Source of the DNA: Oopsacas minuta | Lineage: Eukaryota > Animalia > Porifera | Direction of reading: 5' to 3' | NCBI GenBank assembly: GCA_024704765.1 | Contig: JAKMXF010000233.1 | Location: 612,370-676,369 of the forward strand | DNA length: 64,000 bases | Part shown: in pieces, positions 1 to 64,000 of the stretch | Position numbering within the stretch: position 1 is the first letter of the stretch | How the letters are laid out: each line of letters starts with the position of its first letter | Made by a program: the position numbers and the translations under genes | Notes under the pieces: model-generated | What the model was told of the DNA's origin: nothing | Database searches by the model: none | The model's input: only the letters and a program-made list of their open reading frames with translations

Positions 1-290
1 TAACCCTAGAGGGAGACAAGCTGCACTCCCTCATTACCTGTGGACAAGGAATGGATGTGTTATGCCCTGTCTTCTTCTGTCTAGATCCACTTAACAACTT
101 TGTTATTAGCGATGAAGGCTCTCACTCAATTCGGATATTCTCTCCAGAAGGCAATCTCCTACACACGATAGGAACAGAGGGACACCAACAAGGAATGTTA
201 TATTACCCCCAAGGAATAGCTATAACTCCAAACGGGAGATTAGTTAGTGTGTCAGAGAATGAGAACTACCCTCTACAAATATATTACTAG
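1..290 (+). CDS. NHL-repeat protein copy 1, 3' end only (window starts inside the ORF)
   Basis: Open frame from position 3 to TAG at 288-290 (TLEGDKLHSLITCGQGMDVLCPVFFCLDP...NYPLQIYY); 8 nt differences from 2743-3030 over 288 nt; followed by a (TTTG)n run and AATAAA. Confidence 0.85.
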   Translation, partial: TLEGDKLHSLITCGQGMDVLCPVFFCLDPLNNFVISDEGSHSIRIFSPEGNLLHTIGTEGHQQGMLYYPQGIAITPNGRLVSVSENENYPLQIYY

Positions 291-561
291 ATTGTTTGTT
301 TGTTTGTTTGTTTGTTTGTTTGTTTATTTGTTTATTTGTGAATAAAAATTCCGAATTTCAAATTGCTAAAATATATTTATTCAATCCCCGAATAGGTGGC
401 GGGGGCAACTAACACCTCTAATTGAATACTTGTTTATACATAATAATCTTGCCAAATATACAAACAATAAAATTCAAATATTAGCAATAAATAAATATTC
501 ATATTTGGTGATTTGTTGAGGTGTTAATGTTTAATCGTTTGAATGTTTAACCAATCATTCA

Positions 562-3500
562 TCAGGTCATTACAGATGTAATCGCTGTAATCCATTTCTT
601 TGTTTCATCTAAAAATAGAATTATTATGATAGATATTTGGAAGTGACAAAATAGAATTCTATAATTAACAGTGGAAGCTAATCTGATGTTTTTTGAATAT
701 TCACCAAAAGGTGTGAAAATATGATTAATCATATTATAATTAGTGTATTTTACTGTATCTAAACTAACAAATCTGATAGGTTGACAATTTGTTATATTTC
801 TATTTTCCTGATTGCTTACGAATATTTGTGTGATTAATCATATGTACAGTCATGATGATTGTTATAAATATGTGTATATGTATATTTTGACACCTAATTA
901 TATACCATTAGCACTTGCAGTGAAGAAATATGTCTTAGCTGTTGTAGTGAGTGAAAAGGAGAGCTGACACTCTAAACCATCCTAAAAGATGAGAGAAAAT
1001 ATAAATTAGAAATGGGTCCACAAATCCGTATAGAGTACACGAGTGAGAAGGTGTGAACATCTGTTTATATACTCCCTTATGTAACCAGGAAATTCTGGGT
1101 GTCCTTCATGGCCGCTAAACTGGCATATTTTGCGCCAGCCAAGCTAAATACACCTCTGCTAGGTGACAACCCATACATTCTGTGTGTTTAGTATCTATAA
1201 TGTATACGGAACTAGGATATTGTAGCCACTCAGTATTCAGACTGACACCTCGTGTATGACTATCAGCTGATTCATACATAATATTTATCGCATTTTTAAT
1301 GTATAATTGGTTGCTATGTCTGCATTAGAGTGTATTTACACATATTTGTTGGTATATTCGTTGTCAAGCAAGTAATGACTAAAGTTATTAATATTATTAA
1401 TAAATTATGAAGTTTAGATTCATCGCGAAAAGGCAATCTTATTGGTTCAATACTGGATTCAAAGGTGTGAAGTCTAAATAAATATAATTTCTAAAAGAAC
1501 AACAAACAACAAATATTAAAGAAATAATTAAAATAGGAAATTTGATATTTTGTTATTGCAAATATACAAAATAAGTTTACTGAGAGAGAACTTTCAACCA
1601 CATTCCTTACAGTATCCTAGCAACGAGACACAATAACAAACACCTGCATAACCTCGTGTTTATTCTAACAAGAAATATACTCACATCATCTGATTATTGT
1701 TGTTTGTTTACTTGTTATTCACACATTAATATTACAGCTATAAATACACAAGATTATCCCTAGCAACCAATTCATAACTCAACTATTCTACAATTATCAA
1801 ATGGCAGAACGTTACGCAATCGCCACTCAAGTCGTAGACCCCATAGAGACACACATCAATCACACAATAGATGGTCTCATAGGGTTACTGAATGTCCGTA
1901 GAGTTCAGCTACTGGAGTTAGTCCGCAATACACGGGAGGAGAAGAGAGCAGCAGAGATCGCTCAACGCGAAATGATCGACCAACTGAACGAGGCACAGGC
2001 ACAACTCCAAGGAATATTAAGAGAAAATCCCCTCCAGTCCATGAGGGAGAGAATTGTCCAAGAAATGGAGGACAAAATGCGAGACCTACGAAACAACATT
2101 CCCGTAGAGACACAATTAAAGTGTCATTGCGACATACGTGACCTAGAAATGAGCATTTCCCGTTTAGGAGAGATCGTACAGGTACCAGTAGGAGTGCCAG
2201 ATTATGCTACATTCCAAACGTCCACTGTTGCTACTGGGAAAGAAGGTTCAGGTCCTGGTGAGTTGATTGGTCCAGTAGGTGTAGCTATACATGAAGATAC
2301 ACACCAAATATTCGTGGCTAATTTTGGCAATAACAGAGTAGAGATATTCTCTGACACAGGAGAGTACCTCAATCAGCTGGGTGTAGGACAGCTGTCTTTC
2401 CCATGGGGTATAGCTATACACAGAGAGAATGTGTATGTCAGCTGCTGTGTAGATCACACTGTAACCCAATTCACACTAACTGACATGAGTGTTGTTAGGA
2501 AGATAGGAGGTAGGGGATCAAACAACGGACAATTCAACTTTCCTTGTCAACTAACAACAGATCCCATTGGTCACGTGTTTATAGCAGATAGAGGTAACAG
2601 CAGAATCAACGTACACGACACAGACTTGAACCATCTCCGTAACATTACTCATCAGTCTATGACAAAACCATATGATGTTAAAGTGTCACGTGACCGCGTG
2701 TACGTACTGTGTCCTGATAACAACCCGTGTATGCACGTGCTAACCCTAGAGGGAGACAAGCTGCACTCCCTCATTACCTGTGGACAAGGAATGGATGAGT
2801 TACGCCCTTTCTTCTTCTGTCTAGATCCACTTAACAACTTTGTTATTAGCGATGAAGGCTCTCACTCAATTCGGATATTCTCTCCAGAAGGCAATCTCCT
2901 ACACACGATAGGAACAGAGGGACACCAACAAGGAATGTTATATTACCCCCAAGGAATAGCTATAACTCCAAACGGGAGATTAGTTAGTATATCATGGAAT
3001 GTGAACTACCCTCTACAAATATATTACTAGTTTGTTTGTTTGTGAATAAAAATTCCGAATTTCAAATTCCTAAAATATATTTATTCAATCCCCGAATATG
3101 TATTGCGTGTACATATTAACATATGGCAGGGGGTAATACATAATATCAGCTGATTCATACATAATACTGACCAATAGGAAAGTGTTTATTTCTCTTATTT
3201 TTATTGTAGGTATTGTTAGCCAAGGTTGATCTTCCTACACAAAATAAATAAATAAACAGAAAAATAAACAACTAATTTGTTTATGATAGTTTATTAATAC
3301 CTTTGATTGATATAATTTAAGTGTGAAAAGGTTAAGAACTGCAAACCAAGTAGACAATTCATTTCTACAAAACAACAACAACAATAATAACATTTGTGAA
3401 ATATACAAATACAAACAACTCACGTCTTTGGATTTCTTTTCCATAATTTTCCTTGACAGACAATATTCTAAAGAGTCAATTAACAGGTGTGAATATTACA

Positions 3501-5049
3501 TATACGCTCTGTACTCCTTGGTTGTCCACGGAGGACAGCAAGGAGTACACATTGGTAAAAGTGGACTACTCTAACCTCCAATTCAGGTTTATTTCTTGGC
3601 TTGGGTTTAGGTGGAAGATCAGGGCGGGTAAATCGCATATGTTTTTTGTTAAATGAAGAAACAGCTGTTAATTTGTTAGTATGCATATCTTTTGCTCCAC
3701 CAATAGGATTTGGGGGTTGAATTATGTGTTCTAGTGAATTCCTGTCTGTTTCCATGGTTACTTGGGAAGGATTTATAGTTGTTTTCTTGAAGTTATTTAG
3801 AATTGGTAACTAGGAAAATTGCAAAGAATTTAATTATTTACATACCATACAATTTGCATAGCAACGCATACATACCTTGGGATTTTGTCGCACCGGTAGT
3901 GGAGGTGTCATTGGTTCTTTTTTCGCGACACCAAACAATTTATCTCCTTGACTACGAGTTCTTAAGTTTGGAATGCTGACATTCAATGTTTCTAAAGTGT
4001 AACAAAGATTTTCGTAACATATGACGTCATTGCTCGAGTATTACTTTATAACACTTACTTGTACTAATTTTAGAACTCTTAGGCATCATAATCGGGTTGT
4101 TAGGGTGAAATGCTTGGAATGTTGGTTTAGCAGGGGGTGGAGGAGGGGGCTTATCGGGACGGGGTACCCTGGGTGGTCCCCTAAAGGATTGAGACCTCCC
4201 AGAGTAATTCCTTTGAAAATAAGGTGTTGAGCTGATTATCTCTAACGACGATAAACACTCATTGGAATTGTGAATACTTTCACATGATAATTTCCTCTCA
4301 TCACTATGGTGACCAATTCGGTTGTTAGGAATGTTCAGGCTGTTAGATGGTGAGTGAGGTGGCAGAGGTGGAGCTTGATTGTGTCCTGATAATGGTTTGG
4401 GTCGAATAGGTGGAGGATGGCGTATTGGTGTTTTTCTATTTGGGACTATCACCTTTTCTGGAACTATGTCATACGTATCTGTCCTATTCTTCTGTGGAAT
4501 GTTATCAAAGTTTGAAATCTGTTTGATCTTAAACGGAACTGAAATTGGTTTCAGTTCCGGTTTATGTATAACAGGAACTATATTATTAGAAGAAATATCA
4601 TGTGTAGATTTAGATTTTAAAATTTCCTCTTTTTTCCGCTGAGATTTTGGTACAACCTTAGCGTACAGTCTAGGGTGCATATTATACTCCTCTTGGTCCA
4701 ATTCTTTAGATGAATATGTTCTTATTTTAGAGTAAACAGTTGGTTGTGTTACGGTATGTAATGAAATTCTATAATTAGTATCATTACATTCCATTCTATT
4801 CATTTTAGAGAAATCTAAGTCAGCATAGGTGCTTACCATCCTTGGGTCACGGTCTGTGGTACTATGTCTCCTCATGAATGGGACTTTTATGTCCGCATAA
4901 TTTGCACGAGAGAAATTGTCCTGGTGTATTTTATCTGTGTGGTTTGTTTGACTGAAATCTATGAGTAGATATGTGCCCTCTGTCTCCATATGCTTGACAC
5001 CTCTGATATCAGAGTAAGTTGATTGGTTGAACAAGGAAGAATGGATTTC
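562..5049 (-). CDS. Tyr-motif/Pro-rich adaptor-like protein with C-terminal PH domain (5' end unresolved)
   Basis: Phase-consistent GT-AG exons 5049-4059, 3991-3876, 3809-3576, 3467-3424, 3364-3301, 3234-3172, 981-906, 608-562 splice to ...NIVCQGKLWKRNPKTNELSTWFAVLNLFTLKLYQSKEDQPWLTIPTIKIREINTFLLDGLECQLSFSLTTTAKTYFFTASANDETKKWITAITSVMT*, a typical PH fold pattern ending in the W-containing helix. The ORF-track start at 5034 is a TTG; first in-exon ATG is 4989. Confidence 0.8.
1261..1283 (+). repeat. 23-bp exact direct repeat, partner at 3144-3166, flanking NHL copy 2
   Basis: TATCAGCTGATTCATACATAATA at 1261-1283 and 3144-3166; neighbouring bases differ on both sides. Confidence 0.9.
1520..1800 (+). 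promoter_or_regulatory. Promoter/5' region of the NHL cassette, shared with copy 3 (about 12387-12658, minus strand)
   Basis: About 280 bp of clear homology between the two copies, with TATAAATA at 1739-1746 (12442-12449 in copy 3), ACATTCC at 1600-1606 and CCTAGCAAC words. Confidence 0.65.
1801..3030 (+). CDS. Intronless coiled-coil + NHL-repeat beta-propeller protein (TRIM-NHL-like C-terminal half, no RING/B-box), copy 2, nested antisense in PH-gene intron 982-3171
   Basis: 409-aa ORF; helical N-terminal part followed by repeated P-x-G-[IV]-A-[IV]...[IF]V[AS][DN]...N.R[VI].[IV][FH] NHL blades. Confidence 0.9.
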   Translation: MAERYAIATQVVDPIETHINHTIDGLIGLLNVRRVQLLELVRNTREEKRAAEIAQREMIDQLNEAQAQLQGILRENPLQSMRERIVQEMEDKMRDLRNNIPVETQLKCHCDIRDLEMSISRLGEIVQVPVGVPDYATFQTSTVATGKEGSGPGELIGPVGVAIHEDTHQIFVANFGNNRVEIFSDTGEYLNQLGVGQLSFPWGIAIHRENVYVSCCVDHTVTQFTLTDMSVVRKIGGRGSNNGQFNFPCQLTTDPIGHVFIADRGNSRINVHDTDLNHLRNITHQSMTKPYDVKVSRDRVYVLCPDNNPCMHVLTLEGDKLHSLITCGQGMDELRPFFFCLDPLNNFVISDEGSHSIRIFSPEGNLLHTIGTEGHQQGMLYYPQGIAITPNGRLVSISWNVNYPLQIYY

Positions 5050-6118
5050 CTACAAATATACAAAGTTATAAATAATGTAAACAACAACAAATAACAGAAA
5101 TTTAGTAAGATTGAATATACATTTTTGGTGAAAAGTCTAGTGTCAAATATTTGTAGACAAGATCCGTATAATATGAATATAAAATGTGACACAATGAACC
5201 ACCAAATTATCCAATATTTTTATTACAAACAATCCTCTATAACCATTCCCTGATTATCATATCAAATATCCCCGCGCGTTTTTACAGAAATCTCCCGCTC
5301 GTTTTTATAGAAATTACGTAGATTCACCAATGAAATTCAACCGCCAATTATCAGAAAACACCCGCCAAATACTCATAAAATAATTACAAGTACATAATTG
5401 GCGCGATTTTCTAAATGGCGCTTAAATATGTATGCCTATAACTTACTGAGCTGTTCATTGGCGCCAAATTAATTTGTGCATATCCGTTCTCCATCAAAAG
5501 ACTTTATATAGTCTTTCTTTGTGACTAATTAGATTAGCGATTGGCACTTATTAGCTTCTCCAAGCTGAGAACCTAGAAGCCAATTGGTCAATCAAATCCT
5601 TTGTTCTATAATGCAACGAATTCTAGGAGAATCAAAGTCCGAGTGGCACCAATGTGTCACAAATTAAGGCTTTTCAACATTTACGATAATTAGAACATAC
5701 TGTTTATTAGATTGATAGTAATATGAGTGTATTTTCAACCTTTTAAGAGAAGATTTTTTCACAGGACACATTCTAACACCTTTTCATACGTCATGATTAT
5801 ATTCATAATTGTCCCATTGTACAATGAACCCAGTTCTTATAGAACCAATTACCCCCTTTATATTACTGCCGATTTCACACCTTTTTAGAATATATTATTA
5901 TAACTCGTATTTTCATATTATTTATATGTGCATATTATTTAAAATTTCCTAATAACATAAGCTAGTGTAATATGGAACTATAATTAGAATTGTGTCATAA
6001 CTGACATGGACATGGTTTCAGCCATAAACAGAACTGTCAAAAAATGGCCACTATCCCCCTTTTATTGTTTAGTTATATTCGTAATTAGTGTACATTCCAC
6101 ATTCCATATTCCGTTGTC

Positions 6119-8345
6119 ATGACAGACCTAGGAGAGAATCTAGCAATGAGACCAACTCCCTCTCCAATTTCTTCTGAGAAGATATTTATTAGATTACACA
6201 AACAGGAATATGCAGCTGGTGATGTCATATATGGGTAAGGTATATTCACACAAATATTTGTTTGTTTACTCGGTTTTATTTCGTAAACAAAAATTGATAA
6301 ATATAAACAAATATTCACTGATTTACACATTCCTTTCTAGACTTGTGTATCTATGGGTGAGTGCGCCAGTTGCGTCACAACTTCTAAAAATATCTATTCA
6401 AGGATTCGAGGAATGTGAGTTACCATGGCAACCATCCCTCTACGGAATTCTCACCATAGTTACGTATAGGTACATTTGAAATGTGGGAGAGTGAACCGAA
6501 TCCTGATGACGTCAAGAACCCTATTAAGCGTAGAGTAGAGAGACACAATAAACGAGACACTATTCCCAAATTTGAGGAACAGCTGGCTTCCTATCCACGT
6601 GAGTTATATTTATAATGACAACAGATTGTTGTTGTTATTCTTTGTTGTTGTTTATAGGTGGATTTCCTTTGGGTTATTTTTATTATCCGTTCAAATATGA
6701 GTTGCCTCAGGTGATGCCAGGTTGTTTGTTTGTTTGTTTGTTTGTTTGTTTATTTGTTTGTTTGTTTGTTTGTTTGTTTGTTTACATGTTTATTTGTTAG
6801 GCAGCTTCTTCTGTAAACTAGGAGAGTCTGGCGGTCTCAAATGGAATGGAATGGTTAGATACATAATAAGAGCTTTTATCGACATTCCAGGAGCACACCA
6901 TGATCTCTGGGTAACATATATATCTTTATAAATATCAACAGACTTGTTTACGTGTTTATTACTTATAAACTATTGAATTGGTGCCTGTGAGCATGCTTAG
7001 ATATACACCATGTGTAGGTGTTACTAATTTAATTGATCTGGAAGTATGACTGTTGCTATTATAGGTAGAAGAAGAACTGTTAATCAGAGAGGCTAAGCCT
7101 AGTATCAGTGCTCTGTCTAAATCAGTAATGAATACACAGGTACAATCTTGCTTCTGTATACCCAGGGGAATGATTGAGGTGTCTGCATGGTGAGTATCTA
7201 GTTCTTGTTGTTATTTATTTGTTTGTTCGTTATTTGTGGGTGTTTGTAAGAGCTATAGCAGCTGTTCCCCCTTGTACCTGTTGTAACACCATTCTGTGGA
7301 CCCCTCTGTCCTCCATGTACCACCAAGAGGTCCATAGGGTCAGGTTATTGTTGTTGTTATTATTAGGCTAGATAAGAATGTATACAGACCAGAAGAGAAG
7401 CTAACAGTACACTACACTATTCGTAACACCTCAGCTGTTGATGTACAGTATCTGCTAATTAAGGTTAGTATCATATTTTCACAAGCTTGTGTATATGTAC
7501 ATGTTTCTGGGCATACCTTTATAGACATATTTTCACACCTTTTAGCTAGTGCGTGTGATTAAACTGAGTGGTAATGAACCAAATAGACACAAACCCTTCA
7601 TTCAATCTATGTCCTCATCTTCTAAGGGATTGCTACACGGTATTAATTATGACGTCACGACGTTACCACATACAAAGGATACCTCTACAAATATGCAAGT
7701 GTTATTTACACTATCACAAAACGGATGTAGACATAACCAGAGTGTTAATAGGTAACTAAGGAGTGATTAAGGACAGTAACTCCCCGTTATAACAAAGTGA
7801 CCCTCTGTAGCAGAGGTTCCCATTCTCTCTACCCAGATACCTCAGGGTATACGTGGTTTACTGTATGGTATTTAAGAGGTGTCCTTCGCAACCGAGCGGT
7901 GACTTAAGAATGTTAAATATCCAAATATAATTACTAAACTTGTTTCTGTTTTAGAGATGCTAATACTACTCTAACACCTGATTCTGGCGGTCAAACTATA
8001 TACCCTACAACACATGCTTATAATATAAAGGTAGTTAGCACTTCACACCTTTATTCATGTTATTATTTGTGTTTATTAGTGTACATATGTGCTAGACATA
8101 GAAGTAAGAGCTAAATGGTCTGCGAGTATAATACTTACATTACCAATACTGGTTATGCATTCACTGGATCAACAGGTTAGCTGTTTGTTTGTTTGTTTGT
8201 TTGTTGTTTGTTTACTTGTTTGTTGTTATTATTATTTACTTACCAGTGGATGGATTGGAATGCTCCTATCTGGAGTAAGAAGTGTTCTATAGTACAGGTA
8301 CCAGGAGAATATGGAGTTACTAATTCAGAAAGTATGTTACTATAA
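6119..8345 (+). CDS. Arrestin-domain (alpha-arrestin-like) protein, multi-exon
   Basis: Spliced motifs IRLHKQEYAAGDVIYGLVYLWV, YPFKYELPQVMPGSF, GMVRYIIRAFIDIP, IEVSAWLDKNVYRPEEKLTVHTTIRNTS match arrestin-N and arrestin-C domain patterns; ATG 6119, TAA 8343-8345. Confidence 0.75.
6722..6781 (+). repeat. (TTTG)n intronic microsatellite
   Basis: About 15 TTTG/TTTA units in an arrestin-gene intron; similar runs occur throughout the window. Confidence 0.95.
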
Positions 8346-8366
8346 TAAGATTTATAGTTCCATATG

Positions 8367-8434
8367 CAGTAGACTCCGCTTAATCGGGTCAAAATGGTTT
8401 GGTACCGATGTGACACTATTAAGCTGAGTCTCTG
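8367..8434. mobile_element. Short MITE-like hairpin, family A
   Basis: Imperfect terminal inverted repeats CAGTAGACTCCGCTTAAT ... ATTAAGCTGAGTCTCTG; related copies at 46956-47026 and 62949-63005. Confidence 0.55.
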
Positions 8435-9288
8435 GATAGTTCCAGTTACAATTATTCTAATAAACAACAACAAATTTAATGAATTAAGCCAGCTGTTCCC
8501 AACCTGCGTTGAATTAAGCGATATAATTCAAATTGGAACCAAGTTTCCGGATAGTTTCAATTTCAGTTGCTAATTAAGTTATTTATTCTATTTTAGTAAC
8601 AGAACATTTCTCAGGGAACCCAGGTGTTAAAATATGAATAATTCTTGTAAATTTGTTTATTTGTATTTTTAAGATGTTTGATATTTTATTATTTGTTGTT
8701 TCTAATAAATCTAATTAGCAATTTGTTTGTATTTACTACACATACACAGATTATTCACGCTATTTCATAATTATTTTTATTTATTTTGATTATTTGTCCT
8801 CCTATCTGTATGTATATTAGTTACTTAACCATGGATGGCGAATTTGTATATTATAATATAAGAAATTCACCATCCATGGTTTTAGAACTAATAAGCATAC
8901 TGGCTGTCATTATCTTTAGGTTTTCCTCTCTTTTGAGTTCTTCTCGACACAATATGTCACTATATCTAAGTAATATATATATATTATTGGCTGACTTATT
9001 ATCCATGGTCCAGTAGACTAAACAGTGTAATCTCCTTAAGCAGAGTACTAAGGACATCGAATAATGCTAATCTGTTTGTGGAGATTAATTTGTATGGGGC
9101 TAGTATATTTTCAATCCATTTCCACAGACCTCTTTTGTGGAGGTTCACTGTATCCAATTGTCTCTATAATATCCCTAGTCTACCCCTTAAGGGTTGTACT
9201 GTGGGTACCTGTCTTCGTATCCATGGCCCAATATAATCCCATCAAGTTGTCATATAATTGAACTAACTCCTTGTTGTTAATTAGCTGT

Positions 9289-12200
9289 ATGGATTTTGGT
9301 TCCCAACACGTATATGATTACGCCTGTAGTGATGATGAGGTGATAGCTGAGGATGACTTTTCTAACCCTCTATACGCCAGGTTAGTATATTCACATCTTT
9401 ATTTGTGCCCCTTATAATTGTGTCGGTTGTGTAGTGATGATGAGGACGATTATGATCTACCTGCTCCACCACCACCACCACCACCTGTCAGTTTGGCAGA
9501 AACTGATTATTTAGCTAATATTGCTGGTGAGTTATTTGTATATTTGTTTGTTTGTTTATTTATTTATTTATTTATTTGTTTATTTGTTTACTAACAGCTC
9601 CACCAACCGGTCGTTCAGTATCACCACCAGCAGAGAGACGCAGAAGCTCTAGGAGCTCTCGATTTGCTGCCCTTAACCAAGCTACGGATTCTGGTAACCT
9701 AGCAGAATTACAAACACCCCAAACACAACCTGCCTTAATAATTCCTTCATTTATCCCTCAACGCAGGAAGAAACATGTTACATGGGATATAGGTAAGATC
9801 ATTAATATTCACACCCAATAGGTGACTACAACGGATCATACACGACAATTTCGAACGTCCGTTGGTGAGACTACACCTTGTATTCTATTTTTAGAAGAAA
9901 GAGCCTTATCAGCTGTTCCTCCCTCCACCAGTAAAATTCACAAAATCCGTAAAGCAGATACAAATGTATTATCTATCAATTTTCGTACTCTTAAGGAACC
10001 TAGTGACGTATTCACAGGAGAGGCGGAGTTGTGTACAAATTGTAGATCTGTATTTTCACACCTTTCTGTTCTAACTTGTTCTGGAGAGGATAGTGACAAG
10101 GTTTGTTTGTTTGTTTGTTAATTAGTAGAGCTCATACACGGATTGTCCATGGTATTCGACGCGGTCTCTTGAGACTATCTAGTGAATACATTTTTGGGTG
10201 TTGTGTGTTCGTTTCAACGGTTAATCCGGTGTATTCTATTCTGAATATTTAATCATATTTTGACAAGTTTCTGTATATTTCTTATTATTGATTATTCATA
10301 TTGTTGTTGTTTACAGATATGGAGGTGTGAATATTGTGGACATGAAAATATAGTTGATTTAATGCCAGAAGAAATACCGAAAGATAATGACGTCACGTAT
10401 ATGTTATTACCACCTACTACAAGTGATAATACTAAAACATCTGGTAACCAATCTCTGTTGATATTCTGTATTGATATATCTGGAAGTATGGCTGCTACTA
10501 CTGAGGTAAACAAGTACACAAACAAACAAATAAACATACACAAACAAACAAACATATACAAGTAATCAAACAAATGAACAAACAGATAAGTAAACAGGTA
10601 AACAAACAAACAAACAAACATATTCGTTATAAGCAAGTAATTCTTTACGATCTATAGCAACATTTCCCAACCTTATTCACCCGTATACTACATATACCAA
10701 TATTAACACCTTATAGACCGTAATATATCTTATTGACATCCTGCTGTTTACCACCATGGACAGCAGAACGCTGCCCTAAAGCTTGATATCGGGAGAGGTG
10801 CCCCTAGCACTTATTTACAATTCCATTTACAGATACCCGGTAGTTACCAATTGAAGGAGGACCCATCCTTAGAGGAACTATTAAAGGAAATAGGTCTAAC
10901 AAGACAGGAATATCAAGTACAAGTTACGCATATGAGGCCGGCTGTTACTTATCTGTCTAGACTTAAGAGTTTACAATCAGCTGTTCAGTCACAACTTGAT
11001 CAGCTGACTACTACTGATCCTGATAAGAGAGTTGCTATTATCACATTCAATAATGAGGTTATTTTTAGTAACATTATTCTATAAGGATTATTTGTATTTT
11101 AATTTATTACAATACAAACAAATAAACACAAATAAACAAACAAACAAACAAACAAACTAGTAATATATTTGTAGAGGGTAGTTCTCATTCCTTGACACAC
11201 AAACTAATCTCCCGTTTGGAGTTATAGCTATTCCTTGGGGGTAATATAACATTCCTTGTTGGTGTCCCTCTGTTCCTATCGTGTGTAGGAGATTGCCTTC
11301 TGGAGAGAATATCCGAATTGAGTGAGAGCCTTCATCGCTAATAACAAAGTTGTTAAGTGGATCTAGACAGAAGAAGACAGGGCATAACACATCCATTCCT
11401 TGTCCACAGGTAATGAGGGAGTGCAGCTTGTCTCCCTCTAGGGTTAGCACGTGCATACACGGGTTGTTATCAGGATACAGTACGTACACACGGTCACGTG
11501 ACACTTTAACATCAGATGGTTTTGTCATAGACTGATGAGTAATGTTACGGAGATGGTTCAGGTCTGTGTCGTGTACGCTGATTCTGTTGTTACCGCCATC
11601 TGCTATAAACACGTGACCGATGGGATCTGTTGTTAGTTGTCTATGATTATTGAATTGTCCGTTGTTTGATCCCCTACCGCCTATCTTCCTAACAAGACTC
11701 ATGTCAGTTAGTGTGAATTGGCTTACAGTGCTACCTCCCAAGTAGCTGACATACACATTCTCTCCGTGTACAGCTATACCCCATGGGAAACACAGCTGTC
11801 CTACACCCAGCTGATTGAGGTACTCTCCTGTGTCAGAGAATATCTCTACTCTGTGATTGCCAAGATTAGCCACGAATATTTGGTGTGTATCTTCATGTAT
11901 AGCTATACCTGATGGACAAATCAACTCGCCAGGATCTGAACCTGTCTTTCCAGTAGCAACAGTGAACGTTTGGAATGTAGCATAATCTGGTACTCCTACT
12001 GGTACCTGTACGATCTCTCCTAAACGGGAAATGCTCATTTCTAGGTCACTTGTCTCACACTGCCACTGTAATCGGGTCTCTACGGGAATGTTGTTTCGTA
12101 GGTCTCGCATTTTGTCCTCCATTTCTTGGACAATTCTCTCCCTCATGGACTGGAGGGGATATTCTCTTAATGTTCCTTGGAGTTGTGCTTGTGCCTCGTT

Positions 12201-15200
12201 CAGTTGGTCGATCATTTGTTGTCGTGCGATCTTTGCGGCTCTCTTTTCCTCCCGTGTATTGCGGACTTGCTCCAATAGCTGAACTCTACGGACATTCAGT
12301 AGCTCTATGAGACCATCTATTGTGTAGTTGATGTGTATCTCTATGGGGTCTACGACTTGAGGTACGATTGCGTAACCTTCTGCCATTTTGATAATTGTAG
12401 AATAGTTGAGTTATGAATTGGTTGCTAGGGATAATCTTGTGTATTTATAGCTGTAATATTAATGTTTAATAACAAGTAAACAAACAACAATAATCAGATG
12501 ATGTGAGTATATTTCTTGTTAGAATAAACACGAGGTTATGCAAGTGTTTGTTATTGTGTCTCGTTGCTAGGATACTGTAAGGAATGTGATTGTAAGTTCT
12601 CTTAGTAAACTTATTTTGTATATTTTGCTTTAAGAATTTTCCTATTTTAATTATTTCCCAAATTAGAATTACTTTAATTCTATTTTTAGTAACTAATGCT
12701 TTACATAGCATAGTTGTTCAGTTCTTAAATGGTGACTTTGTATGTGTATATGTTTCGCTCTGCTTTTCACACCTTTAGAGATTAAGACAACAAATTTGGC
12801 ATGTGTACTCGTAGTGACATCTAGTTATGCACCTGACATTTGAATTATTTCAAATGTGTATATATTTCACACCTTTTGACACTTCTGTATATAGCCCTAT
12901 CAGATTGTAGTGTTTACAATTAGACATCAATGCGTAATATAGTTCTGGTGTAGTGTTTGTAATCTAATTAGCTCTGTAATATATTTGTATTGAGGTAGAC
13001 TGTAATTCAAGGCATTTTATTAAAGATGTATACACCTATTTTATCAATTGATTAATCATATTTTCACACCTTTATATCAATATTTTAAATTGTCCTAGTG
13101 ATCCGCTTCCGCCTGCTAATTAGGGGTCGATATAACAAAAGTTTCTTTTGTTATAATGGATATTTAGTAGAATAATATAGTATCTGCACTGGCTGTGATT
13201 TTAGATTTCTGTTGTTGTTTATCTTTCTGTAATCGTGGTGCTTAAGTTCCAGTTCACTTTATTGAATATTTGATTAGGTTAATACGTCACTGAATGAGGG
13301 CTAATTCCTCTACATTCCATACTTTAGGTATCGTTGCTAGGAGACGGTACAAAAGAAGCGCTAATTCTAGCGGGAGATAAGTTATATGAAGAAGAAAGAT
13401 TGTTTGATTGTGGTGCTAATTTCCCTCTTCCTGACGTCATACGGAACACTAGCCAGAAAATAAGCCAAACTCTATGGAGGTAGATATACACACCTAATCC
13501 TCAAGGGGTAACTTAGGTGTTAGATTATGGGATGGAATGTTAGAATGGTTTGGATAGCTGTGATCAGGTTTCACTTTATTTTTGGAGAAAATTTTAAACA
13601 CGAGTGTTAATTTCAATTTGTATATAAAATATTTTTCACAGCTAACTTGGGTAAAATTGATGATACGTATTGGCTAGATCATAGGTGTGAAAATGTGTAT
13701 TTTTATAGTTTGAGGGACAATGGACAGACAGCATTAGGACCTGCCTTAGTGTGTGCTATCGCTATGGCATCAAGAGGTCCACCTGGATCAAGAGTTATTA
13801 TTTGTACAGACGGATTAGCAAATATTGGTAAGTAACAAGGTGTTTATGAGTATTTAGGTGTCTTACACAAATATGACACTTATGTAGGTGTTGGACAGCT
13901 AGAGGACATATCAACACCTGATAAACTGATGGAGGCTCAGACCTATTACGAGCATATATCTAAGGTTGCTAATGAAAAGGGTGTTACTGTAAGTGTGCTA
14001 ACTATTTCTGGAGCAGAGTGTCGTATACTAGAGCTTGGACAGGTGGCAGACAAGACCAATGGAGAGGTAAGGGAGGGAGGATACGATGTCATACAAGTCT
14101 ATGAAATACGAATAGAACTTTTGAATTCACACCTTATACTGATTAAGGGGCAGAACCTCTTGTACTTACAGTATCATATTTAGGTAGAGAGGGTGAATCC
14201 TGTAAACTTGATGGATGGATTCAGTAGCATTCTTGCTAAACCTATCCTAGCAACCAATGTTTCTATTAGACTAACTCTACATTCCAAGCTGTACTTAAGG
14301 TAACTAGGAACTATACGAATGAGATTTAGAGCTATCAAATCTGATTGGTTGAGACATTTGACTTAAATATTCCACATATTTGTTATCATATGTTGTTGCT
14401 AGGGAACCAGGACAATCTGACAACTCTTGTGTAGAAAGGAATGTTGGGAATGTTACAGAGGATTCGGAACTAACATTTGAATATGGAATTAGGAAAAAAC
14501 AGAAATTAGAAACTGAACCACTAATTGTATTAGAACCGGAACCAACTATTAAACCAGAAGCAGAACTATTGGTAGTACCTGAACCAACCAATGTTGAATC
14601 GGAACCGACGAAAGAAACTGATCCTAAACCCAAGGAATTGGGTGCTACAGGTAAAATTGACGCCAGGGGGCAAATAATAACACCCTCCCCCGAGAGTAAC
14701 AACTTACATATGACTGCTGTAACATATACATTCCATCATGTAGCCGGCGTAACCAAGAAGAGCTCATCACTAGTGATAGAGGGTAAGGAACATCTACCAT
14801 TTCAACTACAGATATCATATACAGCTAAGGATGGATCTAAGTGTATGAGAGTTATGACACAAGCAATGCCTGTTACTAAAAATAGGGAAGAAGCTGAAAA
14901 GAGTAAGTGTTTGTTTGTTTGTATGTATGATTATTGTTCAGCTGCACAATTTCGTTACAGTAACAGTTGTTTGCATGTTTGTCCACCCTAGCTTCAAACC
15001 TTGATGTATTACAAACACACGTAATAAGATCAACAGCTGATATGGCTCTGAAAGGAGACTTCTCAAATCCCCGCTTAAAATGTTTATCTAATCAGAAGAT
15101 GGTATACAGAATAGGAAATAACTATAACAGGAAGAAGGAGTATAGAGCATGGTCTAGTAATGTAGCTCAAACTGAAAACTCATTGTTCTCTGCTCAAAAG

Positions 15201-16033
15201 GTACATTCCATTCTTGTTGCTAGGTAACCTTAGGCAGACATGCTGTCAATACATTTGCATTTGCTCTAACAAAGATTATACAAATACCCGCTTATGTAGA
15301 AGTGTTAAATCATACAAATATGGTGTTAAAGTAACAGCTGTTAACTGTATTTAAATACTTTTCATGGGATCAAATACATATATTGTTTATAGCAAGAAGA
15401 AGCCACGTTTGGAAGGAGACTTAGCGATTCTGGAGGTGACAGTGATGATGAGTTGGACATGTTCTCTGTGGATAGATCCTCTAAAAAGGTAGATTACATT
15501 CAGAGTGAACCATGGATACACGGGGCACGATTCGGCTAATAACCAATCGCTATAGCTAATCCCAATTTTTTGATTTTTGGTTCTCATAATGTGTGATTGG
15601 TCATGTGTTACCAATAGTGATCGTGTACATGAATATGCGTATATATGTAAATTCTATTTTTAGCTATCAAAGATCTCCAAGAAAGCTAAGAAAGCTCAGG
15701 TTAGAGCTTCTTCTACAATGACTGATACTTTTTCAGAGAATTTATATAAAGTACGTTGCTATTATTAATATTTTCACACCTTTTGATATGCTAACTGGTG
15801 CAAAACTTCAAAAATTCTTACACAATAATAAGTTACACAAGTATAAAAGTAAAATTTATTGTATAAATGCATTTTATTCAACCAAATACGTTGCTATGGA
15901 ATAACCTTGTCAGTACATGTACAAGACACAAAAATTAATTCTGAATTCTTGGCGCCTCAGCCCGCGTGAAATATTCTATAAATAGTATCATGATTTGTTC
16001 TATTTTTAGGCTAAGAAGAAGTCCTGTAAATAA
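9289..16033 (+). CDS. Sec23/Sec24-type zinc finger + VWA protein (resembles animal 'circularly permutated Ras protein 1-like' proteins, no Ras domain seen), multi-exon
   Basis: MDFGSQHVY start; CTNCRSVFSHLS and WRCEYCGHEN zinc ligands; MIDAS FCIDISGSM; VAIITFNNE|VSLLGDG across intron 11058-13327; TALGPAL and VIICTDGLANIG; ends ...ENLYK|AKKKSCK*. Confidence 0.8.
11157..12386 (-). CDS. Intronless coiled-coil + NHL protein, copy 3, nested antisense in VWA-gene intron 11058-13327
   Basis: 409-aa ORF collinear with copy 2; (TTTG)n run right after the stop; TATTTTTAGTAAC direct repeat at 11060-11072 and 12681-12693. Confidence 0.9.
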   Translation of the reverse strand: MAEGYAIVPQVVDPIEIHINYTIDGLIELLNVRRVQLLEQVRNTREEKRAAKIARQQMIDQLNEAQAQLQGTLREYPLQSMRERIVQEMEDKMRDLRNNIPVETRLQWQCETSDLEMSISRLGEIVQVPVGVPDYATFQTFTVATGKTGSDPGELICPSGIAIHEDTHQIFVANLGNHRVEIFSDTGEYLNQLGVGQLCFPWGIAVHGENVYVSYLGGSTVSQFTLTDMSLVRKIGGRGSNNGQFNNHRQLTTDPIGHVFIADGGNNRISVHDTDLNHLRNITHQSMTKPSDVKVSRDRVYVLYPDNNPCMHVLTLEGDKLHSLITCGQGMDVLCPVFFCLDPLNNFVISDEGSHSIRIFSPEGNLLHTIGTEGHQQGMLYYPQGIAITPNGRLVCVSRNENYPLQIYY

Positions 16034-16270
16034 CCTAGTAACTAAGCTGGTATTTTGGAATGTATAAATACATCTTTTCGGATTTGATAACAAAAGCGAT
16101 TTTTACATGTTTAATACACACATGTATGTTGTTTGAGTTATTTTATTGAAGAAATGGGTAGGGGTATAGAATATGATATATATATATATACGAGGATTTT
16201 ATGTTGATAATGCAATATTTGTAAATATAAATTGTTTGTTGTTGTAAACAAATAAGTAAATAATAGCTAA

Positions 16271-17861
16271 ATGCATTCACCAGATCCTGTTATACCCTAT
16301 CAAGGTGTGATACCTCCCCATATCCCATCAAAGATAAGACCAAAAGACATACCAATAGAGACTAAGGAGGAACATAACTTTCCAATCTATCAGACCCAAG
16401 AGGAATCTTTGTCACCTGTCAAGGAAAATGGCGCCAAAACACATTTGAATATTAAACTAAATAAATTACGCAATCAACAGAAAACTCGCTCTGTTGACGA
16501 CGAGACGGAGATTAGCAATGCTACGGTGGAGTCTAAACGCATGATTAAGCGTTCTACATCTGACAAGTTCAGGGAACAAAAGTTGACAGCTTCGGAGCTC
16601 TTCCAATCACCTGTCCAACAGGAGAGAGACCAATTCACACTAGCTAATCAAAATGCAGTGTTTGGACTCAAACCATCCTATCCAGTAAGCACTCATGGTC
16701 CTGTTGGTAACTATGGTTACGATAGAAAAATTCGGTCTCATAACATTTCTGAAGAATCAAGTGAATCTGGATTTTACACGAATAGTCAACATTCCACAAA
16801 CTCTGCACATAACAACGAAATTCAGTCAAACGGTCAATTGAATTGTGAGATTATTGATAGACCGCCTTCCATTACCTTTGAAAACGAAGTTCCTTGCATG
16901 GCAACCGGACAGGGTGATAGGAATCTGAATGAATTACAGCTGGAACAAACTATTCGTCCTAATTTAATTAATCCAGGTTATGAGCCTATTTATGAAAACT
17001 TCCCTCCACGATCTGTAAGCCAATCAGATTCATTCCTGGAAGATGAAGTGCTACGACTGAGAAGTCTCTTAAAGAGAATTGGTAAGATCAGTGAAATAGA
17101 GCAGATATACAAAGAATTGAAAAGTCAGAAGAATACTATTCTGCTACTGGAACTAAAGAATGAGAAGTTGAGAAGAGATAACAGGATATTAACAAGTGAG
17201 TAAACAAACAAACTAATAAAGTTAACTTACGTTATATCGAAGCTCAAAGAACTGTGATAATTACTTCCATAACACTTCTGAAGTGTTACTTTAACGCCAT
17301 ATTTGTATAATTTCTATATAAGCGGGTATTTCTATAACGGAAGTTGAATGTAGTAAACAAAATTTATGTATTTTGTATTTAGATGATTCGGTGCAAAAGG
17401 AACAACTCAATCAAGCAAATATACTTAAAGTTAATCAGCTGATTGAACAGAATAGAATACTTCAAAATTATTACCAGCCTAGCAACCCTCAGTCATGGAA
17501 ATATGTGCCTAATCAACCGCAACCATACCTATCACCACCAGTGGATGTTCATAGACAATATGAGCCAAGAAATGAGGTCAGGACTAGACAAGGTGGGTGC
17601 GACTATTAGAAACATCTTTTCTCGCATAATTTGAATGTGTTAATATCTATTTTAGAACCTCCACCAATAGAATCTCACAGAATAAGTTACACAGACTCAG
17701 ACTACTATCAACCCTCAACTCATCGTCCTAACCAATCAGATTACAGGATTCCCAGAAGTTTACCTAATCATAGAGGAATAACTAACTATTCTGACATTCC
17801 ATTGAATCCCCATAACAACGGAAGTTATCCCGCTTCACACGATCCTAAAGGCTCGAGATGA
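16271..17861 (+). CDS. Uncharacterised low-complexity protein with a central coiled coil, probably 3 exons
   Basis: 310-aa open first exon ending in a heptad-rich segment (LRLRSLLKRI...LKNEKLRRDNRIL), then ORF segments near 17383-17602 and 17656-17861 with GT-AG boundaries; family not recognised. Confidence 0.55.
17224..17345. mobile_element. MITE-like element, family B
   Basis: Ends AACTTACGTTATA ... TATAACGGAAGTT are near-perfect inverted repeats; related pieces at 25597-25647, 42506-42620 (reverse), 59443-59454 and 15283-15295. Confidence 0.55.
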
Positions 17862-19233
17862 TTGGTCAATTAATCTCATTATTTCAAGAGAATATCAAAT
17901 TCCTAATAACTCTATTGGTTGCTAGGGTATAACTTTATTAGATTAGTTGTAAATAACAACAAATTTAATGCAAAATATTTGTTTACAAATCATTAATCAT
18001 AAATTACAAATACAACTCAACAAATAAATTAATATATTCTAGCATTCCTGTCTGCATTATTGTTGCTAGGAATTGAAATATTTGTAAATCGCTGAGTAGT
18101 CATTTTAGGTGTGAAAATATGATTAATCTCATAATTGATATAGTCATGTTACCATACTATTAGCTATAAATTTTGTAAGATTAGAAATATTAAACATTTC
18201 TAATAAATGTGGTAAAGTAATAAATAGAAGTCAGCTATGAACCATGGATAATATCAATCATTTATATTATGTGAAAGATATGGATGATTCTATTTGCATA
18301 CTGCAATATTCTCTTTATTGTGTCGCTCTGCCACTAAAATGGCATGCCACGACACAAATTTTTTTTCATATAATTGCATATCAACTTAGTTTGCTAGGTT
18401 TCTCACTCCAAGATAAATCTAATCAAAGATGTTTATAGTTCAATTCCTTTATTAACACCCAATCAGATGCGATATATTTCGCGTTAGTTCCATATCTATT
18501 GTTCTCTGATTCCGCCAATCAGATGACGTAGTGTTGTAACTGATAGCTTAAATATTCTTTGAATATTTGGCTTCTTCTTGGCAACCGATTATATTGTTGG
18601 AATTTCATAATCAGCTGTTTGTGTAAATACTGTAGCATATGCTTAATCGCATCAAAATGTCCTTATACCGATGTGACCTCTTAAGCGCGTATTCTATTAA
18701 ATCTCACAACATTCCTCAAATATTTGTAATTTACAAATAAGAATTCCAATTGAATATTTCATTGAATATTTTAACCAATTATAGTCACATTCCTTACATT
18801 CCATCGTTACTAGGGTAATACCAAAATTGGATCATTATAAAGTGTCGAATAGCTCTTGACGTGAATTAATGAGACAATCCAAATTGGAACAGTCCAATGA
18901 GCTCTTAATTAGTTAATTAGTTCCAGTAGACAGCCAAAGTTAGAGTTAGTTCTAAATGTTTGAGTAAAATTTATGAACTTTAATGAACCCAGCTGATTAG
19001 ATATAAGAGGGTGATTCTGGCGCCTAATTGTGTAACTGATAATGGAAAGTTCAGCCAATCATATTAGCTTCTAACTAACATTCCAAATAATAAAATAGTT
19101 GCCATGTTACTCAATTTCTGAGGTGATAAACTTTGTAATTAATTCAAAGAAATAAACAGTTTAAAATATAAACAACAACACAAGGTTAATAAGGTGTTAA
19201 GTGGTAGGGTTTGGGTATTTGGGCGCTAAATTC

Positions 19234-20366
19234 TTAACATCTGTTACAAAAACATTTTGTTACAATTGGAACTGTAATTAATCTGTTACCATGGTTACCA
19301 CAAGTATGTTTGATCAATTTTTCTCTAATTTTTGGTTGACAACATAAAACTTCATTATTTCTGTTGCTACATTCCTGAGGACAATTATTGGTTACTAGGG
19401 ACAGGGGTCTAATACTGACACATTCTTGTGTTTCATGGAAAGTTAGATTTCTGTAACCACAGGTATGTAGAACAGCTGTATATTCTATAGATTTACACAT
19501 TGTACATTCCATACTGGTTGGATCGTTGCTACAGGATAGTTGACAGTCAATAGGTGTTAATAAGTGGTTCCTACAGGCGACAACTTGATCACCTTCTAGC
19601 CATATGTCACCTTCTCTCTTCAATCCATTATCTGTCCTGCAAGCACTCACTAGAACATAGTTAGATAGTAAAAATTGGATTGTTTAGTTGTTTGTATACT
19701 CATATTACCTTTACAAACAGGACAGCATTGATCCTTATCCTCTATTTCCCAACAAGGTAGATTAGTACCACATTCCTTAGCTCTACACCTAGCAACAGAA
19801 TCTGTATCACATACACATTCCGTACATGTGTCACTCTGCCACTTCGCACCTATCTCATATAGCTGCGTATTGTGTATGCAGTATTCTATCAATGAAATAG
19901 TCTTATTCCTTCTATCTATAAGAAATGTAAATAATTAAATGTTTGTCTGTTTGTTGTTGTTATTATTTACAACTAACCTGAACACACAGGACAACATTCC
20001 CCTTCAGGAATATACACATCTTGACAGGTGTCAATAACAGGACATCTTATTTCCTGACAAATAATAACACCACCCTCACAGCGACACTTTTTACAAGTTC
20101 CATCTTTGAATACTTCTCCCTCAATATATGACACCTCTTTGTAGACACATTTCAGGTCTGACACATCTAAACAAATATGTAAACAAGTAAACAAATGCGT
20201 AAACAAGTAAATGTTGTTGTTGTTGTTGTTGTTGTTTTTACTGTACAGCTGAACACCGCTAATTTTACTTACCACTTTCCACAGAAATTGTAATAACTGA
20301 AGACTGTATTGCAGCTGGAACAGCTGTTCTTATCAAAATAACAATTAATATAATTCTTAACAACAT
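19234..20366 (-). CDS. Secreted protein: signal peptide + two VWC domains + C-terminal cystine knot
   Basis: MLLRIILIVILIRTAVPAA signal; VWC patterns C..C.C.GG...C....CP...C......GECCPVC and W..DTCTECVC...CCPVC; C-terminal C...C...CCQP...C...C.C..C arrangement. Confidence 0.75.
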
Positions 20367-20773
20367 TAGTGTAAACAAACTTGTTACTAAATATAGATTT
20401 TATTGTTATTATTATTATTTCTCAATTTATCTTCTATATATACTATATCATATCTTGACAACCAAACTACACGTAAGAATGTGTGTTCTATTATTAGAAC
20501 ACTATGGATATATAGAGATACTTCTATAAGGATGTGTGTTAGTGTACCATGGATAATTGTTAATACAACTGTAAGATACTCAAAGGTGTGAAATGGGACA
20601 CTTGCCAACCCTTCCTTAATAGGCTAAAATCGCCTTTGATAGATGTAAAACTGAAATAAAACAAATCAGGACACAATTTATATCCGACACTTCATACATT
20701 CCTCTTACACATCTTATTGTTACTATAAATAGAACTGTGGATATATTTAGCTATTTTGAGTATTAACTGACCA

Positions 20774-21439
20774 ATGAATGAGCTAGCTGAGGTGACAGAT
20801 TATTTGTTTATTTGTAATCTGGCTTGTTTACAAAATCTTAATCTGAAAAAGCTCAACATTTCTCTTGTGATAGCAGGTAAACAAATCTTTGTTGTTCTTG
20901 GTGTATTGTTTATTTTGTAATTATAGCAACATTAGACTTACCTAGCAACCTACCTGAGGGAGTGGAATGTGTACAAGTACCTGTTGATGATAAACACACC
21001 ATGGATATATCACAATACTTTGATAAAGTCACAATATCTATTTGTATGTTAAGCTAAGCAACAAGTGTGACTCTGTTTAGAATTCTATTTTTAGTACACG
21101 CTAGAGAAAAAGACGAGAAATCATTGGTGTACTGCGTTGCTGGAGTGAGCCGGTATGGAATGTGTATAATTGTCTAATTAAATAATAATAATATTCAATT
21201 TTAACAGATCAGCTACTTTAGTACTAAATACATTGATGACTATTTCTGGGATTAATCTTAAAGATTCACATTCCATTCTCAAATCTAAACGACGATTTAT
21301 TAGGCCTAATTTCGGATTTTGGAGTCAGCTGTGTGAGAGGGAATTACAGCTGTTTGGACATAACTCTGTTGTCATGGTTACTTCAGCTATAGGCGCCATA
21401 CCAGATTTGTATAAAGATGAAGTTGATGGAATGTTATGA
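20774..21439 (+). CDS. Atypical dual-specificity phosphatase, DUSP14/18-like
   Basis: Spliced YCVAGVSRSAT active-site loop, RPNFGFWSQL and C-terminal LFG...V.MV...G..PD.Y typical of DUSP14-type enzymes. Confidence 0.85.
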
Positions 21440-22095
21440 GAGGAATCTGATTGGTTATAAGCTATATCTCACTGGAAATGGCGCTAGATTTATAAGAAAT
21501 CAAAAATTCAAATTTGTAAATTGTTTAGTCATAAGTTGTCACCTCCAACCAAGCGCAGAGTGTCTTAAAATAGATTAGAATAACATCCAAGCAGATAACT
21601 ATCTTCACCATCCATGGTTAAATATTTGCTAATCATATAAGAAACCAATATCTGACAAAACTAAACGTATACCCCGCCTGATATTATAAGCACAATACTC
21701 AGAAATAATATTATTCATTGCCTGTTGATTACAGCTCGCTATTCCATGTAAATAATATCTTCTTAGCAACGTAATCATATGACAAATATGCTTAGATATA
21801 GCGTATAGGAAGATTTTCTGTGGCTTAACAACAGATAATGTTTCTTGGAATGTTTGCTAGTTTCCTTATATATATTATTAGGCTCTAATGTATCCTATTT
21901 AATCAATCAGGAGTTTATAGAATAATCCAGTAGTAGTGTAACCCCCAAAGGGCAATAAACAGGTCAATATTTGTAGATATATTTCCCCCCAATAATAGCT
22001 TGAAATGACCATATATGGATATATTGTAAATATGTAGAGTCACTCCTGTTACATCTAAGAATTTCTATATCTGTAATAAATTAGAATATCGAATA

Positions 22096-22931
22096 ATGTC
22101 CCGTGAGAATCAAACAAGAGAATATAAGTTAGTGGTTGTTGGAGGAGGCGGAGTAGGAAAGAGTGCTCTAACTATACAATTCATACAATCACAGTTTGTG
22201 GAAGATTATGACCCAACTATTGAGGATTCTTATAGGAAGAATGGTGTGATAGATGATGAGGTAAGTTGTTCAGTGGTGGCGTGCCGTCTCTGGCGTTGTT
22301 GTTGTTTGTTTATTTGTTAGACAAGGATTTCAGCCAGATATCGGTCTATTTCCCTGATATATGGTTGCTGTTCCTTGTAGTAAGAAATAAATGAATTTCA
22401 CAAGTATTAAAACATCATATGATTAATCTTAACACCTTTCTAGGTAGCAATCCTGGATATTTTGGATACGGCAGGGCAGGAGGAATTCTCTGCTATGAGA
22501 GAACAGTATATGCACCATGGAGAAGGGTAAGCCAATCATATTATGGTAGTTATACATGTATAATATTTATAACGCCTGAACCATGGATATCCTATTTTAG
22601 ATTCCTACTTGTATACTCAATAGTAGACAGAAACAGTTTTGAAGAAATACCAAAATTATGCAAGACTATCCTTCGCGTGAAAGAGCGTCCCTCCTTCCCT
22701 ATGATACTAGTGGGTAACAAAGCTGATCTGGAGTACGAGAGGGTAGTCTCCTACCAAGAGGGAGAACAACAGGCACAGTCCCTGAATATCAAATACATCG
22801 AAACCTCAGCTAAACACAGAATTAACGTGGATGGAGTATTCAACGATCTGGTTAGGATAATTAGGAAATACAAGAAACCTGAGAGCTCTAAACCTCCCAA
22901 GAAGAAGATATTTAAATGTAGATTACTATAA
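22096..22931 (+). CDS. RRAS2: Ras-family GTPase, R-Ras2/TC21-like, 3 exons
   Basis: [39 protein letters not shown] motifs and CAAX CRLL. Confidence 0.85.
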
Positions 22932-23301
22932 GATCTGAATCTGATCTGTTTAGTAGTTATGTTACGTCATGGATTAGACATTTGTATATTTGTTTGTTTT
23001 AAGCTTTCAGTTTTACTTTACATTAAATACCGTAAGCTTGTTATGAGAAATATTGCCACACCCACTATTTGTTTATTAGCATATTTATGTTACGTAATGA
23101 TTGTAGCAGGCTAATATCTCATTGATATACTCATGTTTGATCCTGAAGAACTTCTGGGAAGAGATTAGATATATTAAGCATTGTCAGTTATGGATTCTAT
23201 CTGAGAGCTAGAATAAATACCGCGTCCATGGTTAATAACTAATAAACATGTGTAGCGATACATTTTGGTATTATTTCAATAATAAATAAACAAACAAACT
23301 T

Positions 23302-23442
23302 TCAGTTCCATTTGCTGTCATTAGTCTGGGTGTTAGAAATGTGTCTCTTTCTGTCATATGCCATATTTATCCACAATAAATATCCGAGAGCCACAATACC
23401 ACTTGCTATACCAAATCTAATCACGAATTTGTTTGGCTTCAT
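23302..23442 (-). CDS. Possible small single-pass membrane protein (46 aa)
   Basis: MKPNKFVIRFGIASGIVALGYLLWINMAYDRKRHISNTQTNDSKWN: one hydrophobic stretch followed by basic residues; no family recognised. Confidence 0.25.
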   Translation of the reverse strand: MKPNKFVIRFGIASGIVALGYLLWINMAYDRKRHISNTQTNDSKWN

Positions 23443-23593
23443 AAAGAGCTCAAAATTAACCAATCGGAATACATTTGTGTACTTCCTGTCTTTCATGCTA
23501 ATTAATAACATTCTTAAGAATTAATAAGTTGCTAGGCAACAGAGTTAGGAATGTAATCAACATTTTAATTGGAACTAAAGCAACGTAATAATT

Positions 23594-24017
23594 CTATACA
23601 TAAATTCCAACCCATAATAATAGGAACAGAACTCCAGATGCCAAGAACACTGAGCTGACCAATCCAATCATTAGCTCTTTGAGTAGGCTACGGGTAAACT
23701 TGTTGGAAGTGACTTCATACCTAGTAACGAGAATATAGATTGGAATGTAGAGAGGGTCACGCCAATGACATAATATAATAATTAGAACTGAGTTTCTAAA
23801 TAACAATCCATAGTCCATTAACACAAGAAATATAAATGTAACTTACACGAAGAAATAAGCTAAGAGAAATACTCCAAAGAATGTTAGAGCTACAGCTAGG
23901 TAGGGATAGACCAATGGGTTAACAGGCGATGTGTGACGTAACATTCCTTTCTCCTAGAAATATTATAACGTTGCTAGGATACCAGATATGGAATGTTAAA
24001 ATAGAATAACTCACCAT
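23594..24017 (-). CDS. TMEM258: Oligosaccharyltransferase subunit OST5/TMEM258
   Basis: ATG-only first exon, then [19 protein letters not shown]...AYFFV|[41 protein letters not shown], matching TMEM258. Confidence 0.92.
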
Positions 24018-24214
24018 TTTAATTGTTGTTGTTATAAATGTTTATAATCTAATAAATATAAATAATACATATTAGTATACATTCCTTAATACCATATACG
24101 TTGCTAGGGAGAAGTATTAACCAATCAAATGATGGAATATAATCGTTTATTATTGCTCTATTTTCTTAGAAATTATTTATTAAAGAGGAAATATGTGAAT
24201 TTAAATTTGTTGTT

Positions 24215-24789
24215 CTAATGTCTGTGAAGTGTTGACACGTCTTGTTTACCAAGGATAGAAGGATCTGGCGCCTAAAATATACAAACAAACAAATAAATAA
24301 ACAAGTAAACAAATGATATACTGTGATGATACTAACCTGTTGGAATGTCATTTCCCGCTGTTGCGTTGCTTGGTAACGAGTCATAGCGATAGGAATTGAC
24401 TCAATGAGTCCTAATATAATAGCACCCCCTATAGCTGCTCCTATCATACCAACCATGCCAGTTCTCAAAGCTAACATTCCACTAGCCGTTGCCCCGGCAA
24501 CCACGGAATTCCATGGATCCTCTTTTCCTCTGAGGGACATTAAACAACAATCCATGGTTGAGAATAGTCCCCCCCATACAGCGAAGTTCCCGCCATACAC
24601 AGGACCCCTAGCCTTCAAGGCTTGGACACCTGACCATGCCCTGCTCTTGAACCCGGGGGAAGAGAATCTGATCCCCTTGTAGAATGAGAATATCCCTCCT
24701 CCAATAGCACCGATCGCGAATCCACCTCCTGCATCGTCTACTATCCTCCAGGGACAGGGCTCTCTATACAGAGACTCTATGTCATCCAT
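24215..24789 (-). CDS. TIMM17: Mitochondrial inner membrane translocase subunit Tim17
   Basis: YREPCPWRIVDD.GG.F, GGNFAVWGGLFSTMDC, RGKEDPWNS; last exon APDPSILGKQDVSTLHRH*. Confidence 0.93.
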
Positions 24790-25090
24790 CTCTAATTACT
24801 CTTACTGTATTATAGGAACCATGGATAAATGAGATACTTATGAATGCAATATCCGAGTAACCAGTTTCTTAGAGACAGCTCTGCTAGGATACTAGATGTC
24901 TCAATGGAATGTGACCCGAAGGAATTCTAGTTATAATCCATAGTTCCATATTTTAGCGCCAATAATTATAATGACCCACTTATTCTATTTATAGAATAAA
25001 TATATAACTGAATACACACATTTCATATAATATAAACTCTAATAAATACATTCCATTATAGTTGCTAGGTTACCACGCTACACACTCTGA

Positions 25091-26070
25091 TTAGCTAGTG
25101 AACTAAAAATAGAACAATATAATCCTACCATAGTAACGGAAGGAATGTGTGATATAACTTACACTCTTCATGAACTCCTCAGCAACAGTCCTTGCTCTGG
25201 CGTTAAGAGTTATTTTCATTTCACTCAGTTCTTTGTCAATAGCTTGCATGAACTAGGTTTTACAAATATATGTATAAAGTAAACAAATATTAAGCTAGAG
25301 AAGGTGTGAATATATTATATCATATTTCTAACCTCTATAATGAAGTCAACCAGTTTGTGTTTGAACATCTGTTCAGTGTGAAAATTAGTCACAAGGAAAC
25401 TAATATCATAACCCTATACACGCATATAAATGATAAGGATAGTGTTACTTCCATAGACGGGGTGTGATAACTAACCTCTACAGGTTTACGTCTCAGTATA
25501 AAGAAGTGCTCAGCTCTTAGCATCATGAATCTCATAAACTTGTGACACAATATCTTATCCACATCATCTAACTATAACGACACAATATTAACAGGTAACT
25601 TCCGTTATATCGAAGCTAAAGGGACCGTAATAATTACTTGATATAACAGGTGATATAAATGTTACAAATGTATAATTCACACTTCTATATATCCGTAATT
25701 GTACCTGCTTAATAGCTATACTAACTCTAACTGAGTTTATAGAAGGTTCAATCAATACCCTCTCCTTATCACTTCTAGATATAGTGACAGGATTCAGTAA
25801 CACTTCCTTACTAGCCTTTACTTCTACCTCAGGCTTGTTGTGTCTCTCCACCACCTAAGCACCAAAATAAACATACAATTTATACCATTAGTGTATATGT
25901 ATATATTAACACCTGTGAAGAAAAGTTCTCCAAACACATAGCTGCTGTGAGAGTAGCTCTAACCGCATTTAAGTAAGAGTCTAGTGCTGAACCTCCTGCT
26001 GCTGCTGTACTCTGTAAACACAAATAATAACAACAACAATAACAAAATATATTAGTAGATGACTCACCAT
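25091..26070 (-). CDS. ARPC4: Arp2/3 complex subunit 4 (p20-Arc)
   Basis: ATG-only first exon; [21 protein letters not shown]|[12 protein letters not shown]...[13 protein letters not shown]; [24 protein letters not shown]; [15 protein letters not shown]|FTS*. Confidence 0.95.
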
Positions 26071-26327
26071 TTTATATTACTTAATGTAAATAATAATAAC
26101 AATAATAATGAGCTAATAAAGTTGTTAAAATAAGATAAAGAAAATAATAATAATCACATGAATAACTGAATTCCATAGCATGAATTCAGTTGCTATGAAC
26201 GTCAATTACAAAAGGACAATTTGCCTCCTTGGCCTACTGAATCTTGTGACCGCCCCTGGGTGTGAAATACCGACTCATATGGCGCCTAAAGAAGTATAAA
26301 CAATGAGTTAAGTGTTTGTTACTAAAT

Positions 26328-28999
26328 TTAGAATTTAGGAATTCCTCTACCAACAAAATACACTACACAACCTCCTAACAGACTAGCACTCATAGTTACC
26401 AATCCTACTCTAAGGAATGTGCCTAGAAATGTTCCAGAAGATTGTGTCTGTTTCTTGACAACCAGACCAGTGTGCTAAAAATAATAATATATAATATGTG
26501 TGTATAGATAAATATGTGATTATTATAACACCTCTGATATATGAGATTCTATAGCTGTTAAAGTGTGTGTCAGCTGATTGGCTGATTCCACAGCTGTTCC
26601 CACTCCTTCACATACCAATCTAGTTTCATCACATTCCTAAGTTTATATACATATATGAATATTCACACCTCTCAGAGGATTCAACTAACTAAATTTGGTT
26701 CTAATGTGCCTGGGGAATCCTCCAGCTGTTTGTGAATGTATCTCAGCTGTGCTTTGATGTATGCACAGTGCTTAGAGAAGTTCTGTAATACTCCAGCTAG
26801 TTCCAGAGACCTAGGGTATAGTTCCGGGTAATAGGGTCAATTCAGGACCAGGCCCTGTACCCTATTGTCCAATAGGACACATTCCAAAGGCTACTGTTAG
26901 TTGTGAACTTGTTTCATTTCCACTGTTAGCCTAAGTTTACCTGTCACATGAATAACTTCACAATATTTAGTAACTAACAGGTGAATAGTAGTGATTTATA
27001 TTAACACCTGCTTTAAACGCATAAGTAACATATTTACATGTTTAGATGTAAATAATGTAGAGCTGATACAATCAACAGGGTGCTAGCGGTCTATACGATG
27101 GTCTCATTAATTAGTACTCACGTAATAGTCCTATTATTCTGAGTGGGTATAGGGGAACAATGCCATTCTCTAGCATGTACCTCTGTTATAGCTAAGAGTA
27201 TCTTCTTTCTGTTAGATAGATCTTTGATACCTATTCTGTCTAAGTCCTCCTCTCTCATGCTGATTAGTTCTGAGAACTCTATACCCTGCGACTAATGATA
27301 ACAATAAACAAACAAACTAACAAACAAACAAACAAACAACAAACCTGGAAAATATCAATCAAATCAGGTAATTCCAATCCTATTAGGAATAATTCTATAT
27401 CTCCATACCTCACATAGCTATAAATAGTATCATAAATAAACAAATATACTAGTAAATAACAACACTAACAAACTTGTTTACTACTCTTGTAGAGAGTGTA
27501 ACGTCTTGTGACTTGATACTAAAGGTGTTAATATATGATTAATCGTATAATCGTTTGATAATCAAACAACTAACTGGGTAGTAATCTGATCAGCTGTTTG
27601 AGGGGTGTTACATACTTCTAGCTCGATTTCCGGTCCATCTGGCGCCTGATTCTTATCAAGATGTGTTCGTATAATTCTTGACACCTCGTAGTGTCCTGCA
27701 TTATCTGCTATATCAGCTGCTAGCTCACCCTCTCTGGTCTCTAGTGATACATCGATGCCACATTCTAGTAACACCTCTGTTAATGATATATTACCCGTGT
27801 GTGCTGCGAAACACAGAGCCTATAAATAATGAATGTTTATTCTAGTGGACCCATGTACCCATTGAATCATGTATGAAAATGTTAGGAACCAAATTAACAA
27901 TTAATCCCAACTAATAAATTTCATTTTACCTCTATAGTTACTAGGGAGATTAATGGAAGTAACACAGGAGATACTCTTATATGTTAATATTAGATATGTA
28001 ATCATGGATACTAAATAGCGTTAATACAGTCTAGGAAATATCTATCATTTGTATACTATTAGAAAAGTAACAAATGTGTCAAGCTAGAAGACACACAACA
28101 TACCGACCATCCTCTCATCTCCTGTTTATTGATATTAGCACCACTACGTGTTAGAAGTGGCAGGAGCAACAAGTGGCAGTGTTTAGTTGCATACAGAAAT
28201 GGTGTCATCTTACACCTGTCCTGAGCATTCACGTTAGCATGTGCCTCTAGCAACAATTTTGCTGTTGCGTGTGCAGTCTCTTCTGGCTGTCTCGAGGCAC
28301 AACATACCATCAGAGCAGTAAACATATCTGTAAATAACAATAACAATAATATAAACTTAAAGGAAGTCTGTGAGGATAAATTCACTCATAAATAATTACC
28401 ACATTGGGAGTTTGGGTTAGCTGAGTATCTCAGGAGTAATTCTACTACAGCTGGTCTCCCTGATTCAGCTCCAAACATCAGAGCTGTCCAATTAGATTTG
28501 AGTTGAGCATTTGGATCAATTCCTAATAACAAAAATGTGAGATAATGAATCATATGATTAATCATATGAGATAATATTACCTCCGTCTAATAGCTGTTTA
28601 ACATCACCTAAGTCGCCACGACACACTGCATCCCTGAATGCCTCTAGCGTTGCTAGGTCGTGACTAGGTCTGCCACCTTGTCCCCTCCCTCTCCCCCTTC
28701 CCCGCCCCCTGCGAGCTCGCCTAAATATATTTGGCGCGTGATGTATATGATAATTCTATTTATAGTAACAATTATTACCCGCGTGTAGGAAAACTGTTAG
28801 AAGTGATGACGTCATTTCTATTGGTTGTTTGTAAGTGTGAATTGTTGTTGTTTTTATTTTGATAAGAATACCCAGAATTCTGACTTGTATTATTAGTGAA
28901 AGGAGTAACAGGTTTGGACTCAATACTAGGAGGATCCTCCCCGAGGTCAAATTCCTCTGAGTCAGAACTGTTGTCAATGTCGAATGCAAACGATGACAT
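26328..28999 (-). CDS. ASZ1: Ankyrin-repeat + SAM + C-terminal transmembrane protein, ASZ1/GASZ-like
   Basis: Acidic SSDSEE N-terminus, ankyrin repeats (NWTALMFGA, KMTPFLYA, GWSALCFAA), SAM-like YGDIELFLIGLELPDLIDIFQ...MREEDLDRIGIKDLSNRKKIL, and a hydrophobic tail anchor FLRVGLVTMSASLLGGCVVYFVGRGIPKF*; same architecture as ASZ1. Confidence 0.75.
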
Positions 29000-29233
29000 A
29001 ACTAATTAACTAATTGGAAGTATTAATTATTGAATAGTGGTAACAACTGGAACTATATAGTCAATAACAGAAAAGTGCAACAAATACATAGTTACTAACT
29101 TGGTTAATAGGAATGCCAATAAACAAACAATAATATTCAATTCACTCAAAATATTTACATAAATAATCTTGTCTAAATACACAATCATATAAAAATTTCT
29201 AAAAATAGAATAATTAAGACAATAGCAACGAGG

Positions 29234-32200
29234 TTATTTATTGGAATGTCTGGAAAGGAGTTCGCATATTTCCTCAAACTTAGCGACTTGTTGATCGAAC
29301 CTTCCATCATCAAGCATCTCTTCAACAAGCTAAATAAATAAACAAGTAAACAAACAAATAAACAAACAAACAAATAAACAATACCTTATCCTTGCAAGAG
29401 TGCGCATAACTGTACAAAGACTGTAGAGCACTTTCTCTGTAGAAATGATCTCCTCCCTAAATACCTCAAATATTATACCGTTGTCATGGTAACAAAAGCA
29501 ATGCATTACTTACTCTAGGAACTCTGTAGTTATCAAACAGCTGTTCTTCACTCACAGCTGGACTCTGTGACATAGTGTCGTAGTAGCTATAAATAGAACA
29601 AATTAATATGCGCATAAACTATAAAGTAAACAAATCGATTGGTTGAATAATACTCACTTCAGAATCCGTTCTCTATAAATAGGAACTTCCTTGTTGTATA
29701 AAATTTTTGTTGTTTGTGCATCCTACAAATACAAATAGAAATGTAACATAAATAAACAAACAATATGTAACAGGATGTTAATGATATAAAAGGTGTGATA
29801 ATATGAAATATGCTAAAAGGAGAATAGACAAAAGAGAAATAAATTTTTACTCTTCAGTCAATGAGAGAACCATCTGATGTTAAAGTGTCACGTGACCGTG
29901 TGTACGTACTGTGTCCATCTAACAACCCGTGTATGCACGTGCTAACCCTAGAGGGAGACAAGATACACTCCCTCATTACCAAAGGACAAGGAATGGATGT
30001 GTTATACCCTTCCTTCTTCTGTCTAGATCCACTTAATAACTTTGTTATTAGCGATCAAGATTCTCACTCAATTCGGGTATCCTCTCCAGAAGGCAATCTC
30101 CTACACACGATAGGAACATATGGACACCAACAAGGAATGTTATATGAGCCCCAAGGAATAGCTATAACTCCAAACGGGAGATTAGTTAGTGGATCAAGGA
30201 ATGAGAACTACCCTCTACAAATATATTACTAGTTTGTTTGTTTGTTTATAAATTAATGAATTGAATATATCAGTAAATATTTTAGCTAAGGCACTGATAA
30301 ACACATCTGCCATTTACAAAAGGTGTGAAAATGTCTTCAATAATTGATATAACATACCTCAGTGATTTGTGAGTCGGTTGCTAGGCAACTGTCAATGAAT
30401 ACCTAAGGAATGTAAGAATAAGATACCTTAGTTACCATATTGTCAGTTAAGAATGTACTAACCTGTGAAATTACTGTCAGGTTTGAATCCAATGTTTCAG
30501 ACTTAATAACATCAAATAAATGGTCAGGATTTCTTATTATATTAGCCCAGAATCTTAGAGGGACACTAAACGACACATTAACCACTTAACACCTATTTAT
30601 ATGTATTTACGACGACGTAACTTGTAAATAAATATAACCCAGCTGTCCACACCCATCCCTAAACTTTATGAGTACAGTTTAAATCAGAAGATTTGCCTTC
30701 GAAAAGAGTAAATAAATTCATGGCAGAAGGGTGTCTGGATACCCAGTAACCCACGGTAGCACCCGCCCTGTAAATTATCCATGGTTCTACCTATTATTCT
30801 TCCATAGACGTATAACATCCTCCTTTTTGTCGATATCATACTCATCAGCTAGATGTTCAAGCAAATCAAACAGGAATTTGATTGGTGGAGCTAGTTTATG
30901 AGGTTCTAGTGTTACATCTGGGAAGATAGCACATACCATGTCATCTACGTATTTTTGTAGAATATTCTAGAACAAAAATAGCTTCAAGTTAATCTTCATA
31001 CAATTACTGTATTTCCTATCTATACAGGTGTCAATGTGTTACAAAATGTGTCACAGAACACAATAAACCACATCTCACCTTAGTTGATATAAGACGGATT
31101 AGATAAATCTCTGTAGCTAGCTTCTTGGATTTAGCTGTTTGGGTCTCTTCTGGCTTAGTCTATAAATAGAATATCAATCAATCCTAGCAACGTACTATGT
31201 CATTGGAATGTGTATAGTATTAGTTTATTAATCAGCTGACCAGATGCCAGATCTTGTCCTCCTCGTGTAGATGAGCATCCCTAAATCCTCTCAGAGAGTT
31301 GCTCTGTATAAGAGTACCCAGATAATCATAGACCTGTCCTCCTAGGGGCTTCTGGGTCCTTGGTACTAGTTTAAACACTTGGTTAATAGCTGAGTAGTGG
31401 GAGAGGGTGTTAACTCTCTTCCAGTCCCCCTGTACAACAGAGGTACGATCATTGTCCCTTAAGATAAGACCTGCTCCTTGTTTACGAGTAGAGTGTACTT
31501 CTAAGTCAAGTTCCTATATTAATAGGATAATATTAATTAATATTTGTTTGTTTGTTTGTGTGTTTGTCTGATAGTATACTTGTTTACATATCATTGTTTA
31601 CCAGCTGTATACATGTATATTAGTTTGTTATTATTTACTTACAGTAACATGAGGTCTCTGTGAGACAGGCTGTCCGCTGTATACAGCATCCATAATCTTT
31701 AACTTTGCTTGTGATATAGTGTCACACTCCAGTACCTTAACTCTTAATTCTGTTTGATTATCTGTTATTACTCCTACTTCTAATTCCTTAACAACAAGTA
31801 AACAAATGTTGTTGTTGTATTACGGAACACACATTAAAAATTTTGATAAGATTCCATTCTGATAGGTCTAATTTAACCGCAGAAAAGGTGTGAAAATGCT
31901 CACAATAATTTCATATCACAGGTGCATATCTACCCCCAAAGTGTTATTGTTATTTACTTACCCTCATCTCTTCTATATCAGTGATTTGAGTTAGAATCTT
32001 CTCTTTAGCAAGAGAGTGTTTAGCTTCACCGGTGAATACATCAATTGGTCCTTTCTCTGTCTGTCTCTTAGTAGCTCTGTAAGCTACGTGGATAGCAGGT
32101 CCTGCCCTCTCTATAAGGTAACCATACATCATCATTGCTAGCCAATCAGATAACAGCTTTTCTGCTACACTCTCTGTCCTATAATACAGATAACTCAAAA

Positions 32201-35200
32201 TAGTGGCTCAGCCACTTTACATAGCTAAATAAGCTTTATATTATCAAAATTACAAATATTTAGGACAGAGTGTCCTCCTCCCTAAACTACGTATATTTAG
32301 GGACCATTCGTCCTAACAAAGCAGAATAAACTAGGAAAGGTTAAGACAATGTAATCTGTTAAGAGAGTACACATACCTACGGAACATGATCTTAACTCTT
32401 GATTGAGCTACCATCCTCTCTGATAGATCTTCTAATAATGTCTTAAGTACTGTTGTTAGATATTTGATGTCATCATGCATACACAGGGCGAATAGACTAG
32501 CAATATTGGATCTGAAGATATATGTGTTAATATGAAGTTATATATACACAGAGGTGTGAAAATATGATTAACCTGTCTCTAAGGGAGAATGATCTATTAG
32601 ATTCTATACAGTTAACAAGAGACAAGAAGTAATCTTTATCTCTTAATAATTCATCAAATAATTCAAGAGCTCTGAGGAATTCTCTATCATCTATGTCAGG
32701 AGGAATCTAATCAATAGGAAGGTGTTGATTGTTTGTTAATATTACCTAAGAGGAACATTATGTACAACTTACCCTTACAGGGTGCAGGACAGGGTGGTCA
32801 GGTTCTCCTGGGAACATAACATTCATAACAAACTTATGGAATGATAGGAATGGAATAGCTCCTTGAGAGCCTTGTGTAAGATCTGCTGCCTCCTCTAATT
32901 CTGTATTCAGCTCTGCAAACTCTATAGTGACGCCATATAACACCTTTGTATATTAAACTGACATTCCTAAGGTTGCTATGACAAACGATGGCGGATTACA
33001 CTTACAGGAAAATGTGTAATTTATTGTATCCGTATTAGTCTCTATAGCACATTCCTAACCACTATAACGGTTGCTATAACCTACCAGTCCTGCATGCTTG
33101 TGCTACTCTATTCTCAATAGTATCCATCTCATATATTAACTTCTCTACTTCAGCTTGTGCGATACTCCCTCTCTTCCTCAGACAGCACATTATACACACT
33201 AGTATTATCACTAGTGCTATTATTAGTAACAGGAAACCAAGTATACAAGCAATGACTATAGAGCCAAGCTGCGTGAGACTCTCTACACCGGATACTACCA
33301 CGAAACTACCAGCTGGTGTCCTGTACTCTTCTAGTAACACCTATATTATACATAGTAATACCCTGTTAATGAGGAGGTGTTAATATAATAACATACGTAT
33401 ATCAGATAGGTGTCAGATTGGAAGTTCTCTACTCTAATATCTGTAAAATCAACAGAGAGTCTATTAGTGAGATAAGTAACACTATTACTTATATTAACAA
33501 CTTCATCAGCTAATGTGACTTCTACACGGAAAAGATCTGACAGCTGCGCTGATCTATAGTCAGCTTGTTGTATGAACTACAGAGAGTGTTGTTATTTACT
33601 TGCTTGTTTTGTTCACAGTTTGTTGTTGTTGACATAACTTACCACCAACTCAACAGATCTGGAAATAACATCAACAGAAATATGATTATTATCTGAGAAT
33701 ACGAATACTTCCTGATTAAACATAGGATCTGGTAATACTAATATATCTATAGAAGGGAGGGTGTCTGTGTATCCGTCAAATAAAAGTGTGAAGTTCACAT
33801 TATCTGGCCCAGTTTGTCTTTTAGAGGTGTTGGAAGGGGGGAAGGGACACTTCAGCACACTTGTCGTTATAGCGTTACAAGCCTAGTGTAAACAAATAAA
33901 TAAACAAATAAGTAAACAAATAAGCAAACAAACGAGTAAACAAACTACAAGTAATAGTGATAATCAAATATCCAATAGATTGCAGATATAAGAATATTAG
34001 GAGTTACTTATTCGCTATGATACTTTTCGTAATAAACAAGTAAATAACAACAACTAACATATTCTCCAACACTTCTCCCTGAATAGAACATAATTTTTGG
34101 ATCAGCTGATGCGTCTAATGATATTCCTGTAAATGTGATTAATCCATCACCTGATTGTAAAACACCTGTAGGAGTAGCGGAGAGGATCTGAGGATTCTCA
34201 CGGAACTCAAAGAGTCCTGTCGTAGAGTCGTAATTGTCTCCGTCTATGGTAACACGGAATTGTCCTGTAAACAAAGGTGTGAAAATATGTATAATCATAT
34301 AATAACATAATTAAAATACCGCTAGCCTTTGACACCGCAGGTTGTGTAATACATTCCAGTTCTCCATTACTGTAACTAGGTTCTAAGACTGTCATACAGC
34401 TGGTTACAGTAATAATCTCAGCTGATCTGCTACTACCTATACCTAAACCTACTCCAGAGAGGGTGACAAGTGTACCTCCCGCTACAGGACCGAAATTAGG
34501 AGTGAACGCTTGTATCTGAGGGGACAGGATATGTAAGGGGTGGTAATATACCTCTAGAGGATCTCCCAGGGAGTTGTCTATTGAGAGGGCTAGTGTGGTG
34601 TTACCAGATGATCCAGGAGGACTCAAGGGGGACAATAACAGACCAGAGAGGGTACAGTTTACTCTAGAAGTAGTAAACAATAATAATTGTCTGTATTTAC
34701 TGAGCAGACTGTAATTCCATTTGTTAATACATTCTGTTAGGTGTAATACATTGATTTTACATATGATTAATCATCAAAATTATGCTAGAGATTAGTTTCC
34801 ATGTTTGTTTGTTTACAATACTTACACTCTCCCAATATCTGATGGATCTCTGTTGATATCCACACATTCCAGAACACCTCCAATCTCTCCTAATTCTACA
34901 GTAATAGTCAGCTGATCAGATACTATTCCTAATCCGGTTCCTCTGATACTCAGCTGATCAGTGAAGTATACAGATATCTCATTAGGTGTTATCTGTAAAC
35001 AATAATATAAACACTACAGTAGATATATGATTATGTCTTATCAGCATAAATAATACATTGTTGTTGTTGTTTACAACTTACAGAAGTGATAAAAGGGTTA
35101 GGACAACTAGCTGTTAAGAAATCTCCAGAACAATCAGCTGTAGAACAGCTGTCATCACCAGAGGAGAGACACCATCCACACAGCATCTTTGATTGTCTGT

Positions 35201-35868
35201 TAGACAGACACTGAGCACAAGTAGTCCCCTGTTGGACACATGAGTACAGCTCTAAGGTGTCAGTATATATTACTCTGCCACTAAATGTGACGTCAATATT
35301 AACATCTATTATATCACTGCTAGTGACTGTTAAGTTATCAGCTGGTATATAACATGTTATATAGTTACTGGAGTGGTTGCCAGGAATGTTGTATTGTTCT
35401 GATCCATAGCTTAGCTGGCATAGGTATTCATAGCTAGACTGAATATTCATATGATTAATCACATAACACCTGAGTAGTGATGAGATAGGCGTAATGGTAT
35501 GTACATCATACTAACCTGAGGTAAAGGGAGGTCATTAACTGTCAATAGGTTTATAGTATTATCTGTGTCAGCAACCAGAGGATTAGAGGAACTGTTAAGA
35601 GACACTATAGAGGGACAGAGAGACTGTCTCCATTGATAGGAGTCTGAGAGGTTTAATGGGGGACAAAGGGAGGGAGAGTAGGTACATTTTCCTGAGTACA
35701 CACACCAACCACAGGGACTTACATCTGAAGTAGATACACATTCCTCACAGGCTGTATGGTAACTACAGTCAAAGAATAGAAAACTGAATGATTGAACTAA
35801 AATAGTGTTTGATGATTCTGTTGTGCTCAAGTAGAGCTGTACTTCAAGGAACTCTGTAAAGAGCTGGA

Positions 35869-35938
<70 letters not shown>

Positions 35939-38226
35939 TTAATTAATAAGATACATACCTGATTCGTTGAAGCTAGGAGTATTGTCAGGAATCTGACAGG
36001 TTAGATTTACAGAGCCAGAAGCAGGACCAGTCAAATCAAATCCTCCTGTAACAGCTGTAACAGTTGTGTTACCTAGTGACGAGAATACACATTGGTATGT
36101 GTTTCCAGTAGATAGTTCAGGGAGATTGCTAGCTGATATCGTAACCTAGAAAGGACATAAATATGTAACAATTATGAGGGAATTATGTTACTAAGGAGTG
36201 AAAGAATGGAATTTACCGTAGTATTAATGTTGATGTTAGATGAGTCAGGAGACACGCTGGTTACAGCTAGACATTCAGTGACCTCATCTTGTATCCATCT
36301 GTTGGTTAGATTGTTGTTAGTACAATTAGATTGTCTTGTACATTCATTTTGTACACTACACCAACCACAGAGAGGATCTCTGTCCTGTACACATTCCATA
36401 CAGTTGTCATGACGACCGCAGTCTGACACAGGAATGCGTAACAGCTCTCTAGGTGTCAAGGCGAGAATGTGGTTAGTTCCAATAGGAACTAATGATGATA
36501 CTCTGTCTCTGAAATCCTCTGACAGATATCTACCTTCCAGTTCAGTCACATCAGCTGTTAATGAGGTGCCATTTATGTAATACTAAAAACAAACAAACAA
36601 ATAAACAAATATACAATAAACTCATAAACAAATATACAATAATCTAACCTTAAACATAAATCCTTCCTCAGTTACCAAAATGATATAATAGAATGTATCC
36701 AGCTGGTATGTGTATAGATTAGATACCCTCCCGTATGTGACCCCTGATGAGTACACAGATGGGAGGAGGGGGGCTGTAGGATACCCACCTGTTATAGGGA
36801 TCATCAGAGCAAATATTAAACCACTAAATAAATAAACAAATAAATAAACAGTTAGAGTTTATAGCTCTTACCGATAAAATAGAACTTACGCAAATGTGTA
36901 GTCACACAGAGAGATGCCATTTAACACCTAAACATAAACATTATAAAATGTAAGATAACATAACAACAACAATTTGTCAAAGGAATTCAACTCACAGACT
37001 CGCCAAATATGTTACCACCAGCTTCAGCTCTAGCTACCCAATCCAGCTGTGTTGATAGAGCAGAATCATTATAACTAACACTAATATACTGAATAATGTC
37101 ATTAAGAGATAGAGTACACAGTCTAGTCTCTATTCCCACTTCGTCAGCACTGTATATTAATACCAGGTGTGTCTGTCCGTCTTGTAGAGATACTACACGA
37201 CCTGAAAGGAGGTATGTATAGCTTCCATCACAAGGAGTAAGAATAAGTTCCAAAACAGACTCAAATCTGTCCGAACGTACACCTGTGTTATCACATATAG
37301 TGAATAATCTACTAGAAATAGCAGAAGTCCCAATCAGCTGTCTAACTAGATAGAATATTCTGTCACCAAATATGAACTCATTTATAAGTCTCCTCCTGTC
37401 AACAACAACCCTTGGCTGTCCTGTGAATCTAGCAGTAGCAGCTGATAGGTCGCTTAAGGTAAATCCTTGTAAGGTATATCTACAAGAGGATAATATATAC
37501 AAGCAGAATTGCTACCTCATTTCCCTATTTATTCATTTATATGGGACTATGAATTCACTCTACGTATCTCAACCCGTTTCCACAGGCCCCTTTGTCAAGG
37601 TTACACTGTCAGAGCGGCGCAAACTGTCTTTTTGACATGACGTGTTCTATTATATGGCCGGCCTCATGACGACTTTACAAGAGATTAAGCCAATGCCCTT
37701 AACCGTAGTTAGTAATTTTGTAAAAGTTAAACTCGATAATATAATAAGGATGAATAATTCTATTATTAGTAACATACCTAGTGCTAGTCGCGGTATCACT
37801 TATAAAACTGCTGTATACAAATACAGCTGGAGATCCTGCTAGCATAGCAAACAGAGCAGAGTTAGGAATGTTGTCTGATTCAGTTGATAGGTCAGTAATG
37901 GTAGCTACAGATGTGGTGATATCAGAGGTGTCATAAAAATGGCATACCCTTTCTCTGTCACAAACAAAGAACCTGTTATTGAAATTATCATACTCTACTA
38001 GGGAGACCCTGGAGGCTAAATTGGGCAGATTAGTGATAGAAGAGGACTTGAACTCTGATCCAACTCTAATAATATAATCAGAGCCTCCGATTAGCACTGA
38101 CAGGTTAGTAGAATCAATAGCGATTAGAGAGAAGTCAAATCTGTTAGGATTTGATATAGATTCAATCCTGATAAGAGTCTGACTGTAACAGACAGTTAGA
38201 AGTAAAGTAAGAATGAAAATAATCAT
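29234..38226 (-). CDS. Plexin (paralog 1), multi-exon
   Basis: Signal peptide at 38226, Sema-like region, PSI domains ([27 protein letters not shown]), IPT domains ([12 protein letters not shown]), TM helix near 33200-33260, split GAP domain with FRR|TESVAEKLL and [11 protein letters not shown]; last exon ...ELLSRHSNK*. Confidence 0.9.
29846..30247 (+). pseudogene. 5'-truncated NHL copy 4, nested antisense in plexin-1 intron 29723-30357
   Basis: Homology to copies 2/3 starts abruptly near 29847; 123-aa open frame 29861-30232 covers only the last blades; (TTTG)3TTT tail; ATAAATT at 29839-29845 and 30248-30254. Confidence 0.8.
35872..35937 (+). repeat. (AAC)22 microsatellite in a plexin-1 intron
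   Basis: Perfect trinucleotide run read directly from the sequence. Confidence 0.95.
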
Positions 38227-38366
38227 CTCAGAACTGAGTACATACTCAGTGAAATGATCTTATAAGGGAAGGATTGATATTACTCAAATTACAGATATCA
38301 GTCACTCGATATCTTCTGTTGCTATGTATGCACACTTAAATAAGATGGAATTTCTCATTTCTTTAA
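38227..38366. promoter_or_regulatory. 140-bp bidirectional promoter between the two plexin start codons
   Basis: Both flanking ORFs begin with ATG plus signal peptide and point away from each other. Confidence 0.65.
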
Positions 38367-41300
38367 ATGTTATTTCTCTGTCTTACAGTCTTAAGTATTG
38401 TCATAGCACACGGACAGGTGAATACTCGTGTTGATGAGTTAGATGTCAACGCAGCTATTCCCAGACCTGTCGTCCTGACGGGAATATCTGTCTATAGGGA
38501 TCAGCGGGTACTCTTGGATACATACACAGGGGTAATTAGCGTCAGTACTGATAGCTTGATGGTAGATAACTCACTATTTGATACAGATAATCTAACACAT
38601 GTATATTCAACCGTAGATGATAATACAGGAGTATTAGCTCTATGTACTAATAAGAATGGGAGATGTCAGTATATGAACGTGAGTTATATTTTAATAATAT
38701 TTACTAACTCTGTAGCTTAATTATTATTGATTTGAATTTACAGTAGGGTTCGTATATTTTTGAATATTTATTAGAGGAATTAATTCCTATACAGAATGGA
38801 CTCTTAAGTCTCTGAAAAATTGCAAATACTACTATATGACGTAATGGGGTACACACAAGGTGTTAAATTGGTATAGAGGGTAAATGCTTGTCTATAGGTG
38901 AATACACTATCAGTACTCGGGTCAGGAGATAACCTCATCCTAGCAGGAGAGCAGGAAGATGTAGTAGATACAGGAGTATTAGTACTATTAGCTAATACTA
39001 ACACAAATATGCCAAGTCTATTTACAGCATCAGGTAATGCTGCTATTATAGGACAGACTGCTGAGATACCACAGTATCCTATTAGAACAACACAGCTGAC
39101 TAATCAGCTGATTGTTAATGCTAACTTGGTTGCAACTACAGAGCAGATAACAAGGAAATTCGTAGCTACATTCAAATCAGGAGGATATGTGTATTTCGTA
39201 ACAGAAGATGTGAGTCTTGAAACTAATATAAGAATAACAAGGATTTGTGAAGGAGATAATCTAGATAATACAGCATTCCATTCTCTCTATCAAACCTCAC
39301 TGACCCCGTGTGTAGCTGCTACTGCATTAGATGTACTAGAGGCTGGGTTATCTGTCATTAGCAACGGAACGGAGCAGGAGTATGTGGTTATATCGTATAG
39401 GATAATTAGTACAGGAAATGTGTCTGTGTGTGCTTACCAGATAGATTCTATAAACCAGGAAATGATGCAAACATACCAGGACTGTGACAATGGAATAACA
39501 GGATCGATACCTATAGTAGCACTCTTCATACCGCCTCCTAGTCTGGATTGTACTGTAAGTAACGTAATGGAATGTGTAAGCTGATAGTATAAGTCCATTC
39601 AATATTCTAGCAAGCACTATGTTGCATGAATTTCCCTAGCTAACACAAGAACTAGAGGAATGCTATTAGAGGAATTATTTACAATATGGAAATTCTCTAA
39701 TAACAGTTCAGGTGTTAGAAAGTGAAATTCATGCAAAATAATATTCTGTTCTTGCTACTCCACCATATGATAGTAGGTAAGGTGTTACAATTCTATTCTA
39801 TAGGATTACGCTAGTTCGAGCAACACAGAATGTAACCTGTGGCCAATAAGTGGACAGGGGAATAATGACAGAGTATTTCTAGAAACAAATCCTGTAACAG
39901 GAACAGAAATATTAACACCTGTAATCATGGAGGATATAATAATAACAACAACAAGAATAACAGAGAGTGGAAACACTTTCTATTTCATGTATATAACATA
40001 TGGAACTGTGATGGATAAGGTATTACACTTGTATACATAGAATAAGGTAAAATGAATTAATTAATCTATTTTTAGTATCAAATGAATTTAACAGACCTGA
40101 TAGAACCATCAATAGAAACACTAAACTTCCAAGATAGAATAACAGCTGTTAAGACTGACCAATCAGGAGAGAGACTATTTGCTATAACTAACAGTAATCT
40201 ATACCGCATTCCTGTGTCTGACTGTGGTCGTCATGACAATTGTATGGAATGTGTACAGGACAGAGATCCTCTCTGTGGTTGGTGTAGTGTACAAAATGAA
40301 TGTACAAGACAATCTAATTGTACTAACAACAATCTAACCAACAGATGGATACAAGATGAGGTCACTGAATGTTTAGCTGTAACCAGCGTGTCTCCTGACT
40401 CATCTAACATCAACATTAATACTACGGTAAATTCCTTTATTATACTCCTTGGCAACATATACATTCTATTATAACACTCCTTAGCAACCATTTATTATGC
40501 ATATTTACAGGTGACAATAATGGTAGATAATCTCCCAGAACTAGCACCCTCAGAACTATATCTGTGTTACTTCAATAACACTGCTACAATGGTAACAGCT
40601 GTTAACGGGAGCACTAGTCTCATAAGAGGACCGGTTAATGGACCAACTGATATAGAGTGTACAGCTCCTGTAGGATTCACACCTTTCACAGATTCTGGTA
40701 ATTAAATTAATAGTAATTATGTGAGATAATTATCTGTAATATCTTGTATAGAGACGATGATATTCAGTCTAACGCTGGGTACAAATAAATACACAACAGA
40801 ACTAACAGATGTTAGCTTCACATATACAATAGTGGATTGTGGTTACTTTACGGATTGTGACACCTGTGCAAACTCCACCTCATCGTGTGGCTGGTGTCTA
40901 TACAATAGTATTTGTGTGGCAGATATTAACAGCTGTGTTATGCAAGAATGGGTACAGGTATGTGTAGTAACATTATAACACCTAATACGGTAGAACCCGG
41001 TTATACTAATGTATCATTTAGCCGTCAGATACTTCAAACAGCTGTCCTAGACTAGACTCAGTGTTCAATAGCAGTAGCTTACAGATACCAGCTCTAGAGA
41101 GCAGTAACATTACTCTACAAGGCTCTAACCTACCCGAACCTACTCTTATATATAACTACACCTGTATACTCACAGTAAGTAATATTACTGAAGATGTATT
41201 AGGTGTCTGGAGTAATGTAACAGCTGTAGAGAGTACAGTCAGCTGTTTGATAGAGGCAGAGAGTATACAGATGGAAGGGGCGGGAAGTATTGAGCTTATA

Positions 41301-44300
41301 TGGGGAGACGGATACAGGGTTAGACAAGGAATGATTGAGTGTAAGTTACATATTTTTACACCTTTTGTTGTGTAAAGATTATACACAAATATACAAAAAG
41401 AATTACGTACGACGGTCCCTTGAGTTTTGGCTGTAATACATTTGCATACCAACAACATTATTCTGTTGTCTAGTTGGAATATTTGTGTGCGGGAATCAGC
41501 CAGATTGTACCAGCTGTTTGCAGAACTCTCAGTGTAACTGGTGTAGTACAAGTGATAATACTACAGGGAATTGTACTAGTATGTGTTCTATCGGTATGAA
41601 CACTTTCACACCTTCGGATACATGTCCTCTCCCCGTAATAACAGAGGTAAGTAACACGTATTAGGGTATATTCATATGATTAATCATATGTATCTATAGT
41701 TTACACCTACATCTACAGCAGTAGGAGGAGTAGTGGTGTTAGAAATAAATGGATATAATTTATACGTCATCAATAGAGGATTATCCGTGAGAGTATCTGA
41801 TAAGGAATGTGTAGTGGATACAGCTACTGTTAATAGGTTTGTTGTTTGTTTGTATGTAAATTTGTTTGTTTGTTTGTTTGTTGTTTATCTCTTAATACCC
41901 AGGATAAAGTGCTCCTTGGAGACAAATAACAATAACATGTCGTCATCACAACTAACCCTATCAGTAGCTGGAGTGCTAGCATACAGTACTCTTAACTTCA
42001 CTACCAGCTTCCCTGATATAACTAACGTAACGCCTACCTACACTCCTCAGGTAGGAGGCTCTGTTATTACTATAACTGGTAATAATCTACTAGTGGGAGA
42101 TAGTAGGATATTAATTGCTGGAGAGGTTGATTGTGATATCCTAACAACCAGTAGTGGGATAGGTATGTTGTATTGAAAGATATGAGTCATAGTTTATCAC
42201 ATAACACCTTGTAGAAGATACAATAACATGCATGACAGGAATGTACAGCAGTATAGGAAGATCTCTCATGACAATACGGATAGACTCTATTGAGGAATCT
42301 TATGCAACTAGTGAGTTCGAGGTTCTAGCAGACCCACAGGTCACAAATGTATTCCTATATGGTTACGAGACACAGTTGAGAGCTGCTATAGTATCTGGGG
42401 CTCTTGACTACGAAATGAGAGGAAGGAATTTAGGCGCTACTCTAACTCAGACGTTAGTATTCAGGATGGGAAATTCGGAAATTAGCAGATCAGTAAGTAG
42501 CTGATAACTCTTGTTAGATCTAAATACCCGCTTATATCAATTGTACAATGAGTAACATATGTACAACATCTGAGTAATTATTACGGTCCATTGAACTTAG
42601 ATATAAGGGGAGTTGATTGTATAATTATATGATACTATATTTAGAATTGTAAAGCACCAACACCTGAATCCAACACACTAATGTGTCCAGGAAATATATT
42701 CACAGGTGTTAGCGTACCACCTGAAGGTGTTGCTGTAACCTTTGACCTAATAATGGATACAGTACCTGATGTCACAGCTAGATATTTCCAGGTGTTTGAT
42801 TTCACACTTTATCCTGATCCCGTAACAGCTGATAATGAAACTATAGTACTGACTGAAGGAGATACAGAGTTCTTTATACAGGTAATAAATCTCTCTGTTG
42901 TATCAGCTCTACATTGTGTAGAGCTGTAAATATTGTGTAGTTATTCATGTGACAGGTAAACTGAAACAAGTTACAACTAACAGTAACATATCTTGTAAAC
43001 AATAATAACAACAACATTCTGTTTAGATACCAAATATTAACATTTTACCATCACAAGCAATATCTATACGACATAAATTAACAGATGGAACCTACAGAGA
43101 CACAATATGCTCAAACCCACAATACACATCTGCTGGTATAAACTGTGTACTGAATTACACAGGACCTATTGATAACCCCATCCTAATCGAGGTATATTCA
43201 AATTTTAACACCTTTATAAAGGTGTTAGATTAATCATATGATAAATAATGTAGATAAGGATCGGTGAGAATGAGAACAATTACTCATCAGCTGTTAGTTT
43301 ACAGATCGCAGCAAAGAGTGCAATCGTAAAATTCTTAGAAGAAAATACATTACCGATAATAGCAGTTGGAGTTATACTAATAATATCATTGGTTGCTATA
43401 ACACTGTTGTTATTTGTTTGTTGTTGTTGTCTGGGGAGAGCAAGGAGGAGTAACAGGAAGAAGCAGGAGGAAGCTGAGTACCTCTTGAATGAGATGGAAG
43501 ATATTGAAAATGATTTAGCTGATAAGTGTAGGAAAGGTGAGAATATCCGCAAAATATACAAACAACCTCGTTAATAGGAAGAAATATTCACAAATAATTA
43601 AGTTCTTACAATAGTTATTCTGTATGAATAGGGTTTGCTGAGCTGAATACACAGATGGGATTGGATGAGGGTATGCTCGAGGTAGGGAGTATTCCAGTTC
43701 ATAACTTTAAGACTTTTGCAATGAGGATACTATTCCCAGGACTACAGGATCATCCTGTACTACACCCTGTAGAGGTAATACACATACCTATTGTTCAGTA
43801 TGGTAACCAGGTTAATGAATAATACATTCCTTTGTAGAAACCTCATAATCAGGACGCAGAGGTGTTTAACGCAGGTCTACAGAAATTTGAGGGCTTACTT
43901 AACGACAAACAGTTCCTTATAGTTATGCTACACTCCATGGAGGATAACAAGAACTTCTCAACCCGTGACAAATGTAACGTTGCTAGCTTACTGACTGTAG
44001 CTCTGTATAATTCAATGCCATATGTTACAGAGGTGTTATTCGAATTGTTAGTGGAGTTAATAAACAAAAATATAACAAGAAATACTTCTAAACTGCTGCT
44101 AAGAAGGTCAGAATTAATTGTTTGTTTGTTTGTCGTTTTGTTGTTACGATGTATTGTTTACAGAACTGAGTCAGTAACAGAGAAGCTACTTGCTGATTGG
44201 CTAGCATTCAACTTATTTTCACACCTTCAAGGACCCCCAAGCATAGCTCTTTATAAAATGTTTCTGGGGATAAAGGGACACCTGGAGGCAGGACCTGTAG

Positions 44301-46371
44301 ACGTGTTAAGTGGGAGAGCTGCTAACTCTCTGTCTGAGGAGAAGTTAATGAGACAAAATGTTCCTTTTATTGTAAGCATTCTTTAGGTTACCATAGTAAC
44401 ATAATTATCCAGGAAATTCTGGAGATATAACACTGATATTATTATACATACATTCTTACAATAAATTCGGTTGCTAGAGACTGGAAGTAGAAGCAGAATG
44501 CGTAGACGGAACTAAGATACCTTGTACACTATTGGATTGTGACACTATTACACAGAGTAAGGTAAAGCTAATGGATCATACATACAGAGGACTAGGATTC
44601 TCACAGAGACCTAAGCTAGAGGTGAGAATAGCCTCCTGCATAGCAACGAATAGCATGTATAAATATGTATGTAATAGGATGTAGAGGTAGAGTTACGATC
44701 AGCTGGAGGAGGGAGATTACAGCTGAGAGATAATGATATGACTAATGAGGGAGATGATGAGTGGAGACAAATAAACACCCTCTCCCATTACTGTATTAAA
44801 GGAGGATTAGTGCTAGCTACAGTGCCAAGGAAACAGAAGCCTAATCCGGGACAGGTGTGGGATTACCCAGGAACTACTATATATGACTTCGGACATACAC
44901 AGAGGTGAGTTTGGTTGCTATGTAACAGTGGATGTAGGTTATGGGAATCGGTTATTTGATTAATCATATGATTAATCTCTATAGTTTGTCACGTCTATTA
45001 AGCATAGACGATGAATCCAGTAAGGTGTATCATCTCCATAAGAATGAGGAGGCAGAGGAGTATAATGAACAGAACAAGACATTAAGGAGGAGACAGTACG
45101 GTTCTGAAATATTTCTACCTAAACTAGTTGCCACGAAGGTAATGATCAATTATTTGCATAACTACAGGGTGTAAGTTTGGAATGTATGTAGAGAATACTA
45201 CAGAGCTACATGGATCAGCTGATTGAAGAGATATTCCCTAATGCAAAAGGCCAGAAGATTCCGAAAGCAATTAAGATATTGTTTGATTTCTTGGATGAAC
45301 AGGCTGTACAGTATGGGATAGAAGATGCTGACGTCATGCATACTTGGAAGAATAATAGGTAATATACATAAGGTGTTACCTCAAGAAATGAGGTGACAGG
45401 ACACCTAAAGGTGCTGCCCGTTTGTGTAAATAGGTACAAAATATAAGGCATACCATCAGAACATTTTGTAACTAGGAACTTAATGAGTATATCTTAACCA
45501 ATAAAATGCTTTGTAGTGTTCCTCTGAGGTTCTGGGTTAATCTTATGAAGAATCCTGAATTCCTTTTGGACGTTGCTAAGAGTGCATCACTAGACGCAGC
45601 ACTATCTGTCATATCACAGGTTAGTATAAATAGGAGTGACAAACGTATGATACAATTATCTGTCTGATATTTCTAGGCGTTTATTGACAGCTGTTCTACT
45701 GGCAAATCTAATATATCAAGAGTGAGTTTTATACATACTAGAAGTGATTAATAATATTATAACACCTTTCCCAAATGCTAGGATAGTCCAACCAATAAAT
45801 TGCTGTATCATAAAGAAGTACAATCATACAAAGTTAAAGTCAAAAAGTTAGTTATGTGTAAATTCAACAAATAATCACAAAATATATTTAATGTATCCAT
45901 AGTTACTACGAAAGTATAAGGAATGCACCAGCAGTAGATAAAGATAGCTTAATATTCCCAACAGATGAGTTCTTATTAGAGGTAAGATAGTCGCTATTTA
46001 TAGAATAAGGTCTATTAATAGTATACATATTGTATAGGGAGAGGACAAGCTATTCTATGTAGATAGTGCTGCTTACGCATTATTCAGTTATGCTCAGTCA
46101 TATCAACAGGAGGTGAGTATTAAAGAATGTGATTAACAGCTGATATAGTTTTGAGGGATACGATTGAGTAAATTGGTAAAATGCTGTTAATAGAATTACT
46201 TCATTTTAACTGGAATATGTAAATACAAACAAATAATTGTTTGTTTGTTTATAGATTAAGGCTAGACTATGCGAAGACAATTTAGAAACTCAACAGACCA
46301 TATTTGAAGAAGTGTGTGTTGATATTTGTGAAAATTTGTACAGTAAGTATAATACAAACACAACAAAATGA
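38367..46371 (+). CDS. Plexin (paralog 2), multi-exon; last exon end approximate
   Basis: Signal peptide [16 protein letters not shown], Sema-like region, PSI and IPT ([18 protein letters not shown]) domains, TM near 43350-43430, GAP motifs LLLRR|TESVTEKLL and [14 protein letters not shown]. Confidence 0.9.
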
Positions 46372-46955
46372 TTTGTATATTATTCCTTACATCTGTAGTT
46401 GTGTGAAAATGAATTTACAGAATAGAGGTGTGTGCTATTTATAGATTTGTACACTAAGAATTATTAATATTTTCGTATTTTATTTGATTCTATAATATTT
46501 GGTTTTTTATTTTTAGTAAATAATCTGTGTATATTTGTTCTTTATATTATTATTAGACAATTAACCATGGATACCTTCGGCTATAAATATAGGAGGACAA
46601 TCTAACAGGAAATAATTGCTACACATTATCCGGTTAGGTGCGAACAAATATGATTAATCTCAGAAATATAAATGAAATAAAACTTATCTTAAAAAGTAGA
46701 AAACTCAGCCAATAAGATTGCAGTATTATTTAGCATATAAGAATGTGATATATAAATAACTCAGTCAAAATCCGTTGCTATGTTGGAGTCTTTCTTAATT
46801 TAATTTTTAGAAATTCTGGTTTAGTCTTTTCGGCGCTCAAATCTTCCTCCACCTACATACGAATATTTTCTAATCACAGGTGACAAAATATACATATATA
46901 CCTACTTACACACCCTACTAACTATTCCCTGTATTTGTAATTATATATACAAGTA

Positions 46956-47026
46956 CAGTATACTCAGCTTAATAGCAGGCGATTAAACCCGATTAACCGG
47001 TAGCCCTATTAAGCTGAGTTTACCCT
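46956..47026. mobile_element. MITE-like hairpin, family A
   Basis: TA + CAGTATACTCAGCTTAATAG ... CTATTAAGCTGAGTTTAC inverted ends. Confidence 0.55.
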
Positions 47027-47064
47027 AAAATAATTTGTATCTTCCCCCTGTGTATCATAACTAA

Positions 47065-48104
47065 CTAAATAACCTTTTGTAGATGTTTAGCTCTCTTCTC
47101 CAGCTGTTCATATAGCTCTGTCGTAACAGGAATTATTTCAGGTGTTACGTCATCAGTATGGAATGTATTCTCTGATCTCCTGACACTATAATCAGTCTCT
47201 CTCTTCCTAACATGTAATATCTTATCCAATTCAGACCTCTCATTCCTCAGCTCACCTCTACATACACCATCAATCAACTGGTTACCGTGACAACTAGTAT
47301 TCTGTCCATATAACTAACCTCTTGTTACGTAACATGAGTTCTTTATGTAACTGTTTATGCTGTAAGGAATCTAGCACTGGATTAGACATCTTCCTGCTCT
47401 CTATCTGTATTATATCCTAGACACGTACCTATTATAATATTACGTTACTAGGCAACAGTTAAGGTATGCAACCAACTTCTTGTAGTGGCGGGAGTAGGAC
47501 TTGCTCTAACGGCTTACGTACTGTGTCACAATCATCATAGCCGCCTACACGCGCCATCAGCTGACTCATAGCTTCGCGCTTTTTCTCGCTAGCCACCGGA
47601 TCGTGTGACGTTAAGTCCACAGCTTCCCATGTCTGTTGTGCTATTCGTGGGAGTGCTATCGGGTTACCAGATACCCATCTATGAGCTTCAGGTGTTGTAC
47701 TATAAATAAAAATATGGTGAATAATAACATAATTCTTGAGTCACGCCTAATAACTCACAGTTTGTTATCCATGGTCCTAGAGCATCTCCGTAGAGGAGGT
47801 GATCTGATTGGTGGAGGAGATCCTGTTATAATACTGTTCTCATCAGGACGAGAGAATTCCTAAAACATCCCATCGTATCCATGGTAGCATAAGGAATATA
47901 TTACTTAGTAACCGATCTTACCTTGAGGTATGCAGCAGGTACATATCCTATCTCCCCTGAGTACAGTTCTGCTACCCACCAGGTGTCAGATGGTCTCTCA
48001 GACACAAGCATCAGCTGTCCCTTAGAGAAGGATACTATATCCTCTCTCTGTCCGCTGTATGGGTATACAGCTATGTAAACAGGACCTGATATGTCATCTC
48101 CCAT
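47065..48104 (-). CDS. Small SH3-domain protein with Pro-rich middle and C-terminal helical segment, multi-exon
   Basis: YIAVYPYSGQREDIVSFSKGQLM...DTWWVAE...GEIGYVPAAYLK is an SH3 pattern; downstream exons near 47858-47760 and 47277-47065. Confidence 0.7.
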
Positions 48105-48824
48105 GGGCTAACAGGGAATAAAAAGGCGCCATAATTATACCAATCACAGATCATATTACAAAATGATTCGTGACCATATTTGCGGCGAAGGTTCAAACAG
48201 CTGACATAATAATTATACAAATACCGAAGCAACGAAATCATTTAATTTCTACAAACTAGCGACTCAATGATAGAATCATGCAATCCTATTGGTTGAATGG
48301 CACAATAGCCACAGGTTATGAATTTCTAGAAAATAAATTCAGAAATGAAACATGCAACTTTGCAAATTTATAAATTCAAACTTTCTTGGAAATGAATTCG
48401 GCGGAAATTTAATAATTAATGCAATTTTTCAATTTCAATAATTCAAATAGAAAGTTTCCAAATTTATCTGTTCTGTTACTCAATATGGAACTAATTAGTT
48501 TCAGTTGCATTTACGTCAACTAGTCTATGCATTAGCTAATCGGGGTCTTAGCATAGAGGAAATGGTTGCTAGGATAATGTCTCAAGAATGGAAACACAAT
48601 CCATAGAGCAGGTAAACTGTATCATATGGAAAGGAAAATAGGCGCGTAAATGATATTGTAGGCGCGCAATAGATTATCCTAGGCGGGCAAAGGATTATTC
48701 TAGGCGGGCAATCGTAATAAACTATAAATATACCCAAATCTTATAATTCAAGATCTAACAATATTAATTTGTATGTATAACGACCTAACAAAGACATACA
48801 CATAACTAAGTACAATACTTGTAA

Positions 48825-48956
48825 CTAGGTAAGAAGCGGAGTAGAATGTAGCTTGTCCTGTCTACGAACAAGTTTCTTGTAACGAGACCGTCCGTACATA
48901 ACTCCGAGAATGAGAGCGAAATATCTAAAAGACTTGAGTAACGGCGAAACAGGCAT
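48825..48956 (-). CDS. ATP5ME: ATP synthase subunit e-like small ORF (43 aa, below ORF-track cutoff); upstream exons possible
   Basis: MPVSPLLKSFRYFALILGVMYGRSRYKKL resembles the conserved VSPLIK.GRY.AL.LGV.YG..R of subunit e; preceded by an AG acceptor. Confidence 0.7.
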   Translation of the reverse strand: MPVSPLLKSFRYFALILGVMYGRSRYKKLVRRQDKLHSTPLLT

Positions 48957-49482
48957 ATCAGCTAATAAATAAATAAATAAACACGGAAATAATATGGAAA
49001 TAAAGTTGAGTATTTTGCCACAAAATTACAATAAATTTGATAAATTCTATTATGAAATAGAATCCAGGAATTATAGGCACAATTCAGTAATCACAAATAA
49101 CATCTGTTATCAAAACAACAAAAGTAATTCAATGATTTCATAATATTGTAGGGACATCTCTGGGCGGAATGACCTTCAAACTAAAAGTAATATAGCTTTG
49201 TTATTATTACACACAAACAGCAAAGCAGTAATTCCTTACTAACTTGACGTGAAAGTTCAGATTATGCAGCCTTGTTAATTTATGCAGAACCACATGGTTA
49301 TGGTTCATAGAGAAATAATTCAAAAATAAACATCAAACTCATAATTATACACAAATTTAGCTAATTACATACCTATCATCCATTATCGTTGCTAGCTAGA
49401 AGACCCGGGTAGATATTCCGCGAATAAACGACTTATTTATTTTAGCAATTTATACGAATAGTTCTATAATTAGAACAGATAT

Positions 49483-49978
49483 ATGGGAAATAGTGTGGGT
49501 AGAGTGAAGGATTGGATGGGGATGGGGCCTGACCCGATACCCCCGAGAGGACAGTGCGTAAGGAGACAGGTACGTATGGATGATATAGATATCAGACACT
49601 ATCTGGTGTATTGGGTGAAAAGGCAAGTAATATTACAATTATAAGCGAGGATAATTAAAGAAATTATTTGACTTCACTTATTACGAAATGAAACCGAGAA
49701 GCATTATTCGCATTTTAAACTGTCCTATTTTTAGCTCACTCTACAGAGACAGTGAGGGAAGTGTTGGTCATGAGTTCTACGAGGAGGAGGTACGAGAGGA
49801 TCTGCCCACTGGTGCCATAAGACGGGGCATGAGGAGAGTAACAGATAACCTAACTCATCAGGTATGTATTTGTTCTATAATTAGTAACAATTTGAGATTA
49901 TCCGTTTAGGAGAGAGAGGAACTTCCTTATCCGGCTCTATCCAGCAAACTACCTGTCGTATTCTACAGAGTAGAGTGA
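49483..49978 (+). CDS. TUSC2: Tumour suppressor candidate 2 (FUS1) homolog, 3 exons
   Basis: MG start; SSLYRDSEGSVGHEFYEE, MRRVTDNLTHQ and LPVVFYRV match the TUSC2 pattern. Confidence 0.8.
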
Positions 49979-50708
49979 CGTCACCAATTGGTTTTGTAAT
50001 TAATTGATTCTTACAATGTAATAATGACAATAAATTGAGTTCTGAGGTACCAATTCCATATCTACCTCTTCTAATTATTCTGTGGTGACAAAGGGCTTAC
50101 TATTACAATATTAGTGTAAGAAATAACGCTGTAGCATAATTATGTTACAAACCACTGCGGTAGATAATTTACTTTCAATTCTACAATATCGCAGTGATGT
50201 AACAGCTGTGAGGTAATTTGGGCGCCTAATTCAGTTTCCTTGGATACGGGAAATATGTGGGTATATAAATTTAGACTTAGAAACCTTAAAATAGAGAAAT
50301 CTTACTTTTAAATGTTTATATTTATGAAAAGAATTATGGCTTATAATTTACTGGTCAGTTCTTGTGATTCCTTAGCCAATAGAAATTAAGATATGCTCTA
50401 TTGTATATTGTACTATATCAAACAATGACATTCCTTTCTATGACCCCGTTGCCAAAGAGATAATATTGATTGAATGCTTTGAAATAACTAAATATTAGCT
50501 AACGAAATTATAAGCAATGATTTGCTCTTTTAACTCACATTCCTGACTGGTTCCACATAGCAACATAAGTGAGTGAGTAATTTAATTAGTGAATGTGACA
50601 CTCGGATAGTTTAAAAATGTGAACTATAGTACAGCATGTAATAATGTGTGATTATTTATTAATACAATTGTGGTTTGAGTAAAAATAACATCTGATTATA
50701 TACACACA

Positions 50709-51263
50709 CTAAGCGTTGACTGATATTGTGGGAAAACTTAGCTCATCGAATGAATTCCTTGGCATAAGCTTTGAGGTTACGGATCCAGTAGCTAGGAATG
50801 TTTTTCTTGTTCCTTTACGTTTGGATGATCTTGATTTTGAGGGATTGTTTGTGGGTGATTCTACCTCTTTTCTGATTGGTTCTGGTGACGATTTAGGAGA
50901 TGAAGGAGGTGACGATTCTAATTTACAAATTGATCCTTCTTCTCCAAACCTGTACGCTACTTCCTGTGGGTCTATCCAGACTGTGAGCTCTCTCGGGAGG
51001 ATTTTAGGTACCGTCCTCTCTGTCCCTGATTCCTGACAGGCCTGTAGAACTATAGGATCTAATTGGTGATTTATTCTAATACATCTATAGCCTGAACCTT
51101 TGTTGGGATGTGTGGGATCCCAATGACTCTCAAATCTTTTGAGTAACAATTCTCTTAGTTTTCTTGTGAATCCTTCTAGCTCTATTGATGATATAACGTG
51201 AGGAATACTGTTGTTGAGTAGAGTCCTGAAGAAAGTTATCGCTTGAGTTACTTCGTCGATCAT
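50709..51263 (-). CDS. BTG/Tob family antiproliferative protein, intronless
   Basis: HWDPTHPNKGSGYRCIRIN (box A) and LPRELTVWIDPQEVAYRFGEEGSIC (box B). Confidence 0.92.
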   Translation of the reverse strand: MIDEVTQAITFFRTLLNNSIPHVISSIELEGFTRKLRELLLKRFESHWDPTHPNKGSGYRCIRINHQLDPIVLQACQESGTERTVPKILPRELTVWIDPQEVAYRFGEEGSICKLESSPPSSPKSSPEPIRKEVESPTNNPSKSRSSKRKGTRKTFLATGSVTSKLMPRNSFDELSFPTISVNA

Positions 51264-53186
51264 TTTGTAAGTTTGAATGTTGTTTGCTTTGTATTGTTGT
51301 ATGCTACAGTAGCTCTGTATTTATAGGAATTTGTATATATATTCAGCCTACTAGCGTCAATGCATTGATTCTGAAACCATTAATTATCTTTTATGACATC
51401 AACAGAGCCATTGAATAGATTGAAAGTTCATTCAATTATAATCACTGATTTATTACGGAACGGAAGTGTCGTTAGAAGTGAAACTTTACAAATTTTAATA
51501 ACATCGAACTAATCAATTTTGGAGAGAACTGAATTCTTGCAAATATTCTCACAAATTATATTTCTGAAAAGAAGACTTTTATCACAAAAATTGCGCGTAT
51601 AAAGTTTGCAAACATAGCAACATATTCAGAGTACAATTATGCAATCTACAAAGTTTAATTATTTTGAACTGTGATCAGATTATAAATTCATTTTTTATAA
51701 CACAACTCTCATCACAAACTGGAATGTTCAGATAGCAGAAAATTCAAATTTAGCCACAGACTTAACGCATTCCTAAGTTACAATTATTAGCTACTAAATA
51801 CTGTTGTATTAATCGGTTACCATGGAAACCAATCAACACTAGAGAATATTTATATTCAATTGAAATTATACGCGAAAATACAATAAGTTTTTTCTGTAAT
51901 TTTCTGTAATTGTCAGCTGTTTTACAAAGTGAAATAATCAGTAACTATTGTTATATAATCATAGATTAATTCATGCAACTACTGAAAACAAATAATTACG
52001 ATAACGCTGAGGGCAGCCCCGAGCTTATGCAATAATATAAACAAATTTATTTATGTAAACAAATATCTGTTTATCTACTTGACAACGTATTTGTCACATA
52101 AGAATTCTGTAGGCAAGGGAAGTTAATTAGACAAATTAATTGCTGTCATCATACAATGATGATTTTCCTGGCGCCATAATTCTGTGCAATTTGTGGCTTT
52201 AAATTAATTCAAATTTGAATGGTTAAAGATTAGTGCACCTGTAATATTACCATATATTCATGACGTCATCACTTAAAGCATTATAACGAGACTCTAGTGA
52301 CGTCACTATAGAATGCTTACAAAGGATTGTAGTTCTACCCAAATTATCCTCAGGGAATTATTGGAAGTTATTTTCTGGAAAGTACTGACACTAAGTACTC
52401 TATGGGTCTAATTAATTATGGGTTTTATCAATTCAGAAATGCATACAGCTTAGGGGAGTGCTATATATCTGGTATGCATAATTCGTCTTATACTCATCAA
52501 GGCAGACACCACAAATTATAATATACGATAGGAGAGAATAGTCCTCATGTAAGTAATAGATCGGTTTAGTTTATGACCTGAGAACTCCTATCCTCTTCTC
52601 TGCCTGTACTCTTCCTCTATACTTGTTGTTTATTGAAATATCTACCCTCAGGAATAACTACTTCTAGCGTAAGCAAAATATACAAATAATATTCAGTGTT
52701 GAAACTAAAATGATTAGACATACAAACTAATCACAGGTAGACATGATACCCAGCAGATGTGATCTACTATTTCACCATACGTGTAACAAATTGTAATTAC
52801 TTGCAAGGCAGAGTTCTCTGAATGGATCGGAGAGGCCATTTTGCTGTCTTCCCGAAATGAGTAAAAATTAGCAAAGTATTGTGATGATTATTCAATTAAA
52901 AAGAGATTTGGGGCTCATGCCAAATGGCCCTCCTGGATCCTCTAGAGGATTGGTTACTTGTCCTCTAATTGGTATGCAAATCTAATTATTGTTATTATTA
53001 TTATTATTAAAAATAGAGTTTAATTTGCTTATAAAATGTACTTTTCATTTCTAAAATTATCCACAAATTATATTTCAGCTAATTTAGTTCTATTTTTAGA
53101 ATTTATTATATATTTTACTTATAAACTTGGCTGAGTTATTATTTTCTATTTTTATAATTTCAGTTAGGAAAGTTCAAATCTCTTTT

Positions 53187-56100
53187 ATGAGATTTTTCAC
53201 ACACCTTGTGATGCTATTTATAGCATTCACCCCGTTGCTAAGGACTCACTCAAGAATGTATAAAGCGACAGATAGAATGCCAGATCTTTGTGCTGTCCAA
53301 GGACGAGCTTTCTCGTTACAACTGCGACCCGACCTCTTTTCTAACACTTCTCTCCCTAGCGACAAACTGCAGGTAATGGAATGCTGATAATTTTTATCTA
53401 CTGTATTATATGCTGTGTAGGTATCCTCTCTTGGATCTGACAGACCTCCTAATTGGCTGGAGGTGTCCTTGTGGCAGTTACAAGGTCTACCACTTGAGAG
53501 TGACCTTGGTACTCACACTATCAAACTACAGCTCTCTGGATCCCGGGACTCTAGAATTCTTACTTTAGATGTCAGACCTAAGTTCTGTCCGGGTAAGAGA
53601 AGAGATCCTTGCGGTCCATTCTCACCTCGACTAGAAGCCCTGTTTGTATTTCCCTCTCTCCCCTCTCCTTCCAAACTAATCCCCTCTGACAGATTATCTC
53701 TTGTCTCATTGGTCTCTTCACACCTTTCTGTCCAATCCTTCGACGCTAAACTTTCTTCATCACTAACTTTATCTTCAGATGAACACCAGATCCTCTCCAA
53801 AAACCCTCCAGACCAATCTGTGCCTCCTAACGTCCCCCTAGTATCCCTCACTCTATCCTGTGACTCATGGGACCTAGTGTCTCTTGACAGGGTACCTGGG
53901 TCTGTCGTTATGGTGTCCTTATTCTCCCCTCAGCTCCCCTGGCTCAGACATAGAAGACAAACTAATGGACAATTTCCCGAGGTTATACCTATTGTAATAG
54001 AGCTTGTAGCTACAGAGACTGTAGATATCCCTTCTATGACGTCATCTGTACTTACATCTACTACATTCCAATCCTCCTCTATGGTTACCAGTTCTAATAT
54101 AACATCTACTGGTGTAATGACTATGTTATCTAGTGTGATGGCTTCATTCAGCAGGATGTTATCATCTCTTTCTTCTACTACTCGCTCTATGACGTCATTT
54201 GTACCCAGTTCTATATTTAGTACATCGTCTGTAGTGACGTCATCTTCTGTTTTTCCATCTACACAGATTATCTCATCTCCTAATATAACTTCAAGGATGG
54301 TGTTTACTACTGTAATAACGTCATCATCTGTCATCTCATCAAATATTCCTACTCGTTCTTCTAGGATGGTTTCATTAAGTTCTTCCATGCTATCAACAGG
54401 TGTTTCTATTATCGGTAGCATGACCCCAGTAATGAGCTCTTCCAGGATTCCTGTTACCTCTAGCCAGGTTCCAAATAACTCATCAGTGGTTCCAGTCTCT
54501 TCCTCCACTCCTGTTGTCTCAATAAGTACATCCAGGATGTCATTTAGTTCTGTACAGGTGACGAATTCATCCATAGTTCTTGTTACTACTAGTAGGGTCC
54601 CATTTAATTCATCCATGGTTCCAGTTTCTAGTAGCATACCAATTACTTCATCCATAGTTTCAGTTTCTAGTAGCATACCAACTACTTCATCCATGGTTCC
54701 AGTTTCTAGCAGTATACCATCTATTTCATCCATGGTTGCAGTTTCTAGTAGCATACCAATTACTTCATCCATAGTTTCAGTTTCTAGTAACATACCAACT
54801 ACTTCATCCATGGTTCCAGTTTCTAGTAGCATGCCAATTACTTCATCCATAGTTTCAGTTTCTAGTAGCGTACCAATTACTTCATCCATAGTTTCAGTTT
54901 CTAGTAACATACCAACTACTTCATCCATGGTTCCAGTTTCTAGTAGCATGCCAATTACTTCATCCATAGTTTCAGTTTCTAGTAACATACCAACTACTTC
55001 ATCCATGGTTCCAGTTTCTAGTAGCATGCCAATTACTTCATCCATAGTTTCAGTTTCTAGTAGCATACCAACTACTTCATCCATGGTTCCAGTTTCTAGC
55101 AGTGTACTATCTATTTCATCCATGGTTTCAGTTTCTAGTAGCATACCAATTACTTCATCCATAGTTTCAGTTTCTAGTAACATACCAACTACTTCATCCA
55201 TGGTTCCAGTTTCTAGTAGCATGCCAATTACTTCATCCATAGTTTCAGTTTCTAGTAGCATACCAATTACTTCATCTATGGTTCCAGGCACTTCAAGTAG
55301 TATTCCAGTCAGTTCTAGCGAGATCCCTGAAACTTCAACTACACTAATTTCCTCATCCATGGTTACAGGTACATCAACCGGCATACTGATTACATCATCC
55401 ATTATATCAGTAACCTCAATAGCTCCTACTGCTTCTGCTACTCCTACTCCTACTCCTATTCCTAACCTGTCTGTTGTTCTAACCAATCCCCTTCCTCTCT
55501 TGATACCATCTCCAGGTGTTACATACCATTATAACATCCCTAGCAACACATTTACAGATCCAGAAGGTGACGTCATAGCTCTGGGTCTGACTAGTCTAGT
55601 TGGAGAGCTTCCTGAATGGTTGAACCTCAGTCCTACAAATACAGGATATCAGCTGATGATGCTACCTCCTATTGGTTGGTTGTTCTATTTATAGACAGAT
55701 TATTTTTTAATTCAATTTGTTTATTATTAGATTCTGGTGATAAAATATTCTACGCTGCTCTGATTGCTACTGATTCATCAGGACAAACAGCTACTGACGT
55801 AATATCTATAAGACCTGATATATTTACTCCTCCATTACATTCCGTAGATGTTACCATAACAACCAATCTGAGTGAAATACTGGCAAGAGGAATTTCAGTT
55901 AGATTGTCACTCTCTGAGATAATTAGTAATGCTACTAACTCAACTATTCGTCTGCTCGGTCTCTCCGATGGATCTACTGTAATTAGTGTATCTTTTGTCG
56001 GTTTGGAAGTAACCAGGAATTGTTCGGATATTTTAGCGATATTTTCTAAGATCCAGCATAGCAACGGATCTTATACTGAAAAATTCAGTGCTGCATTTGG

Positions 56101-56592
56101 TGAGTATTTATTAATGATAATAATCTAGAATTTCATTCTCTTTTATATTTTCATGTTATAGCGCCTGATTACACGTTGGGAAAGAGTGCAATTGGTCGAG
56201 GTTTTTGTCTGTCTGAAGGGACTGTTCCCCCTACACCTTCCCTGCCCTCTCTATCCGGGACCTTCTCAGACCTGATTATATTCGTGACCTCTACAGGAAT
56301 AGCTATAATGTTAGCTATTCTTATATTCTCTATTTGCTGTATTACTATTTGTTGCTGTTACAGACAGAGACGATACGCCAGTCTATCTCCTGCTGAGAGA
56401 AAAGCATTCCTTAAGAGGAGGCCTGTCGTCATGGATACGGATAGATTATTGGCTCCTAAGGCGCGTAGAGCCACAATACTGCCAACAGATTTAGAACACA
56501 TTCCTGAGGAAGAGAGATGGTTGCTAGGTTCGCAACCTCCTCCTGCTCTTTCCCGACCTCCGGAGCCTCGGGCTCCTCCTCCCTTCCAATAA
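53187..56592 (+). CDS. DAG1: Dystroglycan-like protein
   Basis: Signal peptide; cadherin-like domain PNWL...LQGLPLESDLGTHTI; RHRRQ furin-like site; Ser/Thr mucin region; second cadherin-like domain (FTDPEGD, LPEWL); SEA-like GSTVISVSF; TM helix; Pro-rich tail. Confidence 0.8.
54609..55271 (+). repeat. 17 x 39-bp coding minisatellite (13-aa Ser/Thr mucin unit)
   Basis: Unit TCATCCAT(G/A)GTT(C/T)CAGTTTCTAGTA(G/A)CAT(A/G)CCAA(T/C)TACT; 663 bp = 17 x 39. Confidence 0.95.
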
Positions 56593-56756
56593 TCTATTTT
56601 TAGAATTCTATTTATTTTTGTATTCAGCTATTAATCTGTGATTTATTTAAGTTTAATTAATCTGATTTATCATATCAGCTGTTTATCAGATTAGCTAGCA
56701 TTCTGGCAAATCGAGTTAAACGTGTTAGAGTGCATTCTCCGAGCAATTCTCATAAC

Positions 56757-59700
56757 ATGACAGCAGACGTGAGTTATTCTTATTTTAGTGGAATATTTCA
56801 CTTGTCATAGAGATTAGCTAATTAGGAGTGAACAGGGACATAGAATTAGATTTTGACACATTCAAATGAGTGATAACAAGTATTATTATTCTTTTGTAGG
56901 TAGAAATGACAGACGCTACAAAGAGAATAGATGAAGACCTCTATTCCCGTCAGCTGTAAGTTATGACGTCATAATACTGTATACGCTGTCTATAGGGAGT
57001 AGTAATATATACTCTCATAACCGCTATCTACTGTATTAACACTGCTATCTGTAGATATGTGTTAGGGCATGAAGCTATGAAACTTTTTCAAGACTCTAGC
57101 GTGCTGATATGCGGCATGAAAGCTATGGGAGTAGAAATAGGTTTGTTGTTGTTTGCCTTATGATAATATTGTTATTCATTTATGTATATTTGTAGCTAAG
57201 AATGTTATTCTGGCTGGACCCAAGGCTGTTACCCTAAGGGACAATTCTCTTGCCCAATTAGAGGACCTAGGGTGTAACTACTTCCTGAGGGAGAACATGC
57301 TGGGTACAGCGAGGTGTGAAGCTGTTGTTAATCAGCTGACTGAGCTTAATAGCTATGTACAGGTACAAACTTATGTGGGAGAACTGAGTGAGGAAGTCCT
57401 CAACAAATTCAGAGTAAGTACAATACTATTGTCTTTTCTGTTTCTTTATTGTTATTTACTTGTTGATATTTAGGTAGTAGTATTATGTGATGCTTCATTC
57501 AGTGATCAGCTGATTATAGGAGACATCTGTCATACAAATGGAATAAAATTCATTTCTGTTTGTAGCTTCGGACTATTTGGGTTTGTTTCGTATGCAATAT
57601 TGTATTATGACGTCATTAATGTTTATACATTATAGGAACTTGTTTTGTGATTTTGGAGATAAATTTGTTGTTGTTGACAAGAACGGAGAGCAGCCTAGCT
57701 CGTGTCTGGTGCAACACATCTCCCGGGATAATGAGGGTATCGTAACCTGTAATGAAGAGACACGACACGACCTAGAGACAGGAGATTTTGTTACTTTTAG
57801 TGAGATTGTCGGGATGGAGGGGCTTAATAATAGTCCCCCTAGAGAAGTCACGGTTATCACACCTTACTCATTCTCAATAGGAGATACTAGTGAGCTTAAT
57901 GAGTATACAGATAGAGGTGTTGTCACTGAGTGTAAGACTCCTATCACTGTAGAATTTGTGAGTTATATAATCAGCTGATTATTCTTTAGTTTATTGATTC
58001 TAATTATAGAAATCTCTGAGGGATTCCTTGAAAGACCCAGAGTTCTTAATCTCAGATTTTGCTAAGTTTGACAGGCCCGGTCATTTGTTGAAAGCTTTCC
58101 AGGTTATTATTGTTATTTGTTAGTTATACAACATTCCTTATTGCTTTCTGTTGCTAGGCACTAGATGTGTTTGTTGCAGAGAAAGGAGAACTTCCCAGAC
58201 CATATAACAAGGTAAAGCAATTTGTCAAATTCTTGCATTCCAAATGATACCTCTATGTCAATGATTTAAAGCATACATTCCTATAACCCCAATGTGTTGC
58301 TAGGAAGATGCAGATGTATTATTAGACTTAACTAAGAAGTTCTACAACGGGGAGGAAGAGCTATCAAAAGATGTAATCACTAAACTCTCTTATGTCTGTA
58401 GAGGAGAGTTAATGCCAGTTATATCATTCCTGGGGGGTTTAGCTGCTCAGGAGGTGGTCAAGGCCTGTACTGGTAAGTTTATGCCTCTCAAACAGTTCAT
58501 GTTCTTTGATGCGTTAGAGTGTCTCCCTGCTGAGGATAAGTTACCTTTCCAACAGACAGATTATCCAGTAAGTATTCTATCGTGATGATATACTCATGAC
58601 GTCACTTATTATATTGCTATATTTAGAATGACAGATACTCTAAGCAGCGATTGGTATTCGGACAAGCATTCCATGACAAACTCTCCAATCAGGGTAACTT
58701 CGTGGTGGGAGCTGGAGCTCTAGGGTGTGAATTCCTTAAGAACTTCGCTATGATGGGTGTGGGGTGTGGACCTAACGGACATATTGTTATAACTGATATG
58801 GATATTATTGAGAGGTCCAATTTGAACAGGCAGTTCCTATTCAGACCGTGGGACATGGGTGTAAGTTATTTACTGTTTATATCGTATATATGGAAATATA
58901 TGCCATGGATATTACTTACAAGAATGTGTCTGTTTAGAAATGCAAGAGTACAGTAGCAGCTGATGCTGCTTGGAAGATGAATCCTAGTCTTAAGATTGAG
59001 TCTCTGCTTGAGAGAGTAGGTCCTGATACAGAGCATATTTATAATGATAAATTCTTCTCTCTTCTATCCTGTGTTACTAACGCCCTAGACAACGTAGATG
59101 CCAGTAAGTTCTGCATTAATTGTATGTTACAGCTGATTTATTGGTTCATTAGGGAAGTACATGGATCGCCGGTGTGTGTACTATCATCTCCCACTACTGG
59201 AGAGCGGTACACTAGGAACTAAAGGTAACGTACAGGTAGTGCTACCCTTCCTGACAGAGTCTTACAGCTCTAGTAATGATCCTCCTGAGAAGGAGTATCC
59301 TATTTGTACACTGAAGAACTTCCCTAACGCTATTCAGCATACTGTACAATGGGCAAGAGATCTATTCGAGGGAGTATTCTCTAAGCCAGGAAGAGTGTTT
59401 AAACAGCTACAAAGGTATTTATACATATACACTAACCTTACTGTTATATCGAAGTGATTACTTATTCCCGAAATGAAATCGATTGTCATGATCACTTCGT
59501 TATGATTGAAGTTTACTGTTTGTAATTATTTTATTCCTATAGTGAGCCTGACTACATCGATAGAATTACTAAAATGCCAGGAAATGAACCAGCTACTATT
59601 CTATCGGAACTGAAACTAATGCTAGACAGGAATCCTAATAATTTCCCTGACTGTGTAGCATGGGCTAGATTACAATTTGAGGAATTATTCAGTTCTCAAA

Positions 59701-61023
59701 TTAAACAGCTGTTATTCAATTTCCCGCCTAATTCAGAGAACAATGGTGTACTCTTCTGGTCCGGCAGCAAGCGATGTCCTACACCTGCTGTATTTGATTC
59801 TACAAATGTTAGTTACACATCTCAGCTTAATTGTCAGTTAACTGTATTACAAATGGTGTTATAAATTATATTATTGTGTTAGGATACACACGGTGATTTT
59901 ATAGAATCAGCCTCTCTCCTGTATGCTGAAGCTAACTCCATCAGTACAGATGGTATTACAAGAGAGCAGGTATTGTCACTAGCTAATGGGGTGTTAGTTC
60001 CTGTATTCAAGCCCCGTGAAGGTGTGAAAATAGCTACCACAGATCAAGAAGCTCAGGAAATGAGTACAAGTAGCGGAGACTCTTTGTCTAGTCAGTCAGT
60101 TGCTGAAGGACTCAAATCTCTAAAACTCCCCCCAAACTTGAAAATTATTGCACTAGAATTTGAAAAGGTATATTATTAATTCATTTCTAGCATTCCTTAA
60201 GATATCTTTGGTAACTAGGATGATGATAGTAACCATCACATGGATTTCGTAACCTCAACCTCCAACCTTAGAGCTGCTAATTACCAAATAGAACAAGCAG
60301 ATAAACACAGAAGTAAAGGAATAGCAGGGAAAATCATACCGGCGGTGGCTACTACAACTGCTGCTGTAGTAGGACTAGTCTGCTTAGAGTTATATAAACT
60401 AGTCAGGGACCAGGGATGTTCTAAAGAAGAGGTTAATCATGAAAATTATAAAAATGCGTTCTTTAATTTGGCGCTACCTTTCTTTGCTTTTTCTGAACCG
60501 ATTCTAGCTGAAAAGAAGAAAGTAAGATTATTCTTTGTTTGTATTTACAAATATTTGTTTGTTTGTTTGTTTGTTTGTAGTATTACGAGACTGAATGGAC
60601 TCTATGGGACAGATTTGAAATAGATGGGAGACTAGCAGATGGTGAGATGACTCTAGGAGAATTCATCGGTGTATTCAAGGTAAGTTAACCCCTTGTCGCT
60701 ATGGCAACAGATATTACTGTAGGAATGTATGTAGGAGAAGTATAGGCTGAACATAACTATGCTGTCTCAGGGCGTTGCTCTGATATTTGCATTCTTCACA
60801 GAAGCAAAGAAGAAGAAGGAGAGAATGGAAATGAGGTTTGTTAACCAACTTAAGTATATCTCTTCTATTTATAGCTACATTCCTTAGCGTATCCAAGGCT
60901 GTAGAGGTTGTAACTAAGGTATGTGTACCCGACCACCTGACCTCTCTGGTCTTGGAGATGTGTTGTGACGATGATGAGGGCAATGACGTAGAAGTACCCT
61001 ACATTAAGTACAGCTTCAAGTAG
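56757..61023 (+). CDS. UBA1: Ubiquitin-activating enzyme E1
   Basis: [10 protein letters not shown]|[32 protein letters not shown], catalytic [30 protein letters not shown], ends [12 protein letters not shown]; alternative start ATG at 56906. Confidence 0.95.
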
Positions 61024-61336
61024 TTAGGATAACTGATTGGATATTATTAGCTTAGGATATCGTGTGTATAGCGTATTTGAATAGAGGATAGTTTCTAATT
61101 ATATTATTCGCTTGGTGGAAGCTAATTTGATACTGTCAACTTCCCTTTTATATTTCCCGCAAGGGACAGCTATACACGAAGGAATATATGTTACTTTAAC
61201 ATATTTGTATGATTTAAGACTTCGAAATATCGAGAATTGATTGTTGACTATTTTCATACAAACATTACACATATAAAGGGCGTTATAATATGTAACTATT
61301 TCATATTTCTGAAATATTAGCTATGAATTGATTAGA

Positions 61337-63379
61337 ATGTTGGATAGTTCAGGAATAAAAGACAAAATGTCTAATTTAACTGATTTTCCAATCCTCTCTG
61401 CTGCTACCCACTCAGATCCTAATCCTACTCCTGTCCACCTCTCTCAGAGGATTGTGTCTATATCATTTGTTAGCAGACAGAAATGTGTACATTTAATGGA
61501 ATATTTCCTAGAGCTAGCTAATTCTGCAAACAAGTCTATACATTCCCGTATAAAGGCTGTTAGGCTAATGCAGGTATTTATCAATAGTATACGTATTTAT
61601 TTATAATAGATTACTCTACTGTGTGTGTAGGAGCTGGTAGTTAAGGGAGATACAGAGTTCAGACCGTTGTTACAAAAAGAGGAACATAAACTCAAATCTA
61701 TCTCAGGATTCCTGGACCCCAGAGCTCCTCTAGAGTCCTCACGACTCAGAGAGGCTACAAATGGACTTCTGGAGGTTCTTTTTGAAGAGACTGAAACACC
61801 CGTACCACCCTCCAGACCAAATCCCACTATTATATACGGCCCTCCCTCTACCTCCTACAATAAGCCCCAGTATAAAGGATTCGGTGAGTAGGGGATAAAT
61901 TGTGTCCTGTTTATATATATAATAGTTAACACCTCTAAAGGTAACCCAAACTTTTCTCAGAATAGAGCAGTACCAGCTAACTCCGGTATTCTAAATTTAG
62001 TAACAGATAAGGTAGTAGGATTATTGAATTATACTCCTGGTACGAATCCTGATAGATTTCCTCGCTACTCTGACAGACAGGATATGAATCAGGCAAGTTC
62101 TTATGCTGAGAACCAGCTCTGTTACCCTGGAGTACCCAGACACACATACTCTGCAGAACCTATGTTACCAGATATTAGGCCACATCAACCTGGTAATTAG
62201 TTTGTAGCAGAGTCTACTGTGTTGTTATTATTGTTGTTATTATGCTGAATAGGAGTAGCTAGTGCTGAATGGGAACAAGGAACTTACCCTGACGTCACGA
62301 GATCTTCTAATACAGTAGAGGTTAGAGGAGATGGATACCTTGAGAGACAGCTGGTAGTAGCTTTCACTACTGAGGCCGGAATACGTAACAAACCGACCAG
62401 ACAGGAGCTGGACGAGTTAGTAACAAGATCGCGGTCACTGGACTGCTCTGCAATAGCTACAGAGCTAATATTACAGCTGGATCCGGTAGCTACTTCTTCT
62501 AGAATGGTTTGTTTATATCTTATAATCATTTTTGAATTTAATATTATTATTATTTGTATTAGAAAACTCTTTTTGCTATCGAAACTCTTTACAGAAGTTT
62601 CCCCGCACAAGTTGCTGATGTAATAACGAATAACTCTCAACCAATCAGCTGTCTAGCTCAGAAAGGTGAAGGGCCTATTAAGAACAAATCCAAAGAGATT
62701 TTGCTGTTACTTGGCATTTCTAATGAGGATAATTCTGATGTCATAGAAATGCAAAAAGATACGGTTGACATTCCTAAGCAGTCAGATACGTTGCTATGGG
62801 AGAATGAACAATCAACTAATTCATTGTTTGATGGAATGCTAACCTCACACACAGATGTGTAAGTTATCGTAAATGTCCATATAGGATGTTGTGGAATCAT
62901 TTCATTCGTGTCATTCATTTTGAATGTCATATTCAATGAATTATTTATCTAATCGGGTCAAAATGGCTTTGTCCTGATGTAACTCTCTTAAACGGAGAGT
63001 ATACTTTAGAAATATTATTGAATAATACTTTTACAGAACTAATCCTCAAACTACAGCTACAGGCCTTATCCCTGGTCTGGAAGATATAGAGATACCGGAA
63101 GTAAATGACAATCAATTACTTAATACTGATATGATTGATTTTGGAAGCTCTAAAACTTCAATTATATTTGATCCACTTCTGGATACCGAGATATCTACCT
63201 CTACTACTCTCCCTCCAATAAATTCTACAATTCCTAAGTATACGAATACTCCATATATGAATTCTAATACGCCGAGTAACTCTATAACATATAACACACA
63301 GAGTACTAATCAAAATGAGAAGAGAGATTCTTTCGGGTTTATATCTGATCATATTCAAACTTTGAAACATTCAAAATAA
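61337..63379 (+). CDS. TEPSIN: AP-4 accessory protein tepsin
   Basis: ENTH-like N-terminus (PILSAATHSDPNPTP...LMEYFL...RIKAVRLM), second helical domain (ERQLVVAFTTEAGIRNKPTRQELDELV), SLFDGML and DSFGFI motifs resembling the AP-4 ear-binding motifs of tepsin. Confidence 0.75.
62949..63005. mobile_element. Partial copy of MITE-like family A in a tepsin intron
   Basis: TAATCGGGTCAAAATGGCTTTGTCCTGATGTAAC matches the interior of 8367-8434. Confidence 0.5.
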
Positions 63380-64000
63380 CTATTTAGATATAACTGAGTA
63401 TACACATTTAGAAAATTATTGATTCTGTTTTAAATGTAAATATTATATTATTCGATTGAAGTTGTTTAACGGAATGTCAATATTAGAATATCTTTCTGCA
63501 GTCTGTTATGCTAGCGATTATTCAGACGTCTAAAAGGATCAGAACACAGGATAATGATTTCAAATATAAATAGCAGATATTCTAGGTTGTCAGTAATAGG
63601 TGTGTTCTTATATTGGCTGGAAATGTTTAATAATCGAAGCGGAGGGAGCTGAAGTTCATTTAAGGACACAGAATGAAGCTCGAAGTCGCTGAAATAAAGA
63701 GACGTTGATGCATTTTAGTAGACTAAATGGATAGCAGTGAAGGATTTTGATTTGATTGTACTATTTTTGGATCTGTATAAAGCTGTGGGTGGATGAGAGT
63801 ATATAGAACTGGCTAAGAAGATGTTAAGATGTTAGACTATGGGCTTTGCCATGATTATCTAGCCTTGACTAGCTGATCGGAGTGTTGACTTGATTAGTTA
63901 TGAACTGAACCAGAGAGGAGGACTTAAAGGTTATTTCAAGTAGATGAATGTAGGCGGATGGCGTTTGATTGGATTCTAGCTGAAAAGGGTGAACCGGGGG

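Follow-up and report, generated by a model that had tools for sequence, protein, structure and literature searches.

How closely related, intronless genes came to lie inside the introns of unrelated neighbours is the question raised by a stretch of 64,000 nt from the glass sponge Oopsacas minuta (contig JAKMXF010000233.1), hereafter called the window in its whole length. BLASTN and TBLASTN searches with the second copy retrieved four NHL copies from the window, two full, one 5′-truncated and one cut by the edge, which is the number given in an earlier note on this DNA. Copy 1 is represented on the forward strand by its last 96 codons and the stop (1–290; BLAST match 1–397); its complete ORF of 409 aa, found at L001 7261–8490, starts 939 bp before the window and is placed between a Ski/Sno-like and a PH gene, these two being convergent. 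Copy 2 is an intronless ORF of 409 aa on the forward strand (1801–3030), followed by a short (TTTG)n tail (3031–3044) at which the homology with all dispersed copies stops. Copy 3 lies on the reverse strand (11109–12657, with the tail at 11109–11156, the ORF at 11157–12386 and the leader at 12387–12657) and is 93.3% identical in DNA to copy 2 across 1521–3043 of the window. Copy 4 (29847–30252, forward strand) contains the last 129 codons in frame, with the stop reached at 30232 in the same position as in the other copies and followed by a (GTTT)n tail; as leader and ATG are absent, it is read as a 5′-truncated gene fragment. All four ends show TAG(TTTG)n, as expected from the earlier description of intronless copies ending in this manner.

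The encoded proteins match the NHL repeat family of Pfam (PF01436) above the curated cut-off in copy 2 (E = 5.8e-18) and copy 3 (E = 1.8e-20), and the ~130 N-terminal residues ahead of the repeats form a putative coiled coil. The arrangement of C-terminal NHL repeats after an N-terminal region resembles that of the TRIM-NHL proteins (TRIM71/LIN-41, TRIM2/3, Brat). In contrast to those, no RING or B-box family was detected by Pfam in the full proteins of copies 2 and 3, which thus do not have the N-terminal RING plus B-box of a TRIM-NHL E3 ligase, and which, at only 409 aa, belong to a fast-evolving multi-copy family. The name “TRIM71-like” carried by some O. minuta copies originates from the source annotation only. 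In total, 985 relatives were retrieved; 17 full-length proteins of O. minuta form one clade apart from ~100 proteins of other sponge assemblies. Copies 1, 2 and 3 are mutual closest relatives and lie within 12 kb in differing orientations.

The nested position of copies 2, 3 and 4 was deduced from alignments of the host genes with homologues, relatives and paralogues, which confirmed the predicted introns at 982–3171, 11058–13327 and 29723–30357 as well as the opposite strand of each NHL copy relative to its host. The intron harbouring copy 2 (reverse strand, 2,190 bp) has the donor GTCAGT and the acceptor TTTTAG, both in phase 0, and is followed by the last two PH-type exons (981–906 and 608–562, together spanning 562–981 of the reverse strand). 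These exons are located between copies 1 and 2 as previously described and are conserved in a related glass sponge (L011 12110–12187 and 12195–12350). The assignment of this host as a PH gene is based on the earlier reading and on motif inspection and is to be considered as putative, since the short PH exons matched no model when scanned with Pfam. Copy 3 resides in a 2,270-bp intron (forward strand) of a Sec23/VWA-like gene, whose upstream exons (9289–11057, forward strand) encode a zinc ribbon and the start of the trunk domain, and whose downstream exons extend over 13328–16033 on the same strand. Full-length homologues of 786–895 aa are residue-contiguous over 10944–11060 and then 13328–13477 straight across copy 3, with the homologue residues ...463|463... 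mapping to 11060 and 13328. The 635-bp intron of plexin-1 with the truncated copy 4 (reverse strand) is flanked by exons that correspond to consecutive segments of the paralogous plexin-2, where they are ~108 bp apart. The continuity of the hosts across copies 2–4 is thus established by homology, from which the splicing is predicted, and copies 2, 3 and 4 can be regarded as nested inside introns of single host genes.

The same arrangement is found outside the window. Further copies sit between the split halves of SETDB1, USP32 and a cadherin/EGF gene, always on the opposite strand, and in another species an NHL copy on the opposite strand separates the halves of a myosin. Nested NHL copies are consistently antisense to their hosts. 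The NCBI gene models cut each of the three window hosts in two at the NHL gene; the last two PH exons appear as a separate gene of 82 aa, and the two parts of the Sec23/VWA-like gene as separate genes of 341 and 463 aa. Altogether, the O. minuta models of SETDB1, USP32, the Sec23/VWA-like gene, the PH gene and the cadherin are split or mis-fused. The annotation was made with BRAKER1/Augustus (PMC10280926). According to a later paper, nested genes are left uncalled by Augustus in its default mode, and only 83 of them are listed for O. minuta (PMC10282587).

Nested genes, many of them with a single exon, are reported as abundant and often conserved in glass-sponge genomes (PMC10282587); 2,432 nested genes were reported for Aphrocallistes vastus, O. 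minuta being considered as under-annotated (Francis et al. 2023, PMC10282587). An ancient nesting, in which the NHL genes would have been intronic since before the split of the glass sponges and their similarity kept by gene conversion, could therefore be envisaged. Signs of conversion do exist, as an extra upstream module of copy 3 (12753–13098, reverse strand) is otherwise present only in the L003 and L006 copies, while the ORF of copy 3 is nearest to those of copies 1 and 2. However, orthologous introns of relatives are short and free of NHL sequence: the PH intron measures 74 bp compared to 2,190 bp in O. minuta, with copy 1 missing too, the VWA intron 91 bp compared to 2,270 bp, the SETDB1 intron ~90 bp compared to ~1,800 bp with its NHL copy, and the USP32 intron ~350 bp compared to ~2,240 bp with its NHL copy. 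No match to NHL sequence was obtained anywhere in five related loci from related glass sponges. Five copies at four loci are hence missing from the orthologous sites in two related assemblies, which contradicts an ancient origin for these five, agrees with the insertion suggested earlier and makes ancient nesting highly improbable. The comparison shows that these insertions are lineage-specific. Sequencing runs aligned to window positions 1–6000 behaved as genomic DNA, with colinear contigs and without splice joints, and the joint 1283>3167 of an empty site was not encountered in these genomic DNA contigs.

Beyond the ORF, the dispersed copies share a common unit consisting of a TATA-containing leader of ~250–290 bp, the 1,230-bp ORF and TAG(TTTG)n. 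In copy 2 the conserved leader occupies 1521–1800 (forward strand), with TATAAATA at 1739–1746; this box and three sequence blocks are conserved across paralogues and even in another species. A shared leader of ~280 bp upstream of the ATG had already been noticed for copies 2 and 3 and was found in both. We infer that it acts as a compact promoter. A splice-acceptor-like TTCCTTACAG is also present within the leader, and spliced-leader trans-splicing is known in A. vastus (PMC10282587). Copies on five other contigs have the same ends as copy 2, from 1521–1556 to ~3043, in line with the discrete, self-contained unit postulated earlier. Flank sharing among the copies is nevertheless hierarchical and the 5′ ends are variable, the 5′ limit of the shared sequence being found, depending on the sub-lineage, at −250/−290, at ~−500, at −616 at least, or inside the ORF (copy 4). 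Of the O. minuta copies examined, only the oldest one, L002, lacks the (TTTG)n tail. The interpretation of this tail as the terminator of a cassette is not supported, the repeat being the most frequent microsatellite in the genome.

The origin of copy 2 can be traced to the base. Copies 1 and 2 have 1,866 bp in common, reaching 247 bp beyond the common leader upstream and ~100 bp beyond the tail downstream, with a non-coding identity of 96–99%. The segment inserted from the copy 1 locus covers 1.86 kb of the forward strand (1284–3143; 93% identity over the BLAST alignment 1274–3101, the match continuing to 3145 when indels are allowed). It starts with 237 bp of flank from the donor, continues through leader, ORF and tail, and closes with ~100 bp of 3′ flanking sequence. 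In copy 1, the region 291–445 (forward strand) correspondingly consists of the (TTTG)n tail (292–339) and the ~100-bp 3′ flank, which is common only to copy 2 and ends in ATACATAATA (436–445). The leftmost ~110 bp of the shared segment are homologous to the Ski 3′ flank of the relative and are therefore judged ancestral for the locus of copy 1. The insertion lies between two identical 23-bp stretches of PH-intron sequence, the left copy TATCAGCTGATTCATACATAATA at 1261–1283 and the right copy at 3144–3166 (both forward strand), the latter just inside the intron and close to its donor (3171); this direct repeat is assigned as the target-site duplication of copy 2.

As ~110 bp of the ancestral Ski flank came along, the ends of the transferred segment were apparently set by the break and not by the cassette. 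Co-copied ancestral donor flank, which characterizes a segmental duplication, is found only for the step from copy 1 to copy 2, and this single event, for which the mechanism is resolved, is a segmental copy of DNA of the ordinary kind. Copies 1 and 2 did not originate by a simple tandem duplication of 2,740 bp, as the intervening 837 bp with the PH exons are unduplicated; the earlier note had likewise denied a simple tandem pair. The 10-mer ATACATAATA bounds the copy 1 donor segment on both sides and also occurs at the copy 2 target, so that the process may have been guided by microhomology or by a specific site. For the remaining copies, DNA-level copying is suggested by homology that extends, in all full copies, ~190–230 bp upstream of TATAAATA, a box conserved in position in two species, because such sequence would be absent from an mRNA copy; the hierarchical sharing of flanks and the close relationship of copies 1, 2 and 3 point the same way. 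The earlier proposal of DNA-level copying, which relied on this upstream homology, is accordingly substantiated for copy 2 by the donor flank and the 23-bp duplication, and is probable for the others.

The earlier note went further and considered a cassette spreading like a non-autonomous mobile element, with any mobilising enzyme acting in trans. Spelled out, the unit would be a DNA element with defined ends, excised or copied and then integrated by a transposase or recombinase whose gene lies at another place in the genome. Several observations fit this scenario, namely the discrete unit common to copies on six contigs, the recent and repeated insertion, the occurrence of ATACATAATA on either side of the donor segment and again at the target, and the multiplicity of copies, the summed contig depth of the ORF reaching 20–190 times the single-copy level, a value that serves as a rough guide only. 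Moreover, interspersed repeats amount to 34.10% of the O. minuta genome, with 18.01% unclassified and 15.44% DNA transposons (PMC10280926). The structural hallmarks of such an element are, however, absent. There are no terminal inverted repeats at the ends of the NHL unit and no transposase or other jumping-gene machinery was found. Around the 1.5-kb unit, the longest words shared by the upstream and downstream flanks of each copy measure 7–13 bp, whereas the longest shared words in flank pairs taken across copies, which served as the null, reach up to 18 bp; recurrent target duplications are thus not detectable there, and the 5′ ends differ between copies and among sub-lineages, neither of which agrees with a TIR transposon or MITE with inverted repeats and a duplication of constant length. 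One duplication alone is clear, namely the 23-mer at copy 2, and the segment enclosed by it is larger and does not end in the tail. This ATACATAATA-bounded segment exists in two copies only (depth ~2x, no other matches), and its left end is ancestral flanking DNA and not element sequence.

Helitrons are recognized by a 5′ TC, a subterminal hairpin, a 3′ CTRR and insertion between A and T. By inspection, the 5′ ends GGAAATT... of the unit and TTTATCGC... of the segment show no TC start, and the CTAG at the NHL stop codon is succeeded by the shared microsatellite and not by flank. Given the absent inverted repeats, the lack of a recurrent target duplication and the variable 5′ ends, a mobile element with defined ends is not supported, and we regard it as unlikely.

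The two limits of homology behave differently. In the dispersed copies the 3′ limit is constant, given by the stop and the microsatellite; the 5′ limit differs from copy to copy, with a 5′ truncation in one case. Such an asymmetry is what copying primed from the 3′ side, by reverse transcription or by templated repair, would give; it is not predicted by random breakpoints, unless a hypermutable microsatellite erases the downstream homology. A first scenario on this basis is retroposition, in which an enzyme of the LINE type acting in trans would copy NHL transcripts at chromosomal nicks after priming on the (UUUG)n tail. The resulting copies would be free of introns and constant at the 3′ end, but variable or truncated at the 5′ end. 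The constancy of TAG(TTTG)n, copy 4 with its intact 3′ end and tail, the intronless state of all copies and the one 23-bp target duplication are compatible with it. Against it stands the position-conserved homology upstream of the TATA box in the full copies, as a retrogene should start at the transcription start and be devoid of the parental promoter, whereas 250–290 bp upstream of the ATG are shared. In addition, copies 1 and 2 share ancestral intergenic donor DNA with a segment end not at the tail, poly(A) is lacking at the 3′ end of the NHL unit, and the 1.5-kb unit has no target duplications above the null. Retroelements constitute at most ~0.65% of the genome, as calculated by subtracting the unclassified repeats and DNA transposons from the total (PMC10280926). 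The absence of introns is uninformative because no species encountered has family members with introns, and the tail belongs to the commonest microsatellite class here. Retroposition is consequently an unlikely explanation for the spread of the family.

A second scenario considers the NHL unit as a transposase-free “selfish gene cassette” whose spread is mechanistically directed and starts at the 3′ microsatellite or at guides such as ATACATAATA. Copying would advance in the direction of the promoter, either through templated repair of a break or through template switching during replication. Copies would then agree at their 3′ end but not at their 5′ end, some would be truncated, and a long target duplication would arise now and then. 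We consider this possibility improbable; if true, it would be a novel route by which a cellular gene is amplified in the manner of a mobile element and introns are lengthened.

Two related ideas were dismissed. Microsatellite-anchored integration by pairing of the tail with intronic (AAAC)n is unsupported as a general rule, as the sites disagree: the empty sites of the relative carry (AAAC)14 at the position of copy 1 and a short AAATAAATAAACTAG at that of copy 3, the USP32 site has no (AAAC)n repeat, and at the SETDB1 site a repeat of opposite polarity lies ~290 bp away. The abundant motif AAAGGTGTGAA, which flanks many NHL copies in the same orientation, was considered as the end of the cassette or as a site of recombination but rejected as part of it, since it occurs genome-wide without conserved flanks and is antisense to host genes everywhere.

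On the basis of the structural and comparative data, we favour, as the probable explanation, a fast-expanding gene family that multiplies in a gene-dense genome through duplication of DNA over short distances, with selection retaining the antisense intronic landings. According to this proposal, a large family of single-exon genes for a coiled coil plus an NHL propeller would still be expanding in glass sponges. Each copy would constitute a compact transcription unit in which the 1,230-bp ORF is preceded by ~250–290 bp of conserved, TATA-containing sequence and followed by only a very short 3′ part starting with (TTTG)n. Stretches of 0.4–2 kb would be copied from an existing locus, often over a short range, and joined into a chromosome break elsewhere, their ends being fixed by the event and not by the cassette. 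In a very gene-dense genome many of the harmless landing places would be introns. A sense unit with its own termination signals would truncate the host transcript, so that mainly antisense intronic insertions would survive; by analogy with other systems, selection is the presumed cause of the antisense bias. Conservation of promoter and ORF, together with gene conversion between neighbours, might finally create the appearance of a cassette with fixed ends.

The proposed scenario shares features with several known systems. The nested single-exon genes of glass sponges (PMC10282587) are likewise intronless genes within the introns of unrelated hosts, which the annotation splits; in the present case, one family supplies many of them, the insertions are recent and lineage-specific, and one origin is traced to the base. 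As in families evolving by birth and death through segmental duplication, e.g. the single-exon AIG1 genes of A. vastus, species-specific clades of near-identical members are interleaved with unrelated genes. Unlike those families, the NHL genes are propagated in pieces of 0.4–2 kb into the introns of neighbours instead of tandem arrays, and one event displays a 23-bp target duplication and junctional microhomology. The copying of promoter and ORF together corresponds to DNA-based dispersed gene duplication.

With processed retrogenes and LINE-mobilised sequences the family has in common the intronless and dispersed state, a fixed 3′ simple-repeat tail, one 5′-truncated copy and an intronic antisense bias; it differs by the sequence upstream of the TATA box, the absence of poly(A), the co-copied intergenic DNA and the retroelement-poor genome. 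As in gene capture by Pack-MULEs and Helitrons, a host gene is multiplied with its regulatory sequence and scattered as DNA, but around the NHL gene neither TIRs, Helitron termini, a constant target duplication nor element sequence are present.

The findings document the emergence of nested genes and of long introns in an animal with a compact genome, with five insertions compared to empty orthologous sites and with donor, target, junctions and target duplication all visible for one of them. They also show that the gene models published for O. minuta break systematically where an NHL gene is intronic, whereby gene counts and domain inventories of an early-branching animal become distorted. The mechanism by which single-exon families of glass sponges expand has been described as unknown, and that of the AIG1 expansion in A. 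vastus as uncertain (PMC10282587); copying at the DNA level, demonstrated for at least one event, offers a partial answer to this question.

Self-comparison of the window, from contig JAKMXF010000233.1 of the glass sponge Oopsacas minuta, revealed four related NHL sequences, as described in the earlier note. Copy 1 (1-397, plus strand) is clipped by the window edge and its full 409-aa ORF lies at 7261-8490 of L001, a locus numbered as the window plus 8200. The ORFs of copies 2 and 3 occupy 1801-3030 (plus strand) and 11157-12386 (minus strand), and copy 4 (29847-30252, plus strand) comprises the last 129 codons only, in frame and with its stop at the same place. Because Pfam assigns NHL repeats and nothing else to these copies, their public names ('TRIM71-like') overstate the resemblance. 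Neither genome paper mentions NHL (PMC10280926, PMC10282587). All copies end in TAG(TTTG)n, and copies 2 and 3 have 280 bp 5' of the ATG in common, including TATAAATA, which confirms both the tails and the shared TATA-containing upstream stretch proposed before. (TTTG)n is also the commonest microsatellite within the window. In pairwise comparisons of copies 1, 2 and 3, codon differences are two to three times as often non-synonymous as synonymous (36:17, 53:18, 36:14) and recur in clusters, e.g. at residues 55-57, 107-114, 156-161, 215-222, 247-249, 264-270, 333-337 and 396-401.

The NCBI models show no nesting: every host is broken at its NHL copy and annotated as a pair of genes, and host continuity was therefore checked by homology. 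The O. minuta annotation was made with BRAKER1/Augustus (PMC10280926), the Augustus version used not predicting nested genes by default; annotated nested genes number just 83 in O. minuta and 2,432 in Aphrocallistes vastus, whose models were curated by hand (PMC10282587). A downstream exon of the Sec23/VWA-like host, used as query in a library-wide HMMER search, recovered full-length relatives of 786-895 aa. Realigned to the window, they cover both annotated halves in colinear order, the '341-aa gene' upstream and the '463-aa gene' downstream, with neighbouring residues at 10944-11060 and 13328-13477, so that the claimed intron 11058-13327, holding copy 3 on the opposite strand, proved exact. 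The exon right before this intron matches Sec23_trunk positions 21-58 in Pfam, consistent with a continuous host. The PH-type intron around copy 2 has its donor G/GTCAGT at 3171 and its acceptor TTTTAG/G at 982, with phase 0 at both, and the flanking exons are 74 bp apart in a related sponge. In plexin-1, the exons around copy 4 correspond to segments that follow one another in plexin-2, the adjacent paralogue, where ca. 108 bp separate them, and the splice sites fit. As judged from homology, the nesting of copies 2, 3 and 4 in introns of unrelated hosts is thus confirmed, as is their antisense placement (3/3). A perfect X-box-like palindrome, GTTGCTAGGCAAC, lies at 30371-30390, just inside the plexin-1 exon adjoining the intron of copy 4.

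The same arrangement recurs among the six additional loci examined, five from O. minuta and one from another sponge assembly. An NHL copy separates the Tudor/MBD/Pre-SET part of SETDB1 from its SET part, the two halves of the catalytic domain of USP32, the cadherin/LamG and EGF parts of a large cadherin and, in the other sponge species, the Myosin_N and Myosin_head exons, and runs opposite to the host strand at all four sites. Together with the three window copies, seven clear nested copies are obtained, all seven antisense; copy 1, the L007 and L003 copies (intergenic or unclear), and the L004a and L008b copies are outside this count. Public O. minuta models are split at every intron that houses an NHL gene, namely in SETDB1 (L002 1-16643), USP32 (L004 1-8801), the large cadherin (L006 8301-18344), the PH gene (window 562-5458) and the Sec23/VWA-like gene (window 9289-16033); one of these split host models is also fused with a downstream HECT ligase gene.

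Orthologous loci in related glass-sponge assemblies (ENA ERZ25072730, ERZ25069837) were reached via exon-sized ORFs, and synteny is kept for Ski, PH, arrestin, VWA-like, VWC and Ras at one locus and for EDRF1, YEATS and SETDB1 at another. The introns measure 2,270 bp in O. minuta and 91 bp in the relative for the VWA-like gene (copy 3), 2,190 and 74 bp for the PH gene (copy 2), about 2,240 and about 350 bp for USP32 (L004b), and about 1,800 and about 90 bp for SETDB1 (L002). Copy 1 is absent from the relative's Ski-PH spacer, and TBLASTN detected no NHL sequence across the five related loci. The short introns and the lack of NHL matches there indicate that five copies at four loci inserted in the O. 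minuta lineage. The ancient nesting considered in the earlier note is contradicted for these five copies, as the orthologous introns are devoid of NHL genes. When 117 members of the family are placed in a tree, every one of the 17 proteins from O. minuta falls into a single clade (SH-aLRT 97), separate from the proteins of other assemblies, which agrees with an expansion inside each lineage. The relative's USP32 intron (L012 10320-10440) contains an inverted repeat of ca. 22 bp (GGCGACTCCGCTTAATTGGGACA / TGTCCGATTAAGCGGAGTCTAC), ca. 60 bp apart, resembling a small MITE. The relative's spacer between the SETDB1 SET-domain halves (L013 10465-12864) consists of a single ORF of 799 aa that shows faint beta-propeller matches; in O. 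minuta, the corresponding stretch (from L002 9759-8602 onwards) aligns with it at ca. 68% DNA identity.

The only event legible at base level is that linking copies 1 and 2, which have 1,866 bp in common (93% identity; window 1274-3101, reaching 3145 with indels). Identity amounts to 96% in the far flank, 99% in the leader upstream of the ATG and 95% in the ORF, where 36 codons differ non-synonymously and 17 synonymously. The leftmost ca. 110 bp have their homologue in the relative on the 3' side of its Ski-like gene, which makes this stretch ancestral where copy 1 lies. The donor is thus copy 1 and the duplicate copy 2, in an event that moved a piece of chromosome, neither a defined element nor an mRNA. 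The insertion (1284-3143) is flanked by an exact 23-bp duplication of the PH intron (1261-1283 and 3144-3166), which without it would measure about 307 bp. ATACATAATA is found at both the start and the end of the donor segment, the target ended in the same 10-mer too, and the window contains five occurrences (1.07 expected). The junctions can be read as microhomology-mediated joining at a staggered break (10 bp left, 2 bp right) or as two replication template switches; the threefold coincidence of ATACATAATA is not fully accounted for. Depth, summed over contigs and hence a rough guide, points to only two extended segments in the genome and to a many-fold higher abundance of leader and ORF fragments at at least 90% identity.

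Copies on six contigs match copy 2 from window 1521-1556 to ca. 3043 with 83-93% identity, and in the other species homology extends from -213 to the stop (75%). An alignment of ten leaders displays TATAAATA at constant spacing from the ATG and three blocks, CACATTCCTTACAG.ATCCTAGCAACGAGACA, ATATACTCACATCATC and ATCCCTAGCAACCAATTC, near-invariant over paralogues and two species, suggesting that the leader is a putative compact promoter. The best-conserved block (window 1588-1613, all leaders) opens with the splice-acceptor-like TTCCTTACAG. As spliced-leader trans-splicing is reported in A. vastus (PMC10282587), the leader might contain a candidate trans-splice acceptor. CCTAGCAAC, an RFX/X-box-like half-site, occurs twice in each leader. 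The 5' limit of the common sequence varies: copy 3 and the L003 and L006 copies have a further 250-350 bp in common, copies 1 and 2 a different 247 bp, other copies lose homology at -290 or -250, and in copy 4 it begins within the ORF. The 3' limit is the microsatellite in every comparison except copies 1 vs 2.

A further 10-mer, AAGGTGTGAA (wider consensus ca. AAAAGGTGTGAAAATAT, T-box-site-like), occurs 22 times in the window versus 0.16 expected, e.g. at 708-717, 7532-7541, 13063-13072, 30320-30329 and 44218-44227, and is antisense in 16/16 cases inside genes of known strand. Contig depth of the copy at 706-739 is >100x single-copy, and the 10-mer is much rarer in the loci of related sponges. 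Since conservation does not extend into its flanks, it is a short motif rather than a transposon.

Retroposition, i.e. copying from mRNA, would account for the constant 3' end, for the tail and for the existence of a truncated copy; homology reaching upstream of the conserved TATA box, the intergenic DNA copied along in copies 1 and 2 and the lack of poly(A) argue against it. By the published repeat census, no more than ca. 0.65% of the genome can consist of retroelements (PMC10280926). The mobile cassette of the earlier note stands as far as real, recent and antisense intronic insertions carrying an inferred promoter are concerned. Its transposon-type mobility, a DNA element mobilised in trans, needs defined ends and is without support: inverted repeats and Helitron-type termini were not found at the unit ends, nor a recurrent target duplication among copies, the 5' ends vary, and the copy 1 to copy 2 event contradicts it. 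Pairing of the cassette tail with pre-existing intronic microsatellites is supported by one of four empty sites, weakly by another and not by two. The simplest account fitting everything would combine duplication at the DNA level, in many cases between nearby sites (copies 1-3, within 12 kb, are mutually closest relatives), purifying selection on promoter and ORF, which would set the apparent unit, some gene conversion, and selection against sense-oriented intronic insertions. Conversion is proposed because the upstream module of copy 3 is that of the copies in L003 and L006, yet its ORF is nearest to copies 1 and 2. The asymmetry between the 3' and 5' homology limits is the main unexplained point, which leaves a directed copying mechanism as an unlikely but novel alternative. 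Overall, the NHL insertions are a well-resolved case of something known rather than a new kind of mobile element.
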